NCBI GenBank assembly: GCA_045635805.1
Contig: JAZTWI010000015.1
Location: 3,474 to 67,473 of the forward strand
DNA length: 64,000 nt
Source: Clostridia bacterium
GTDB lineage: Bacteria; Bacillota; Clostridia; Christensenellales; UBA1242
Direction of reading: 5' to 3'
The notes beneath the pieces were generated by a model that saw only the letters and a program-made list of their open reading frames with translations, was not told the origin of the DNA and did no database searches. Position numbers and translations under genes: made by a program. Of the stretch, positions 1 through 64,000 are shown piece after piece. The first letter of the stretch is position 1. The number at the start of each line of letters is the position of its first letter.

Positions 1-112
1 GCTTTTTGTTTTTACCAGCACCAGCAGTCTCTAACTCTACACCTTGCTCTGCTACTACTTCTTGATTATTTTTGCCTCTGTGTTTCTTTGATAGATAGTC
101 CATGATTCCCAT
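1..112 (-). CDS. Hypothetical protein, 5' part only (runs off window start): MGIMDYLSKKHRGKNNQEVVAEQGVELETAGAGKNKK...
   Basis: ATG at 112 with an AAGGGGTG SD-like sequence upstream; open frame to the window edge. Not in the supplied ORF track. Confidence 0.6.
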   Translation of the reverse strand, partial: MGIMDYLSKKHRGKNNQEVVAEQGVELETAGAGKNKK

Positions 113-229
113 AGTTCACACACCCCTTTATTTTATTACAAGTATTTTAACATAGTTGTTTTACCTATGTCAATAGGTGTTTTTTAATTAAATTACCTAA
201 ATAATATATATAAATATATAATTAACAAT

Positions 230-253
230 AAAAAAGGACACGTAAAGTGTCCT
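230..253 (-). terminator. Intrinsic terminator of fsa
   Basis: AGGACAC/GTGTCCT stem (235-241/247-253) with an A-run that reads as a U-tract on the minus strand, just past the fsa stop. Confidence 0.75.
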
Positions 254-257
254 AATA

Positions 258-947
258 TTACTCACAATCAAGTATATTCTTTGTTCCTTGAGACTCTTCC
301 CAATCGGCAGCAAAAGTTGTTACTGCGTTATCTATGTAATTAGTGTAATTAGCACAAACCATCTCTCTAAGTAGTCCAGGCTGAATAGTTACAGCGTGAG
401 CACCTGCTTGAAGAGCGTTAGTTACCTGTCCACCATGGTGGAAACTAGCAGCTAAGATTTTAGTGCTCTTACCAAAATTATCAATGTTTTGTCTAAAGCA
501 AGCAACAGTAGCAGAAGCATCTGAGCCACGGCTCTGAATTCTATTGTAATATGGGGCAATATAGTCAGCACCAGCAGCGATTGCAACCAATCCCTGCATT
601 TTAGTATAAATAGCTGTAGCAGTAATCTTAAAACCCCTAGCCTTTAAGTTCTTAATGGCCTTTAATCCTTCTTCTGTTACAGGAATCTTAATATATACAT
701 TTTTATCTATCTTCTCAACAATTTTCTCTGCTTCTTTAATCATCTCTTCGGCTGTTTGAGAAACCACCTGGATATGCAATGTTCTATCTTCGCCAATAAT
801 TTGTCTAATCTGTCTAAAATGCTCAAAGAAATCAATTTTTCCTTCTTTTTTAATAATTGTTGGGTTACTTGTAACTCCTACATATGGATAAATCTCTGCA
901 AACTCTTTAATTGTCTCAAGATTTGCATTATCTAGCATTAATTCCAT
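258..947 (-). CDS. fsa: Fructose-6-phosphate aldolase (transaldolase family, FSA type)
   Basis: Motifs GVTSNPT, IKIP (Schiff-base Lys) and KILAASF. Gln in HIQVV and Tyr in APYYNR are FSA-type rather than transaldolase (Glu/Phe) residues. Start re-picked at ATG 947 (MELMLD) after AAGGAG. Confidence 0.85.
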   Translation of the reverse strand: MELMLDNANLETIKEFAEIYPYVGVTSNPTIIKKEGKIDFFEHFRQIRQIIGEDRTLHIQVVSQTAEEMIKEAEKIVEKIDKNVYIKIPVTEEGLKAIKNLKARGFKITATAIYTKMQGLVAIAAGADYIAPYYNRIQSRGSDASATVACFRQNIDNFGKSTKILAASFHHGGQVTNALQAGAHAVTIQPGLLREMVCANYTNYIDNAVTTFAADWEESQGTKNILDCE

Positions 948-1035
948 AATTTTTCTCCTTTTGTCTATCGCATTACATAAAAATACCACTTCTGAAAATT
1001 AAAGTCAACTAGAAACATTTGTTATGTGAAAATCT

Positions 1036-1061
1036 TGGTATTATATTCAAATATAATACCA
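1036..1061. promoter_or_regulatory. Perfect 11-4-11 palindrome between divergent fsa and ABC genes (operator or symmetric extended -10 pair)
   Basis: TGGTATTATAT-tcaa-ATATAATACCA; each arm reads TG-n-TATTAT on its own strand. Confidence 0.55.
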
Positions 1062-1155
1062 TTTTATAGGCATTGGTAATATTTATTTGTTAGTTTAGAT
1101 TTTAAATGCTAAAATATCTTTGTTAAAATAATTAATACTTTTAGGTGGGAACGCT

Positions 1156-2916
1156 ATGACTAAAAAGAAAATAGAAGAAAAACCCGTACATAAAAATCCC
1201 CTTGCCTTAATGTGGCAAGTAATGACCAAGAAAAATAAATGGTGTTTCTTTGGTCTAATACTACTAGGCTTTGTAACAAGTGCATCAGTTCTTATCCCAA
1301 CGCAGATGCTAAGCCTAATTATATCTAAACTTTCTGGAGAAAGCGTTAATTTCTTTGGTATAAGAATAGATAATACTGTGAGTTATGTTACAGTTATTAT
1401 TGTAGCAGCTATTGTTACATATATTATGAGAAACCTAGGCACTCAATACTCCCTTAGTATGGAAAAGCTTATTAAAAGAGTTGTCTGTAATATGCGACTC
1501 GAGAACTACAAATGGTTAATCGTTCCTAGAAAGAATATGGACCTAAAAATGACCGATGGCGATGCTCTATACAGAATGAACGAAGGACCTGAATACATTA
1601 CAAATATTATCGACAGTCTTCTAAGCGATATCTTACCCAATGTATTCTCGGCAATCATTGCTTTTGTATATCTATGCTTTATTGACATTATCTTAATTCC
1701 AATTATCCTAGCAAGTTTACTAATAGTTGCAGTATGTGTAGTGATTAGAACTAGAATAGAAAAGACTATTGCGGTAAAAACAGAAACAACCAAGTCTGCT
1801 GTATCAAATAGTATATCTAACTCTATCACTAATTTACCTATTATTAATTTATACAAATCAATGGCTCTGGAACATAAGATTTTCTCTCAAAAGATAGAGA
1901 ACTTCTACACACAACAGAAAAAACAAATTAATCTAAGAGTAGCATATTGGACGGTCGTTCAATTAATTGAAGTTATCTGTACATTTGGAGTAATATATTT
2001 CTGCGCCGCAAAGATAATGGCAGACACAATGGTGGTAGGTAATATTATAGTTGTAGCAAACTATGTATCAACTATCTTTAACCCTGTTAAAACGATTGGT
2101 TTCTTCTCCACACGTTGGGTACAATGTAGTGTTAAAATCAACAGACTATACGAAATCAAGCCAAAAGAAGAAAACTTACTTACCCTAGATACTTTTGAGT
2201 GTGATGAAATCAACTCAATAGAACTTAAAAACATCAATGTTCAAAATGGCGACGTATTTAAAATAAAAGACGTTAATATGAGATTTGAAAAAGGCAAGAT
2301 GACCGTAATCTATGGAGAAAGCGGTTGTGGAAAATCAACCATTATGAAGGTACTCTGTGGACTATGCGAGAAACTAAGTGGCAGTATCATTATCAATGAT
2401 AAAGACAAAATCCCTACTGCTTATATGATAACCAACAAGATGTCTGTCACAATGCAGAGTCCATATATCTTTAACAGAGACGTAAAACTAAATGTTCTCT
2501 ACCCTGATGGCAAAATCCATAAAAACACAAAAGAGATAGTTGAACTACTCTCTATGCAAAAACTATACAATAGAAAGTTTAATGAAGAAAAACAACAAAA
2601 TCTAGAGAACATGTTATCTGGTGGAGAAAAGAAGAGAGTGTGTCTATCTAGGGGACTACTAAAACCTGCTGACATATATATCTTTGATGAACCGACCAAC
2701 GATTTGGATGCTAAAAACGCAAACAATGTACTAGAACAGATAATGGCACTTAGAGAAAATGCTATAGTAATCGTTGTGTCTCATGACGATAGAGTTATAA
2801 CTAAAGCCGACCATTTAATCAAGATGCAGAATAAAGTAATGCTACCTTCTACCGACTTTGATAATACCCTACTAGATGAATTAAATATCAAAAGACCCGA
2901 AGTAGAAGATGTGTAG
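1156..2916 (+). CDS. ABC exporter half-transporter (TM domain + ATPase), substrate unknown
   Basis: N-terminal multi-pass hydrophobic domain; Walker A GESGCGKS, signature LSGGE, Walker B IFDEPT, H-loop VSHD. Confidence 0.9.
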   Translation: MTKKKIEEKPVHKNPLALMWQVMTKKNKWCFFGLILLGFVTSASVLIPTQMLSLIISKLSGESVNFFGIRIDNTVSYVTVIIVAAIVTYIMRNLGTQYSLSMEKLIKRVVCNMRLENYKWLIVPRKNMDLKMTDGDALYRMNEGPEYITNIIDSLLSDILPNVFSAIIAFVYLCFIDIILIPIILASLLIVAVCVVIRTRIEKTIAVKTETTKSAVSNSISNSITNLPIINLYKSMALEHKIFSQKIENFYTQQKKQINLRVAYWTVVQLIEVICTFGVIYFCAAKIMADTMVVGNIIVVANYVSTIFNPVKTIGFFSTRWVQCSVKINRLYEIKPKEENLLTLDTFECDEINSIELKNINVQNGDVFKIKDVNMRFEKGKMTVIYGESGCGKSTIMKVLCGLCEKLSGSIIINDKDKIPTAYMITNKMSVTMQSPYIFNRDVKLNVLYPDGKIHKNTKEIVELLSMQKLYNRKFNEEKQQNLENMLSGGEKKRVCLSRGLLKPADIYIFDEPTNDLDAKNANNVLEQIMALRENAIVIVVSHDDRVITKADHLIKMQNKVMLPSTDFDNTLLDELNIKRPEVEDV

Positions 2917-2956
2917 GAGAGTATAAATAATATTAAATTTAACATTAACTAAAAAT

Positions 2957-2989
2957 AAAAAGAAAGCACAGACTTGTGCTTTCTTTTTT
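2957..2989 (+). terminator. Intrinsic (bidirectional-type) terminator after ABC gene
   Basis: AGAAAGCACA-gact-TGTGCTTTCT followed by a T-run and preceded by an A-run. Confidence 0.8.
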
Positions 2990-3071
2990 ATTCTTTTTAT
3001 TAAAAACATTTATTTTTTCTTAATACCAATAGTTTTTACATTGTATTTGATTCAAACACTTACATATAAAT

Positions 3072-3097
3072 AAAAGGTAGGTATTAACCCACCTTTT
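3072..3097 (-). terminator. Terminator of giant surface-protein gene
   Basis: On the minus strand AAAAGGTGGGT-taat-ACCTACCTTTT, 10 nt past the stop at 3108. Confidence 0.7.
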
Positions 3098-3107
3098 ATT
3101 TTAAAAA

Positions 3108-6100
3108 CTACCAGTTTGTATAAACATAAGTTTTTCCGTTATACTTAATTTCTAATATAATTAACTGGCTTATATCTCCCCTAAGGAATGAATACCAAAT
3201 ACCCCATGTTAATCCCGGAGGGGTTGTTGCGTTTCCTGACTTTTTATCAGAATACATCCATCTCCACCATGTGATATATTGTACACCATAAACATAGGTA
3301 TTATACCATCCGTTATTACTACCGCTTACAGTTTCTCTCTTGTCATAACCATTACCATTAACGTCTTTGCCACAATAGTCACAGTTATTATCAATCCAAG
3401 CTTCCTTATGTGCCTTATCACCAACTTTTTCAAGCGAACTATCTGATAAGAATGCATTACATTCCCCACATGTCATTCTCATAAAGTTAACTTCTATCCA
3501 ACAATGTCTTGGGTCTGGGTATTCAATCTTGATATTTCTATAGAATGTAAATACTCTACTTAATATGCTTCCACTTTTAAAACAATGTTTAATACCAGTA
3601 TTCCAATTATAGTTTCCTGTAGCATATGAACCCGTGCTGCTATTTCTAGAATATGAACAGTAATCGCATTTATAACGATATTTACCACAATTTGATTCTG
3701 AGACATATGAAGAATAATCATGATAATATTCAACTTTACTAGATGAGAAGTAGTGATTTCCATAGCCAGCTTCTTTATCTTGATAGTATTCAAGACATCT
3801 ACCACAATAATATGAGTTATAACTACTACAAGTAGCATCATCTCCATTTAAAACTTGTACTGCCTTTGCTTCCCATGTCATACCATAAGAAGAAGTATAT
3901 GACTGGAAGTTGGAATAATAAGGCCAACCAACCCCTCTTCCATCTGGGTACCAGAATTCGCCAGTCGACCTGGTGCCTTTATTGGTTGCGTACCACCATG
4001 CAGAATATTGTCCTGTACCTGTTTTCCATACAACCTCTAAGTGAGAGCCTGGACATTTTATAGTATATCCATATGAGCACTGATAACAATCCATCCAACC
4101 ATCTTTTAGACATTTAGACGCTGTAGAGGTGTACATATTATGAGTCTCATTCTGGGTTAGCGCCACTCTATAAGATTTGTCTAGATTATTTTTCACAGCA
4201 TAACAATTAGAGTTGTCGCAATAGTAGACGTGTTTATGTGTACTAGAACCATTACTTGTGTATGTATCATTACTAGTTACATCATACTTAGTATGTATCC
4301 ACGTAATAGTTTGAGAATGATATGTACAGTATTCACAAGTAGTCGTTGATACAATTCGACAGTTCTTACCATCTGTAGCCTTCATACTTAATTTGTGTAC
4401 ATCGTGTACTAATGTAAACTTAACTTTGTTGTCTCCAGCGGACTTTAGTATATTAGAATCTTTTACAACACTAAAGTACTCATCTGGATGAGAAGAAGAT
4501 TTATATGTATAAGCATTTTGTTGAATCGTTCCATTATCTCCACTATGACTCTCACCCAAAGCATTAAATGCTCTTAGATAATTTGGGGCAAACCTAAATG
4601 TATGGCTCTTAGAGATATTATCAAGTGTTGCCACTTTTTGAGTAATAGATAATGAGTTACCGTTTTGGTCTTTGCCATTCTTTAGTAAATCACTTGAGAT
4701 AGTAATAGTTCCATTGTGCTCATAGGTAAATGTTCTACCTCTCTTAAACCACTTAGGAGTGATTGTAATATCTTGTTGGATATCATCAATCATAAATGTA
4801 ATACCTGCAGAAGAAGTCTTAGAATATGTTCCAGACACATTCTTAACCACTGACGATATAGAATCTGAAGTAAAGTCTAAAACATTCCTTGCTGTTGAAC
4901 CATTCTTATATGCAGACAATTCGAATCCTAACAACATTACATCTGATGAATTATAACTTCTTAGAAGTGTATATAAGCTATCTTCATACTCATTTTTTGT
5001 TGTTGTAGATTTCTTGGCAAGTGTGTATTTGCCAAAGCCTGCATTTGTATCTGCAAACTTAAATGAGAAGCTCTCACCTTCAATTAATTCAATATTGAAG
5101 CTACTGAAATCTACTAATTTAGAAGATGTAACATTTTCGGACTTATTTGCCTCACTATATAGTGTTGAAGTTGTATTGAATTTAATTTCATATACTCTTA
5201 CTTCTTTCCAGATAGGGTAAATATCCACTCTTGAGATACTTCCACTGAGTCCTGTGATTGAAGACAATGAAATTGTCTTTTTCTGTTCATCAGTATCACC
5301 CTTTGGATTAAAGTAGTCTACGCTATCATATGTTACAGAATACTCTTCGCCTGCAGCATTATAGTATACAACTAAGTATCCCTTAATGTATGCCTTCCAA
5401 TCTGCTGGAGCTCTGGATGCATTTTCTGTTGTCCAGTTGTAATTTAAGTTCATTCCACTCACACCATTCTTACCATACTCATTCAAGCTATCTTGATATG
5501 GTGCAATATACATACCATTTGTAAGTCTATTTTCTTTTAATTTTGCAACTTGCATTATGTATGAATATGTACCACCACTTTGAGATGGAAGGTAAGCTGT
5601 ACTTCTAAGAGTAAATGTGCTGCTAGAAAGCGTATCAACATAGCCTTCGCTATCTGCGCCCTCAAGCGGGAATGTTGTGTTACCTGCAGTTCCAGATTGT
5701 TGAGTAAAGAATCTTACTTTTGCATAATGAGCAATACCAACATCTGTATTACCATATGGAAGATTCATAAGTAACCACTCTGTTGAACCTTTTAACTCTA
5801 CGTTAAAGTTAATGGTTGAAGCAGTTGCCGATGAGTTACTCATATTCTTACCAACTACCTGGTATGCATCAAAGTTAGTTGCTGTTAAGTTCTTAGTACC
5901 ATTAGCTGCTTTATTATTAATAAGCGTATTGATTCTACCATATAGGTCTGAATCTGCATATGTTAATCTTAGAGCAACGTCACTAGTATTTTCTTTCCAT
6001 GTATCTTCTAGTTTTGCACTGCCTTCACCATTGTTTGCATATATTGGCGCCATTCTATTAGGGATTTGATTTAGAACATCCATATATGAATATTGTGTAT

Positions 6101-9100
6101 TCTGATAGAATGACTCTGTTGCACCAAAGTTAGTTGGAACCACACCAACAAGTCCACTAGGAAGCTTATATGTAGTAGCCCCAGAAGATTTCTTGCTAAA
6201 TACAAGGTTTGTATTTAAGCTTTCATAGAAATACTGACCACCATATGATTTGTCATAGTTTACAGCCCAAATGTTTTCATCTACTGTAACAGATACTACT
6301 TTTCTAGTAAAGTAAAGCATAATTCTAGCATCACCCATAATTGTATGAGTTTGACCAACAGCTTTCTTTAGCTCTGTCTTATGTTCGGTCGCTCCCCACA
6401 TTGAATATGAAGTGATTTGACCGGTACCTGTAAACGCTTCATTTGTTAACGCTACATATTGAGCCGAACTTCCTTCAACAATATATATACCATTAAAGTT
6501 ATATGTACCGTCATCTATAAATTGTAAGATATTTACTCTACTTGCTGTGTTTCCTTCAGCATTAATGTAAATAGTGTATAGAGTTCCTGCTGTAATATTA
6601 GTTGCAGTTAAATGAACTGTACTTGTAGGCTCTATCTTAAAGTTAGATGGCATAAATACATCGCCTTCTGAGTCTTTAGAATTTGTTAAAGCTGAATTGT
6701 AAACATTGATATCTGTAGCACTTCCTGCATCTAGTCTATGACCATTTACTGTAAAGTATCTTTCTCCTGTAGATATCACTTTTTTATCTTGTGGTATCTC
6801 AGCAGTTGAAATTTGTAGGTTTCTATAATCTGTAGCATATGGAAGAGATAAACCAAAGCTTACATTTACAGTTGCCCTTTGTGTTAATTGAACTTGAATA
6901 ATGTACTGTGTATAAGTAATTTCAGTATCTCTTAGAAGTTTTCCTGGATGCCCAGAAACAGTCTCAACAATAGCACTCTGACTAGCATATTTAGTTGTAA
7001 TGCTCTTATTTACAAGGTCTGTCTCTACCGGATAAGCAGGAGAAATTGTTACACTCTCTAGAGCAAATTCATTGATTGCTCTAAAGATATAATTATATTC
7101 TTCTTTACCCGGATCTGGGTTAATGTAATTAAATAATACACCACCAAGTCCTGCGCCTTTATTTGCAAACAACGATAAGTTCATTGTTTGAGTTCCGCAT
7201 TCCACACGCATATTTGAGCTAGTGTAGGAAGTATTAGATGAGTTCTTAATCTCAAGCATATCCTTCCAATCACTGTAGCTTTGTATTCCTGTATGCTCAT
7301 TTTTATATTTATCTATATAATTTATAGAAATTATGAAGTTAATTGCTACAGTTCTTTCATTTATTTTAATAGCAACATATTTTCCAGAGTTATCGTTTGT
7401 CATCGAAATCTCTGTACCTCTATACCCCATAACTGCCCCACCAGTATCTCTATCTTGCTCTGTATCATACATTGATTGGAAGAGCTGTCTAAAAACTGTA
7501 TTTTCTTTTAGTTCGTAGTCATACTTATGTAATTCAGAATTATTCCAATAGTCTGTAATCTTTAGTGTATATACTTTATCTTTTTCCTTCTCAGCAAATT
7601 CATATTTATATCCACCATACAAATCATGTTTCATAAATACATTATTTGAATCTTTTACAGGAGTATTGTTTGCATCATATACTCTAATATTAGATAAGGT
7701 ATCTGCAGCATCAAAGAGAACTTTAATCTCTGTGCCGAAAGTATATGCTGAATTAGTAATACCACTTCTCCACTCTTCTGCATATCTTGTTACAACCTCA
7801 GTACCTGTTCTTGTAGGTGTTACGAACGTAGCACTGATTAATTGGTGAATATTCTCAGACTCTTCAATTACAACACTAAATAAGTTTGTTTTACCAACGC
7901 CTGTATATAGTGCATAGTAGCCGGTATTTCCTTTTTCAACTAATTGTGTATAGTTGTACTCTTGTGTTTCTCCATCTCTGCCTGCAAAGATGTCAATAGC
8001 AGTCTTTCTATTAATAGTTACTTTACCATGGCCATGTGTATAGCCTTCTGTAGTAGTATCTATAGAAACCTTAAAGTCTTGACTCTTCTCTACCCAAGCA
8101 ATAAATGTTAGATGTAGAGATTTAAATTCTTCTGAATTAACATCTAATCCATCAGTATATGCAGCATCAATAATTTCAACTATACCATTTGTTGATGTTT
8201 CTTTTACCCAACCGGTTAGTGTGTAATCATATGTTTCACCTGCTGCCTTTCTGTAATCTCCAACTTTCACATCGTCAGCGATGCTAATAGATGGACCGTA
8301 TTTAGGAGATTTGATTGTAAACTCTCTACTGTCTTCGCTGTATTCGATTACACTACCAGCAAATACTTTAAGTGTCTTTTTATCTGTATTTTCTCCTGCA
8401 ACATTGATTCTAGAACCTAATAGTTCTGTCTTGTTATTCAAGCTAACACTAACATAGTCGCTTCCTACTTCTGCCGAATAAGCGTCAAGCCCACCATTGT
8501 CGTTTGAATTTCTGTAAACTGTTTCAAAGTCTACTTCGTAAGTAGCCCACTCACAAGCCATTCTTACATACATATTTCTTGAAACACCGTCTGGGTTTAA
8601 CTCAATAACTGAAGGCTGTGCAAATGTGCCACTCTCTTCAAAGTCTACCCATTCACCCTGTAGGTTCTTATATTGTAGTCTAATATTGGTTAGATATACA
8701 GCACTTGTATTAATAGAAATATATCCAAAATGACCAACATTAGTTTCAGCATTGTAAATTTGATATTTATTATCTACCCTTACAATCTTAACTTCTGTTC
8801 CTTCTAATAATTGTGTATTAGAAGTACTATTAGTAGCTGTAAATATTTTTCCTGAAGATAGGTGATGTCTTAAGTAGTCTATTCCGTTATCTTCAAGGTT
8901 TGTAACTACTCCATAAACTTCTACACCATCATTTAAGCCATCAGTAAACACAAACTTAATATCTGTTTGTCTACTTAATGGGAATACGTTATGAATATTT
9001 CTTAAATCCGTGAACTCATAACTTGCACCGGCGTTCTTAAGTGGAATAGCCTTAGTTGTACTGTTTTCAGTATAAGATACAATCCAAGATAATCCTACTA

Positions 9101-12100
9101 GGACTTCTCTAGCTGTATAGGTTAGAGTGTATAGAACCTCACCAGAATTTAAGTCTCCATTAACATAGTTCTTTCTAATCTCTGCTTGGTAAATACCACA
9201 CTCTTCATTATTGGCGTTAATTGTTGTTCCAGTTTGTCCTAGAGACACAATTGAGAAATAAACATTGTGATGTTCTTCTTTTTCTAGTGCACTACCAACT
9301 CTAACACCTGTAGATGTTGTTGAATCTTTTTCAACAAAGTACATATATGTCTTATCTTCTATTGGTGTTACAGCACTAGTATTGCTATTTTGAATTGTAA
9401 AGTCTCCCCTATCTAGTTCATCTGGAGAGAACATAATAGGAGCGTTATGATGAGCGTTAACAGAAAGTTCAATTCCTGCAAACACCCTATCTTCACAGAA
9501 TGTACAATCTTCATGTGTACAATAGTCTACATACCTTGTGGTTGTTCCATTTCCATCAATGAAACTAATAGTTAATTCCCATATACCAAACGCATATACA
9601 CCAAATGAACCTGGTTTAATACGATAGAGATGAGTAGTATTAACATCTCCACCAACTAATAACACACCACCAAAGGTAATATCACTATTAGTTGAATCGG
9701 TAGAAACTTTAATTGCACCACCAATTGTAGTGATTGTTACATTATCCGCAATATAAGCAACATCTCTTCTACTTGCCGCAATCTGGTATGTGATAGGTAC
9801 AGAGAAGTATTTTTGATGCTCTGCTATTTCTGCATAAACTGCACCATTAATATAACGAGACTCTGTATCGTCAACTGTTACCTTATAGAACTTGGTGTTC
9901 TCTGTTGAGTAATAGATATTATCATTAGCAATTAATGTATTTAGATTTGTAAGTAGTAGGTTACTTAATCTATTTGTATAACTATTTCCAAAGCTGTCTT
10001 GGAAAGTTTGTCTTGCTAGATAATATGTACGAGTCTCCATTTGAGCAGTGTTCTTAGTATCATCTCCATCAACAGCATATGTGATATATATCTCAGCAAG
10101 AGATTTGCCACTTGTAGCTATTGTTACATAATCTGCAGTAAGTGCAGTAGTCTTTTTGATTGGAGTAGTAATGTTGCTAATACCATCTCCTAACCACTGA
10201 TTGAAGATATAACTAAAGTTTCCATAAGTTGGGTCTGCTACTCTAGCATCGTCATCACTCGGATGATTAAACATTTTCTTCTCTGGAGCATTTGTCTCTT
10301 TTGCTAATAAATCAAGAACAAATAGTGGTAATCTATTTACCTTTCTTAAATTTTCTAGAGTACAGAAATATCTTTCTGCTAGAATTTGTCTACCATCAGC
10401 AATACAAGCTCTATAGACTTCTTCGTCATATCCTGTATTAATTGTCAAATCACCCAATAAACTATCTTCAGCCCTATAGAATGTTACTTCGTTTGTAACA
10501 ATTACAAACTGTGCTTGAAGTTTTAGTTCTGGAATTAATTTTCCAGCGATATCTTTAAACATCTTAGAAAGTTCTGGAACGCTATAGCTTTGCTTATTTA
10601 ATGTTGCAAGGCTCTCATCTACATCATAACCAAATGCGTTAGAGTCTTTAGCTCCTGTATCAAATGAATGTAGTGTATATTTATTGTTAGTTGCAGTCTT
10701 CTCCATTGGAGTATATTTTACTTCAATTTGAGAATTGCTTGGAGCTTTTACATACATTTGAACAATGTCTGTCTTTATCTTTCCATCTGCAGCATAAATA
10801 CTTGTAAAGCCACCAACACCATTAGGAGTTAGAGCAAAGTGTCCCTTATTTCCTGCTGTAGTATATGAATTCTCTACAGTTAGCTCAGAAATTACTGCTC
10901 TATTTATATTATTAATAATAGCAGCTTCTTCTAAGTGAGATAGATATAATCCGTCATATTTTTCTTTTAGAGTTTCAATATCTAGATAGTCAATAATCTC
11001 TTGACCAAAGTATGCAATAATAGCATCTTCTAGTCTACCATACAACTCGATGACACCTTCACCGTGTTTAGCATAAATCTTACCATCAACTAATTGATAT
11101 TTCTTCTTAGTCTCTGTATCTTGTAAACTCTCCCAAATTTCGTCAAACCAGAAGTAATTTAGAAGTTGTTCTTTACCAAATTCGTAAACACTACCCATGC
11201 CTTCAGTAGATGCAATCTTGCTATTATATGTATTAGTATATTGTACATTGATTTCATCAAGGATATCTGTAATATCTGTTCCACCAACAACTGATGTTGT
11301 AGCAGCGCCAGACACAACTAAATCTTTGTGAATAGCAAGCATTGTGTATACGTTATCTTTATGGGTTACAGTTAGTCTAGATGCAGGGTTTGTCATTGCC
11401 GCCCATAGATTAGACCATGCTGATTCAGTAGTCTTAGTATACATTACATTGAAGTTAATAGCTTCTACTGCGTTTGGTAAAATCACAGCTTTAATCTTGT
11501 ACTCTGTAATGTATGAATTAGTTTCTCCATTATCTGATGGAGTAATTCTCTGAGTATTAGCAGAATTATCTAGGAATCCAATATTTGTAGGTGTTGGACT
11601 CCAACTATCGAAGTGATATCTATAATCAAGGTTTGTATTAACGTCTAAGTTCGCACTTTCTGGATTTAGCTTATCGCTACCATGCATTAATGTGAATACA
11701 TTTAAAATTGTACCATAAGGAACTTTTTCAATCTTAATTGTAGCATTCTCTGTATTTGCATTAGATATGCTATAAATCAAATTCATTGATGAATAGTTAG
11801 CTCCATCAGCATGTACTTGAATGCCAAGATTTACATTCATTGAATTAGAATTAAATGAATGTTTTGTTCCACCATTACCATCTAGGTAATATAGGTCAGC
11901 CTTAGTATCGTCATATACAAATGAAATATCATAAGATAAGTATTTAACTTGAAGAACGAAGATATTTGTGTTTACATTCTTAAGTTTATTGATAGTCACT
12001 CTATTCTTAATCTTAGTATAAGATGAGCCTAAATCATTCTCATCTGGATACTCTGTTGTTCTACTAATATTAACTACAAAATTAGCATTAGTATCGTCAG

Positions 12101-15100
12101 TGTGAGTTCCTTCTACCTTCTCCCAGAATCTTGGAGTTACTGAAGCTACTGTACCGCTATTATTAATAAAGCTATCGTAGTTATTATATACATCAACTTT
12201 AGATAGATTGTATCCATCGTTTGTTACTAAATCTACTACAGGAGTATATGCTGAATTATATACTGTTGTGTATTGAATCTTTGTATAACCATCTTCACCT
12301 GTAGCACTTAGTTTAGTTGCATCATTTAATACAAAGTAATCTTCATTAATATAGCCCAACTCATTGCCTTCTGCATCAACAGTTCTAGCAACGCTTAGGT
12401 GTGCATATTGTGAAGCATTATGAGCTACGGCCAAATCATTTGTATTGTAGATTTTTGCATAAACGGACATTAGGTCGCTCATCTCTACAGTTACAACACT
12501 TCCACTTAGGTAATATAGTAAGATATTAATCTTAGTACCACTTTGTCTAAGCGTTAATCTACTAATCTCGGATAGATTTAAACTATACTCAGAATAAGTG
12601 TCTGTTGCATAGTTACCCATTAAGTATGCAACATCATTAGAATAATAATTCTGAACGTTAGATAGATACCAGTTAGCAAATGTTGCATTGCCATAAGGAG
12701 TCATATCTGGAGTTGTGAATTTATCCTTACCTTCTTCTGGCTCACCGAATAGGTCACTAATATAGTAAACTTCATTTAAGTTAAGAGTTATTGTTTTTAA
12801 CTCTTCTGCAGTAGCTACTTCACCTTCTGTACCATCAGTATAAACAGGTACATATGTAGTCATATCTAGATTAAAGTATATTCTTATATATACTTCTTGG
12901 TTCTCTATATCTAGAGACATATCGAAATCATATGTATCAGGACAAAGTTCATCTTCTGGCATAATCATATGACTTGCAGACACAATGTATTTAATTCTGC
13001 TTAGGTAGTTTGGGTTAACAAGTTTTCCCTTAACATGGAAGCTTTCACCTTCAATTACATACTCTTCTGTCTCAAGTAAGTCTTCATATGATTTACCTAC
13101 TACGAAGTTTATGTGATATGCCTGAATAAATACAGGATATAGTCTTACATTACCAACGATAGACTCTGTATATGTAGAATAACCAAATATAGTGCTATCT
13201 GGATTTGTTGGATTACCATTATAATCTAATGATGAATTGTACAAATGATTATCCATCTCAGACCAATGAGTTAGTCTAAAGTATCTAGAATCACCATATG
13301 GGTTATCGTATTTGTCTACTGTCTTTAAGTCTTCTAATGTACCTAGACCGTCAGTCTCAGAATATAGATATACCCTATTATCTTCAGTAGTCTCTACACT
13401 ACTAATTCTACCACCAAATGGAACATACAATGTATACTCTACGCTCTCATAGATGGTATTGCCATTTTCTTCAGTCTCTCTCTCGAAAGTGTATGCCTTA
13501 AGGTCAGCATCTGTCATACCATCAGTAAGCTTATATTCATAGAATTTAACTTCCATAATTGCTGGAGTCCACTCTAGATATAGAGTTAAGTCTCCATCCC
13601 GAATCATATCTCCAGTTACTTCTAAAGCATTACTTAGAGCCTGACCATATTTCATAACATATACTTTGTTTGTTCCGTTCATATAATAAATGCCGGATAA
13701 ATCAAAGTAGTTTTTATCATAAGACCATGTAGTACCATTGGTATAGTAACTATGCTCAAATACTGAAATCCAACCAGACACGTCTGTGAAGTAACCTGCA
13801 ATCCACTCATCAAATGAAACAATATTGCCCATTGAGAAGTAATAATTACCATCAAGTGCGCCTAGTCTATAAACATTAGTATATGCCTTACTATTAATAG
13901 TTTCTGTAGAAAAATCTTCAAATATGTAGCTATACTCACCATCAACTAATTGTGGAATACCTGTTGCATCCAAGATTCCTTTTTCACCTATGCTAATATA
14001 AGACTGCATAGCCTTTGCATATAGTTCTCTCATTGCACCAAAGTTTACGTCTAGATAAACCATAATTCCCCTTGACCAAAGTGGAATCATATAAACATTG
14101 TCTTTACCCATTGTAAACTCTGTTACATTATTAATAACATTCGCTGGTGAAATACCTAAGTCATTTGGACAAGCAGCAGAATCAAAGATATATGCATATT
14201 TTGTTCCACCTACAGCCTGACCATCAGCACCGATTGAAGTATAACCAACCACAACCTGCCAGCCTATCCATTTCTTATCGCTTAGTTCAAATGTTTCTTG
14301 CTTTAAGTTAATTAATTGACCAGCAGCGTATTTATTTGTGTTGTTGTAATCTTTACCGTCTTCACCTGCTGTTGCAACAAGAGTTACGGTGTGCTTAGTC
14401 TCCCAAATTGTATAGAAAGATGTCTTCTCTTCTTTAATAAGGGCGTTCATATTATTTACACCATCATATGTGTTAACTCTTACACCCCTCTCAAATTCAT
14501 AATATAGAGCAGAAGAACTAATTAATGCTGAATATTGGGACTGAATATCTTCGTAAGCTTTTGCGTTTTCTAGATTAATAGTCCAACCATGGAACTCATA
14601 ATCTTTCAACATATTACCAGCAGTAAAGAACTGGTACATAGGATTTACTTCATCGAAGATACTATATACAGACCACTTAGTAACTTCTACTGTTGTACCT
14701 TCTTTTTCAAATGAATAAGAAGTTGGAATAACAGTCATATTTAGGTCTGCACCTGTAATTACAGATAAAGTAAAGTAGTCTTTATTATAATTTTCTGTTG
14801 TACCGATACCGGTATTAACTTTTACTTTATTACCATTAGCATCAGTAATATATAGTTTAACTTGTGTCTCATAAGACTCAATAGCATATAACTTAATCTC
14901 ATGAGTAATACCATCAACGTCTCCATTGTCAAAGTAGTAGATATTATCTATGACATTTCCACTTGTTCTACCTGACCAGCCATCAAAGTTAGCTTTGCCT
15001 GTAGCAGTCTCTAGAATTGTATCTGGAATAGTTAAGCTTCTTGTTACAGTATAAGATTCTTCACTGCCCAAATCAATTACACCTGACTCTACGATTTCTC

Positions 15101-18100
15101 CTTCAGCAAACATAAAGAATTGTTTACCATTTAGTAATACCAAGTCTTCACTATAACCACTTTGAATGATTGAATAAACAGATGGTGTTTGTGTAAATTC
15201 GCTAGTAATTGTAAATGTTGAAGCCGCCCCTTCTGCATTATGGAAGGTTACATAGTATATATCATATGATATAGCAGCAATAACATATTCGTCTGCATTT
15301 ATATATAATGCACGTTCAATTTTGTATGTTGCACCAAACTCACCAACTTCCCAAGCATAAGACATTGTCGTTTCGTCTGCAATGTATGCATATGGAAGAG
15401 TGATTTCATCACCAATACTAATATATCCATTATTATCGTTGTCTATAAATCCATTATTAGACTTATTGTCTTCATTAATAGTAAGAGCATCAATAACTGT
15501 ACCATTTGTATTTGTAAACTTAACAGTTAATCTAGAAGGAGTAAAGTTGGCAACAAAGAATAGTTCTCCTTCGACAATTATTTGTACGTCGCCAAATTCT
15601 TCTTCTGTTGATGTTGTTTGACCATCTTCACCATAAGAATAGATTTTTTGAGTCCAACCTACAAAATCATAACCTGTAATGCTTGGAATTGCAAAATCGT
15701 TAGTAATTATAGCACCGTAAGGTATTTCTGCTTTATAAATATAGTTTGTATTTCCTGCAGAATACAATCCATAAGAGATTTCTGCTGTCTGAGCATTCCC
15801 TTTTAATGTGTAATTTACCCCACCAGAAATCGATGCATAGCTATCTGAACTTGGAGCATATGTAGATAGATATACAGCTTGATTATTTAGACCATAATCG
15901 ATAGCAATTGTAATTGTGAACTTGTCATCATGTTCAACCATACCTGCAGATAAACTATCAAATCCATACGGAGCATCTTTACTAAGTTCTTTATCAAGAG
16001 CACCAATAACTTCATTGTTTGTTGCAATCGAATTAATTAAATAAGGAGATGGATACTGAGGGTCATCAATTGTGATATTAGAACCATATGGAGAATAGAA
16101 CATCCATACTTTTTCAGGTTTTCCACTTACCTCATTTGTTCTAGTTGCCGTTTGTAGATTCTTGGCGATTATATTTGTTTGTTCTCCAAATTGTACAGCC
16201 GTAGAAGACTCTCCCAATAAACTCCAATCTAGAGCTATATGGTCAATTCTAATATTTGGGTCGATAGTATCTACTAAATTATTATCTGATGTAACTAAAA
16301 TAGATACTTCTACGTATTTAATTGCATATACTGCGATAAGCTTGTATTTCTCTGTATCCTCATAAATATCAGAACGTAAATGAGTGATTGTAACATGTCC
16401 GTCAGCATCAAAAGCTAAATCAACATAATCTTTTACTGCATTTACGGCTTCTTGACCATACAAGATTGTATCATTTTCAACATCATAAATAGCGTATGAA
16501 GTTAGAATATATCCTGTATTGTTCTGCTCACCTAGAGTAAGCTCATCAGCATATGACATCTCAATATATGCAACGCCTTCATATGTCTCATCATGTAGAG
16601 TATAATTAAATGGCAAGTATGCCTTCCAAGCATTGTCTCCATCTACAATATATGAATCAACATTGATATCAAATAGAGCATGTTCATAAATTAAGTATAA
16701 GTCTAATGTGTATGGGTCAACTGTTGGGTTTGTAGCCCATTGTGGACCAACAACAAAATCTGCCAGGTCGCTTACAGTCTCACCATCTGTTGCAGAACGC
16801 ACCAATGCAGCCCTAGCCCACACACTATATTCTCCACTTTCATTGTAGAAGATTTCAACTAAATCATTTATGTCGAGTTCTTCGCCATTAACACGAATAT
16901 CGCCATCATATTTTGATGAAAGAATATGTGTGCTATGGTCTAAATTAACAACAAAATCTCCTACTAGGAAGGTGTCTACTGATGCTACTGCATCGTAGTT
17001 GCCTTGTAACATATTAGAAGATGATGAGAAGTAGTGTAAGTTAACTGTGTATGTTCTTACTGTCCACTCTAGTACAATGTATAGATTGTAGTTCTCATCT
17101 GCAGCATTTAGGTCTGCCATAGAAAGGGTATGGTCACCAGCAGAGAAGAAATCTCTCTTAATTACAGTTTCGCCTTCTCTGTAGTTCTCTAGGTACCACA
17201 TCTCAGCCATTTGTGAACCCATGTCAGCAGGAAGCGCATGGTCGGCTTTAGCGATAGTTTTACCGATTAATTCATCGTATGTATTGTTACAATCTTCGAA
17301 TGTAACAGTTGTTCTGATACCAGAACTACCATATTTATCCACAAAGTGAATAGTGTATACACCTTCAAAGTTGATATATATAGTTGCACCAGATAGAACT
17401 TCGTATTCATTTACTACAGGAGTATTGCCATTAGCATCTAGTGAGAAGCCTGTGAATCTATAGCCTTCTACATTTGCAACTAGAGCCTCAATCTCGTCTG
17501 TTGCAAACTCGAAGCCTTCTTCGGTCTCTTCGTATGCTAGGTCTACTTTCTCTTTGTAGTAATATTGTTTAGTGTCGCTGCCTGTAGTAACAGTTACACC
17601 ATTTTTATTTTTAGCATTTAATTGGAATGAAACAGTATATGTCTGTCTATCCCAGATAGCGTAGATAGTGATAACATAATCGCCATCTATATCATCATCT
17701 TCATCTAATTCATAGTCTCTAATTACATTTTCACCTAGGTCATAGCCCATCTTACCAGAGATTAAGCTAAATCCAACAAATGAGTATGTACCTGTACTAT
17801 TTGTGTACATAGGAGCAAAGTAATTAGTGAAGATGTCTCTAATATAGTATGTGTCTCTGTTGTTACTGTAGTATACAGTTGTACTTACAGTATCTACAAA
17901 GCCTTCTGAGCCATAACTCTTACCATTAACCACTACGTTGTCTAGGTCTCCACCCCTATCTGCAAGAACATCTAGAGATGCTTTAAACTCAATTGTGTAA
18001 ATTCTAGTAAGAGCTGGGTATAAATAAGTTTCACCCTCAACAGCTAGATTGCTACCAAATGGCATATATGTGCCATTGTCTGACATAAGTGCAATGATAG

Positions 18101-21100
18101 CGTCAATAGCATCTTCGCCCTCAGGAATTAATGTATTACTCTGAACAATACCTACTAGCTCATAACCTTCGTATGAGATATCGTAGCTCGCGTCGTTAGC
18201 AACAACAACGTGTGTATCGCCTGGTAGATAGAATCCACCTAAGCCTTCCATTACATTACCATTTGAATCAAAGTATGTGACTGCTACTTTCTCTGCCCAT
18301 ACTGCAATTAATTGATACTCAAAGTATCCATTACCAACTTCTGCATAGCCATTTTCTAATCCAAGTTTTCCGTACCTTTGAAGAGTTGAACCTTCAGTTT
18401 CTCTGAACCAAATCTCATAACCATCTAGCTTATACTCATTGTATGCAATAGTATCTGTTGTGGTAAATAGAACTGAACCATCTGCTAATTTCCATACATT
18501 ACCATCATTTGCAGGAACTAAATCACTAGTAAATGGTAAGTTTGTTCCAATAGAAGATAATTCAAATGTATACTCATCATAAGAGCCATTTGTATCTGTC
18601 ATTGTTAAGTATCCCTCGCCTGTTGGGTTAGAAATCTTAACAGTAACGTCTTTAGTTGTTTTATTTGTTGTCCATTGTGCTTTGATTGTGTATGTTGCAG
18701 CAAATTCACCATCGGCTGGTTTGCTTAGAGTAAATGGTCTACCAACTGAGAAGATTTTATCTTTCTCAATACCTGTAGCGCTGTCATTAAAGTAAACCTT
18801 GTAACCATCAAATACATGGCTAACGTGTGTTACTTCTAGTCTTGCACTAGAAATAGTAAATGTAGCACCATTTGTGTCTCCATTTTTATCTGCGTAAACT
18901 GTAAGTGTTTCGTTAGCAATCTCAGTTGATGTGAATATTTCACCACTATGATTTAATTCATATACAAACGTATAAGTATATACTTTATAATATACGGCAT
19001 TAATATATACATTCTCTGTATAAGTAGTTGTAACATTATTAAATGATTGTGCTGTACCTGCAGTAATTACATTGCCATTGATACTCCAACCATATAGATA
19101 ATATCCTGTTGGAACAGTCCAAGTAACATTTAAAGATTCGATATCATTAGTAGCGTCTGTATCTGTATCACTATATACAAGTGGAGTAAACTCTGCACCG
19201 AATTCTACTGTAGTCTCAATTCTCTCAGTAGTGCTCTCAGTCCATGTAGTACCATCTAGATATGTATTTACATAGTAAAGTTTTACAGGAGCACCTGTAA
19301 ACTGAGCAGTTAGAGTATAGTTGCTCTTAGCAAGAGTTTTTAATTCTCCTGTTTGAAGAGTTGAACCTACTAAGTCTCTATCTCCAGAAGTAACTAACCA
19401 ACCTGTAAATGTTTTACCAGAAATAGTTGTATTAATTGCTGTATCGCCATTGTAACCGATTTTCACTTCAGTTCCACCAGCGAAGTCTACATCTGTACCT
19501 GCGCCATCAACATTGTATGTGATAGTGTATGAGTTTTGCTCAAATAATGCAGTTAGGATATATGCAGAACTTGTAGCAATTTCAAATTCTTCCCCAGCTT
19601 CCATTACTGCACCAAGGTAATTCCAACCCATAAATGCGTTTTTCTCTTTAATTGCAGCTGGAAGCTCTACTTTAGAGCCTATATTTACTTGTATAGCGTT
19701 ATTGCTTACTTCAACTGTTTCTTCTTCTGTTACTACAAACATTGTATTACTAGATACTGTCACAGTCTCAGGAATTTCGCCACCACTTACATCGAACTTA
19801 ACAGTTCCTGTAACAGGAGCAAGTACTAAGTGAAGTGCAGCTGTCTTAGTAGCAACATCATAATCTAAGTCTGTTACCTTGATTGTATTACCACTAATAT
19901 TAATTGTTTTAGTTCCACTAGTAATAGATTTTACTTGGTAGTAACTACTTAAATTAAAGTTTGTAAGGATATTAGCTGTTGCATCTACTTCTACATCTTT
20001 AACAGTTTTATTTCCTGCATTTAGAATAGCAGAGTTAAATGCAAGAGTAGAATCGTCTGTTCCAAGGGCTGCCACTAATTCATACTCATATTCGTAAGAA
20101 ATTGTGATTTTTAGTCTTAGACTAGCAAAGTTAACAGCTACTTCGTTTGTTGTGCTAGTTGCATCAAAGTCTGTAAGACCCAATGTAACAGTCTCTGCAG
20201 TGTAAGTTTTCTCTGCATTTTTATTAACTCTCATATTAGTAAATGTATAGTTAGTTGCTCCTTCACCTGCAGTAATAACAACATCGTGTGTAAATGCGAT
20301 GGTTGCTATTTTTGCTTCAGTTGTAGAGCTTTGAGTTTTACTTAAGCCATCGTAAACGAAACCTGTTAAATTATCGTTTCCAACTACTGCAAAACTTACA
20401 GAACCATTATAAGGTGTGATTGTAACATCTAAAGTATTATATAGTCCGTATACAGGATAAAGTGTAACGATACCATCTTTAGCATTTGCTAACATATCGT
20501 TATTAACCTGGTAGTAACTAATATCTTCAGCAGCACCACTAACTATTGTCATTTCATAGAAGTTTTGTGGAATTAATCCTAATTTATATGGGGTTGTTGA
20601 CCAACCAAGGAACATATAATTTGGACTATCTAAATTGATAGCTTCAAATACGATTTGAGAACCATATCTTACCATTACAGATGTTTCCGTACCTGCAATT
20701 TGAGATAAAGTAGTACCATCGTAAGTATATACTGTTGTATAAGCATTAGCCCAATTAGAGTCAATAGCAAAGTCTGAGCCATCTGCTTTCTTAGAAGCAT
20801 AGAATTCGTATGGGTCTATAGCATCTTCACCATCTGTAACGTATGCTAGATATAGACCATAGCTCTTACCTTCCCAATTAAGTGTAATTGAAATAGTATT
20901 CTTACTAGCAGCATCAAGCATAGTTTCTAATTGATATCTAGTAAATGTCATTGATGTAGCTGTAGTCCAAACAAGTGTTGTGTCCGGACCTACCCATCTC
21001 CAGCCTGTCATCTCGTTATTTGGGTATGACTCAATTTCGTCAACAGGAAGAGCAGGAAGTTCCATCTTTGCATCTAGTCCTGATGGAACAATCTTTGCAA

Positions 21101-24100
21101 AGCCTGTGCTTGTACCACTCTCTACAAAGTACTCTAGGTACTCGTATTCAATTGTTTCTTGTCCTGCCATTGTACCAGCAGTATAAGAAACTGTATAAAC
21201 TGTTGTTAATTCTAGTGTAATATCTACATTTGCTGTAAATGTAAGTGCTGATAGTTCCGCAAGTGTGTAAATAGCAGCACCATATCTATAGCCTTGTAGA
21301 TAATAGTTAGTTCCAGCAAAAGTAAATGACATAGCATTGCCATTTAAATTAGCAGGAGCAAGGCCGTTATTTGTTGTAGATAAAGTATCTAAGATTTCAT
21401 CTGCAGACAATTGACCTTTGTTATCATACTTTAATGTAAAGATTAATCTATCATTAAATCTAAATGTTGCTTGTAAATCACAAGTCCAGATAGCGTATAC
21501 CATTGTATTAGCAGTAACGCCTGTTAGGCTATTTACTGTCTCGCCGTCTGCAGACCTACTCCAACCTTGGAAGGTATAGTTGTCTCTAGCAACTTTGATA
21601 GTACTCAAATCAATAGGTGTTTCTGTTGATAATGCTGTACTTGTGTATGTAGTTAATCTGTCATAAACTTCTACGTTCGCAGAAGCATTTTTATTAAATT
21701 CTACTTTGAACATTTGCTCAAAGATAGGAGTAGCAATCATATCTTTGTTAGTTGCAGTAAACGAACCATCAAATTCTACTTCGCTAACATATGTGTCAGC
21801 ACCCGTAGTAATCTTAAAGCCTTTTACTCTATAGTACTCTGTTGTTGTACCATTTGTAACAATATAAGCACCATTTTCAAAGTAAATAGTAGTCTTACCC
21901 TTGAAGTAAATACTCTTAACCACTTGTGGGTCAAATGTAACATCGTCGCCACTGAAGAAGTAAGATACTGCAGGAGTGTTTGTATATTGATAATCTGTAG
22001 CATCACTAGCACCAGCATAAGTGAAGCTGTATTTAATATCCCATACAGCGTATAGTACTAGGTCGCTAGTAACTTCTGCAAGTACTTGAGCGTCAGCAAG
22101 GATGCCATTGTGACCAACGGTTGACCAGCCCTTGATAGACATATTTGTTAGTTCATGGTCTGAACCACAAGTATGCTCAGCCACATCTAAGATATATTTG
22201 GTTGTTAATTCTTGACCGTACTCTACACTGAATGTAAATGTACATACTTCACTTGGAGAAGTAGAACCATCTTTTGAAATATTCACAGTAATCATAAATG
22301 ATTGAGCGTCCCAAGCAGCAAGAACTGTATACTCAAATACATTTCTTACAGGAACTACTGTATATTTTGCAGAATCTTCTCTAGGCATCATAGCATATGT
22401 ATCGCCAAATACTAGAGAGTCTTTCTCGTTTAGGATAATTTCTTCACCACTAGGATTTGTAAGTGGAGTAAATGTCCTTCTATTTAGGTTATCCACAGTA
22501 TAGTAACCTAGTCTCCAATGCTTAAATACTGTAGCAGTAGTAGAATTTAGGCTAGGAGTCTTATCAGCATCTAAGTCAAGCACCTTACCTGCTGTCAATT
22601 TAACATCAGCAATAGTCTTATCTACATCGCTATAAGCCATATCAAATTTAACTGTATACTCAGCTTCCCAAATAGCTACAAATCTAAATACTTGACCTTC
22701 TTCTACGATTGTTGGAATGTCAAAGTAGTTAGTTGCTGCATCACTTAGGATATATTCATCACCATTATGAGTCCAGCCCTTAATAGTGTAATTTTGTCTA
22801 TTGAAGCTAGGTAATTCTGCACTACCTAGTAACTGATATTTTTGACCATTTTTTGCTTGAGCAGTTGCAGTAATTTCTACTTCACCATTATTTAATTGCT
22901 CAGCTGTTTTTTCTTCGTAAACATATACGATACTAACGTTTATAGAGTTAGGATTTGGCTCACCAAATCTAGCAACTAAAGTAGTATCTTCGGTAAAGTC
23001 TACGATTTCTTCAAATTGGTATAGAGTGTCATCGCCATCAATAGCCCAACCTAAGAAGTCACAAGCAGCCTTAGTAGCAACTGCAGTAATCTTCATAGGA
23101 GTTAAAGACTCACCACTAGCGATTACGATAAATGTCTCACTAACTGCACCACTAGCAATACCAGAGATTGCTTCGCCTTGAGTAGTGTCTACAGTGTATG
23201 TGATAGTAACATCATAAGCACCAACAACTCTTAATTCGTGAGTATTACCTGTGTAATCAAGTCTAAGACCTGTAACTGACCAGCTACCATCTTGGCCTAA
23301 AGTTGCTTCATAACTATCTTCTCCGTAGATTACGAATAGTCTAGTATATCCAGCACCTAGTGTCATAGCAGGAAGTCTAGTAATTGTGATTGACTGAATA
23401 TAACCACCATCAAAGCAGTTATATTTAGACTCAAACATATTGCCACCACCTGCAAATGTAACACCTTCACTTGTATATCTAACAATAAATGACATATCAG
23501 CATAGAAAGATATTGCATATGAAGGATATGCGTCTGGGTCTAATTCAAAGTTCTCGCCTGGAGAATATAGTCTACCAGTATTAGAGTTTAATCTCCAACC
23601 ATTGAATACTAATTCAGAAGAACCAACTACTGTACTCTTATCAAGTAGAGTAACATATGGACTAGCTGCCATATATTCTACTTGGATAGGAGTTCCAACT
23701 AGTTCTGCTTCTGTTCCATTGAACTTATAGAAAGATAATGTAAAGATTTGTGTTGTTTTAGCAACGATTTTAACTGTTCCTACATAAACGTCACCATAGA
23801 TAGTGTCGTCACTTGAAGCATCTGCATCTACTTCCCAAGTCATAAATTGAGATAGTCCAGCCACGCTACTGAATCTAGCGCCTTGTGCAACTAGACCTAC
23901 AAGTTTTACACCTGTTGCTAGAGTAAGAGCAGTCTCTCCACTACCGATTTTCCATTGTCTAATTCTTAGACCACTAGTTAGAGTAAATCCAGCAGTTACT
24001 GCCTGTTCGTGTGTAAGAAGGATTAATTCCTTAGTATCGTTAAACTTATAGTTAGCGTGTTTACCTGTAATAGTCTGTAATCCATCATCAGTCTCATACA

Positions 24101-27100
24101 CGAATTCTACACGGTTAGCAGCCCAAGAGCTTCTAAATCTTATGTTATTACCTGTTTGAGAAACATCTTTAAATGTACTTTCGTTCCAAGTAATTGCCTC
24201 ACTAAATGTTACTGTTTCGTTTTCGTATGAATAAGTTACGCCCCTTAGAGTGTATGCTTTCATCTCAGATGTAGTATCTAGAGCAGTTGATAAGATATCT
24301 CTAATAGCAGCAACAACTTCTGCATAGATAAGCGCAGATGAGTCACCCTTGTTAACTACCTTTTGAACAGAACCAAGAGTTGTTCCTGATAAAGGTGAAA
24401 TAATATCGAAGTTTACCACATAGGTTTGAATAATGAAGTCAGCCCAAATAGTAAGCACACCATTATCGTGATGAATGATTGGGTCACCGTTGTTTAGGGC
24501 AACCTTCTCATTATTCTGTAGATAGTACCATCCATTGAAGATATATGCAGAATTACCATAGTCTGCGTATGTTGGTTCTGGTCTAGGAACATAGAAAGAC
24601 TCACCAAATTTTACAGTACCATGAGTTCCGCCACCAGCAGACATCTCGTATAGAGAAGCAACACTACCATCATATCTAGTTAGTTTATAATCAATTCTAA
24701 TGATAGTTTCTTCATAAATAGCATAGAAAACAAATGCTTTGTTTGGCTCAATTAAGTTAGCAGGAATGATAGCTCCATCACCATCTGCATCATATAATTT
24801 AGCACCAGATTTATTTCCCCAACCTGTTAGTTGGAGTCCTAAGTCAATTTTATTGAATAATGGATTTGAGTTGTATGGACTTAAGTCAAAGTCTTCACCG
24901 AAGTTAGCAGAAACAACTAAAGAGTTATTTGTTTGCTTGTCTACAAGTGTAATAGGGATTTGCATTGGGCTCCATACAGCATATAGAGTTACAACATTTC
25001 TAACACCACCATCTTCTGAAGCTGTTAGGTAGAAGTCTTTTTTCTCTGTTTTACCATATAGGTTATATTTACCTGTCTCGGTTTCTTTAGCTGTAGTAAA
25101 GTCAAATTCGATTGTTGTTCCTGTCTCATAGATGCCTTCTCCGGTTTCTAAATCGTAAACCAAAGTACCATTAGCATCAGCAAATGCCCAACCTAGTAGG
25201 TTATAGCCATTCTTTTTAAGGTTAGCACCTGTTAGAGTAACAGACATTTTTAAGTTAGAACTTGATGGGTTTGTACTATATTTTACTGTAGCAGGAACTG
25301 TACCTGTACCTGAGTTTTTATCAAATGTTACAATGTAGTCTGTTGTCCATACTGCATAGTAAGAAGCATCGCCTACAACAGATACAGATGTAAACTTAGA
25401 ACCTGCAGCATTTTTGTAGATAGTCTCTGCCGCTTGAATCTCGCTAAGCTTAGTATCTACAGGGTATTGTGTTCTAGTCCAACCTTCGAAAATATATCCT
25501 GGTCTATTAGGAGCAGAAGGAACTACAACGTTTGCTCCACCTGCAACAGAATAAGAGTTTTTATTCTCAGTTCCGTCATTATGGAAGAAATCAACAGTAT
25601 ATGTATCTTTTTTCCAATTAACATATAGAGATAATGCTCTATCTGCCATCTCGTATTCGTAGCCTGCAGCATATGTTTTAGCTGAAGCATAGTTTGGTCT
25701 AGTTGTCCAACCATCAAATGAGTTGTATTGTTTAGACCAGCCTAGTGTATTTAATACAACATCGGCTTCTGGAAGCGCTAGTTTTTCACCAGCAATAGCT
25801 TCGATTTTTACCTTTCTAACACTATTTAATGCGTCAAGTAATGTTAAGTATGTTAATTGTGACCATTGTGCATATAATGTTACGTCACCACTAACTGTGT
25901 GTACATATGTAGTATCAACAAATCTATATGTACCCTTACCTGCCCACTCGTTGTTATTTACTTTGGTTAGATTGATACTATAGTTGCTAGCATCTTGTGC
26001 CCAAGCATTATACCAAACATTGCCTTCTTCTTCGTCAGCATTAGGTGCTGTTGTCCAGCCTGTGAATCTAAAGTTTTTAAGACTAGCCTTGAAGTCTTCT
26101 GTTGTGATATATGGGTTAGATAAATCTAAAGTATTGTAGTAATTTCCATTTTTTCTACTATCTGCATCAAATACAGATGTTGTGTAATATTTGCCATAAG
26201 TGTCATCAAATTTGTAAACAGGGATACTAGGAATATATCCACTAGAACCATTCATTCTCTTATTGAAATGAAGTTTATAAGAATTTCTCTCCCACTTAGA
26301 GTAAAGACGGAATTTGTAAACACCATCTTCTGGGTCTTGGTAAGAAGGAATTGGGTCACCAACTTCTTGACCAGAAGAGTCTTTCATAACTAAGTATGGG
26401 ACATCATTGTTGTCTACAGCAACAGTCATATCGTAGTCTGCTACTGATTTAGTTAAATCATAGTCTAGATACCAGCCCTTAAATGAATATTCACTGTAGC
26501 TGCCATCTGCATCATTAAATGTATCTGCTGCTTCTAGGGTTGGAGTAATGCCTTCGATAGCAGTAGAAATTTTATTTGTATATCTAACAAGTGAAGTATT
26601 GCCTGAAAGTCTATTATTTCTAATAATAAACTCACCATTTGCGTTTTTTGCAGGTGTAATAGAAGTATCAGTCACAGGGTCAAGTACGGTACTATCTGCC
26701 ATACTATTATACTGACTGAAGTATTCAATACCTGAGTATAGTTGTACAGAGTATTTATTAGCCTGGAAGTAAGCATAAACGTCTAGGTTACCAGCAGTAC
26801 TGAGTCTTTGCTCACTGCCTGGTAGCCATACTACTGCTGTTGATTCGTTGGCATCTGTAATATTCTCTGTAGACCAACCCTTGAAGGTATGTCCTTTTAC
26901 TGCTGTAAACTCTGGTAATAATTCACCATTAGCACCCCTACCTGTAGGAAGTCTAAATAGGCTATTAAAGTCTACCTGTTTAGGCTCACAACCTAGTACA
27001 GAATCACTAGGACTCCATAGTCCTGTAACAGGGTCCTGTACCATAACGTGGAATGTAACGGTATATGTATTAACGGTATACTGAGCGTATAGGTCAAGTT

Positions 27101-27398
27101 CGTCTTCTACAAGCTCCCTATCCGGCTCTATAGCGTGTAAACCATCGTAGTCGTAAGTCCACTCTCTAAAGGTATAACCGAGTTTCTGATACCCAGCCAC
27201 ATTACCCAGCGTGGAGTGTTTCTTAACCGAATACTCCTTTAGAATCACATCGCCATCGTACATCGTGATATTTGTCTTTGGATATGCATACACATAAAGA
27301 ATTGTTGCTAGAAGCGATAATAACAACAACACAACAATCACGACAGTCTTGATAAGTAAATTTTGTCTCTCTGTACTAACTTCTCTTACTTCGCTCAT
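3108..27398 (-). CDS. Giant (~8,096 aa) cell-surface repeat protein with InlB B-repeat/Listeria-Bacteroides-like domains and a Cys/His-rich C-terminus; putative adhesin
   Basis: Uninterrupted 24.3-kb ORF. ATG 27398 (MSEVRE) follows GGGAG. One N-terminal hydrophobic helix (LLIKTVVIVVLLLLSLLATILYVYA). At least 30 recurring [GNY]Y-x-F-x-GW type motifs (GHTFKGWST, GYIFEGWTR, NYTFQGWSR, GYDFVGWTQ), many followed by lyA.W/F strands. No LPXTG or SLH motif seen. Confidence 0.9.
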   Translation of the reverse strand: MSEVREVSTERQNLLIKTVVIVVLLLLSLLATILYVYAYPKTNITMYDGDVILKEYSVKKHSTLGNVAGYQKLGYTFREWTYDYDGLHAIEPDRELVEDELDLYAQYTVNTYTVTFHVMVQDPVTGLWSPSDSVLGCEPKQVDFNSLFRLPTGRGANGELLPEFTAVKGHTFKGWSTENITDANESTAVVWLPGSEQRLSTAGNLDVYAYFQANKYSVQLYSGIEYFSQYNSMADSTVLDPVTDTSITPAKNANGEFIIRNNRLSGNTSLVRYTNKISTAIEGITPTLEAADTFNDADGSYSEYSFKGWYLDYDLTKSVADYDMTVAVDNNDVPYLVMKDSSGQEVGDPIPSYQDPEDGVYKFRLYSKWERNSYKLHFNKRMNGSSGYIPSIPVYKFDDTYGKYYTTSVFDADSRKNGNYYNTLDLSNPYITTEDFKASLKNFRFTGWTTAPNADEEEGNVWYNAWAQDASNYSINLTKVNNNEWAGKGTYRFVDTTYVHTVSGDVTLYAQWSQLTYLTLLDALNSVRKVKIEAIAGEKLALPEADVVLNTLGWSKQYNSFDGWTTRPNYASAKTYAAGYEYEMADRALSLYVNWKKDTYTVDFFHNDGTENKNSYSVAGGANVVVPSAPNRPGYIFEGWTRTQYPVDTKLSEIQAAETIYKNAAGSKFTSVSVVGDASYYAVWTTDYIVTFDKNSGTGTVPATVKYSTNPSSSNLKMSVTLTGANLKKNGYNLLGWAFADANGTLVYDLETGEGIYETGTTIEFDFTTAKETETGKYNLYGKTEKKDFYLTASEDGGVRNVVTLYAVWSPMQIPITLVDKQTNNSLVVSANFGEDFDLSPYNSNPLFNKIDLGLQLTGWGNKSGAKLYDADGDGAIIPANLIEPNKAFVFYAIYEETIIRIDYKLTRYDGSVASLYEMSAGGGTHGTVKFGESFYVPRPEPTYADYGNSAYIFNGWYYLQNNEKVALNNGDPIIHHDNGVLTIWADFIIQTYVVNFDIISPLSGTTLGSVQKVVNKGDSSALIYAEVVAAIRDILSTALDTTSEMKAYTLRGVTYSYENETVTFSEAITWNESTFKDVSQTGNNIRFRSSWAANRVEFVYETDDGLQTITGKHANYKFNDTKELILLTHEQAVTAGFTLTSGLRIRQWKIGSGETALTLATGVKLVGLVAQGARFSSVAGLSQFMTWEVDADASSDDTIYGDVYVGTVKIVAKTTQIFTLSFYKFNGTEAELVGTPIQVEYMAASPYVTLLDKSTVVGSSELVFNGWRLNSNTGRLYSPGENFELDPDAYPSYAISFYADMSFIVRYTSEGVTFAGGGNMFESKYNCFDGGYIQSITITRLPAMTLGAGYTRLFVIYGEDSYEATLGQDGSWSVTGLRLDYTGNTHELRVVGAYDVTITYTVDTTQGEAISGIASGAVSETFIVIASGESLTPMKITAVATKAACDFLGWAIDGDDTLYQFEEIVDFTEDTTLVARFGEPNPNSINVSIVYVYEEKTAEQLNNGEVEITATAQAKNGQKYQLLGSAELPSFNRQNYTIKGWTHNGDEYILSDAATNYFDIPTIVEEGQVFRFVAIWEAEYTVKFDMAYSDVDKTIADVKLTAGKVLDLDADKTPSLNSTTATVFKHWRLGYYTVDNLNRRTFTPLTNPSGEEIILNEKDSLVFGDTYAMMPREDSAKYTVVPVRNVFEYTVLAAWDAQSFMITVNISKDGSTSPSEVCTFTFSVEYGQELTTKYILDVAEHTCGSDHELTNMSIKGWSTVGHNGILADAQVLAEVTSDLVLYAVWDIKYSFTYAGASDATDYQYTNTPAVSYFFSGDDVTFDPQVVKSIYFKGKTTIYFENGAYIVTNGTTTEYYRVKGFKITTGADTYVSEVEFDGSFTATNKDMIATPIFEQMFKVEFNKNASANVEVYDRLTTYTSTALSTETPIDLSTIKVARDNYTFQGWSRSADGETVNSLTGVTANTMVYAIWTCDLQATFRFNDRLIFTLKYDNKGQLSADEILDTLSTTNNGLAPANLNGNAMSFTFAGTNYYLQGYRYGAAIYTLAELSALTFTANVDITLELTTVYTVSYTAGTMAGQETIEYEYLEYFVESGTSTGFAKIVPSGLDAKMELPALPVDEIESYPNNEMTGWRWVGPDTTLVWTTATSMTFTRYQLETMLDAASKNTISITLNWEGKSYGLYLAYVTDGEDAIDPYEFYASKKADGSDFAIDSNWANAYTTVYTYDGTTLSQIAGTETSVMVRYGSQIVFEAINLDSPNYMFLGWSTTPYKLGLIPQNFYEMTIVSGAAEDISYYQVNNDMLANAKDGIVTLYPVYGLYNTLDVTITPYNGSVSFAVVGNDNLTGFVYDGLSKTQSSTTEAKIATIAFTHDVVITAGEGATNYTFTNMRVNKNAEKTYTAETVTLGLTDFDATSTTNEVAVNFASLRLKITISYEYEYELVAALGTDDSTLAFNSAILNAGNKTVKDVEVDATANILTNFNLSSYYQVKSITSGTKTINISGNTIKVTDLDYDVATKTAALHLVLAPVTGTVKFDVSGGEIPETVTVSSNTMFVVTEEETVEVSNNAIQVNIGSKVELPAAIKEKNAFMGWNYLGAVMEAGEEFEIATSSAYILTALFEQNSYTITYNVDGAGTDVDFAGGTEVKIGYNGDTAINTTISGKTFTGWLVTSGDRDLVGSTLQTGELKTLAKSNYTLTAQFTGAPVKLYYVNTYLDGTTWTESTTERIETTVEFGAEFTPLVYSDTDTDATNDIESLNVTWTVPTGYYLYGWSINGNVITAGTAQSFNNVTTTYTENVYINAVYYKVYTYTFVYELNHSGEIFTSTEIANETLTVYADKNGDTNGATFTISSARLEVTHVSHVFDGYKVYFNDSATGIEKDKIFSVGRPFTLSKPADGEFAATYTIKAQWTTNKTTKDVTVKISNPTGEGYLTMTDTNGSYDEYTFELSSIGTNLPFTSDLVPANDGNVWKLADGSVLFTTTDTIAYNEYKLDGYEIWFRETEGSTLQRYGKLGLENGYAEVGNGYFEYQLIAVWAEKVAVTYFDSNGNVMEGLGGFYLPGDTHVVVANDASYDISYEGYELVGIVQSNTLIPEGEDAIDAIIALMSDNGTYMPFGSNLAVEGETYLYPALTRIYTIEFKASLDVLADRGGDLDNVVVNGKSYGSEGFVDTVSTTVYYSNNRDTYYIRDIFTNYFAPMYTNSTGTYSFVGFSLISGKMGYDLGENVIRDYELDEDDDIDGDYVITIYAIWDRQTYTVSFQLNAKNKNGVTVTTGSDTKQYYYKEKVDLAYEETEEGFEFATDEIEALVANVEGYRFTGFSLDANGNTPVVNEYEVLSGATIYINFEGVYTIHFVDKYGSSGIRTTVTFEDCNNTYDELIGKTIAKADHALPADMGSQMAEMWYLENYREGETVIKRDFFSAGDHTLSMADLNAADENYNLYIVLEWTVRTYTVNLHYFSSSSNMLQGNYDAVASVDTFLVGDFVVNLDHSTHILSSKYDGDIRVNGEELDINDLVEIFYNESGEYSVWARAALVRSATDGETVSDLADFVVGPQWATNPTVDPYTLDLYLIYEHALFDINVDSYIVDGDNAWKAYLPFNYTLHDETYEGVAYIEMSYADELTLGEQNNTGYILTSYAIYDVENDTILYGQEAVNAVKDYVDLAFDADGHVTITHLRSDIYEDTEKYKLIAVYAIKYVEVSILVTSDNNLVDTIDPNIRIDHIALDWSLLGESSTAVQFGEQTNIIAKNLQTATRTNEVSGKPEKVWMFYSPYGSNITIDDPQYPSPYLINSIATNNEVIGALDKELSKDAPYGFDSLSAGMVEHDDKFTITIAIDYGLNNQAVYLSTYAPSSDSYASISGGVNYTLKGNAQTAEISYGLYSAGNTNYIYKAEIPYGAIITNDFAIPSITGYDFVGWTQKIYSYGEDGQTTSTEEEFGDVQIIVEGELFFVANFTPSRLTVKFTNTNGTVIDALTINEDNKSNNGFIDNDNNGYISIGDEITLPYAYIADETTMSYAWEVGEFGATYKIERALYINADEYVIAAISYDIYYVTFHNAEGAASTFTITSEFTQTPSVYSIIQSGYSEDLVLLNGKQFFMFAEGEIVESGVIDLGSEESYTVTRSLTIPDTILETATGKANFDGWSGRTSGNVIDNIYYFDNGDVDGITHEIKLYAIESYETQVKLYITDANGNKVKVNTGIGTTENYNKDYFTLSVITGADLNMTVIPTSYSFEKEGTTVEVTKWSVYSIFDEVNPMYQFFTAGNMLKDYEFHGWTINLENAKAYEDIQSQYSALISSSALYYEFERGVRVNTYDGVNNMNALIKEEKTSFYTIWETKHTVTLVATAGEDGKDYNNTNKYAAGQLINLKQETFELSDKKWIGWQVVVGYTSIGADGQAVGGTKYAYIFDSAACPNDLGISPANVINNVTEFTMGKDNVYMIPLWSRGIMVYLDVNFGAMRELYAKAMQSYISIGEKGILDATGIPQLVDGEYSYIFEDFSTETINSKAYTNVYRLGALDGNYYFSMGNIVSFDEWIAGYFTDVSGWISVFEHSYYTNGTTWSYDKNYFDLSGIYYMNGTNKVYVMKYGQALSNALEVTGDMIRDGDLTLYLEWTPAIMEVKFYEYKLTDGMTDADLKAYTFERETEENGNTIYESVEYTLYVPFGGRISSVETTEDNRVYLYSETDGLGTLEDLKTVDKYDNPYGDSRYFRLTHWSEMDNHLYNSSLDYNGNPTNPDSTIFGYSTYTESIVGNVRLYPVFIQAYHINFVVGKSYEDLLETEEYVIEGESFHVKGKLVNPNYLSRIKYIVSASHMIMPEDELCPDTYDFDMSLDIENQEVYIRIYFNLDMTTYVPVYTDGTEGEVATAEELKTITLNLNEVYYISDLFGEPEEGKDKFTTPDMTPYGNATFANWYLSNVQNYYSNDVAYLMGNYATDTYSEYSLNLSEISRLTLRQSGTKINILLYYLSGSVVTVEMSDLMSVYAKIYNTNDLAVAHNASQYAHLSVARTVDAEGNELGYINEDYFVLNDATKLSATGEDGYTKIQYTTVYNSAYTPVVDLVTNDGYNLSKVDVYNNYDSFINNSGTVASVTPRFWEKVEGTHTDDTNANFVVNISRTTEYPDENDLGSSYTKIKNRVTINKLKNVNTNIFVLQVKYLSYDISFVYDDTKADLYYLDGNGGTKHSFNSNSMNVNLGIQVHADGANYSSMNLIYSISNANTENATIKIEKVPYGTILNVFTLMHGSDKLNPESANLDVNTNLDYRYHFDSWSPTPTNIGFLDNSANTQRITPSDNGETNSYITEYKIKAVILPNAVEAINFNVMYTKTTESAWSNLWAAMTNPASRLTVTHKDNVYTMLAIHKDLVVSGAATTSVVGGTDITDILDEINVQYTNTYNSKIASTEGMGSVYEFGKEQLLNYFWFDEIWESLQDTETKKKYQLVDGKIYAKHGEGVIELYGRLEDAIIAYFGQEIIDYLDIETLKEKYDGLYLSHLEEAAIINNINRAVISELTVENSYTTAGNKGHFALTPNGVGGFTSIYAADGKIKTDIVQMYVKAPSNSQIEVKYTPMEKTATNNKYTLHSFDTGAKDSNAFGYDVDESLATLNKQSYSVPELSKMFKDIAGKLIPELKLQAQFVIVTNEVTFYRAEDSLLGDLTINTGYDEEVYRACIADGRQILAERYFCTLENLRKVNRLPLFVLDLLAKETNAPEKKMFNHPSDDDARVADPTYGNFSYIFNQWLGDGISNITTPIKKTTALTADYVTIATSGKSLAEIYITYAVDGDDTKNTAQMETRTYYLARQTFQDSFGNSYTNRLSNLLLTNLNTLIANDNIYYSTENTKFYKVTVDDTESRYINGAVYAEIAEHQKYFSVPITYQIAASRRDVAYIADNVTITTIGGAIKVSTDSTNSDITFGGVLLVGGDVNTTHLYRIKPGSFGVYAFGIWELTISFIDGNGTTTRYVDYCTHEDCTFCEDRVFAGIELSVNAHHNAPIMFSPDELDRGDFTIQNSNTSAVTPIEDKTYMYFVEKDSTTSTGVRVGSALEKEEHHNVYFSIVSLGQTGTTINANNEECGIYQAEIRKNYVNGDLNSGEVLYTLTYTAREVLVGLSWIVSYTENSTTKAIPLKNAGASYEFTDLRNIHNVFPLSRQTDIKFVFTDGLNDGVEVYGVVTNLEDNGIDYLRHHLSSGKIFTATNSTSNTQLLEGTEVKIVRVDNKYQIYNAETNVGHFGYISINTSAVYLTNIRLQYKNLQGEWVDFEESGTFAQPSVIELNPDGVSRNMYVRMACEWATYEVDFETVYRNSNDNGGLDAYSAEVGSDYVSVSLNNKTELLGSRINVAGENTDKKTLKVFAGSVIEYSEDSREFTIKSPKYGPSISIADDVKVGDYRKAAGETYDYTLTGWVKETSTNGIVEIIDAAYTDGLDVNSEEFKSLHLTFIAWVEKSQDFKVSIDTTTEGYTHGHGKVTINRKTAIDIFAGRDGETQEYNYTQLVEKGNTGYYALYTGVGKTNLFSVVIEESENIHQLISATFVTPTRTGTEVVTRYAEEWRSGITNSAYTFGTEIKVLFDAADTLSNIRVYDANNTPVKDSNNVFMKHDLYGGYKYEFAEKEKDKVYTLKITDYWNNSELHKYDYELKENTVFRQLFQSMYDTEQDRDTGGAVMGYRGTEISMTNDNSGKYVAIKINERTVAINFIISINYIDKYKNEHTGIQSYSDWKDMLEIKNSSNTSYTSSNMRVECGTQTMNLSLFANKGAGLGGVLFNYINPDPGKEEYNYIFRAINEFALESVTISPAYPVETDLVNKSITTKYASQSAIVETVSGHPGKLLRDTEITYTQYIIQVQLTQRATVNVSFGLSLPYATDYRNLQISTAEIPQDKKVISTGERYFTVNGHRLDAGSATDINVYNSALTNSKDSEGDVFMPSNFKIEPTSTVHLTATNITAGTLYTIYINAEGNTASRVNILQFIDDGTYNFNGIYIVEGSSAQYVALTNEAFTGTGQITSYSMWGATEHKTELKKAVGQTHTIMGDARIMLYFTRKVVSVTVDENIWAVNYDKSYGGQYFYESLNTNLVFSKKSSGATTYKLPSGLVGVVPTNFGATESFYQNTQYSYMDVLNQIPNRMAPIYANNGEGSAKLEDTWKENTSDVALRLTYADSDLYGRINTLINNKAANGTKNLTATNFDAYQVVGKNMSNSSATASTINFNVELKGSTEWLLMNLPYGNTDVGIAHYAKVRFFTQQSGTAGNTTFPLEGADSEGYVDTLSSSTFTLRSTAYLPSQSGGTYSYIMQVAKLKENRLTNGMYIAPYQDSLNEYGKNGVSGMNLNYNWTTENASRAPADWKAYIKGYLVVYYNAAGEEYSVTYDSVDYFNPKGDTDEQKKTISLSSITGLSGSISRVDIYPIWKEVRVYEIKFNTTSTLYSEANKSENVTSSKLVDFSSFNIELIEGESFSFKFADTNAGFGKYTLAKKSTTTKNEYEDSLYTLLRSYNSSDVMLLGFELSAYKNGSTARNVLDFTSDSISSVVKNVSGTYSKTSSAGITFMIDDIQQDITITPKWFKRGRTFTYEHNGTITISSDLLKNGKDQNGNSLSITQKVATLDNISKSHTFRFAPNYLRAFNALGESHSGDNGTIQQNAYTYKSSSHPDEYFSVVKDSNILKSAGDNKVKFTLVHDVHKLSMKATDGKNCRIVSTTTCEYCTYHSQTITWIHTKYDVTSNDTYTSNGSSTHKHVYYCDNSNCYAVKNNLDKSYRVALTQNETHNMYTSTASKCLKDGWMDCYQCSYGYTIKCPGSHLEVVWKTGTGQYSAWWYATNKGTRSTGEFWYPDGRGVGWPYYSNFQSYTSSYGMTWEAKAVQVLNGDDATCSSYNSYYCGRCLEYYQDKEAGYGNHYFSSSKVEYYHDYSSYVSESNCGKYRYKCDYCSYSRNSSTGSYATGNYNWNTGIKHCFKSGSILSRVFTFYRNIKIEYPDPRHCWIEVNFMRMTCGECNAFLSDSSLEKVGDKAHKEAWIDNNCDYCGKDVNGNGYDKRETVSGSNNGWYNTYVYGVQYITWWRWMYSDKKSGNATTPPGLTWGIWYSFLRGDISQLIILEIKYNGKTYVYTNW

Positions 27399-27526
27399 TT
27401 TTATTTTCTCCCATTGTTTCACTTGTATTTTTTGCTTTAAAATTTTACCCTTCAGCACCTGCCACCCTAGCGATAATTTAGGGTATAAAAATAGCAAATA
27501 CTTAATAATATAAAATCTCTAGTAAT

Positions 27527-27556
27527 ATTATATATTTAAACAACACTTTTAGTCAA
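27527..27556 (-). promoter_or_regulatory. Sigma-A-type promoter of giant gene
   Basis: TTGACT (27556-27551) - 18 nt - TATAAT (27532-27527) on the minus strand. Confidence 0.6.
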
Positions 27557-27775
27557 TCTTTTTGACCAACTATCGAAAAGTAAAACTAAATAAATTTTCC
27601 TGTCGAAAAATCTAAAATTTTGCTGTACTTTTGGCGATTTATTATACCTACAAATTTAGTTTATTCAAAAGATATTTATTTATTAAATTAGAGAATACTT
27701 TGATATGTAAAATAAAAAAATTAAAACATAACTTGTTATGTTTTAAAATTTAAAAATTAACGAATTTTTACAAAG

Positions 27776-27802
27776 AAAAAAGCACGCCTTTTCGCGTGCT
27801 TT
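27776..27802 (-). terminator. Terminator of typA
   Basis: AAAGCACGC/GCGTGCTTT stem with an A-run on its downstream (minus-strand) side. Confidence 0.8.
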
Positions 27803-27828
27803 ATTTTGCGTATTTTAGTGAGATTTTA

Positions 27829-29655
27829 CTACTCAATATTGTTCTTTTTTCTAAAGTCCATTCTGCCCCTAGTAACGTGGTCAAGAACGATTTTTCTTAG
27901 CCTTAGGGACTTAGGAGTAACTTCTAGAAGCTCGTCATCATCTAGGAATTCTAGACACTCTTCTAGAGTCATGATTTTGTGTGGCTCTAACCTTAGAGCA
28001 TCGTCACTAGCAGATGAACGCATATTTGTTAATTGTTTTTTCTTACAAACATTGACTACAATATCTAGTCCCTTTGGGTTCATACCAACAATCATACCAC
28101 CATAAACTTGTGCTCCTGTGCCGATTAACATTCTACCCCTTTCTTGAGAATTGAATAGTCCATACTGACACGCTTCGCCATTTTCATAAGCAATAAGAGC
28201 ACCAAAATTTCTTCTCTCAATATTACCCTTAAATACGTCATATTTTTCAAAGACAGAAGACATAATACCTTCACCCTTGGTATCTGTTAAAAACTGTGAT
28301 TTATAGCCAAATAATCCCCTTGATGGAATAAGGAATTCTAGTCTAGTTCTAGTACCGTGTGTAGACATAGAAACTAGTTCACCTTTTCTAGTTCCAAGTT
28401 CGCTCATAACATTACCGACAGAGTCTTCCGGAACGTCTGCCACAAATCTATCTATAGGCTCACATTTAACACCATCAATTTCTTTATATAACACCTGTGG
28501 CATAGATACTTGGAATTCGTATCCGTCTCTTCTCATATTCTCAATAAGAATAGAGATATGCATCTCACCCCTACCAAGAACTGTGAAACTATCTGCACTT
28601 TCTGTATCGTAAACTTTTAGACTTAAGTCTTTTACAGCTTCCTTCATTAATCTATCTCTTAAGTGTCTACTGGTACAGAACTTACCTTCTTTACCAGCAA
28701 ATGGACTATTATTTACAGAGAAAGTCATTTGAACAGAAGGCTCACTAATCTTAACAAAAGGTATTGCTTCACTTGCACCCTTAGCACATATTGTATCTCC
28801 AATAGTTACATCTGGACTACCAGCAAGACAAACTATATCTCCTGCAACTGCTTCTTCGATAGGAACTCTCTTTAAGCCTTCGAAAGCAAAAATATTAACT
28901 ACCTTAAATGGTTTTGCTTTAGTTTCGCCATAGTAATTGCACACGTCAACATTTTCGTTTACCTTAATAACACCCCTTTCTACTTTACCGATAGAAAGTT
29001 TGCCTAGGTAATCATTATGCTCACTAGAACTAACTAGCATCTGGAAAGGTGCATTTCTATCAATGTTTGGAGATGGGATATAATTAACGATTGTCTCAAA
29101 GAGTGGCTTCATATCTGTACCAAGTTTATCTGGGTCAGTACTAGCAATTCCCTGTCTACAAGAAGCAAATATAAATGGAGACTCTAATTGCTCATCATTT
29201 GCATTTAACTCTAAGAATAATTCTAGAACTTCATCAATAACTTCCTTAGGTCTAGCTTCTGATTTGTCAATCTTATTAACAACAACAATAACCTTATGAT
29301 TAAGCTCAAGCGCCTTTTGAAGAACAAACCTAGTCTGTGGCATTGGACCTTCAAAAGCATCAACTACTAAGATTACACCATCAACCATCTTTAAAACTCT
29401 CTCAACTTCTCCACCGAAGTCTGCGTGTCCTGGAGTGTCAACGACATTAATCTTGATGTCATCATATAGCACTGCTGTATTTTTACTAAGGATTGTGATA
29501 CCCCTTTCTTTCTCAAGAGCATTACTATCCATTACTCTATCTTCTACTACTTGATTATCTCTAAATACGCCACCAGACTTAAGAAGCTCGTTTACTAAAC
29601 TAGTCTTACCGTGGTCTACGTGAGCGATAATCGCAACATTTCTAATTCCTTTCAT
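27829..29655 (-). CDS. typA: Translational GTPase TypA/BipA
   Basis: [48 protein letters not shown], and C-terminal [11 protein letters not shown]. Confidence 0.97.
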
Positions 29656-29842
29656 CTTTTTCTCCTAATTCAAACTAGCCAAATGTCTATAGACAATAAA
29701 AAATGGTTTACACATAAAACCATCGGCTAAAAATTTTTACTGAGTAATTTTAGCACAACTATTGACACTTGAAAAGTACTTTTTATAAAAAAAATTATTT
29801 TTTATAATTAAATCCACACGCACTTATAGCCTATCATAAAAG

Positions 29843-29865
29843 AAAAAGAGAGCCGAAGCTCTCTT
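29843..29865 (-). terminator. Terminator of CNNM/CBS gene
   Basis: AAGAGAGC-cgaa-GCTCTCTT (UUCG loop on the minus strand) with an A-run. Confidence 0.8.
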
Positions 29866-29867
29866 AA

Positions 29868-31268
29868 TTATTCTTTGTTATCTGCAAAACTATCTTTTGC
29901 TACAGCGACAGTATCGTCACCTAAATCAATTACCTTAACTGTAACTTCTTTGATTCTATTGTCTTCAACTTTTGAAAGTGTAAAGTGTAACTCAACAGGA
30001 ATAGATACATATAAACCATCGACAATTCTCTCATCAATAGTCTTATACATAATCACCTTGTCTTGTACAGGAAGTTCTTCACTAAGACCGAATAAGAATC
30101 CACCAACAGAAGTATAGTCTGACTCTGGTAAATGCTCTATCTCAAGCATATCAAATAAGTCTTGTAATTCCATCTCTGAGTCTACAACAAACTCATTGTC
30201 ATTTTTCTTATTAAGAACATCTGCAGGTTCAATATCATCGTGTTCGTCATATATCTCACCTACAACTTCTTCTATCGCGTCTTCCATACAAACGATACCA
30301 CTAGTACCACCATGCTCATCAAGAACTACAGCCATATGCTTTTTATTCTTTTGCATTAGCCTAATAACATCGTCTGCTTTCATATTTTCATTGATGTATA
30401 GTGGCTCAGTCATTATCTTCTTGATAAATACTTTCTCTCCAGATAGCATAGCCTTGAAGAAGTCTTTTTGATTAAGTATACCTATAATTCTATCGATTGT
30501 GTCTTCATATACAGGCAGTCTAGAGAACATTGTGTCCATAAACTTATCTTGTACGTTTTTGACAGAATCTGCATAGCTAATGGCAGAAACGTCTACCCTT
30601 GGTGTCATAATGTCATAAGCAGTTCTATCTGCTAAATCAAGTACACCTTGCATAATTTCTGCGTCAGATTTATCAATTACACCTTCTTCTTCCATAGTAT
30701 CAATGATACTCTCTAATTCTTCTTCGGTGACTGCCGGGTCGCTATTAGTCTCTTTAGCTTTCCTAGTTGCAAATTGTTGTAATTTTAGGAACACCCAAGA
30801 TATTGGAGTCAAGATTTTAACGATTACAACCATAATTCCACTAGTCTTTAGAGCAAATGATAATGGCTCTACTTTTACCATAGACTTAGGTAGTATCTCA
30901 CCAAATATTAAAATGATAATTGTCATAATAACGGTATTCAACACATTAGCAAGTGTTGGGTCGACAATTAGCGTACTGAATACATAAGCACATATTGTAG
31001 TTAACGCAATATTTACTAGGTTGTTACCTATAAGAATTGTTGACAATGTTTTGTCGTAGTGCTCGGTTATATATATAGCCTTTCTAGCACCTTTTACTTT
31101 GTTGTCGGCTAAACTTCTTAGCCTAATTTGATTAACAGCTGTAAATGCCATTTCACTAGCAGAGAAGTAAGCTGAACCCATTACAAGTAGTACTGCTACT
31201 ACGTATAACCAAATGTTCACTCCACCTAGGCTAATCGCACACAACTGTCCAGTCGGCACTGTTTCCAT
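29868..31268 (-). CDS. HlyC/CorC family (CNNM/DUF21 + CBS pair + CorC_HlyC) membrane protein, putative Mg/Co transport
   Basis: SAYFSASEMAF, TILIGNNLVN, FGEILPK, IMTPRVD, FSRLPVY and VLDEHGGTSGIVCMEDAIEEVVGEIYDEHD motifs. Confidence 0.92.
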   Translation of the reverse strand: METVPTGQLCAISLGGVNIWLYVVAVLLVMGSAYFSASEMAFTAVNQIRLRSLADNKVKGARKAIYITEHYDKTLSTILIGNNLVNIALTTICAYVFSTLIVDPTLANVLNTVIMTIIILIFGEILPKSMVKVEPLSFALKTSGIMVVIVKILTPISWVFLKLQQFATRKAKETNSDPAVTEEELESIIDTMEEEGVIDKSDAEIMQGVLDLADRTAYDIMTPRVDVSAISYADSVKNVQDKFMDTMFSRLPVYEDTIDRIIGILNQKDFFKAMLSGEKVFIKKIMTEPLYINENMKADDVIRLMQKNKKHMAVVLDEHGGTSGIVCMEDAIEEVVGEIYDEHDDIEPADVLNKKNDNEFVVDSEMELQDLFDMLEIEHLPESDYTSVGGFLFGLSEELPVQDKVIMYKTIDERIVDGLYVSIPVELHFTLSKVEDNRIKEVTVKVIDLGDDTVAVAKDSFADNKE

Positions 31269-31457
31269 TTTTAAAAAATTTCTCTCCTTTTGTACTTTAA
31301 AAATACAAAACTATTTTATCATATATTTAATTATTTGTAAAGGGCTTTTGCCCCTGCACCAAACAATACCTTCTCTCACCCCAGCAAATGCGCTTTAGAG
31401 AATTTTGTCTAAACAAAAACACACCCAAATCTATTTACAAATATTCATTTATGTTGT

Positions 31458-31486
31458 TTGACAAAAATGGGTATAAATTATATTAT
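31458..31486 (+). promoter_or_regulatory. Sigma-A-type promoter giving a probable leaderless mRNA
   Basis: TTGACA (31458-63) - 17 nt - TATTAT (31481-86); the expected +1 falls on the GTG at 31493. Confidence 0.6.
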
Positions 31487-31492
31487 ATAAAT

Positions 31493-32449
31493 GTGAGTAA
31501 AAAGAAGAAGAAAATAACAAAAAACAGAAAGAAGTTTTTTATAATAATCACCTGCTACATAGCAGTCTTTATAGTGACAGCGATTTTAACTGCCTCTACT
31601 CTTTCTTGGTTCTCAGGTAGTACCTGGAGTACTGAGATTTTATATATGGGCGGTCCGGTTTATATATACTTCTCTGACGACTCTGGTGTTAAAAACACCA
31701 GTGGTGCCAATCAAATGGTAATAGAGTTACCACCTAAGTGGGATAAACTCTACCCTGGTATGAATATCAAGTTTGAAGCAAAAGCTGTTATTCAAGGAGC
31801 TAAGTGGGAGAAAGAAAAATACAATAATGAGACTGTGGAGATATATACGACTGGCTGTATACTTAGAGCAAAGGTACTAATGGAAGTCACCACCCCTAGG
31901 GGCACCAAATACCCTAGTGCTGATGCCACAGCCGAAGATATACAGATAGCAAAGAGTTTATATGATAACTTATGGCCACAGCTTCAAGCCAAAGCTCAGA
32001 GTTCTGACGATGGCACAGGTAAATGGGTATTTGATTATCAAAACACAGAAAAACTAGAAGAAAACTACTTCTATTACATTTTATCTGACCAAGCAACACA
32101 GGCAGATGTTGGCAAATACAATCTAGTCGAAGTTGGTGGAATAGAAGAAAATGTAGCAGTAGGATTCTTAAACGATGCAGTAGTAACACTATCTGGTCTT
32201 GGTTTTGTAAATGAACACGCCGATTGTGATATCAAATTCACCATCGTATTCCACGCTTTGCAAGCCTTCCTTCCTTATGAAGAAGAAGACTTAGACCAAC
32301 CATACCAAGGAAATACGACAGGTAGAGATACAGATGTTGTTTGGAGCGACATTGGTACACCAAAGCCACTAACTATTGGCAATAGTAGAAGGGTATTTAC
32401 AGAAGCATTCTCTGTAATTTATGATACAAACACAACACCAGGAACATAA
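31493..32449 (+). CDS. Secreted protein with SipW-class (TasA/camelysin-like) signal peptide
   Basis: Lys-rich N-terminus (SKKKKKITKNRKK), a hydrophobic helix, then TASTLS-WFS, resembling the gTlA-wFt SipW cleavage motif. Start re-picked at GTG 31493. Confidence 0.6.
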   Translation: MSKKKKKITKNRKKFFIIITCYIAVFIVTAILTASTLSWFSGSTWSTEILYMGGPVYIYFSDDSGVKNTSGANQMVIELPPKWDKLYPGMNIKFEAKAVIQGAKWEKEKYNNETVEIYTTGCILRAKVLMEVTTPRGTKYPSADATAEDIQIAKSLYDNLWPQLQAKAQSSDDGTGKWVFDYQNTEKLEENYFYYILSDQATQADVGKYNLVEVGGIEENVAVGFLNDAVVTLSGLGFVNEHADCDIKFTIVFHALQAFLPYEEEDLDQPYQGNTTGRDTDVVWSDIGTPKPLTIGNSRRVFTEAFSVIYDTNTTPGT

Positions 32450-32471
32450 AAAACCATAAGGAGAAACACCC

Positions 32472-34127
32472 ATGACAGATATCGAAATTGCAAATTCAGT
32501 TAAACCAGAAAAAATCAAGAATATAGCGAAAAAATTAGGACTAAAGGCTAGAGATATTTTCCTATACGGAGACACAAAAGCCAAGGTTACTAAGAAGGTA
32601 ACAAAACCTAGAGAAGATAGTAAACTTGTCCTAGTTACTGCTATTAACCCAACTAGTGCAGGTATCGGTAAGACAACTGTTTCTATCGGTATTGCAGACG
32701 CCCTTAATAAATTAGGTGAGTCTGTATGTCTAGCACTAAGAGAGCCATCTCTTGGTCCTGTATTCGGTATCAAAGGTGGAGCTACGGGTGGTGGTCACAG
32801 CCAGGTAATTCCTATGGCTGATATCAACCTTCACTTTACGGGCGATTTCCACGCAATCACATCTGCAAACAACTTGCTTTGCTCTATGATAGACAATCAT
32901 ATTTTCCAAGGCAATGATTTAAATATTGACGAAGAAAAAATCCTTTTCCATAGATGCCTAGACCTAAACGATAGAGCGCTTAGGTCGGTAACTGTTGGTC
33001 AAACCAAGATAGAGACTCCTAGACAAGATAGTTTCACTATCACTGCTGCTAGTGAGATAATGGCTATTATGTGTTTATCTAAAAACCTAGCCGACCTAAA
33101 GACCAGACTAGGCAATATTTTAGTTGCAGTTAGCAAGAAAGGTAAGCCAATATATGCAAAAGACTTACAAGCACAAGACGCTATGGCAATACTACTAGAA
33201 CAAGCCTTGTACCCTAACCTAGTACAAACACTAGAAGGAACACCAGCACTTGTTCACTTAGGTCCTTTTGCAAATATCGCTCACGGCTGTAATAGTATCA
33301 CTGCAACAAAGCTTAGTATGGGTCTTGCTAAATACACCATTACTGAAGCAGGATTTGGTGCAGATTTAGGTGCCGAGAAGTTCCTAGACCTAAAGTGTAG
33401 AGTTGCCGAATTTAAACCAAACGCTGTGGTATTGGTTGCCACTATCCAAGCCCTAAAACTTCACGGTGGTGTGGATAAAAACAATCTAAAAGAAGAGAAT
33501 TTACCTGCCCTTACAGAAGGTATGGGAAACCTACTCAGACATATCGAAATTATTAAAAATGTCTACAAATTACCACTAGTAGTAACCCTTAATAAATACA
33601 CTAGCGATAGCCCAAAAGAAGTAGAGTTGGTGCTTAACAAACTAAAAGAACTAAATGTTAAATACGCAATTAATGACGCATGGGCTCTAGGCGGAGAAGG
33701 TGCTACTGACTTAGCTCAAAAAGTTATGGCTGCGTGTGAAGAAGATAATTCTAAATTTAGTTATAGTTATAACCTAGAAGACTCCGTTGAGAAGAAAATC
33801 ACTGATATTGCTAAAAATGTATATGGTGCCGATGGTGTAGAGCTATTAGAACCAGCAAAAGAAGCAATCAGGACTATAGAAAAACTTAAACTTAGCCACT
33901 ACCCTGTGGTTATTGCAAAGACACAATATTCACTCAGTGACAATGCTAAATTAATCGGCGCACCTAAGGGCTTTACTGTAACAATTAGAGATATTGAAAT
34001 TAGAAATGGTGCAGGATTCCTAGTTGCCCTTGCAGGAGACATGATGCTAATGCCAGGCCTTAGCAAGAAACCTGCAGCGACAGGAATGAAGATTACCAGC
34101 AATGGTAAAATAAGTGGACTTTTCTAA
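32472..34127 (+). CDS. fhs: Formate--tetrahydrofolate ligase
   Basis: TAINPTSAGIGKTT, LREPSLGPVFGIKGGATGGG, INLHFTGDFHAI, GPFANIAHG, TEAGFGADLGAEKF, AKTQYS, MPGL. Confidence 0.97.
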   Translation: MTDIEIANSVKPEKIKNIAKKLGLKARDIFLYGDTKAKVTKKVTKPREDSKLVLVTAINPTSAGIGKTTVSIGIADALNKLGESVCLALREPSLGPVFGIKGGATGGGHSQVIPMADINLHFTGDFHAITSANNLLCSMIDNHIFQGNDLNIDEEKILFHRCLDLNDRALRSVTVGQTKIETPRQDSFTITAASEIMAIMCLSKNLADLKTRLGNILVAVSKKGKPIYAKDLQAQDAMAILLEQALYPNLVQTLEGTPALVHLGPFANIAHGCNSITATKLSMGLAKYTITEAGFGADLGAEKFLDLKCRVAEFKPNAVVLVATIQALKLHGGVDKNNLKEENLPALTEGMGNLLRHIEIIKNVYKLPLVVTLNKYTSDSPKEVELVLNKLKELNVKYAINDAWALGGEGATDLAQKVMAACEEDNSKFSYSYNLEDSVEKKITDIAKNVYGADGVELLEPAKEAIRTIEKLKLSHYPVVIAKTQYSLSDNAKLIGAPKGFTVTIRDIEIRNGAGFLVALAGDMMLMPGLSKKPAATGMKITSNGKISGLF

Positions 34128-34145
34128 AAGAAAAAAGAGAAGATT

Positions 34146-35078
34146 ATGGAAGAAAAAATTTACGATTTAATTATACTTGGTGGTGGTCCTGCTAGTATGA
34201 GTGCAGGAGTGTACGCTAGCCAGATGAAACTAGACACCCTTCTTATCGAAAAAGAGACATTTGGTGGGCAAATTGCCACCACTAGCCTAGTTATCAATTA
34301 CCTAGGTTTTGAGAGCATTACAGGCGAAGATTTATCTGAGAAAATGCATAAGCATTTAGAGACCACAGCTACCAAGATAGTAAAAGAAGAAATCATTAAA
34401 ACCGAACTTTCAGGTGACATTAAACTAGTATACACACACAGCAATTGCTACAAAGCAAAGGCCGTGATTATTGGTATCGGTACACAGGTTAGAAAACTTG
34501 GCGTAGAAAAAGAGCAATTTTACCTTAAAAAGGGCCTTAGCTATACAACACTTAAAGACAGAGACTCTTTCGCAGACAAAGTCGTTGCTATCGTTGGTGG
34601 TGGTAATTCTGCTATAGAAGACGCTATGTATCTAGCCGAGAAGTGCAAAAAAGTATATATTGTACACCGTAGACAAGAATTCCGTGCAGATGCTAAGGTT
34701 GTTAGTGACCTACACTCTGCTATAGCAAATAACGGAAATATTGAATTGGTATTAGACAGCAAACCACATAGCATTGTGGGAGAAGAAAAAGTTGAAAAAT
34801 TCTGTGTAGAACACATACCTACAGGAGAAATCAAGGAACTCCCTGTTGATGGCATCTTTGTATGCATTGGTAGGGGTGCCGACACCGATATTATCGATGC
34901 TCAAATCGAGAAAGACTTCTCTGGCTACATTGTTACCGATACATATATGAGAACAAGTCTAGACAGAGTATATGCTGTAGGAGATATTAGAACTACTCCA
35001 CTTAGACAAATTGCTACTGCTGTTGCCGATGGTTCTATCGCTGCAGTAACAGCGTTTAATGACCTAAAAAGGAAATAA
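34146..35078 (+). CDS. Thioredoxin-reductase-like FAD/NADPH oxidoreductase lacking the catalytic CxxC
   Basis: GGGPA FAD motif, GGQI, GGGNSA and HRR NADPH motifs, YAVGD. The canonical GVSYCATCDG site reads GLSYTTLKDR. Confidence 0.8.
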   Translation: MEEKIYDLIILGGGPASMSAGVYASQMKLDTLLIEKETFGGQIATTSLVINYLGFESITGEDLSEKMHKHLETTATKIVKEEIIKTELSGDIKLVYTHSNCYKAKAVIIGIGTQVRKLGVEKEQFYLKKGLSYTTLKDRDSFADKVVAIVGGGNSAIEDAMYLAEKCKKVYIVHRRQEFRADAKVVSDLHSAIANNGNIELVLDSKPHSIVGEEKVEKFCVEHIPTGEIKELPVDGIFVCIGRGADTDIIDAQIEKDFSGYIVTDTYMRTSLDRVYAVGDIRTTPLRQIATAVADGSIAAVTAFNDLKRK

Positions 35079-35086
35079 TAGCACAT

Positions 35087-35683
35087 ATGAAAAATATTAT
35101 TGTTGCATCAAATAACAAACACAAATTAGAAGAAATAAAAGTAATTCTAGACGAGTACAATCTTCTAACCCTTAATGATATAGACTTTCACGACGATATC
35201 GTAGAAGATGGTAATACTTTTAAAGAAAATGCACTTATAAAAGCAAATACTATTAGAGACTATGTAAAGGGTACAGACAAAGAAAACTATATCATCATCG
35301 CAGATGATAGCGGACTCAGTGTAGACGCCTTAAGCGGTGCACCTGGAATATACTCTGCTAGATACAGTGGTCTCGGTGATGAAGGCAATAGACAGTTGCT
35401 TCTAAAAGAAATGAAAGATATAGATAATAGAGATGCACATTTCTATTGCTGTATCGCAATCTCACTACCAAACGGAGATACACATACCGTTGTAGGTAAA
35501 ACCTTTGGAACAATCACAAGAGAAAAGGTGGGCGATGATAGCTTCGGTTACGATTGCTTATTCCTATCTAAAGACTTAAATAAAACTTTCGGTGAAGCAA
35601 GTGCCGAAGAAAAGAACTCAGTATCACATAGATATTACGCCCTATTAGAAGTTAAAAAATACTTAGATAGCGTAGCACAATAA
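35087..35683 (+). CDS. rdgB: dITP/XTP pyrophosphatase (Ham1 family)
   Basis: ASNNKHKLEE, ENALIKA, ADDSGL..DAL.GAPGIYSARY, FGYD..F, KNSVSHR. Confidence 0.95.
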   Translation: MKNIIVASNNKHKLEEIKVILDEYNLLTLNDIDFHDDIVEDGNTFKENALIKANTIRDYVKGTDKENYIIIADDSGLSVDALSGAPGIYSARYSGLGDEGNRQLLLKEMKDIDNRDAHFYCCIAISLPNGDTHTVVGKTFGTITREKVGDDSFGYDCLFLSKDLNKTFGEASAEEKNSVSHRYYALLEVKKYLDSVAQ

Positions 35684-35694
35684 TTAATAAATAT

Positions 35695-35728
35695 AAAAAA
35701 AGGAGAACCATATTCGGTTCTCTTTTTT
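35695..35728 (+). terminator. Terminator of fhs-trxB-like-rdgB operon
   Basis: GGAGAACC-atattc-GGTTCTCT followed by a T-run. Confidence 0.8.
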
Positions 35729-35798
35729 GTTACTCATATGAACCAAATCAACCACCCTAGCATACAAATATATAGAGAATTTATCAAAGGAGAGAGAA

Positions 35799-37076
35799 AT
35801 GATATATACCGTAAAAAGTGGAGACACTCTATATAAAATAGCAGCAATGTATGGGAGCACAATTAATGATATAGTTGTAGCTAATGGACTAGAAAATCCA
35901 GATAGTATTATCATAGGACAGAACTTAATAATACCTAGAAACATAAGTTCTACTTATAGAGTAAAAGCAGGAGATACTATGTATAAGATAGCTATGCGTT
36001 ACTCTATTCCCTTGCAGAGCCTTATACAAGCCAACCCACAAATTCAGAACCCAAATCTAATTAATATTGGAGACACTATCAATATTCCAGATAATAGAAG
36101 AGAAATCGAAGTCAATGGCTATGCCATAGCAAATATAAGCGACACTACTCTTACTCGCACACTGCCATACCTTACATACTTAAGCATCTTTAGTTATCAA
36201 GTAAATAGCGAAGGAAGACTCAGTAATCTATATGAAGAGAGTCTAATAAATAAAGCTCTTGAGAGCAGTGTCACACCACTAATGGTAGTAACAAACATTG
36301 CCGAAACGGGTGGTTTTAATAGCGATATTACAAGCAGTATTTTAAATAGTACAGAAATTCAGAATAGAGTAATTACTGACATTATCTCTATACTTACTGC
36401 CAAAAGATATGCAGGTATTAACATAGACTTTGAATATATCTACCCACAAGACAGAGAAAAATATAATGAATTTTTACGTAATTTAAATACTCAAATGAAG
36501 GCCATCAACCCAGAATATATATTAACTGTAGCAGTTGCACCTAAGTATAGAGACGAGCAATCTGGCATACTCTACGAAGCACACGATTATAGGAGCATAG
36601 GAGAGATAGCAGACAGAGTAATCATTATGACCTATGAGTGGGGATATATGTATGGAGAACCTATGGCTGTGAGTCCTAAAAATGAAATGTCGGCTGTACT
36701 CAAATATGCTGTAACTAGAATACCTGCAAATAAGATATTAATGGGACTACCTAATTACGCATACGATTGGACTCTACCATACACACCTGGAAGTTCTGCC
36801 GAAGCCATATCAAACACCACTACACTAAACCGAGCTATTAGTTATGGCGTTAATATTAGATTTGATGAAAAATCTCAAACACCATATTACGAGTATAGAG
36901 ATGCAAATGGAAGAGAACATATAGTGTGGTTTGACGATGCTAGAAGTTACAAATCCAAACTAGAACTAGTGGATACATACGGACTTGCAGGTATCAGTAT
37001 CTGGACTATCAATAATGACTATCCACCACTACTAAGTGCAATAAATGACAGATACATTGTCAAAAAAGTTATGTAA
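35799..37076 (+). CDS. 2xLysM + GH18 hydrolase (YaaH/SleL/YdhD-like spore peptidoglycan hydrolase)
   Basis: Two LysM repeats (YTVKSGDTLYKIA; YRVKAGDTMYKIA), GH18 catalytic GINIDFE, IMTYEWG and C-terminal GISIW. Confidence 0.9.
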   Translation: MIYTVKSGDTLYKIAAMYGSTINDIVVANGLENPDSIIIGQNLIIPRNISSTYRVKAGDTMYKIAMRYSIPLQSLIQANPQIQNPNLINIGDTINIPDNRREIEVNGYAIANISDTTLTRTLPYLTYLSIFSYQVNSEGRLSNLYEESLINKALESSVTPLMVVTNIAETGGFNSDITSSILNSTEIQNRVITDIISILTAKRYAGINIDFEYIYPQDREKYNEFLRNLNTQMKAINPEYILTVAVAPKYRDEQSGILYEAHDYRSIGEIADRVIIMTYEWGYMYGEPMAVSPKNEMSAVLKYAVTRIPANKILMGLPNYAYDWTLPYTPGSSAEAISNTTTLNRAISYGVNIRFDEKSQTPYYEYRDANGREHIVWFDDARSYKSKLELVDTYGLAGISIWTINNDYPPLLSAINDRYIVKKVM

Positions 37077-37219
37077 ATTGTGAAAAAATATAGTATTTTA
37101 GGTAAAAAGTGCAGATAAAACATTGATTTATTATTTTTTTGTGTTATAATCATTGTGAAAAATGAATTAATATACCATTAAAAGTATAATTATATACAAA
37201 TGATAAAGGAAGGGACGAT

Positions 37220-38605
37220 ATGGAAAGAAGAATATTTTTTGAAGACGCGAGAAAAAATGTATTAGAGTTATTCTCTATAGAGTTCCCTACTATGCACGTA
37301 GCAGACATTGACTTATTCATCAGTAATTTTTACAAATGGGTTAATTACGAAGAAGAAGGTCAAAAGATTAGACCCACTATTATCATCACTAGTAGCATCA
37401 ATACTATTGTAAAAGCAGTTCCTGGCTCTAAGAAAATTATTTTCTACGAAGATGCAAACACAGCCAACTTCAAGGCTCATATCAAAGCCCTAATGGTTTT
37501 CTGTAAGAGTAGCTGGAATATCTATATGTGCTTTACAGATGCAGGTGTCGAGTATGGCATCATCAAAGGCCTTACTAGTATCAAAGAGATGTCCCTAATA
37601 CAGACAATTACACGCAAAGAAACTATGGAAGCAATTGCTAAGAAAGCAAACCTAGTAATCTTATCAGTTGTCGGTGGTGGCGTATGTAAATTAAAAGGCG
37701 CTAGGGGTAATACCGTTTCTATTTGCTTCAACTTAAATAGTGGTAGCGAATATAATTGGGAAAATGAAATCTACGACTTCGTTGAAGCGTGTGTTTCAAA
37801 AATTAAAACAACTCCTAGGAAACTTCAAGATATTAGAAACCTACTTTTCAACACCTTCCAAAGATGCTTAAAAGACTTGCACGGAACTATATGTCTAGTT
37901 GTAGACAAAGAGTTTAAAGACAGAACAGGCTTCCTAGCAGACGGAACTTGGTTAAAAGAGCCAATTGAATTTGCTAAACTCTTTATGAGAAGCAATAAGT
38001 TTGACGAAAACGTGCTCAGAAGTTATGCAGACGTATTCACAACAATGCTAGACTTTGACGGTATCACAATCATAGATAATGCTGGTAGAATTAGAGCATA
38101 CAACGTATTTATCGAATCAAACAATACCGAAAAAATCGTTGGTGGTGCTAGAAAAAGAGCAGCATATAGCCTATTACAGAGCAAACTCAAGAAAATCGTT
38201 GGTGTATACTTCCAGTCTCAAGACGGTGACAACTTCTATAAAGAGAGAAGCGACTTAAGAAAGAAAAAGCAAAAAGTTAAAATTGTCGATGGTCACGCAG
38301 TTGGTGAAAATGACGAGATGCTTCCACTAGAAGTTATCGCAAATTTAGAGATTCAGAAGAAGAAAGAAGAAGAAAAAGAAAAAGAAAGAATCGCTAAAGA
38401 ACTAGCTAAAGAGAAAGAAAAACTTGAGAAAGAAAAAGAGAAATTAGCCAAAGCAAAAGAAAAATTAGAAACAGAAAAAGAAAAGCTAGAAACACAAAAG
38501 GAAAAACTAGAGATAGAGAAGGAAGAAGCCACAAAGGAAGAAGCCCTAAAAGAACAATCTCTAGAAAAAGAAATGTTTGAAGAAGTAGATACTACTACAG
38601 AATAA
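37220..38605 (+). CDS. Diadenylate-cyclase-like (DisA_N/DAC fold) protein with N-terminal unknown domain and charged coiled-coil tail
   Basis: LDFDGITIID (cf. DAC DGA motif), GGARKRAA (cf. GtRHrAA) and terminal VGVYFQSQDG (cf. vSqe.G) in the expected order; SD AAGGAAGGG. Confidence 0.65.
   Translation: MERRIFFEDARKNVLELFSIEFPTMHVADIDLFISNFYKWVNYEEEGQKIRPTIIITSSINTIVKAVPGSKKIIFYEDANTANFKAHIKALMVFCKSSWNIYMCFTDAGVEYGIIKGLTSIKEMSLIQTITRKETMEAIAKKANLVILSVVGGGVCKLKGARGNTVSICFNLNSGSEYNWENEIYDFVEACVSKIKTTPRKLQDIRNLLFNTFQRCLKDLHGTICLVVDKEFKDRTGFLADGTWLKEPIEFAKLFMRSNKFDENVLRSYADVFTTMLDFDGITIIDNAGRIRAYNVFIESNNTEKIVGGARKRAAYSLLQSKLKKIVGVYFQSQDGDNFYKERSDLRKKKQKVKIVDGHAVGENDEMLPLEVIANLEIQKKKEEEKEKERIAKELAKEKEKLEKEKEKLAKAKEKLETEKEKLETQKEKLEIEKEEATKEEALKEQSLEKEMFEEVDTTTE
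38411..38515 (+). repeat. Five tandem 21-nt heptad repeats in the DAC-like tail
   Basis: EKEKLEK / EKEKLAK / AKEKLET / EKEKLET / QKEKLEI. Confidence 0.8.
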
Positions 38606-38608
38606 TAC

Positions 38609-38640
38609 AAACACCACAGAAATGTGGTGTTTTTCTTTTT
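38609..38640 (+). terminator. Terminator after DAC-like gene
   Basis: AAACACCACA-gaaa-TGTGGTGTTT plus a T-run. Confidence 0.85.
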
Positions 38641-38777
38641 TGTAATAATTCTTTCTAAAGGCAACTCGTGTATTTGTCCCACATATTAATTTAAGAGTTA
38701 ATACATAATATGTATTAAAAAATTATTTTGAATATAAACTAAAATGAGATATAATAAAAAAAATAAGGAGATGGAAG

Positions 38778-40436
38778 ATGAAAAAGATATTGAGAAATAT
38801 ATTACTTGCAATACTACTCATACCTGTTTGTCTAGGTTTTTTTGGCTGTAAAAAAGACGACACCCCACCAGAAGAGCCTAAACCAAATCCACCACCCACA
38901 CTTACAGTTGCTCTAGATACGCTAGAAGATATTATCGACTTAAGTAACCTATCTATGACAGTCGATGGTAGTGCTAACACTAATTATCTAAAAACAACTA
39001 ACGGAACAGCAACCGAAAATAAAACTTATAATACAGGTAACTTCACACTAAAAGCCGATGGCAGTGATTTTTATTTAAATATCGATGATGAAAGTGAGCA
39101 TTACCTATCAGAAAATGTATTATATAGTAGAGATATACTAGGAAACGACACTTATAGCAAATGGAATATTACATACAATAATATGCTACACAATATCTTA
39201 GAGAAAGATGGTGGTCTTGCCAATGTAGGAAAATTTATTAAACCAATTACTATAGGACTAATAGAAAACATCTCTACTTTTAATAAAAATTGGGTAACTA
39301 CCAGAAATCTAAATAATGGTGGCTACGGACTAGACATTAATCTATCTCTCACTAGTATGCTAAATAAGATTCAAAGAATCATAAAAGAAACATACGCCGA
39401 CACTAGCGAAAACAAGACATTAGAAGCTTTTATAGATAAAGTCCTTGCTGAGAAATACCCTGACATAACACTCGAAAAAATCCTTACCGACCTATTTGGT
39501 AATGACGAAGGCGCTACAGGTTTTGTTAAAGAGCAGACCAGAATTAGAAGTGTACTAACCCATCTCGACGAAAAATTTGGCTTAGACACATATACACTTG
39601 TTTATAATATGCTAAATACTTACCACCTAATGACATCTTCTTCTGGAACAGTTATGTCTGCTAAAATAGCAACCGATGTTATAATGGGAACCACTGTTTA
39701 TTCGGCTGTATCTATCATTAATAATTTTGTATTTGATACAGACGAAACCATTACAGATATCACACTTGAGCAAGTTAGAGATTTTGTAGATAATATTGTA
39801 GACAAATACTTTAGAAGTGAGACATATACAGTAGAGTATCTTTGCGATAAAATAAACCCTACTATTAATCAGTTGCTAAACAAAGAAATTGACATATACG
39901 ATATTCTTACCACCTGTGATATTGAGAAGGTTAATTTCAGTATCAAAATAGAGACAACTGCAGATAAAAATGACTTAGCTCTAATCACAGGAGATATGGA
40001 TATAAAACTAGGTAGAGAGACAACCCAAAACCAAGTTACCATAGAGCACAACTACTCTCTAACAGGTAGTTTCAACCTTGCATTTAGTGGTCACGGAACA
40101 ACTACCGTTACACCACCGACTGTTCAAGACGGAGAGCATAAGAAAATTAGCCTTCTTCTAGTTGTGAGAGATTTATATGAAAATTCTTCTTATAGAGAAG
40201 TACTAGAAATACCATACTTTACAGAAGATATAGAGATAGTGAAAGACACTCATATCTTTAGATATGAAGCCACTCAACACAAATTCTATATATCACCTGA
40301 CGCTGTAAATTATATGCTAGGTATTATAAATTACGAGAAGATAGAGAATCCCGATAGAACTATATCATTTAGCGATACTCTATCATCTGGTATAGAAATA
40401 TCTGTAAAAATTCTATATACACCAGAGATTTTATAA
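38778..40436 (+). CDS. Lipoprotein of unknown function
   Basis: MKK + hydrophobic helix + lipobox-like FFG-C at residue 24; Pro-rich linker PPEEPKPNPPP; SD AAGGAG. Confidence 0.8.
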   Translation: MKKILRNILLAILLIPVCLGFFGCKKDDTPPEEPKPNPPPTLTVALDTLEDIIDLSNLSMTVDGSANTNYLKTTNGTATENKTYNTGNFTLKADGSDFYLNIDDESEHYLSENVLYSRDILGNDTYSKWNITYNNMLHNILEKDGGLANVGKFIKPITIGLIENISTFNKNWVTTRNLNNGGYGLDINLSLTSMLNKIQRIIKETYADTSENKTLEAFIDKVLAEKYPDITLEKILTDLFGNDEGATGFVKEQTRIRSVLTHLDEKFGLDTYTLVYNMLNTYHLMTSSSGTVMSAKIATDVIMGTTVYSAVSIINNFVFDTDETITDITLEQVRDFVDNIVDKYFRSETYTVEYLCDKINPTINQLLNKEIDIYDILTTCDIEKVNFSIKIETTADKNDLALITGDMDIKLGRETTQNQVTIEHNYSLTGSFNLAFSGHGTTTVTPPTVQDGEHKKISLLLVVRDLYENSSYREVLEIPYFTEDIEIVKDTHIFRYEATQHKFYISPDAVNYMLGIINYEKIENPDRTISFSDTLSSGIEISVKILYTPEIL

Positions 40437-40440
40437 AACA

Positions 40441-40475
40441 AAAAACGATACTGCTCTAGTATCGTTTTTCTTTTT
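40441..40475. terminator. Bidirectional terminator between convergent genes
   Basis: AAAAACGATACT-gctct-AGTATCGTTTTT. Confidence 0.85.
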
Positions 40476-40484
40476 GTTATGTTA

Positions 40485-41876
40485 TTAAGCTAATCTATTA
40501 GCAATATCTCTAGCAGCAACTAGACCGGTAGCTGCAGCAACAACGATATTACCAGACTTACCAGCACCATCTCCGATAAAGTAGATGTTTTTCTCAAGTG
40601 CCTTGAAGTTATTATCTGTCTCTACTTCGTTACTGAAGAATTTGATTTCTGGACCATAAAGTAGAGTCTCGTCATTATTAACACCCGGCATAATCTTATC
40701 TAATTCTTCTAGACCTTCTAGGATATTAGTGATAATTCTATATGGCATTACGAGTGCTAGGTCTCCAGCAACACAGTCCTTTAGTGTTGGCTCGATGAAT
40801 CCCTTATTGATTCTATGCCAATCACTTCTTCTACCTGTTCTTAGGTCTCTTAATGACTGAATAATAGGCTTCTTGTCTCCTAGAACGTTTGCAATTCTAG
40901 CGATAGACTCACCAAATTCTCTAGTATTAGTTACAGGCTCTGTTAGGTTTACCTTACTAATAAATGCAAAGTTAGAGTTATTTGATTTCTCATCTTTTAG
41001 TGCGTGACCATTTACACAGATATAACCATTGTAATTTTCTTTGGTTACAAAGCCACCTGGATTAGTACAGAAAGTTCTAATCTCATCTGCATAAGTCTTA
41101 GTTTTGATAAAGATAGTTGGGTCGTAGATAACATCAGTAATTCTCTTTAAGATTTCCTTTCTGGTCTCTACTCTTACACCAATCTCAATGCTTTGTGAAT
41201 TGTATGGAATTGACAATCTATCTAGTAATTCTTGAGCCCAACCAGCACCTGTTCTACCAGGGGCAACAACTGCGTATGTTGCAGTAAGTGATGCTTCTTT
41301 ACCCTTATATTTATAAATAATCTCATTGCTATCTGCAGTTGCTTTGATATCTAATACATCAGCATCTTCTAGTACTTCTACGCCATTATCTCTCAAATAA
41401 TCTGTGAAGTTTTTGATATAAGTAGGCAAGTGGTCAGAACCTAAGTGTTTTTGTTTGATAAGTAGCAGTCTAGCACCCTTTAGAGTAACTAGTTCCCTTA
41501 CCCTTTGACTCTCTTCGGTATTCTTAGGATATACATCTGCATCCATACCAAATTCATTGAAGATTTCTTCGGTCTCATCAATCAATTTATACGCTTCGCT
41601 CTCACTCATATATTTGAATAAGTCTGATTTTCCTAGTTTAGGAATAAAGTTTAATTTACCATCAGAAAAAGTACCTGCTCCACCATAACCAGATAGAATT
41701 TGGCAAGGTACACAGTTAGCACATTTACCAGATGTCTTCATAGGACAATTTCTATTTTCAGCAAGCTTTCCTTTGTCCATTAGTACAACTTTCGCTTTTG
41801 GATTTTTCTTAATAACTTCATATGCAGTAAATAGTCCAGCTGGACCTGCACCGATAATTGCTACATCAAAATTCAT
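40485..41876 (-). CDS. Uncharacterised FAD-dependent oxidoreductase (COG2509-like)
   Basis: GAGPAG Rossmann motif, GYGGAGTFSDGKL, RTFCTNPGG, VNGH, YGPEIKF, IGDGAG..GNIV.AAATG; N-terminal Cys cluster CPM..SGKCANCVPC. Confidence 0.85.
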   Translation of the reverse strand: MNFDVAIIGAGPAGLFTAYEVIKKNPKAKVVLMDKGKLAENRNCPMKTSGKCANCVPCQILSGYGGAGTFSDGKLNFIPKLGKSDLFKYMSESEAYKLIDETEEIFNEFGMDADVYPKNTEESQRVRELVTLKGARLLLIKQKHLGSDHLPTYIKNFTDYLRDNGVEVLEDADVLDIKATADSNEIIYKYKGKEASLTATYAVVAPGRTGAGWAQELLDRLSIPYNSQSIEIGVRVETRKEILKRITDVIYDPTIFIKTKTYADEIRTFCTNPGGFVTKENYNGYICVNGHALKDEKSNNSNFAFISKVNLTEPVTNTREFGESIARIANVLGDKKPIIQSLRDLRTGRRSDWHRINKGFIEPTLKDCVAGDLALVMPYRIITNILEGLEELDKIMPGVNNDETLLYGPEIKFFSNEVETDNNFKALEKNIYFIGDGAGKSGNIVVAAATGLVAARDIANRLA

Positions 41877-42170
41877 AGTTTCTCCTTTCGTGCTAGTATT
41901 TATATGTATAATACCAGACTCTTATCTCTCTTTTGTCCGTATGTAGTATACCATAACTTTTTTGTTTTTCCTACAAGTTTTTAATTACATATCTTCTAAA
42001 ATTCCCTAAAAACGTCTATTTTTTATTATTTCATACCTTGATTTTGGGTAAAATCACTATATTTTAGCCATAAAACCTTTAAATCGCCCCACAAATTACC
42101 CTTTAACCCTTTAAATTTTGGCTTAATTATGCTATAATATATCAAATAAACATTAAGGGGGTATAAGATT

Positions 42171-42785
42171 ATGAGTTTCATGGATTTTATTAAAAGAAGA
42201 AAAACCCAAAGCAAAGAAGTTACAAAAGCAGCTGCCGAGATTTTCGACAGACACAGTATGATGATTTCAAACATTGTAGACCTAGAGCAAGGTTACAATT
42301 GCTACCCAGAAGGCTGGAGACACACTGAGTGGTCTCATAGTGTGGACGCAAATGGTCAAGTTAATGGTTTAACCAAAACTACTAAGTATGCCGATGGAGT
42401 CACACCTGCCGACTATGAGTTTTTAGTATACAAGGGACTTAACGAAAGTGGTCAAATGAATACTCAATACTATGACGTAAAACCATCTGGAGACTTTTCT
42501 ACACCTCACAACTTAGCAGCCTTTACTCTTAGATATAATGCCAATGTAAATGGCCAATATATTCCTTGTGAAGCTACAATTAGAACAAATGGTGCAAGTA
42601 CTAAATTTGTCCCTGTAGACCCTAGGGAAGTTAAACCTATGGACCCTGAAGTAGACAAAAAGGCTTGTATGCCAGACCCTAGCGATATTACACATATTCT
42701 TACAGAGTATGCTAGAGTAATGGGTATCGAACTAGATAACGCTGTAGATGGTATAGAAGAGCCATGTGCAGGCTTTAAACTTTAA
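42171..42785 (+). CDS. Hypothetical protein (204 aa)
   Basis: Own TG-n-TATAAT promoter, AAGGGGG SD and a downstream terminator; no recognisable motif. Confidence 0.75.
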   Translation: MSFMDFIKRRKTQSKEVTKAAAEIFDRHSMMISNIVDLEQGYNCYPEGWRHTEWSHSVDANGQVNGLTKTTKYADGVTPADYEFLVYKGLNESGQMNTQYYDVKPSGDFSTPHNLAAFTLRYNANVNGQYIPCEATIRTNGASTKFVPVDPREVKPMDPEVDKKACMPDPSDITHILTEYARVMGIELDNAVDGIEEPCAGFKL

Positions 42786-42810
42786 TTATATGTAAAACCT
42801 AATATATGAT

Positions 42811-42842
42811 AAGGGAAGATGATATTCAGCTTCCCTTTTTTT
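42811..42842 (+). terminator. Terminator
   Basis: AAGGGAAG...CTTCCCTT stem plus a T-run. Confidence 0.75.
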
Positions 42843-42865
42843 ATTTTTATAATCTTTAGAAAATT

Positions 42866-42917
42866 AGTTGACTTTTCAACTAGTATGCACTATCATATAC
42901 TTGTTGATTTTTCAACA
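42866..42917 (+). promoter_or_regulatory. marR-degV promoter with two GTTGA-N4-TCAAC operator palindromes
   Basis: TTGACT (42868) - 17 nt - TATCAT (42891). AGTTGA-cttt-TCAACT (42866-81) overlaps the -35; TGTTGA-tttt-TCAACA (42902-17) lies after the predicted +1. Confidence 0.75.
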
Positions 42918-42930
42918 GGAGATAAAAATA

Positions 42931-43383
42931 ATGACAGAAAGATACAGGGACTTTACTGTTTTGATTACCAAACTAAATAGGAATATCAAGAGAATCAAAA
43001 CAGAAGAGATGAGTGAATTTAATTTACGTAGTCCACACGTTACCTGTCTATATTATTTATATAAGACGGGTGGAACTACAGCCAAGGACCTAGGAGAACT
43101 AGGACAGGAAGACAAGGCTACTATTTCTAGGTCAATAGAACAACTAGAAGGAGAAGGATACATTACTTGTCAAAGTTCACAAAAGAAAAAATACAATGCA
43201 GTGCTAAATCTTACTAACAAAGGTGAAGAAATAGCGCATAAAATTACTGAAAAAATAGACGCAATACTAACAATCGCAGGTGGAAGCATTCCTGATGATA
43301 AGAGAAAAATAATGTATGAATGCTTATCACTTATTAACGAAAACCTAGAAAATATTTGTAAAAATTATGAAGGAGATAAATAA
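42931..43383 (+). CDS. MarR-family transcriptional regulator
   Basis: wHTH pattern TAKDLGE...DKATISRSIEQLEGEGYI and LNLTNKGEE; start ATG 42931 after AGGAG. Confidence 0.9.
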   Translation: MTERYRDFTVLITKLNRNIKRIKTEEMSEFNLRSPHVTCLYYLYKTGGTTAKDLGELGQEDKATISRSIEQLEGEGYITCQSSQKKKYNAVLNLTNKGEEIAHKITEKIDAILTIAGGSIPDDKRKIMYECLSLINENLENICKNYEGDK

Positions 43384-43384
43384 T

Positions 43385-44233
43385 ATGGCAGTTAAAATTT
43401 TAATTGATTCCGCATCAGATATCACAGTAGAAGAAGGCAAGAAAATGGGTCTAGTAGTACTCCCTATCGAAGTAAATTTCGGTGGTGAAACATTTATGGA
43501 CGGAGAGACAATCTTTGCCGATGAATTTTATAATAAACTAGAGACAGCAACAGAACTTCCAAAAACATCACAAATCAATGGCTATAGATTTGAAGAAGAA
43601 TTCAAAAAACACATTGACAATGGCGATGAGATAGTTTGTTTGACACTATCTTCTAAGATTTCTGGAACATACAATAACGCAAGACTTACAGCTGAGATGT
43701 TCGAAGGAAAGGCCTATGCAGTAGATACACTAAATGCAACAGCTGGTATGAGAATACTTGCAGAATATGCTCTAAGACTAGTGAGTGAAGGTAAGAGTGC
43801 TAAAGAAATAGCTGAAGAACTAGATAAAAAGAAAAAGAAAGTAAGAGTCATCGCTATGATAGACACCCTAAAATATCTAAAAATGGGTGGCAGAATATCT
43901 GGTGCTGCAGCATTTATCGGTGGTATGATGAACTTAAAACCAATGGTTAGCCTTGTAGACGGAGAAGTAAAAGTAATCGGTAAATGTGTTGGCGCTAAAA
44001 AGGCAATTCAATTTATTAACCAAGCAGTTAAAGAGTCTGGTGGTGTGGATATGTCTATGCCATACTGCAATATTATCTCTGGTAACGACAATGCAAATTA
44101 TGATAAATATGCAGAAAGCAATGCCGAAATATACGGAGATATGGCAGGAAAGGTATCTGCTTATAAACTAGGTGCAACTATCGGTACACATATTGGACCT
44201 GGTGCTGTAGGCGCTGTATTCTTCGCTAATTAA
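43385..44233 (+). CDS. DegV family fatty-acid-binding protein (FakB-like)
   Basis: ILIDSASD, PKTSQ, LSSKISGTY, DTLKYLKMGGRI, IGTHIGPG; start ATG 43385. Confidence 0.92.
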   Translation: MAVKILIDSASDITVEEGKKMGLVVLPIEVNFGGETFMDGETIFADEFYNKLETATELPKTSQINGYRFEEEFKKHIDNGDEIVCLTLSSKISGTYNNARLTAEMFEGKAYAVDTLNATAGMRILAEYALRLVSEGKSAKEIAEELDKKKKKVRVIAMIDTLKYLKMGGRISGAAAFIGGMMNLKPMVSLVDGEVKVIGKCVGAKKAIQFINQAVKESGGVDMSMPYCNIISGNDNANYDKYAESNAEIYGDMAGKVSAYKLGATIGTHIGPGAVGAVFFAN

Positions 44234-44264
44234 TATAGAATATTTATTCAAAAATTCAATACAT

Positions 44265-44300
44265 AAAAAAACTAGAGTTCATAGCTCTAGTTTTATTTTT
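44265..44300. terminator. Bidirectional terminator
   Basis: AAAAAAACTAGAG...CTCTAGTTTT between convergent degV and EamA genes. Confidence 0.75.
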
Positions 44301-45151
44301 TATAAAGATATTAGCACTGCACCAAAGATAACTATGATAGCATAAATAATCTTCTTTGCAATATTCTTTTCTTTGAAGAATATAATACCTGCAAATACAG
44401 GAACTAAGGCTCTCATCTTAGATAACATAGAGATAGTTATCATCTGACTGCCTGGAACTCTGTAGGCAGAGAATAGTAAGAAATCTGCTGCAACTAGAGT
44501 TATTCCGAGCAAATATACCCAGATATTTTTAAAGTCATTTTTCTTTATTAAAAATTCTTTTTTCTTACCACTCTCAATAGCAAATAATATCCAAGCAAAG
44601 AATGCTGTAAATATAACAAACCAAAATTGTACTTGATGTGGAGTAAAGTAAGTGGTGGTATATTTATCAATAACCGAACAGGTCGCAGATACTATTGCAG
44701 TAAATATTAGCAAGATTAATTGAATAGCATTTACACTGCCCTTCTCCTTCTTTGTACTAAGGTTAAGTAGCGCTATTCCTCCGACAACTATAATAGAACC
44801 TATAATCTTAGTAGGAGTAGCCGCTTCCTTAAATATCACTACAGCCATTATAAAAGAGAGTGCTGCAGAGAGAATATTTGTGGTAGTTACAATAGACAAA
44901 TCAACCTTCTGAAGAACTTTTAATGTCACATACCAACTGAGTGCTAATATTAGACCCTTTAGTGCAAATAGTAGTACAAACTCTAGTGGCACTGCTACCC
45001 CAAAAGGAATATGAATAAGCATTAGAAGGGCGGCAATAGTAGTATATAACACAAGCACTGCTGTGTCACCACTTTTCTTTATTGCTACCTTTTGTATCGA
45101 ATTGTGTGAACCAAATAATAATATATATATCGATATTAGTAATATTTCCAT
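44300..45151 (-). CDS. EamA/DMT family transporter
   Basis: About 10 hydrophobic helices in two repeats; FKEAAT..KIIG and FFKEK....KII motifs. Confidence 0.85.
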   Translation of the reverse strand: MEILLISIYILLFGSHNSIQKVAIKKSGDTAVLVLYTTIAALLMLIHIPFGVAVPLEFVLLFALKGLILALSWYVTLKVLQKVDLSIVTTTNILSAALSFIMAVVIFKEAATPTKIIGSIIVVGGIALLNLSTKKEKGSVNAIQLILLIFTAIVSATCSVIDKYTTTYFTPHQVQFWFVIFTAFFAWILFAIESGKKKEFLIKKNDFKNIWVYLLGITLVAADFLLFSAYRVPGSQMITISMLSKMRALVPVFAGIIFFKEKNIAKKIIYAIIVIFGAVLISL

Positions 45152-45275
45152 ACCTAAGATTATATCAAAGATTATGCCTTTTGTGAAATGTAATTTATAT
45201 AGTTATTTTTCTTTAAAAGTATAAACAAAAAGACAGCCAAACCCCGGCTGTCCTATTAAATCAAAACAACAAATC

Positions 45276-46403
45276 TTACATACCCATAAAGTCTTCTATT
45301 TTAGCACTCTGTGGTGGATAGCTTAGCTCTCCTGCCATCTCAGGGTTCTTTTTTGCCAAATACTGAGTCCAGAATGCAAGGGTATTTGCTTTATCTCTAC
45401 TAGGAGATTTAGCAGTTCTATTATTCTCTGCTTCTTTCTTAAATAACATATGAATTTGGAAGTCACCAAGTAATGCATTCTGCACTACTTCGTAGTCACT
45501 ATCATAATAATTATAATCGTGTGGCTCTCCGTGACACATATAGTATTGTGTTCTATGTGGAGATACTGTACTCCTTAAGTAAAAAGATAAATCTTTGACA
45601 CTAGAATGCTCATACGCCTTGAAAATCAAATCTTTATTCTCTAAAACCTTCTTGATATCTAGTAATGCTAACGAATCAAATCCATCACACTCAATACCAG
45701 CACTTACTATGTCACTGTGACCTGGTAGTGTCTTAGGTAATTCTCTAATAGCTTCTTTACCAAATCTTCTAGCCTGTTCACATAGCATATCAGTAGAAAG
45801 ACTAGCAAGTAGTGTTTGTATGTCTTCTTCTTTTTTCTTATCATCAAATAATGTATAGCCAGGCATACAACGCTTAACTGTATATATAATATTATCTTCT
45901 GGAAATACTTCTGCTAACATTTCTACAAAAGCAGGATTCTTCATCTGCTCACCAAAACCACTAAGCATTAGATGTAAATCAAAATAAGACTTTCTCTGAT
46001 GTTTACCATTTTTATCTTTTGGACATCTTCTATCATACTCTAGACTAAGGTATTGTCTCATAAAGTCAACATCACCTAGTAATTCTTCTGTTCTAGGTCT
46101 AGCATAAGATAACATATCAGGTCTATTTCTATACATAGCTAGCATAAATCTGCTATCTCTTATTTGCTCATCAGTAAGACCAAGTGCAGCTTCTTGCAAG
46201 TCTGTCCTTCTATCCATAATATGAGCAAGAAAAGCATTATCAATTTCTTCTCTACTAGCATCAGGTTTAACATGAGCCCTTCTCATAGTTCTCCTGATAT
46301 CTCTCTGTCTTCTTCTTTGATATTTCTCTCTTTCTCTTGCCATCTCTTTTTCATATTGAGCATTGATTTCTTCAATAGTTTTTTCTCTACCAAAAATTCC
46401 CAT
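45276..46403 (-). CDS. Hypothetical helical protein with DUF4116-like segments; ends ...IEDFMGM*
   Basis: Start ATG 46403 after AGGGGG. N-terminal charged coiled coil. Segments DSRFMLAMY, GDVDFMRQY, KNPAFVEML and ENKDLIFKAY recall D/N-x-x-F-hydrophobic repeats. Confidence 0.65.
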   Translation of the reverse strand: MGIFGREKTIEEINAQYEKEMAREREKYQRRRQRDIRRTMRRAHVKPDASREEIDNAFLAHIMDRRTDLQEAALGLTDEQIRDSRFMLAMYRNRPDMLSYARPRTEELLGDVDFMRQYLSLEYDRRCPKDKNGKHQRKSYFDLHLMLSGFGEQMKNPAFVEMLAEVFPEDNIIYTVKRCMPGYTLFDDKKKEEDIQTLLASLSTDMLCEQARRFGKEAIRELPKTLPGHSDIVSAGIECDGFDSLALLDIKKVLENKDLIFKAYEHSSVKDLSFYLRSTVSPHRTQYYMCHGEPHDYNYYDSDYEVVQNALLGDFQIHMLFKKEAENNRTAKSPSRDKANTLAFWTQYLAKKNPEMAGELSYPPQSAKIEDFMGM

Positions 46404-46506
46404 AATATATAATCCCCCTAATCGCAAAAGTATTATAGCATAGTAGTCACACAAATTCAATACCCAAAGTAAAAAAAGAGCCCTGGGCTCTTCTATATAA
46501 TATATA

Positions 46507-47298
46507 TTATTTCTCTATACCTTTGTCTCTCATACGCTCTTCGTACATAGACACTACCTTCAGCATGTCTGGTGGAAGCTTCTCTAGAGCTTTCTTTTTA
46601 AGTTCTTCAGGTACACCATACATCGCTTCTGCCATACTACCCACAATACAAGCATTAGTATCTGTATCCCCACCAAATGATATAGCCCTTACGATACTAT
46701 CTTCAAAAGACGTGGAATTAAATAATGAATACAAGCACACATCCATAGTATCACTACAGGTATAATTAAACTTTTCTATATTGGGTTTTTTGACAGTAAT
46801 CCCTAGTTTGCTGACAATATCTTCCTTGCTCACGCCATTACGTGCATAAAATATTATTTTAGCCACCATGGTCGCAGCATTAACTGCGTCTTCTGTATTG
46901 TGTGATGGAATTGTTGCTAGTCTTGCATTTTCTTCTACTTCTTCTATGGTATCAAATAGATATCCTACAGGTGACACTCTCATCATAGCACCATTGCCAG
47001 AACTAGTACCCACATACTTATCTTTCGCCCATTTCATAAAACCTGGAGAAAATGATGTCTCAAAATACGGAGTATGCTCAGGCTTATAACCAGAATATCT
47101 ATTGCCCCAATCTCTCAAAGATTTACCATAGTCTCCACCTTGCAATATAGCATCAGCCACAGCCATGGTGAGTATGGTATCATCACTATAAAAACTATTT
47201 TCTTCTATTATATTATTGACCTTCACAGGACTCACTTTCTTAATCTGAGAATACTCATATATTGAACCTGCTAGGTCTCCTATAATCGCTCCAAACAT
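46507..47298 (-). CDS. ADP-ribosylglycohydrolase (DraG/ARH family)
   Basis: GAIIGDLAGS.YE, SDDT, GNGAMMRVSP, SHN and GGDTDT..CIVGSMAEA: the Mg-binding motifs are complete. Confidence 0.92.
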   Translation of the reverse strand: MFGAIIGDLAGSIYEYSQIKKVSPVKVNNIIEENSFYSDDTILTMAVADAILQGGDYGKSLRDWGNRYSGYKPEHTPYFETSFSPGFMKWAKDKYVGTSSGNGAMMRVSPVGYLFDTIEEVEENARLATIPSHNTEDAVNAATMVAKIIFYARNGVSKEDIVSKLGITVKKPNIEKFNYTCSDTMDVCLYSLFNSTSFEDSIVRAISFGGDTDTNACIVGSMAEAMYGVPEELKKKALEKLPPDMLKVVSMYEERMRDKGIEK

Positions 47299-47369
47299 AA
47301 TATCGTCTCCTATTCGTAATATATTTTATCACAAAGTAGATATATATTCAATAACAAAAAAAGAACTCT

Positions 47370-47885
47370 TTAATCAAAGAGTCCCCTTTTCTTTCTCATA
47401 TCAAATACTGCAGGAATAAATGATGGTACATATGGAATAAATTTGTCCTTTGCAACTAAGTCCATTATCTCTTCTTTACTTGCCCACTTAACTTCTGCCA
47501 CTTCTTCTTTTTGGATTACGATATCTTCTATAGCAATATCTTTTTCGATAAAGTAGTAATCATCAAAGCCACCTTCGAAATTAATAGTTAAGTGTGGCCT
47601 ATGGTTAGTAAAGTCATAATCAACACCTAATTCTTCTAGGAGCTCTCTATGTGCTGTCTCCTTTGAATATTCTCCAGAAATAGAATTGCCACCACAGGAG
47701 AAGTCCCATTTACCTGGATATACCTTTTTATCTTCCACTCTCTTCTGAATAAGCATCTCGCCTTTAGAATTAAATAGACAAATATGTATAACTAGTCTAT
47801 TCTCTCCTACTCCACATTTCTCGCCCCTGACTAGGCTTTTGCCTGTCTTATGCCTTTCATCATCATAGATATCAAATCTTTCCAT
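47370..47885 (-). CDS. Nudix hydrolase (IDI-like/YfcD-type)
   Basis: LIQKR...K.YPGKWD..CGG and Nudix box GE.S.ETAHRELLEELG; start re-picked at ATG 47885 after GAGGT. Confidence 0.9.
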   Translation of the reverse strand: MERFDIYDDERHKTGKSLVRGEKCGVGENRLVIHICLFNSKGEMLIQKRVEDKKVYPGKWDFSCGGNSISGEYSKETAHRELLEELGVDYDFTNHRPHLTINFEGGFDDYYFIEKDIAIEDIVIQKEEVAEVKWASKEEIMDLVAKDKFIPYVPSFIPAVFDMRKKRGLFD

Positions 47886-47911
47886 AAAATCTTCTAACCT
47901 CAACTATTTTA

Positions 47912-47940
47912 ATTATATAAGATACTATCTTATAGGTCAA
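47912..47940 (-). promoter_or_regulatory. Nudix gene promoter containing a perfect 19-bp palindrome
   Basis: TTGACC - 17 nt - TATAAT on the minus strand; TATAAGATA-c-TATCTTATA at 47916-47934. Confidence 0.7.
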
Positions 47941-47960
47941 ATAAATACCCCTTCTCACTC

Positions 47961-47995
47961 AAAAAGAAAAAGGTAGACAATACGTCTACCTTTTT
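47961..47995 (-). terminator. Terminator of the phosphoesterase pair
   Basis: AAAAAGGTAGAC-aatac-GTCTACCTTTTT. Confidence 0.85.
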
Positions 47996-47996
47996 A

Positions 47997-49328
47997 TTAC
48001 ATACCACCTTTCTCGTCTATCTCTGCAGATGCAGAACCTTCGATAATTGTTACAGGTTTTTTGAGTGGGACATTGCTACCCAAGTCTTCTAATTGTGCAG
48101 GGGCTTGTGGGGTAATTGTTTTACCTTTCTTTGCTGCGATATATGCTGCAATATCACTATTAGTAGCAGCTGTTTTCTTGTTATTGATTAAGATTTCTCT
48201 TATTCTCTTTCTACCTTCTTCTCTAGGAGAAGCAATAGCAGAAGAGAATCTATCTACAAAGCCTTGAACTAATCCATCGGTTCTAGCTTCGATTTCGTTT
48301 TCAATTCCAGCAACTAATTCATCTGTGCCTTTTAATTTAATCTGGTGTGCTGTATATTGAATAGGATTAACTCTAACAATATATGGTCTATCTCCTTCCA
48401 TTTCTGGAGCTCTCTCTTCGACAGTAACCTTGTACCAGAAACTATTAGGTGGTAATTCGCCATCTTTTATAGAGTTATACTCAGCACCCGCTGTCATAGC
48501 ACCCTTAAATGGAGTGTATGAGCCACCAGATAGCAAGTAAATAGGTTTCTTTCTAATGTGTGTACCATCACTCTCGCCTACAACTGCTGTTTTAAAGTAA
48601 TTCATTGTAGTTCTAGCAATATAGATATCTGCGCCACCCCTTTTGGTTGCTCTCTCTTCCATCTTACGACCGATATAAGCACCCGTTGTAGCACTATTAT
48701 TCCAATTTATAGTTCTAATACCTACATTTGCTCTGCCAACCATATCGTCTTCGAGTGCTACATTAACTAAGGCGTCATTACAAACTTTCTGTTGAAGTCC
48801 TAATGCTTCTTGTAGTACGTCTAGCACGTCGATTTGGTGATTTTTAAGTATTCTATGCTCTTCTGTTCCCCTAACCATAGCAACAATTTTGCCCTGGTCA
48901 GCAAGGTCTTTAAATAATGAATAGAAGTACGCAATCTGCTCTTGGTAAGATAGTAGCCTTCCGTGTTGAGTCTTTGGAATATAACTAAATAATCCACCAT
49001 TTAGTATAACTATTGCATTTTCACTATCTCTCATTAGAGATACATTGTACTCTAATTCCTTAAGATATGGATTTCTCTTAGAGATATGCTCTCCTGCAAA
49101 GTCTACGCTAGTTCCAGCATAGCCCATATCTACATTACTAATCTCATTTAGTCCAATGCTATCTCTAGGCATAGCGTAATTAAATACATTAGGTGCAGTT
49201 CTAGAGATATCTACTTCTGCACTATCTAGTATTCTCTCTCTAATGTAATCACCACTTCTTCTAATGTAATCTACATCGATTTTATCATCAACTTCGCCTT
49301 GAGCGATTTTAGTTACAATATCTGCCAT
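47997..49328 (-). CDS. Degenerate (metal-ligand-less) paralog of the upstream calcineurin-like phosphoesterase; ends ...IDEKGGM*
   Basis: Collinear similarity to 49332-50543 (ENAIVILNG/ENAVIFILG; LSYQEQ/LSPQEQ; DLADQGKIV/DLNDTGKIV; GTEEHRI/GNHEDRI), but DxH, GD, GNH and GHxH are all substituted. Confidence 0.7.
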   Translation of the reverse strand: MADIVTKIAQGEVDDKIDVDYIRRSGDYIRERILDSAEVDISRTAPNVFNYAMPRDSIGLNEISNVDMGYAGTSVDFAGEHISKRNPYLKELEYNVSLMRDSENAIVILNGGLFSYIPKTQHGRLLSYQEQIAYFYSLFKDLADQGKIVAMVRGTEEHRILKNHQIDVLDVLQEALGLQQKVCNDALVNVALEDDMVGRANVGIRTINWNNSATTGAYIGRKMEERATKRGGADIYIARTTMNYFKTAVVGESDGTHIRKKPIYLLSGGSYTPFKGAMTAGAEYNSIKDGELPPNSFWYKVTVEERAPEMEGDRPYIVRVNPIQYTAHQIKLKGTDELVAGIENEIEARTDGLVQGFVDRFSSAIASPREEGRKRIREILINNKKTAATNSDIAAYIAAKKGKTITPQAPAQLEDLGSNVPLKKPVTIIEGSASAEIDEKGGM

Positions 49329-49331
49329 ACT

Positions 49332-57582: not shown

Positions 57583-57703
57583 AGACCGGGATTCGTATTA
57601 AGCGAAGCGTCAATTGTCGGGCAGGGCTCCCGACTACAAAGGGGTTACCCGGGTTCAAGCAACAAAGTTGCTACGATGCAATAGCATCGTGAATCCCGTC
57701 TGC
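57583..57703. repeat. Multi-hairpin, tRNA-T-arm-related palindromic element
   Basis: 13-bp direct repeat of the tRNA 3' region (57583-95 = 57744-56); outer stem GGGATTC/GAATCCC; three internal perfect hairpins. Confidence 0.6.
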
Positions 57704-57735
57704 AAAAAAATAACCCCTAATGGGGTTATATTTTT
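57704..57735 (-). terminator. Terminator of tRNA-Ser (bidirectional-type)
   Basis: AAAAAAATAACCCC-taat-GGGGTTATATTTTT. Confidence 0.8.
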
Positions 57736-57823
57736 TGGCGCAGAGACCGGGATTCGAACCCGGGGTACATCGCTGTACACAGCCGTTCCAAGACTGCACA
57801 ATCGACCACTCTGACATCTCTGC
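57736..57823 (-). tRNA. tRNA-Ser(GGA)
   Basis: Acceptor GCAGAGA/TCTCTGC + G + CCA; anticodon arm CAGTC-TTGGAAC-GGCTG; long variable arm GTACA-GCGA-TGTAC; T-arm CCGGG-TTCGAAT-CCCGG; promoter TTGCAA-17-TAAAAT upstream. Confidence 0.95.
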
Positions 57824-57897
57824 ATAATATGTTTGTGCTAGATTTCAACACAAACATATTTTATACTATTTTTTACTATCTTGCAATAGTTATCTAC

Positions 57898-59607
57898 TTA
57901 TTTCTTGTCTTCGTACATTGAGTGTTCTGGGTGAACATAATGTAGAAGTTTATGAATTAAGTGCTCATCGTCTTTTAGTAATTCTTTGTAGATTTTAGCA
58001 ACAGACTCATTGTCTGCACTTTCTTTAAATTTACAATCTCCGTCTGCCTTGTAGATAGATTTACTTCTCTTAGAGATAACTTCTTCTACAGGAGTCTTAG
58101 AGTAATCTACAAATGGTTGACCACCACCATTAACGCAACCACCTGGACAAGCCATAATCTCTACAAAGTGATATGTCTTCTCGCCAGATTTCACTGCATC
58201 TAATACCTTAGGTGCATTAGCAAGACCGTGAACGATAGCAAGGTTAAGTTTAGTTCCTGCAACATCTACTGTTACTTCCTTAACGCCTTCGCTATATCTA
58301 ACATCTTCGATAATGTCTTGTTTTTTGCCTGTTAATTTGTGAACTGCGTATCTAAGCGCTGCTTCTGTAACACCACCTGTTACACCGAAGATAAGTGCTC
58401 CACCTGAATACTCTCCAAATGGGTCATCGAATTTTTCTTCTGGTAGTGAATTGAAATCAATACCCTTTAGTCTAACAAGTTCGCCTAATTCTCTAGTTGT
58501 AATACTAGCATCGATTACGCCGTGAGCAAGTATTTCTCTTTTCTTGGCAGTACAAGGCATAACAGATACGATTTCTACCTTTTTACCTTTCTCTTCAAAG
58601 TAATATTTAACTAGGCTACCTAGCATCTCATTAGGAGACTTAGTTGTAGACATATTGCCTACAAAGTCTGGGTAGAATTTCTCACAGTAATTAAACCATG
58701 CAGGACAACAACTAGTAAATAATGGAAGTTTGTCTCCTTTACTTAGTTTACCTAGTAATTCATTTGCTTCTTCGATTACTGTAAAGTCTGCACCATTGTT
58801 TACATCGAATACATAATCAAAGCCAGATGCTCTAAGTGCAGCGACCATTTTGCCTTCTGCAAATGTTCCTACTTCTGCACCAAATTCTTCTGCAATAGCA
58901 ACTCTAACTGCAGGTGCTACTTGAGCTACTTTGATAACGTCTTTTTTGTCTAAAATATCTAAAACCGGACTTAAATCATTTTTCTGTGTAAGTGCACCTG
59001 TTGGACATACTAGTATACATTGTCCACAACCAACACAAGTAGACTCTTGCATTGGTGAATCAAAGGCTGTACCAATTTTGGTCTCAAATCCCCTATTGAT
59101 TTTACCTATTGCACTACAACCCTGTCTAGCAGCACAAACTGCTATACATTTGCCACAAAGTACACACTTACTGTCATCTCTAACTAGTGAGTGATTACTA
59201 TCGTCGATTTTACCTTCTGTTACTGCACCAGCATATTTCTCTGTGTCGCAACGGAATTGCTCACATAGTTTCTGGAAGTCACATTTTAGGTTCTTTGGAC
59301 AACTTAGGCAATTCTTATTATGATTACTTAGTAGTAATTCAATAGCTGTCTTTCTAGCCCTTAAAACTTTAGTAGTATTGGTTCTAACAACCATACCATC
59401 TCTTACCTTTGTACTACATGCAGTAACTAGGTTTCTAGCACCTTCTACTTCTACTACACATACTCTGCAACTAGCAGGAGTGTTAACACCCTTTAAGTAA
59501 CATAGTGTTGGTATCTCTACACCATTTGCTCTAGCGACTTCAAGGATAGTAGCGTTACTGTCTGCTTTTACATTTTTACCATCAATAATTAAATTTATTT
59601 CCATCAT
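57898..59607 (-). CDS. hydA: [FeFe]-hydrogenase catalytic subunit (group A3, trimeric)
   Basis: H-cluster motifs TSCCPAW, MPCTAKKRE and EIMACPGGCVNGGGQP; N-terminal 2Fe-2S, His-ligated and two 4Fe-4S motifs. Confidence 0.95.
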   Translation of the reverse strand: MMEINLIIDGKNVKADSNATILEVARANGVEIPTLCYLKGVNTPASCRVCVVEVEGARNLVTACSTKVRDGMVVRTNTTKVLRARKTAIELLLSNHNKNCLSCPKNLKCDFQKLCEQFRCDTEKYAGAVTEGKIDDSNHSLVRDDSKCVLCGKCIAVCAARQGCSAIGKINRGFETKIGTAFDSPMQESTCVGCGQCILVCPTGALTQKNDLSPVLDILDKKDVIKVAQVAPAVRVAIAEEFGAEVGTFAEGKMVAALRASGFDYVFDVNNGADFTVIEEANELLGKLSKGDKLPLFTSCCPAWFNYCEKFYPDFVGNMSTTKSPNEMLGSLVKYYFEEKGKKVEIVSVMPCTAKKREILAHGVIDASITTRELGELVRLKGIDFNSLPEEKFDDPFGEYSGGALIFGVTGGVTEAALRYAVHKLTGKKQDIIEDVRYSEGVKEVTVDVAGTKLNLAIVHGLANAPKVLDAVKSGEKTYHFVEIMACPGGCVNGGGQPFVDYSKTPVEEVISKRSKSIYKADGDCKFKESADNESVAKIYKELLKDDEHLIHKLLHYVHPEHSMYEDKK

Positions 59608-59627
59608 AACTCTCCAAACTAATATCC

Positions 59628-61487
59628 TTATTTTGTAATCGCACCAAATCTACAAGTCTCGTAACACTTGCCACACTTGACGCATTTCTCCTGGTCGATA
59701 GTGAATTTCTTTCTAAGTTCACCAGAAATAGCACCTACCGGACACTGTCTACTACAAGCAGAACAACCGATACATTTGTCTGTAATCTCATATCTAGTTA
59801 AGTTCTTACAAACACCTGCTCTACATTTGTGCTCAGTGATATGCTCAATATACTCATCTCTGAAGTATCTAAGGGTACTTAGAACAGGATTTGGACTACT
59901 TTGACCTAATCCACATAGTGAGTTCTCTTTTACATAATGACATAGTTCTTCTAATTTATCTAAGTCTTCTAGAGTTGCTTTACCATCGGTAATCTTAGTG
60001 AGTATCTCTAGAATTCTAGTATTACCTATTCTGCAAGGAGTACACTTACCACAACTCTCGTCTTTAGTGAACTCAAGGAAGAATTTAGCAAGGTCAACCA
60101 TACAGCTGTCTTCGTCAACAACAATCATACCACCACTACCCATCATAGCACCTAGGTCAGTTAGTGTCTTGTAATCGATTGGTGTGTCTAGATGTGACTC
60201 TGGAATACAGCCGCCACTAGGTCCACCCATCTGAACAGCCTTAAATTTCTTACCATTAGGAATACCACCACCGATATCGTAAATAATCTCTCTGATAGTT
60301 GTTCCCATAGGAAGTTCGATAAGACCACTATTATTAATTTTACCTGTTAGAGCAAATACCTTAGTTCCCTTACTATCTGCAGAACCGATAGAATTAAACC
60401 ACTCTGCACCATTACAGATGATTTGTGCAATATTTGCTAGAGTCTCTACGTTATTGATAACTGTAGGACAATTATATAATCCTTTCTCCGCTGGATATGG
60501 TGGTTTAAGTGTAGGCTCACCCCTATGACCTTCGATACTTCTCATAAGAGCAGTCTCTTCTCCACATACAAAGGCTCCTGCACCGTATTTGATTTGAAGT
60601 TCAAAAGAGAAGTCTGTACCGAAGATTTTATCTCCTAGCAGTCCTACCTTAGTTGCTTCATCAATAGCAGACTGTAGTCTCTCTCCTGCTAGTGGGTACT
60701 CGGCTCTAAGGTATACAAAACCTTTGCTAGCACCAATAGCATAACCACATATAGCCATCGCTTCGATAATAGCGTGTGGGTTACTCTCGATAATACTTCT
60801 ATCCATAAATGCGCCTGGGTCACCTTCGTCGGCATTACAGATAACATATTTTTGTGGAGCTTCTACAACTCTAGTAAACTCCCACTTATTACCTGTAGGG
60901 AAACCTGCGCCACCCCTACCCCTAAGACCACTATCTTTGATAGTAGAGATAACTGTCTCTGGAGTCATCTCTGTTAGGGCTTTGTGAAGACCTTCGTATC
61001 CACCTAGTGCGATATAGTCGCCTAGGATATTATCTAGACTCATATATTCAGCATTGTTTCTAGCGATATATTTTTGTTTTTTACAGAAATCTATATCTGT
61101 CTTTTTCTCTACAACTTTACCATTTTCGTGGTGAAGTAGTCTCTCTACTAGTTTATCTTTTGCAAGGTTATCTATAATCTCTTCGCAGTCGCCCTTCTCT
61201 ACTTTCTCGTATAAAGCGTCAACAGGGTAAACTAGCACGATAGGACCATTAACGCATAGACCGAAACAACCAACGCCGTGAATCTTGATGTCTCCGTCTA
61301 GCCCTTTCTCTTTAACTAGTCTCTCTAGTTCGTCTTGAACTACTTTACTCTTACAACTTCTACAACCCGTACCACCACAAACCATTATATCGTATTTGTA
61401 GGTAACGCCAGATTTGTCTGCAGATTTTCTGAATTCAATCTCACTAATGTATTTATCTTTAATTGCTTGTAATTCCTGATAATCCAT
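59628..61487 (-). CDS. hydB: NADH/FMN-binding hydrogenase subunit (NuoF-like)
   Basis: LRGRGGAGFPTG, CNADEGDPGAFMDR, GAGAFVCGEETAL, MGGPSGG, CGKCTPCRIG; N-terminal 2Fe-2S and two C-terminal 4Fe-4S motifs. Confidence 0.93.
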   Translation of the reverse strand: MDYQELQAIKDKYISEIEFRKSADKSGVTYKYDIMVCGGTGCRSCKSKVVQDELERLVKEKGLDGDIKIHGVGCFGLCVNGPIVLVYPVDALYEKVEKGDCEEIIDNLAKDKLVERLLHHENGKVVEKKTDIDFCKKQKYIARNNAEYMSLDNILGDYIALGGYEGLHKALTEMTPETVISTIKDSGLRGRGGAGFPTGNKWEFTRVVEAPQKYVICNADEGDPGAFMDRSIIESNPHAIIEAMAICGYAIGASKGFVYLRAEYPLAGERLQSAIDEATKVGLLGDKIFGTDFSFELQIKYGAGAFVCGEETALMRSIEGHRGEPTLKPPYPAEKGLYNCPTVINNVETLANIAQIICNGAEWFNSIGSADSKGTKVFALTGKINNSGLIELPMGTTIREIIYDIGGGIPNGKKFKAVQMGGPSGGCIPESHLDTPIDYKTLTDLGAMMGSGGMIVVDEDSCMVDLAKFFLEFTKDESCGKCTPCRIGNTRILEILTKITDGKATLEDLDKLEELCHYVKENSLCGLGQSSPNPVLSTLRYFRDEYIEHITEHKCRAGVCKNLTRYEITDKCIGCSACSRQCPVGAISGELRKKFTIDQEKCVKCGKCYETCRFGAITK

Positions 61488-61496
61488 TATGGCCTC

Positions 61497-61982
61497 CTAG
61501 TCTTCGAAGCTATCGATGATTTTATCGATATCCTCTACTTTTAATTTACCGTATACTTCGCCATTGATTGTAATAGCAGGTGCTAAACCACAACAGCCTA
61601 GACATCTACAAGATGTAACTATCCATTTGCCGTCTTCGGTCATTTGACCAACTCTTACTTTTAATTTGGCTAAGATTTTCTCTAGAATATCATTAGCACC
61701 AAGCACGAAACACGCTGTACCTAGGCACACATCGATATTATATTTAGCCTTAGGAGTTAGAGTAAACTGACTATAGAAAGTAATAATTCCATACACTTCG
61801 CTCTCAGGCACTCCTACCTCACTAGATATCATTTTTACACTATCCTTTGGAATATATCCAAAAATATTTTGTGTCTTTTGCAAAACTTCCATAATGTTAT
61901 TAGGCTTGTTTTTGTTCGCATCTAATACCTTATGAAACTTTTCAACCTGCTCGTCTGTTCCGAGCCTATTGCAATTACACAT
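61497..61982 (-). CDS. hydC: 2Fe-2S hydrogenase subunit (NuoE-like)
   Basis: QNIFGYIP, VYGIITFY, VCLGTACFV, CLGCCGLAP; start ATG 61982 after AAGGAG. Confidence 0.92.
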   Translation of the reverse strand: MCNCNRLGTDEQVEKFHKVLDANKNKPNNIMEVLQKTQNIFGYIPKDSVKMISSEVGVPESEVYGIITFYSQFTLTPKAKYNIDVCLGTACFVLGANDILEKILAKLKVRVGQMTEDGKWIVTSCRCLGCCGLAPAITINGEVYGKLKVEDIDKIIDSFED

Positions 61983-62150
61983 AAGCACTATTTCTCCTTT
62001 ATAAAATGTCACTACGAGTATTTTAGCAAAAAAGTATCGTTTTTACAAAATAAAATTGTATTAATTTTATTAAATTAATACGATTTTTTGCTATGCTTTT
62101 ATTTTTCTTTGTGCTACAATGTAATCTAATAAAAATGGAGTTAGATGTGT

Positions 62151-63110
62151 ATGAGTACTTATTTAATCACTGGTGGCTGTGGTTTTATAGGAGCGAACTT
62201 TGTTAGATTTCTATTAGACACAGACAAAGACTCAAAAATTATTAATCTAGATAAACTCACTTATGCTTCTAATCTGGACAATCTAAAAGGTATCAGTCCA
62301 GACAGGCACACCTTAGTCGTAGGTGACATCGCAGACCCAGATACTGTAAATAAGATATTTACAGAGAACGACATTGACTATGTAGTCAACTTTGCAGCAG
62401 AGAGTCACGTAGATAATAGTGTTAGAGACCCTATGCTATTTTTTAGGACCAATATTCTAGGACTAAGTACCCTACTAGACACTGCTAGAAATACTTGGAA
62501 GGGAGATAAGAATAAGAGATTTCTACATATATCTACAGACGAAGTATATGGAGCAATCCTTACAGGCACTGCCGATGAAACTGCTAGACTAAATCCAACT
62601 AGCCCGTACTCATCTAGTAAGGCTGCTGGAGACCTAATAGCGCTCAGTTTCTATGAGACCTACAAATTTCCAATACTTATTACTAGATGTACCAATAACT
62701 ACGGCAGATACCAACACGAAGAGAAATTTATACCTAAGATAATGAAGCAGGTAAAATCTGGCAAAGATATCACTATTCACGATAGTGGCAAACAGTCTAG
62801 GGATTGGCTATCTGTATATGACCATTGCAGAGCAATATACACCGTTCTTACCACAGGTAAAGTGGGCGAAATATACAATGTTGGCGCCAATCACCCATAT
62901 ACTATAAAGGAAGTTGCAGAGAAATTACTATCTTATGTAAAAACTAAAATCGACACCCCTAGCAATATCACTTATGTCAAGGGCAGAGAAGTAGACGACT
63001 TTAGATACCTACTAGACTGCTCAAAGATAGAGAGAGAACTAGGTTGGAAACCATCGGTAGACTTTGAGAGTGGGCTTACTGAGACCATTGATTGGTATCT
63101 AGATAATTAA
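62151..63110 (+). CDS. rfbB: dTDP-glucose 4,6-dehydratase
   Basis: TGGCGFIG, DKLTYA, NFAAESHVD, STDEVYG, PYSSSKA, TNNYG; start at 62145 or 62151. Confidence 0.92.
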   Translation: MSTYLITGGCGFIGANFVRFLLDTDKDSKIINLDKLTYASNLDNLKGISPDRHTLVVGDIADPDTVNKIFTENDIDYVVNFAAESHVDNSVRDPMLFFRTNILGLSTLLDTARNTWKGDKNKRFLHISTDEVYGAILTGTADETARLNPTSPYSSSKAAGDLIALSFYETYKFPILITRCTNNYGRYQHEEKFIPKIMKQVKSGKDITIHDSGKQSRDWLSVYDHCRAIYTVLTTGKVGEIYNVGANHPYTIKEVAEKLLSYVKTKIDTPSNITYVKGREVDDFRYLLDCSKIERELGWKPSVDFESGLTETIDWYLDN

Positions 63111-63274
63111 TAATTTTTGAGTTAAAAACACAAGGCGACTAGGATAAAATTTTAGTCGTTTTTTTGTGTTCAAAAAAACTCACTTTTTTGCTTCATTTTT
63201 TCACTAAAAAGGCTCTTAAGATAGCCGAATTATGAGATTTTGAAAAATTAATAAAAAAATTTTAAAAATGGGTA

Positions 63275-63303
63275 TTGACAAGACTCCCAACAGATGATAT
63301 TCT
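63275..63303 (+). promoter_or_regulatory. Sigma-A-type promoter
   Basis: TTGACA - 17 nt - TG-n-TATTCT. Confidence 0.65.
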
Positions 63304-63422
63304 ATCATAATATTTTTGGGGTTTTTTAATTATTAATAATTAAATAATTTGCAAGATATTCTACCTAGCAGGTCATTTGGTTATTAGAAAAAAGGGGTAA
63401 TTAAAATATAAGGGGTGGAAAG

Positions 63423-64000
63423 ATGGAAAAGACATTTCTAGAGTATATGAGAGAAAAAGCCACTGCTGTAAAAGATGGTTTCAAAGACTTTTTTTCTCCC
63501 ATCACAGATAGCCTAAATAGCAATAATATCGGTGGCGATATAAAGAATTTATTTCTAAAGGGTGCCTGTATTGTAATGGCTACTCTTACTATTGCTGCGT
63601 CTACTACAGGTATGATAGCAGACAATATTCAAGCACAAAATGGCACATATAGTACTAAAGGAAAAATGCCTACAGGAACACGCCCACCATATAGCACTAG
63701 TATCACTACCAAAAGAACCATACCTACCCTTAGTGGCAATTCTACAACCATAAGCACCGGAACTAGTACTTCTAATAAGGGTACTACAACTACATACTAT
63801 GCACCTTTACCTGGAACTACTGTGCCTAGTACAACTACTTCGTCTGTTCCACCAACTACTACAACCACCATCACTACTACAACCACAGCACCTGTAAAAG
63901 AAAATACACCTTTTGATATCTGGTCATATAATATCTTAACAGAGACACTAGGATACAAGAACGACAAGGCAAATCGTTGGGACGCAAGAAAAGAACTACT
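63423..64000 (+). CDS. Partial membrane-anchored/secreted protein with Thr/Pro-rich linker, probably followed by an endonuclease/exonuclease/phosphatase (EEP) domain
   Basis: Open frame from ATG 63423 (SD AAGGGGTG) to the window end: hydrophobic GACIVMATLTIAAS, TTVPSTTTSSVPPTTTTTITTTTTAP, then IWSYNI...W.ARKE. Not in the ORF track. Confidence 0.7.
   Translation, partial: MEKTFLEYMREKATAVKDGFKDFFSPITDSLNSNNIGGDIKNLFLKGACIVMATLTIAASTTGMIADNIQAQNGTYSTKGKMPTGTRPPYSTSITTKRTIPTLSGNSTTISTGTSTSNKGTTTTYYAPLPGTTVPSTTTSSVPPTTTTTITTTTTAPVKENTPFDIWSYNILTETLGYKNDKANRWDARKEL

Follow-up and report, generated by a model that had tools for sequence, protein, structure and literature searches.

What does a bacterium with a 1.24-Mb genome encode in a single gene of 24.3 kb, and how would the product of such a gene be held at the cell? 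This question is raised by a stretch of 64,000 nucleotides (hereafter, the window) from an uncultured Christensenellales-like gut Clostridia, whose metagenome-assembled draft genome comprises 16 contigs and is 98.9% complete. The gene takes up 2% of this genome, and five open reading frames (ORFs) of 3.5–8.4k amino acids, three of them bearing lipoprotein signals, together occupy ~7% of it. Paralogy of the giant protein with the other giants of the same genome was considered and rejected. An original prediction, made from the letters of the window, read the product as a surface filament that is anchored at its N terminus, built from many divergent repeats and equipped with a functional tip at its C terminus. 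Here, we follow up this reading using homologue comparisons, profile searches and structure prediction.

The giant gene is intact and conserved across its genus

The coding sequence occupies positions 3108..27398 on the minus strand of the window, with 8,096 codons followed by a stop at 3108-3110. In the ORF listing, the longest form of the frame (3108..27497, minus strand, 8,129 aa) begins at an upstream TTG; the ATG at 27398 lies 9 nt after a GGGAG Shine-Dalgarno sequence (27408..27412, minus strand, read from the sequence) and gives a product of 8,096 aa, with a mass of 903 kDa, a pI of 4.55 and a net charge of −444, all computed from the sequence. There are no internal stops in the coding frame, compared to ~620 expected from base composition, while the other two frames of the gene contain 548 and 1,064, confirming the 24.3-kb stop-free ORF of the original prediction.

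A promoter and a terminator of its own had also been proposed for the gene, and both were recovered at the consensus level. A sigma-70-like promoter, TTGACT-18-TATAAT (27527..27556, minus strand), which is a consensus match only (11/12), lies downstream of a hairpin terminator, likewise assigned at the consensus level, that follows bipA (27779..27802, minus strand), and a consensus scan returned a second candidate promoter, TTGAAT-16-TATAAT (27641..27668, minus strand). At the other end, ~120 nt past the stop of the giant gene, a bidirectional intrinsic terminator with a 14-bp stem and a T-run on both strands (2957..2988, not assigned to one strand) is common to the giant gene and a convergent ABC-transporter gene (1156-2916, plus strand). 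Repeat finders detected no tandem or long direct DNA repeats in the gene, and self-BLASTP of the protein gave no off-diagonal matches, in agreement with the high divergence ascribed to its repeats; both a recent expansion and a repeat-collapse misassembly are thus ruled out.

Comparison with related genomes revealed a long-form homologue in 16 further genomes of the genus, encoded by collinear ORFs of 7.8–8.3k aa wherever the contig is complete. In 11/11 relative loci with flanking sequence, from 11 species, bipA is located directly upstream of the giant gene, and across these relatives BipA is 89-96% identical, versus 20-70% for the giant protein. Conservation declines steadily with distance from the membrane-proximal end: identity to the closest orthologue is 74-80% at the N terminus and has dropped to 27-41% by the C terminus. 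Since the gene is absent from sister genera, it can be called old on a genus-wide scale only; within the genus, the similar-length positional orthologues beside bipA and the lack of DNA repeats bear out the predicted old, maintained gene, and the giant ORF is real and conserved. A metagenome scan with the single protein returned two weak, uninformative matches.

Beta-grasp modules of the stalk

AlphaFold2 modelled residues 1-1200 with a pLDDT of 81.2, as a helix followed by ~11 back-to-back beta modules that are joined strand-to-strand by linkers of 1–3 residues; at a pTM of 0.38, this model does not fix how the modules are placed relative to one another, nor, in consequence, the shape and length of the rod. 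When the model was searched with Foldseek, tandem ubiquitin-like arrays ranked top, and matches included the InlB B-repeat (2y5p_C; probability 1.00, TM 0.77, rmsd 2.0 Å over 70 columns) as well as the Lactococcus surface protein YwfG, MUB and SraP. At the sequence level, Pfam PF09479 (Flg_new) scored 69.6 bits against a cut-off of 27 (E 2.4e-19) and TIGR02543 scored 32.1 bits against a cut-off of 20.95, so that the Flg_new scan, with a score above the gathering score, and the predicted structure both support the beta-grasp fold that had been proposed for the repeats. As modelled, a head-to-tail chain of ~11 beta-grasp modules of 70–160 aa, of the Flg_new / InlB B-repeat-like type, accounts for the first 1,160 residues of the extracellular part and makes up the proximal stalk (residues 39-1195; 23814..27284, minus strand).

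Module signatures thin out toward ~residue 7,550 and number roughly 30–40 in total. In Pfam scans performed on each tenth of the protein at E≤10, only two stretches were individually significant for PF09479, the signal being confined to residues 1–2400 and a weak match near 3900. The divergent modules were reached by profile-profile search, which over the whole protein identified ~12 sites with probabilities of at least 83% and ~19 of at least 50%, all before residue 4760. The middle stalk (residues 1196-4760; 13119..23813, minus strand) contains further diverged Flg_new-like modules with larger inserts, including ~13 sites at 50–96% probability when aligned to the module profile with hhalign, along with ~20 genus-conserved Trp columns of the x-G-W type. 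In the distal stalk (residues 4761-7679; 4362..13118, minus strand), which makes up 36% of the protein, module-like signals are sparse and weak and helical inserts are predicted: hhalign over residues 4760-7560 gave 7–9 weak sites with scores of 17–30, compared to a maximum of 15.0 for shuffled sequence, and no Pfam family was detected in residues 4761-7679 of the giant protein and 18 homologues, save LRR_5 in members of a short clade.

These searches qualify the original count of at least 30 FxGW-type repeats. At the motif level it stands, with ~30 Trp columns of the x-G-W type conserved across 22 homologues and reaching residue 6397, and with 37 matches to a strict FxGW regular expression versus 17.7 ± 3.8 in shuffles; the stricter Pfam and profile-profile tests recover fewer. 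An iterative HMM seeded with one repeat recovered only its seed, and one seeded with the orthologue alignment converged at eight modules.

A Cys/His-rich array at the distal end

Beyond the stalk, residues 7680-8013 (3360..4361, minus strand) form a Cys/His-rich array containing 21 Cys and six CxxC motifs, organised as five or six mini-units of the form C-x6-10-C-x2-C-x7-17-H (CCCH units), and the protein ends in a Trp/Tyr-rich end-piece (residues 8014-8096; 3111..3359, minus strand) with the motif GLTWGxWYxxxRG(D). The Cys/His columns of the tip are conserved within the close clade, and the end-piece is conserved in an alignment with G015, P0002, P0004 and P0005. CxxC arrays are found in the last ~800 residues of every full-length long-form homologue and are almost absent elsewhere in the protein, and the CCCH unit recurs in all long-form homologues. 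Of the functional C-terminal tip in the original prediction, the separate, Cys-rich region is therefore present throughout the full-length long-form homologues, while its role in binding is something we infer.

Searches with this end of the protein had a short reach. HMMER with the last 800 aa against 1.84 billion representative proteins returned only two fragments, both covering the end-piece, and a tip profile reached only the close clade and, marginally, P0003. The AlphaFold2 model of the C-terminal 800 aa (five sequences) was unusable at a pLDDT of 33.7, the tip had no relative in the PDB, and no recognised adhesive Pfam or NCBIfam family was found in the giant protein.

The CCCH unit itself was found in 58/250 Clostridia genomes sampled, where, in other Clostridia, it occurs in tandem with a period of ~40 aa; across 18 aligned units, C4, C12, C15 and H26 are invariant. 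It has no match in Pfam, NCBIfam or the PDB, and a literature search found nothing specific on either the giant family or the CCCH repeat. With these four candidate ligands, the units may be metal-binding mini-domains of the zinc-ribbon or treble-clef type or, alternatively, may contain disulfides. At one locus in other Clostridia (L063), CCCH units are flanked by a head domain on one side and by a C-terminal membrane anchor on the other, an arrangement that suggests the units may be a spacer and not a binding head. A more far-reaching and distinctly speculative proposal, which we consider unlikely as a whole, is that the CCCH units constitute an undescribed extracellular, probably metal-binding mini-domain family with relatives in at least 23% of the Clostridia genomes sampled, and that in this lineage their array, on a ~0.2-micrometre N-anchored beta-grasp fibre, serves as the organ by which a reduced-genome (1.0–1.4 Mb) bacterium attaches to something it depends on, either a host surface or a partner cell.

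A proposed membrane-anchored fibril

Our preferred reading, to which we assign a probability of roughly 0.6, is that the giant is an acidic, single-pass type II membrane protein (N-in, C-out) that forms a fibril presenting a distal head. An N-terminal helix acting as an uncleaved Sec/SRP signal-anchor would leave ~8,060 residues outside the cell, and the chain of beta modules would span the wall and produce a fibril of ~0.15–0.25 micrometres. At its far end, the CCCH array and the end-piece would together serve as a head that binds a partner cell, mucus or a host glycan, or else a particle, with the distal divergence potentially driven by ligands, phages or host immunity.

Alternatively, a protein anchored in the same manner could lack a defined ligand and contribute to a non-specific acidic surface coat, in which the giants of this genome together form a brush that substitutes for an S-layer or capsule and fends off phages, immunoglobulins and enzymes, the distal divergence then reflecting phage or immune escape and not adaptation to a ligand. 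The computed charge and pI of the protein would suit such a brush, as would the investment of ~7% of the genome in five giants, three with lipoprotein signals, the lack of a recognised adhesive domain in the giant protein and the fact that its most exposed end evolves fastest. However, a mere spacer needs no specialised end, yet the CCCH array and the Trp-rich end are retained in all long-form homologues, and a sister clade carries distal BspA leucine-rich repeats (LRRs), a protein-binding domain. We consider a pure coat function possible but rather unlikely.

Probable N-terminal anchoring

Anchoring of the fibril would depend on the first residues of the protein, where a short N-tail (residues 1-16, MSEVREVSTERQNLLIK; 27351..27398, minus strand), presumably cytoplasmic, precedes a single predicted transmembrane helix, the putative signal-anchor (residues 17-38; 27285..27350, minus strand), and a YVYxYP motif. 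On the Kyte-Doolittle scale, residues 17-38 reach 2.89 and the next best window of the protein 1.48, in accordance with the one hydrophobic helix of the original prediction, and AlphaFold2 predicts a continuous helix over residues 10-38. Few portions of the protein are as well conserved as the helix and the LY(V/I)YxYP motif behind it, and a pattern of E-R-x-S/N-x-ERK ahead of the helix is kept in long-form homologues.

Searches for other modes of attachment were empty, as predicted for LPXTG, SLH and choline-binding anchors. The C terminus is not hydrophobic and has no LPXTG-like motif in its vicinity; the SLH, choline-binding and Gram-positive-anchor Pfam families gave no match in the giant protein even at E≤10; and the C-terminal wall-binding domains SH3b, DUF5776, SLH, LysM and CW_binding were not found in it. 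Sortase anchoring was rejected, because a search for sortase (PF04203) that scored in control genomes found none in the 98.9%-complete genome.

The same helix could, however, belong to a cleaved signal peptide, with signal peptidase I cutting at VYA|YP and an 8,058-residue product being released or non-covalently held. In the giant protein and its closest relatives, the residues V (−3) and A (−1) conform to the −3/−1 rule, and there is a precedent in Giant1-5 of Apilactobacillus kunkeei, which have cleaved Sec/SPI signals and were found in the culture supernatant (PMC12863079). Yet while the helix is kept in all homologues, the −1 residue varies between A, S, L, F and Y, and in many of them it is L, F or Y, a misfit for signal peptidase I, even though the helix and the YxYP motif are kept; this favours an anchor over a cleaved signal. 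Cleavage is also disfavoured by the hydrophobic region, which at ~22 residues without a helix breaker is modelled as one continuous helix, and by the lack of any detected C-terminal wall-binding domain. Release by signal peptidase thus appears quite improbable, and the comparison of sequences supports the type II orientation of the original prediction, with the N-terminal end probably fixing the giant protein in the membrane.

A third possibility is that the stalk carries a variable C-terminal effector into neighbouring cells, in the manner of polymorphic toxins, which would account for a variable C terminus on a conserved N-terminal body. No toxin, pre-toxin or processing domain was found with Pfam or NCBIfam, however, the gene is followed by its terminator and the convergent ABC transporter with no immunity-type gene downstream, and the CCCH architecture diverges gradually in the long clade, without cassette swapping; lacking both a toxin family and an adjoining immunity-type gene, this candidate was rejected as very unlikely. 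An assembly artefact or decaying pseudogene, conceivable in a metagenome-assembled draft of 16 contigs, has a negligible probability given 0 stops in 8,096 codons, no repeats to mis-join and collinear full-length homologues in independent assemblies of different studies.

Comparison with known surface proteins

The B-repeat of Listeria monocytogenes InlB is the prototype of the Flg_new repeat, which also occurs in adhesin-like proteins of gut methanogens. The giant protein shares with this group its domain family, above HMM cut-offs, its beta-grasp fold and the tandem use of the domain in an extracellular stalk. InlB, however, contains a single B-repeat and relies on C-terminal GW modules for attachment, whereas the giant has ~30–40 very divergent copies with large inserts, a predicted N-terminal transmembrane anchor and an unrelated tip. 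The InlB B-repeat has been described as a beta-grasp domain (PMC8900821), and Flg_new has been counted among the stalk domains of fibrillar adhesins (bioRxiv 10.1101/2021.12.07.471604).

Fibrillar adhesins are defined by a stalk, a surface anchor and an adhesive domain; in the giant protein a tandem-domain stalk was found, the conserved N-terminal helix is a candidate anchor, and no recognised adhesive domain was found. The Gram-positive fibrillar adhesins attached through sortase and LPXTG (SRRPs, SasG/Aap, MUB) likewise combine a long stalk of small beta domains with a distinct end, but the giant has the reverse polarity, running from a predicted N-terminal anchor to a C-terminal tip; it also has no LPXTG or sortase and no known adhesive domain, and its repeats are not near-identical. 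We conclude that the giant is a new family within an already familiar kind, namely that of fibrillar adhesin-like surface proteins.

In RTX or type I-secreted giants of Gram-negative bacteria such as LapA, SiiE and MpIBP, the cell retains the N-terminal end of the protein, and a very long stalk of repeats leads from there to a ligand-binding region near the C terminus, a polarity and size class that resemble those of the giant protein. Those proteins are retained by a plug in an outer-membrane channel, whereas a membrane helix in a sortase-less Clostridia host is proposed here, and Pfam scans of all ten parts of the giant protein at E≤10 gave no match to RTX repeats, a T1SS signal or BIg domains.

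The genome of A. kunkeei, at 1.5 Mb, devotes ~6% to Giant1-5, extracellular proteins of 3,000-8,000 aa that evolve fast and contain imperfect repeats, with N-terminal beta-solenoid heads, stalks of alpha-helical repeats and C-terminal SH3b-like/DUF5776 wall-binding ends (PMC12863079). This resembles the host studied here, a small genome with several per cent in giants (~7% on five); the proteins themselves, however, have the opposite polarity, other folds and no sequence relation to the giant protein, which contains no DUF5776 or SH3b.

No general principle is altered by this locus, as N-to-C polarity, stalks of Flg_new and giant adhesins built from repeats all have precedents elsewhere; it does offer a clear example of a fibril with a predicted N-terminal membrane anchor in a sortase-less lineage of Clostridia. 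That the gene is intact at the same locus genus-wide, while its sequence evolves far faster than that of the neighbouring housekeeping gene, points to a surface structure central to encounters with the surroundings. Its hosts are uncultured and probably dependent gut bacteria, and the giant gene makes a well-defined target for work on enrichments with antibodies, FISH-linked imaging or cryo-tomography. As a by-product, the analysis uncovers a Cys/His mini-repeat, common in Clostridial surface proteins but unannotated, which deserves a place in domain databases.

Finally, the shorter sister clade (G045, G053 and G055) shares the N-terminal anchor and the Flg_new stalk with the giant protein but carries BspA-type LRR_5 (PF13306) arrays in its distal 1,500 aa (E 7e-83), whereas the giant is devoid of LRR_5 and has the distal CCCH array instead. 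Its members were rejected as positional orthologues, as bipA is not adjacent to them. In these short-clade homologues, BspA-type LRR_5, a known binding domain, occupies the same distal position.

The giant gene is a single intact reading frame specific to its genus

The longest version of the open reading frame (ORF) encoding the giant protein spans 27497–3108 (minus strand) in the window's ORF listing, and with its start at the first ATG (27398), which has a GGGAG Shine-Dalgarno sequence 9 nt before it, comprises 8,096 codons, exactly the figure of the original prediction. This frame has no stop codons, where the gene's base composition would predict ~620; the two alternative frames on that strand contain 548 and 1,064. 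At consensus level, two promoter-like sites and flanking terminators bracket the gene, in line with the promoter and terminator of its own that had been proposed: the better promoter-like site, TTGACT-18-TATAAT, lies at 27556–27527 (minus strand), the terminator of bipA at 27802–27779 (minus strand) and a bidirectional terminator at 2957–2988. We found no tandem DNA repeat in the gene, no direct DNA repeat longer than ~40 nt at >78% identity and no off-diagonal self-BLASTP match of the protein, which excludes both misassembly through repeats and recent expansion; that the giant is an artefact is poorly supported.

The gene makes up 2.0% of the host assembly (1.24 Mb, 16 contigs, 98.9% complete). 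A search of 5.8 billion proteins returned two giant relatives and no others, P0002 (7,981 aa, 53% identity) and P0003 (7,803 aa, 27% identity). A long-form homologue was found in 16 further genomes (41 species genomes of the genus, the window's own not counted), its ORF measuring 7.8–8.3k aa in every case with an uncut contig, and several other genomes of the genus carry a related short form of 5.7–6.5k aa. Directly upstream of the long form lies bipA, in 11/11 loci with an upstream flank; it is not adjacent to the short forms, which are thus homologues at another locus. At the same long-form loci, BipA is 89–96% identical, whereas the giant is 20–70% identical. In the family's sister genera and elsewhere in the order, only generic matches to Flg_new (PF09479, the Listeria-Bacteroides repeat) were seen, all in smaller proteins. 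Judged from this synteny, the identity gap and the purely generic matches elsewhere, the giant gene is vertically inherited, genus-specific and unusually fast-evolving.

Proteins of 614–2,056 aa in three genomes from other families of the order (G321, contig C1; G443, C2; G458, C13) match residues ~4–120 of the giant, which comprise its transmembrane helix and first Flg_new module, so this N-terminal anchor-plus-module design seems to predate the giant gene and to be more widespread. The host's only other ORF matching the Flg_new-like module profile (339 aa, two modules, E 3e-6) lies past the window's right end, at the end of its own contig C15 (~69.8–70.8 kb).

An N-terminal helix probably serves as the anchor

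Residues 17–38 are the sole strongly hydrophobic stretch of the giant, and in the AlphaFold2 model a single helix spans residues 10–38, bearing out the single N-terminal hydrophobic helix originally described. The helix and the 'LY(V/I)YxYP(K/R)' motif following it are kept in all homologues. The giant contains neither an LPXTG-like motif nor a C-terminal hydrophobic segment, and Pfam gave no match to SLH, choline-binding, LysM or SH3b domains, so none of the three anchors declared absent (LPXTG, SLH, choline-binding) was found; nor was a sortase detected in the host genome, while control genomes scored. The genome's other giants begin with lipoprotein signals, which suggests that this organism generally tethers such proteins by their N termini.

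At the suggested VYA|YP cleavage site, the -1 residue varies among homologues between A, S, L, F and Y, of which L, F and Y are unsuited to signal peptidase I under the -3/-1 rule. The N terminus is best read as an uncleaved signal-anchor. The main rival of this reading is a cleaved, released exoprotein, like the Giant proteins of A. kunkeei (PMC12863079), a class to which the giant does not belong by its defining features; in the window's species in particular, cleavage may occur.

Predicted beta-grasp modules form the stalk

Flg_new (69.6 bits) and TIGR02543 are the only Pfam and NCBIfam families found in the giant, the Pfam signal being confined to residues 1–2400 with a weak trace near 3900. 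An AlphaFold2 model of residues 1–1200, fed with a 20-sequence orthologue alignment, contains about 11 beta modules (pLDDT 81.2), with hardly any linker between the last strand of one module and the first strand of its successor. Foldseek against the PDB matched tandem ubiquitin-like arrays (USP7 HUBL, linear tetra-ubiquitin), the Lactococcus surface protein YwfG, an R. gnavus immunoglobulin-binding protein and MUB, and for a single domain the InlB B-repeat (2y5p_C; probability 1.00, TM 0.77, rmsd 2.0 Å), a beta-grasp fold (PMC8900821). Together, the modelled modules and these matches bear out the predicted beta-grasp fold of the repeats within residues 1–1200. As the pTM of the model is 0.38, we only infer a rod geometry and a length of 0.15–0.25 µm.

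A profile-profile scan placed modules at ~12 sites with ≥83% probability and at ~19 with ≥50%, none of them beyond residue 4760. The 22 homologues compared share ~30 x-G-W Trp columns, the last at residue 6397, and residues 4760–7560 yielded 7–9 weak module-like matches (score 17–30 versus a shuffled-control maximum of 15.0). Combined, these make about 30–40 modules a fair estimate, consistent with the at least 30 FxGW-type repeats first reported. The modules thin out along the protein, their average spacing widening from ~110 aa to ~300–400 aa. An isolated C-x4-C-x2-C cluster in the distal stalk (window 9500–9530, residues ~5960–5968) is kept in the closest clade only (G015, G004/P0002 and G054).

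The distal end is distinct and diverges fastest

Beyond the stalk, the giant has a distinct C-terminal end, where a functional tip had been predicted. Residues 7680–8013 hold 21/38 of its cysteines and 6/7 of its CxxC motifs, arranged in C-x6-10-C-x2-C-x7-17-H (CCCH) units, frequently of the form 'ATCxxDGxxxxCxxCGYxxTxxxxGH', whose three Cys and single His never vary across 18 aligned units. The last 800 aa of every full-length long form contain 22–35 Cys and 4–9 CxxC motifs, with almost none elsewhere. The tip matched nothing in Pfam, NCBIfam or the PDB and had no other relatives among 1.84 billion representative proteins; its AlphaFold2 model (pLDDT 33.7) was unusable. The final 83 residues (8014–8096; window 3111–3359, minus strand) form a Trp/Tyr-rich end-piece with a conserved 'GLTWGxWYxxxRG(D)' motif. 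G000, G015, P0004 and P0005 retain its RGD, part of 'WYSFLRGDIS', whereas P0002 has RGL; the tripeptide may be a coincidence.

Near the membrane the giant is 74–80% identical to its closest orthologue, but at the tip only 27–41%, and tips are no longer alignable between sub-clades, while the CCCH architecture persists. The short clade (loci L049–L056; G053, G050, G045 and G055) shares the giant's N-terminal helix and first modules, and carries arrays of BspA-type LRR_5 (best E 7e-83) in its distal 1,500 aa, at a locus away from bipA, which suggests that distal heads are exchangeable on a common anchor and stalk.

Proposed role

The giant would thus be a type II membrane-anchored fibril with a beta-grasp stalk, its distal end the specialised, fastest-evolving part. 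Given the stalk, the distinct end and the LRR heads of the sister clade, adhesion is the most likely role. Besides the released exoprotein, the main rival is a non-specific acidic coat, which the net charge of -444 and pI of 4.55 favour; a polymorphic toxin is poorly supported. The giant belongs to the Flg_new repeat family, and its predicted mode of working resembles that of fibrillar adhesins (bioRxiv 10.1101/2021.12.07.471604). By their defining features it is neither an LPXTG protein nor an RTX adhesin; its N-anchor/C-tip polarity is like that of the RTX adhesins of Gram-negative bacteria and unlike that of classical Gram-positive adhesins.

The CCCH mini-repeat and further giants

A model of the CCCH unit found tandem arrays with a period of ~40 aa in 58/250 sampled Clostridia genomes (43/157 genera), with the consensus 'GHxWxxGxVTxxPTCxxxGxxTxxCxxCxxxxTExIxAxGH', each unit having three Cys and a single His. 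At one locus (L063, G173:C21), at least 13 units follow an N-terminal domain and precede a C-terminal membrane anchor, and this array had no match in Pfam, NCBIfam or the PDB. The mini-repeat is, by these searches, widespread in Clostridial surface proteins and a candidate for a new, possibly metal-binding, extracellular domain family. This unannotated repeat and two domain-less giant lipoproteins of the same genome may be more novel leads than the giant itself.

These two lie outside the window as adjacent genes on their own contig (C1:269187–285572 and C1:285912–311051; L074, L075, L076), just upstream of rpoB/rpoC, and encode 5,462 and 8,380 aa with the lipoprotein signals LWAC|GSD and LFAC|GSD. 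Neither has a Pfam match at E ≤ 0.001, which leaves 13,842 aa of surface protein unannotated between them. Counting also the window's giant and ORFs of 3,617 and 3,478 aa, five giants occupy ~7% of the 1.24-Mb genome.
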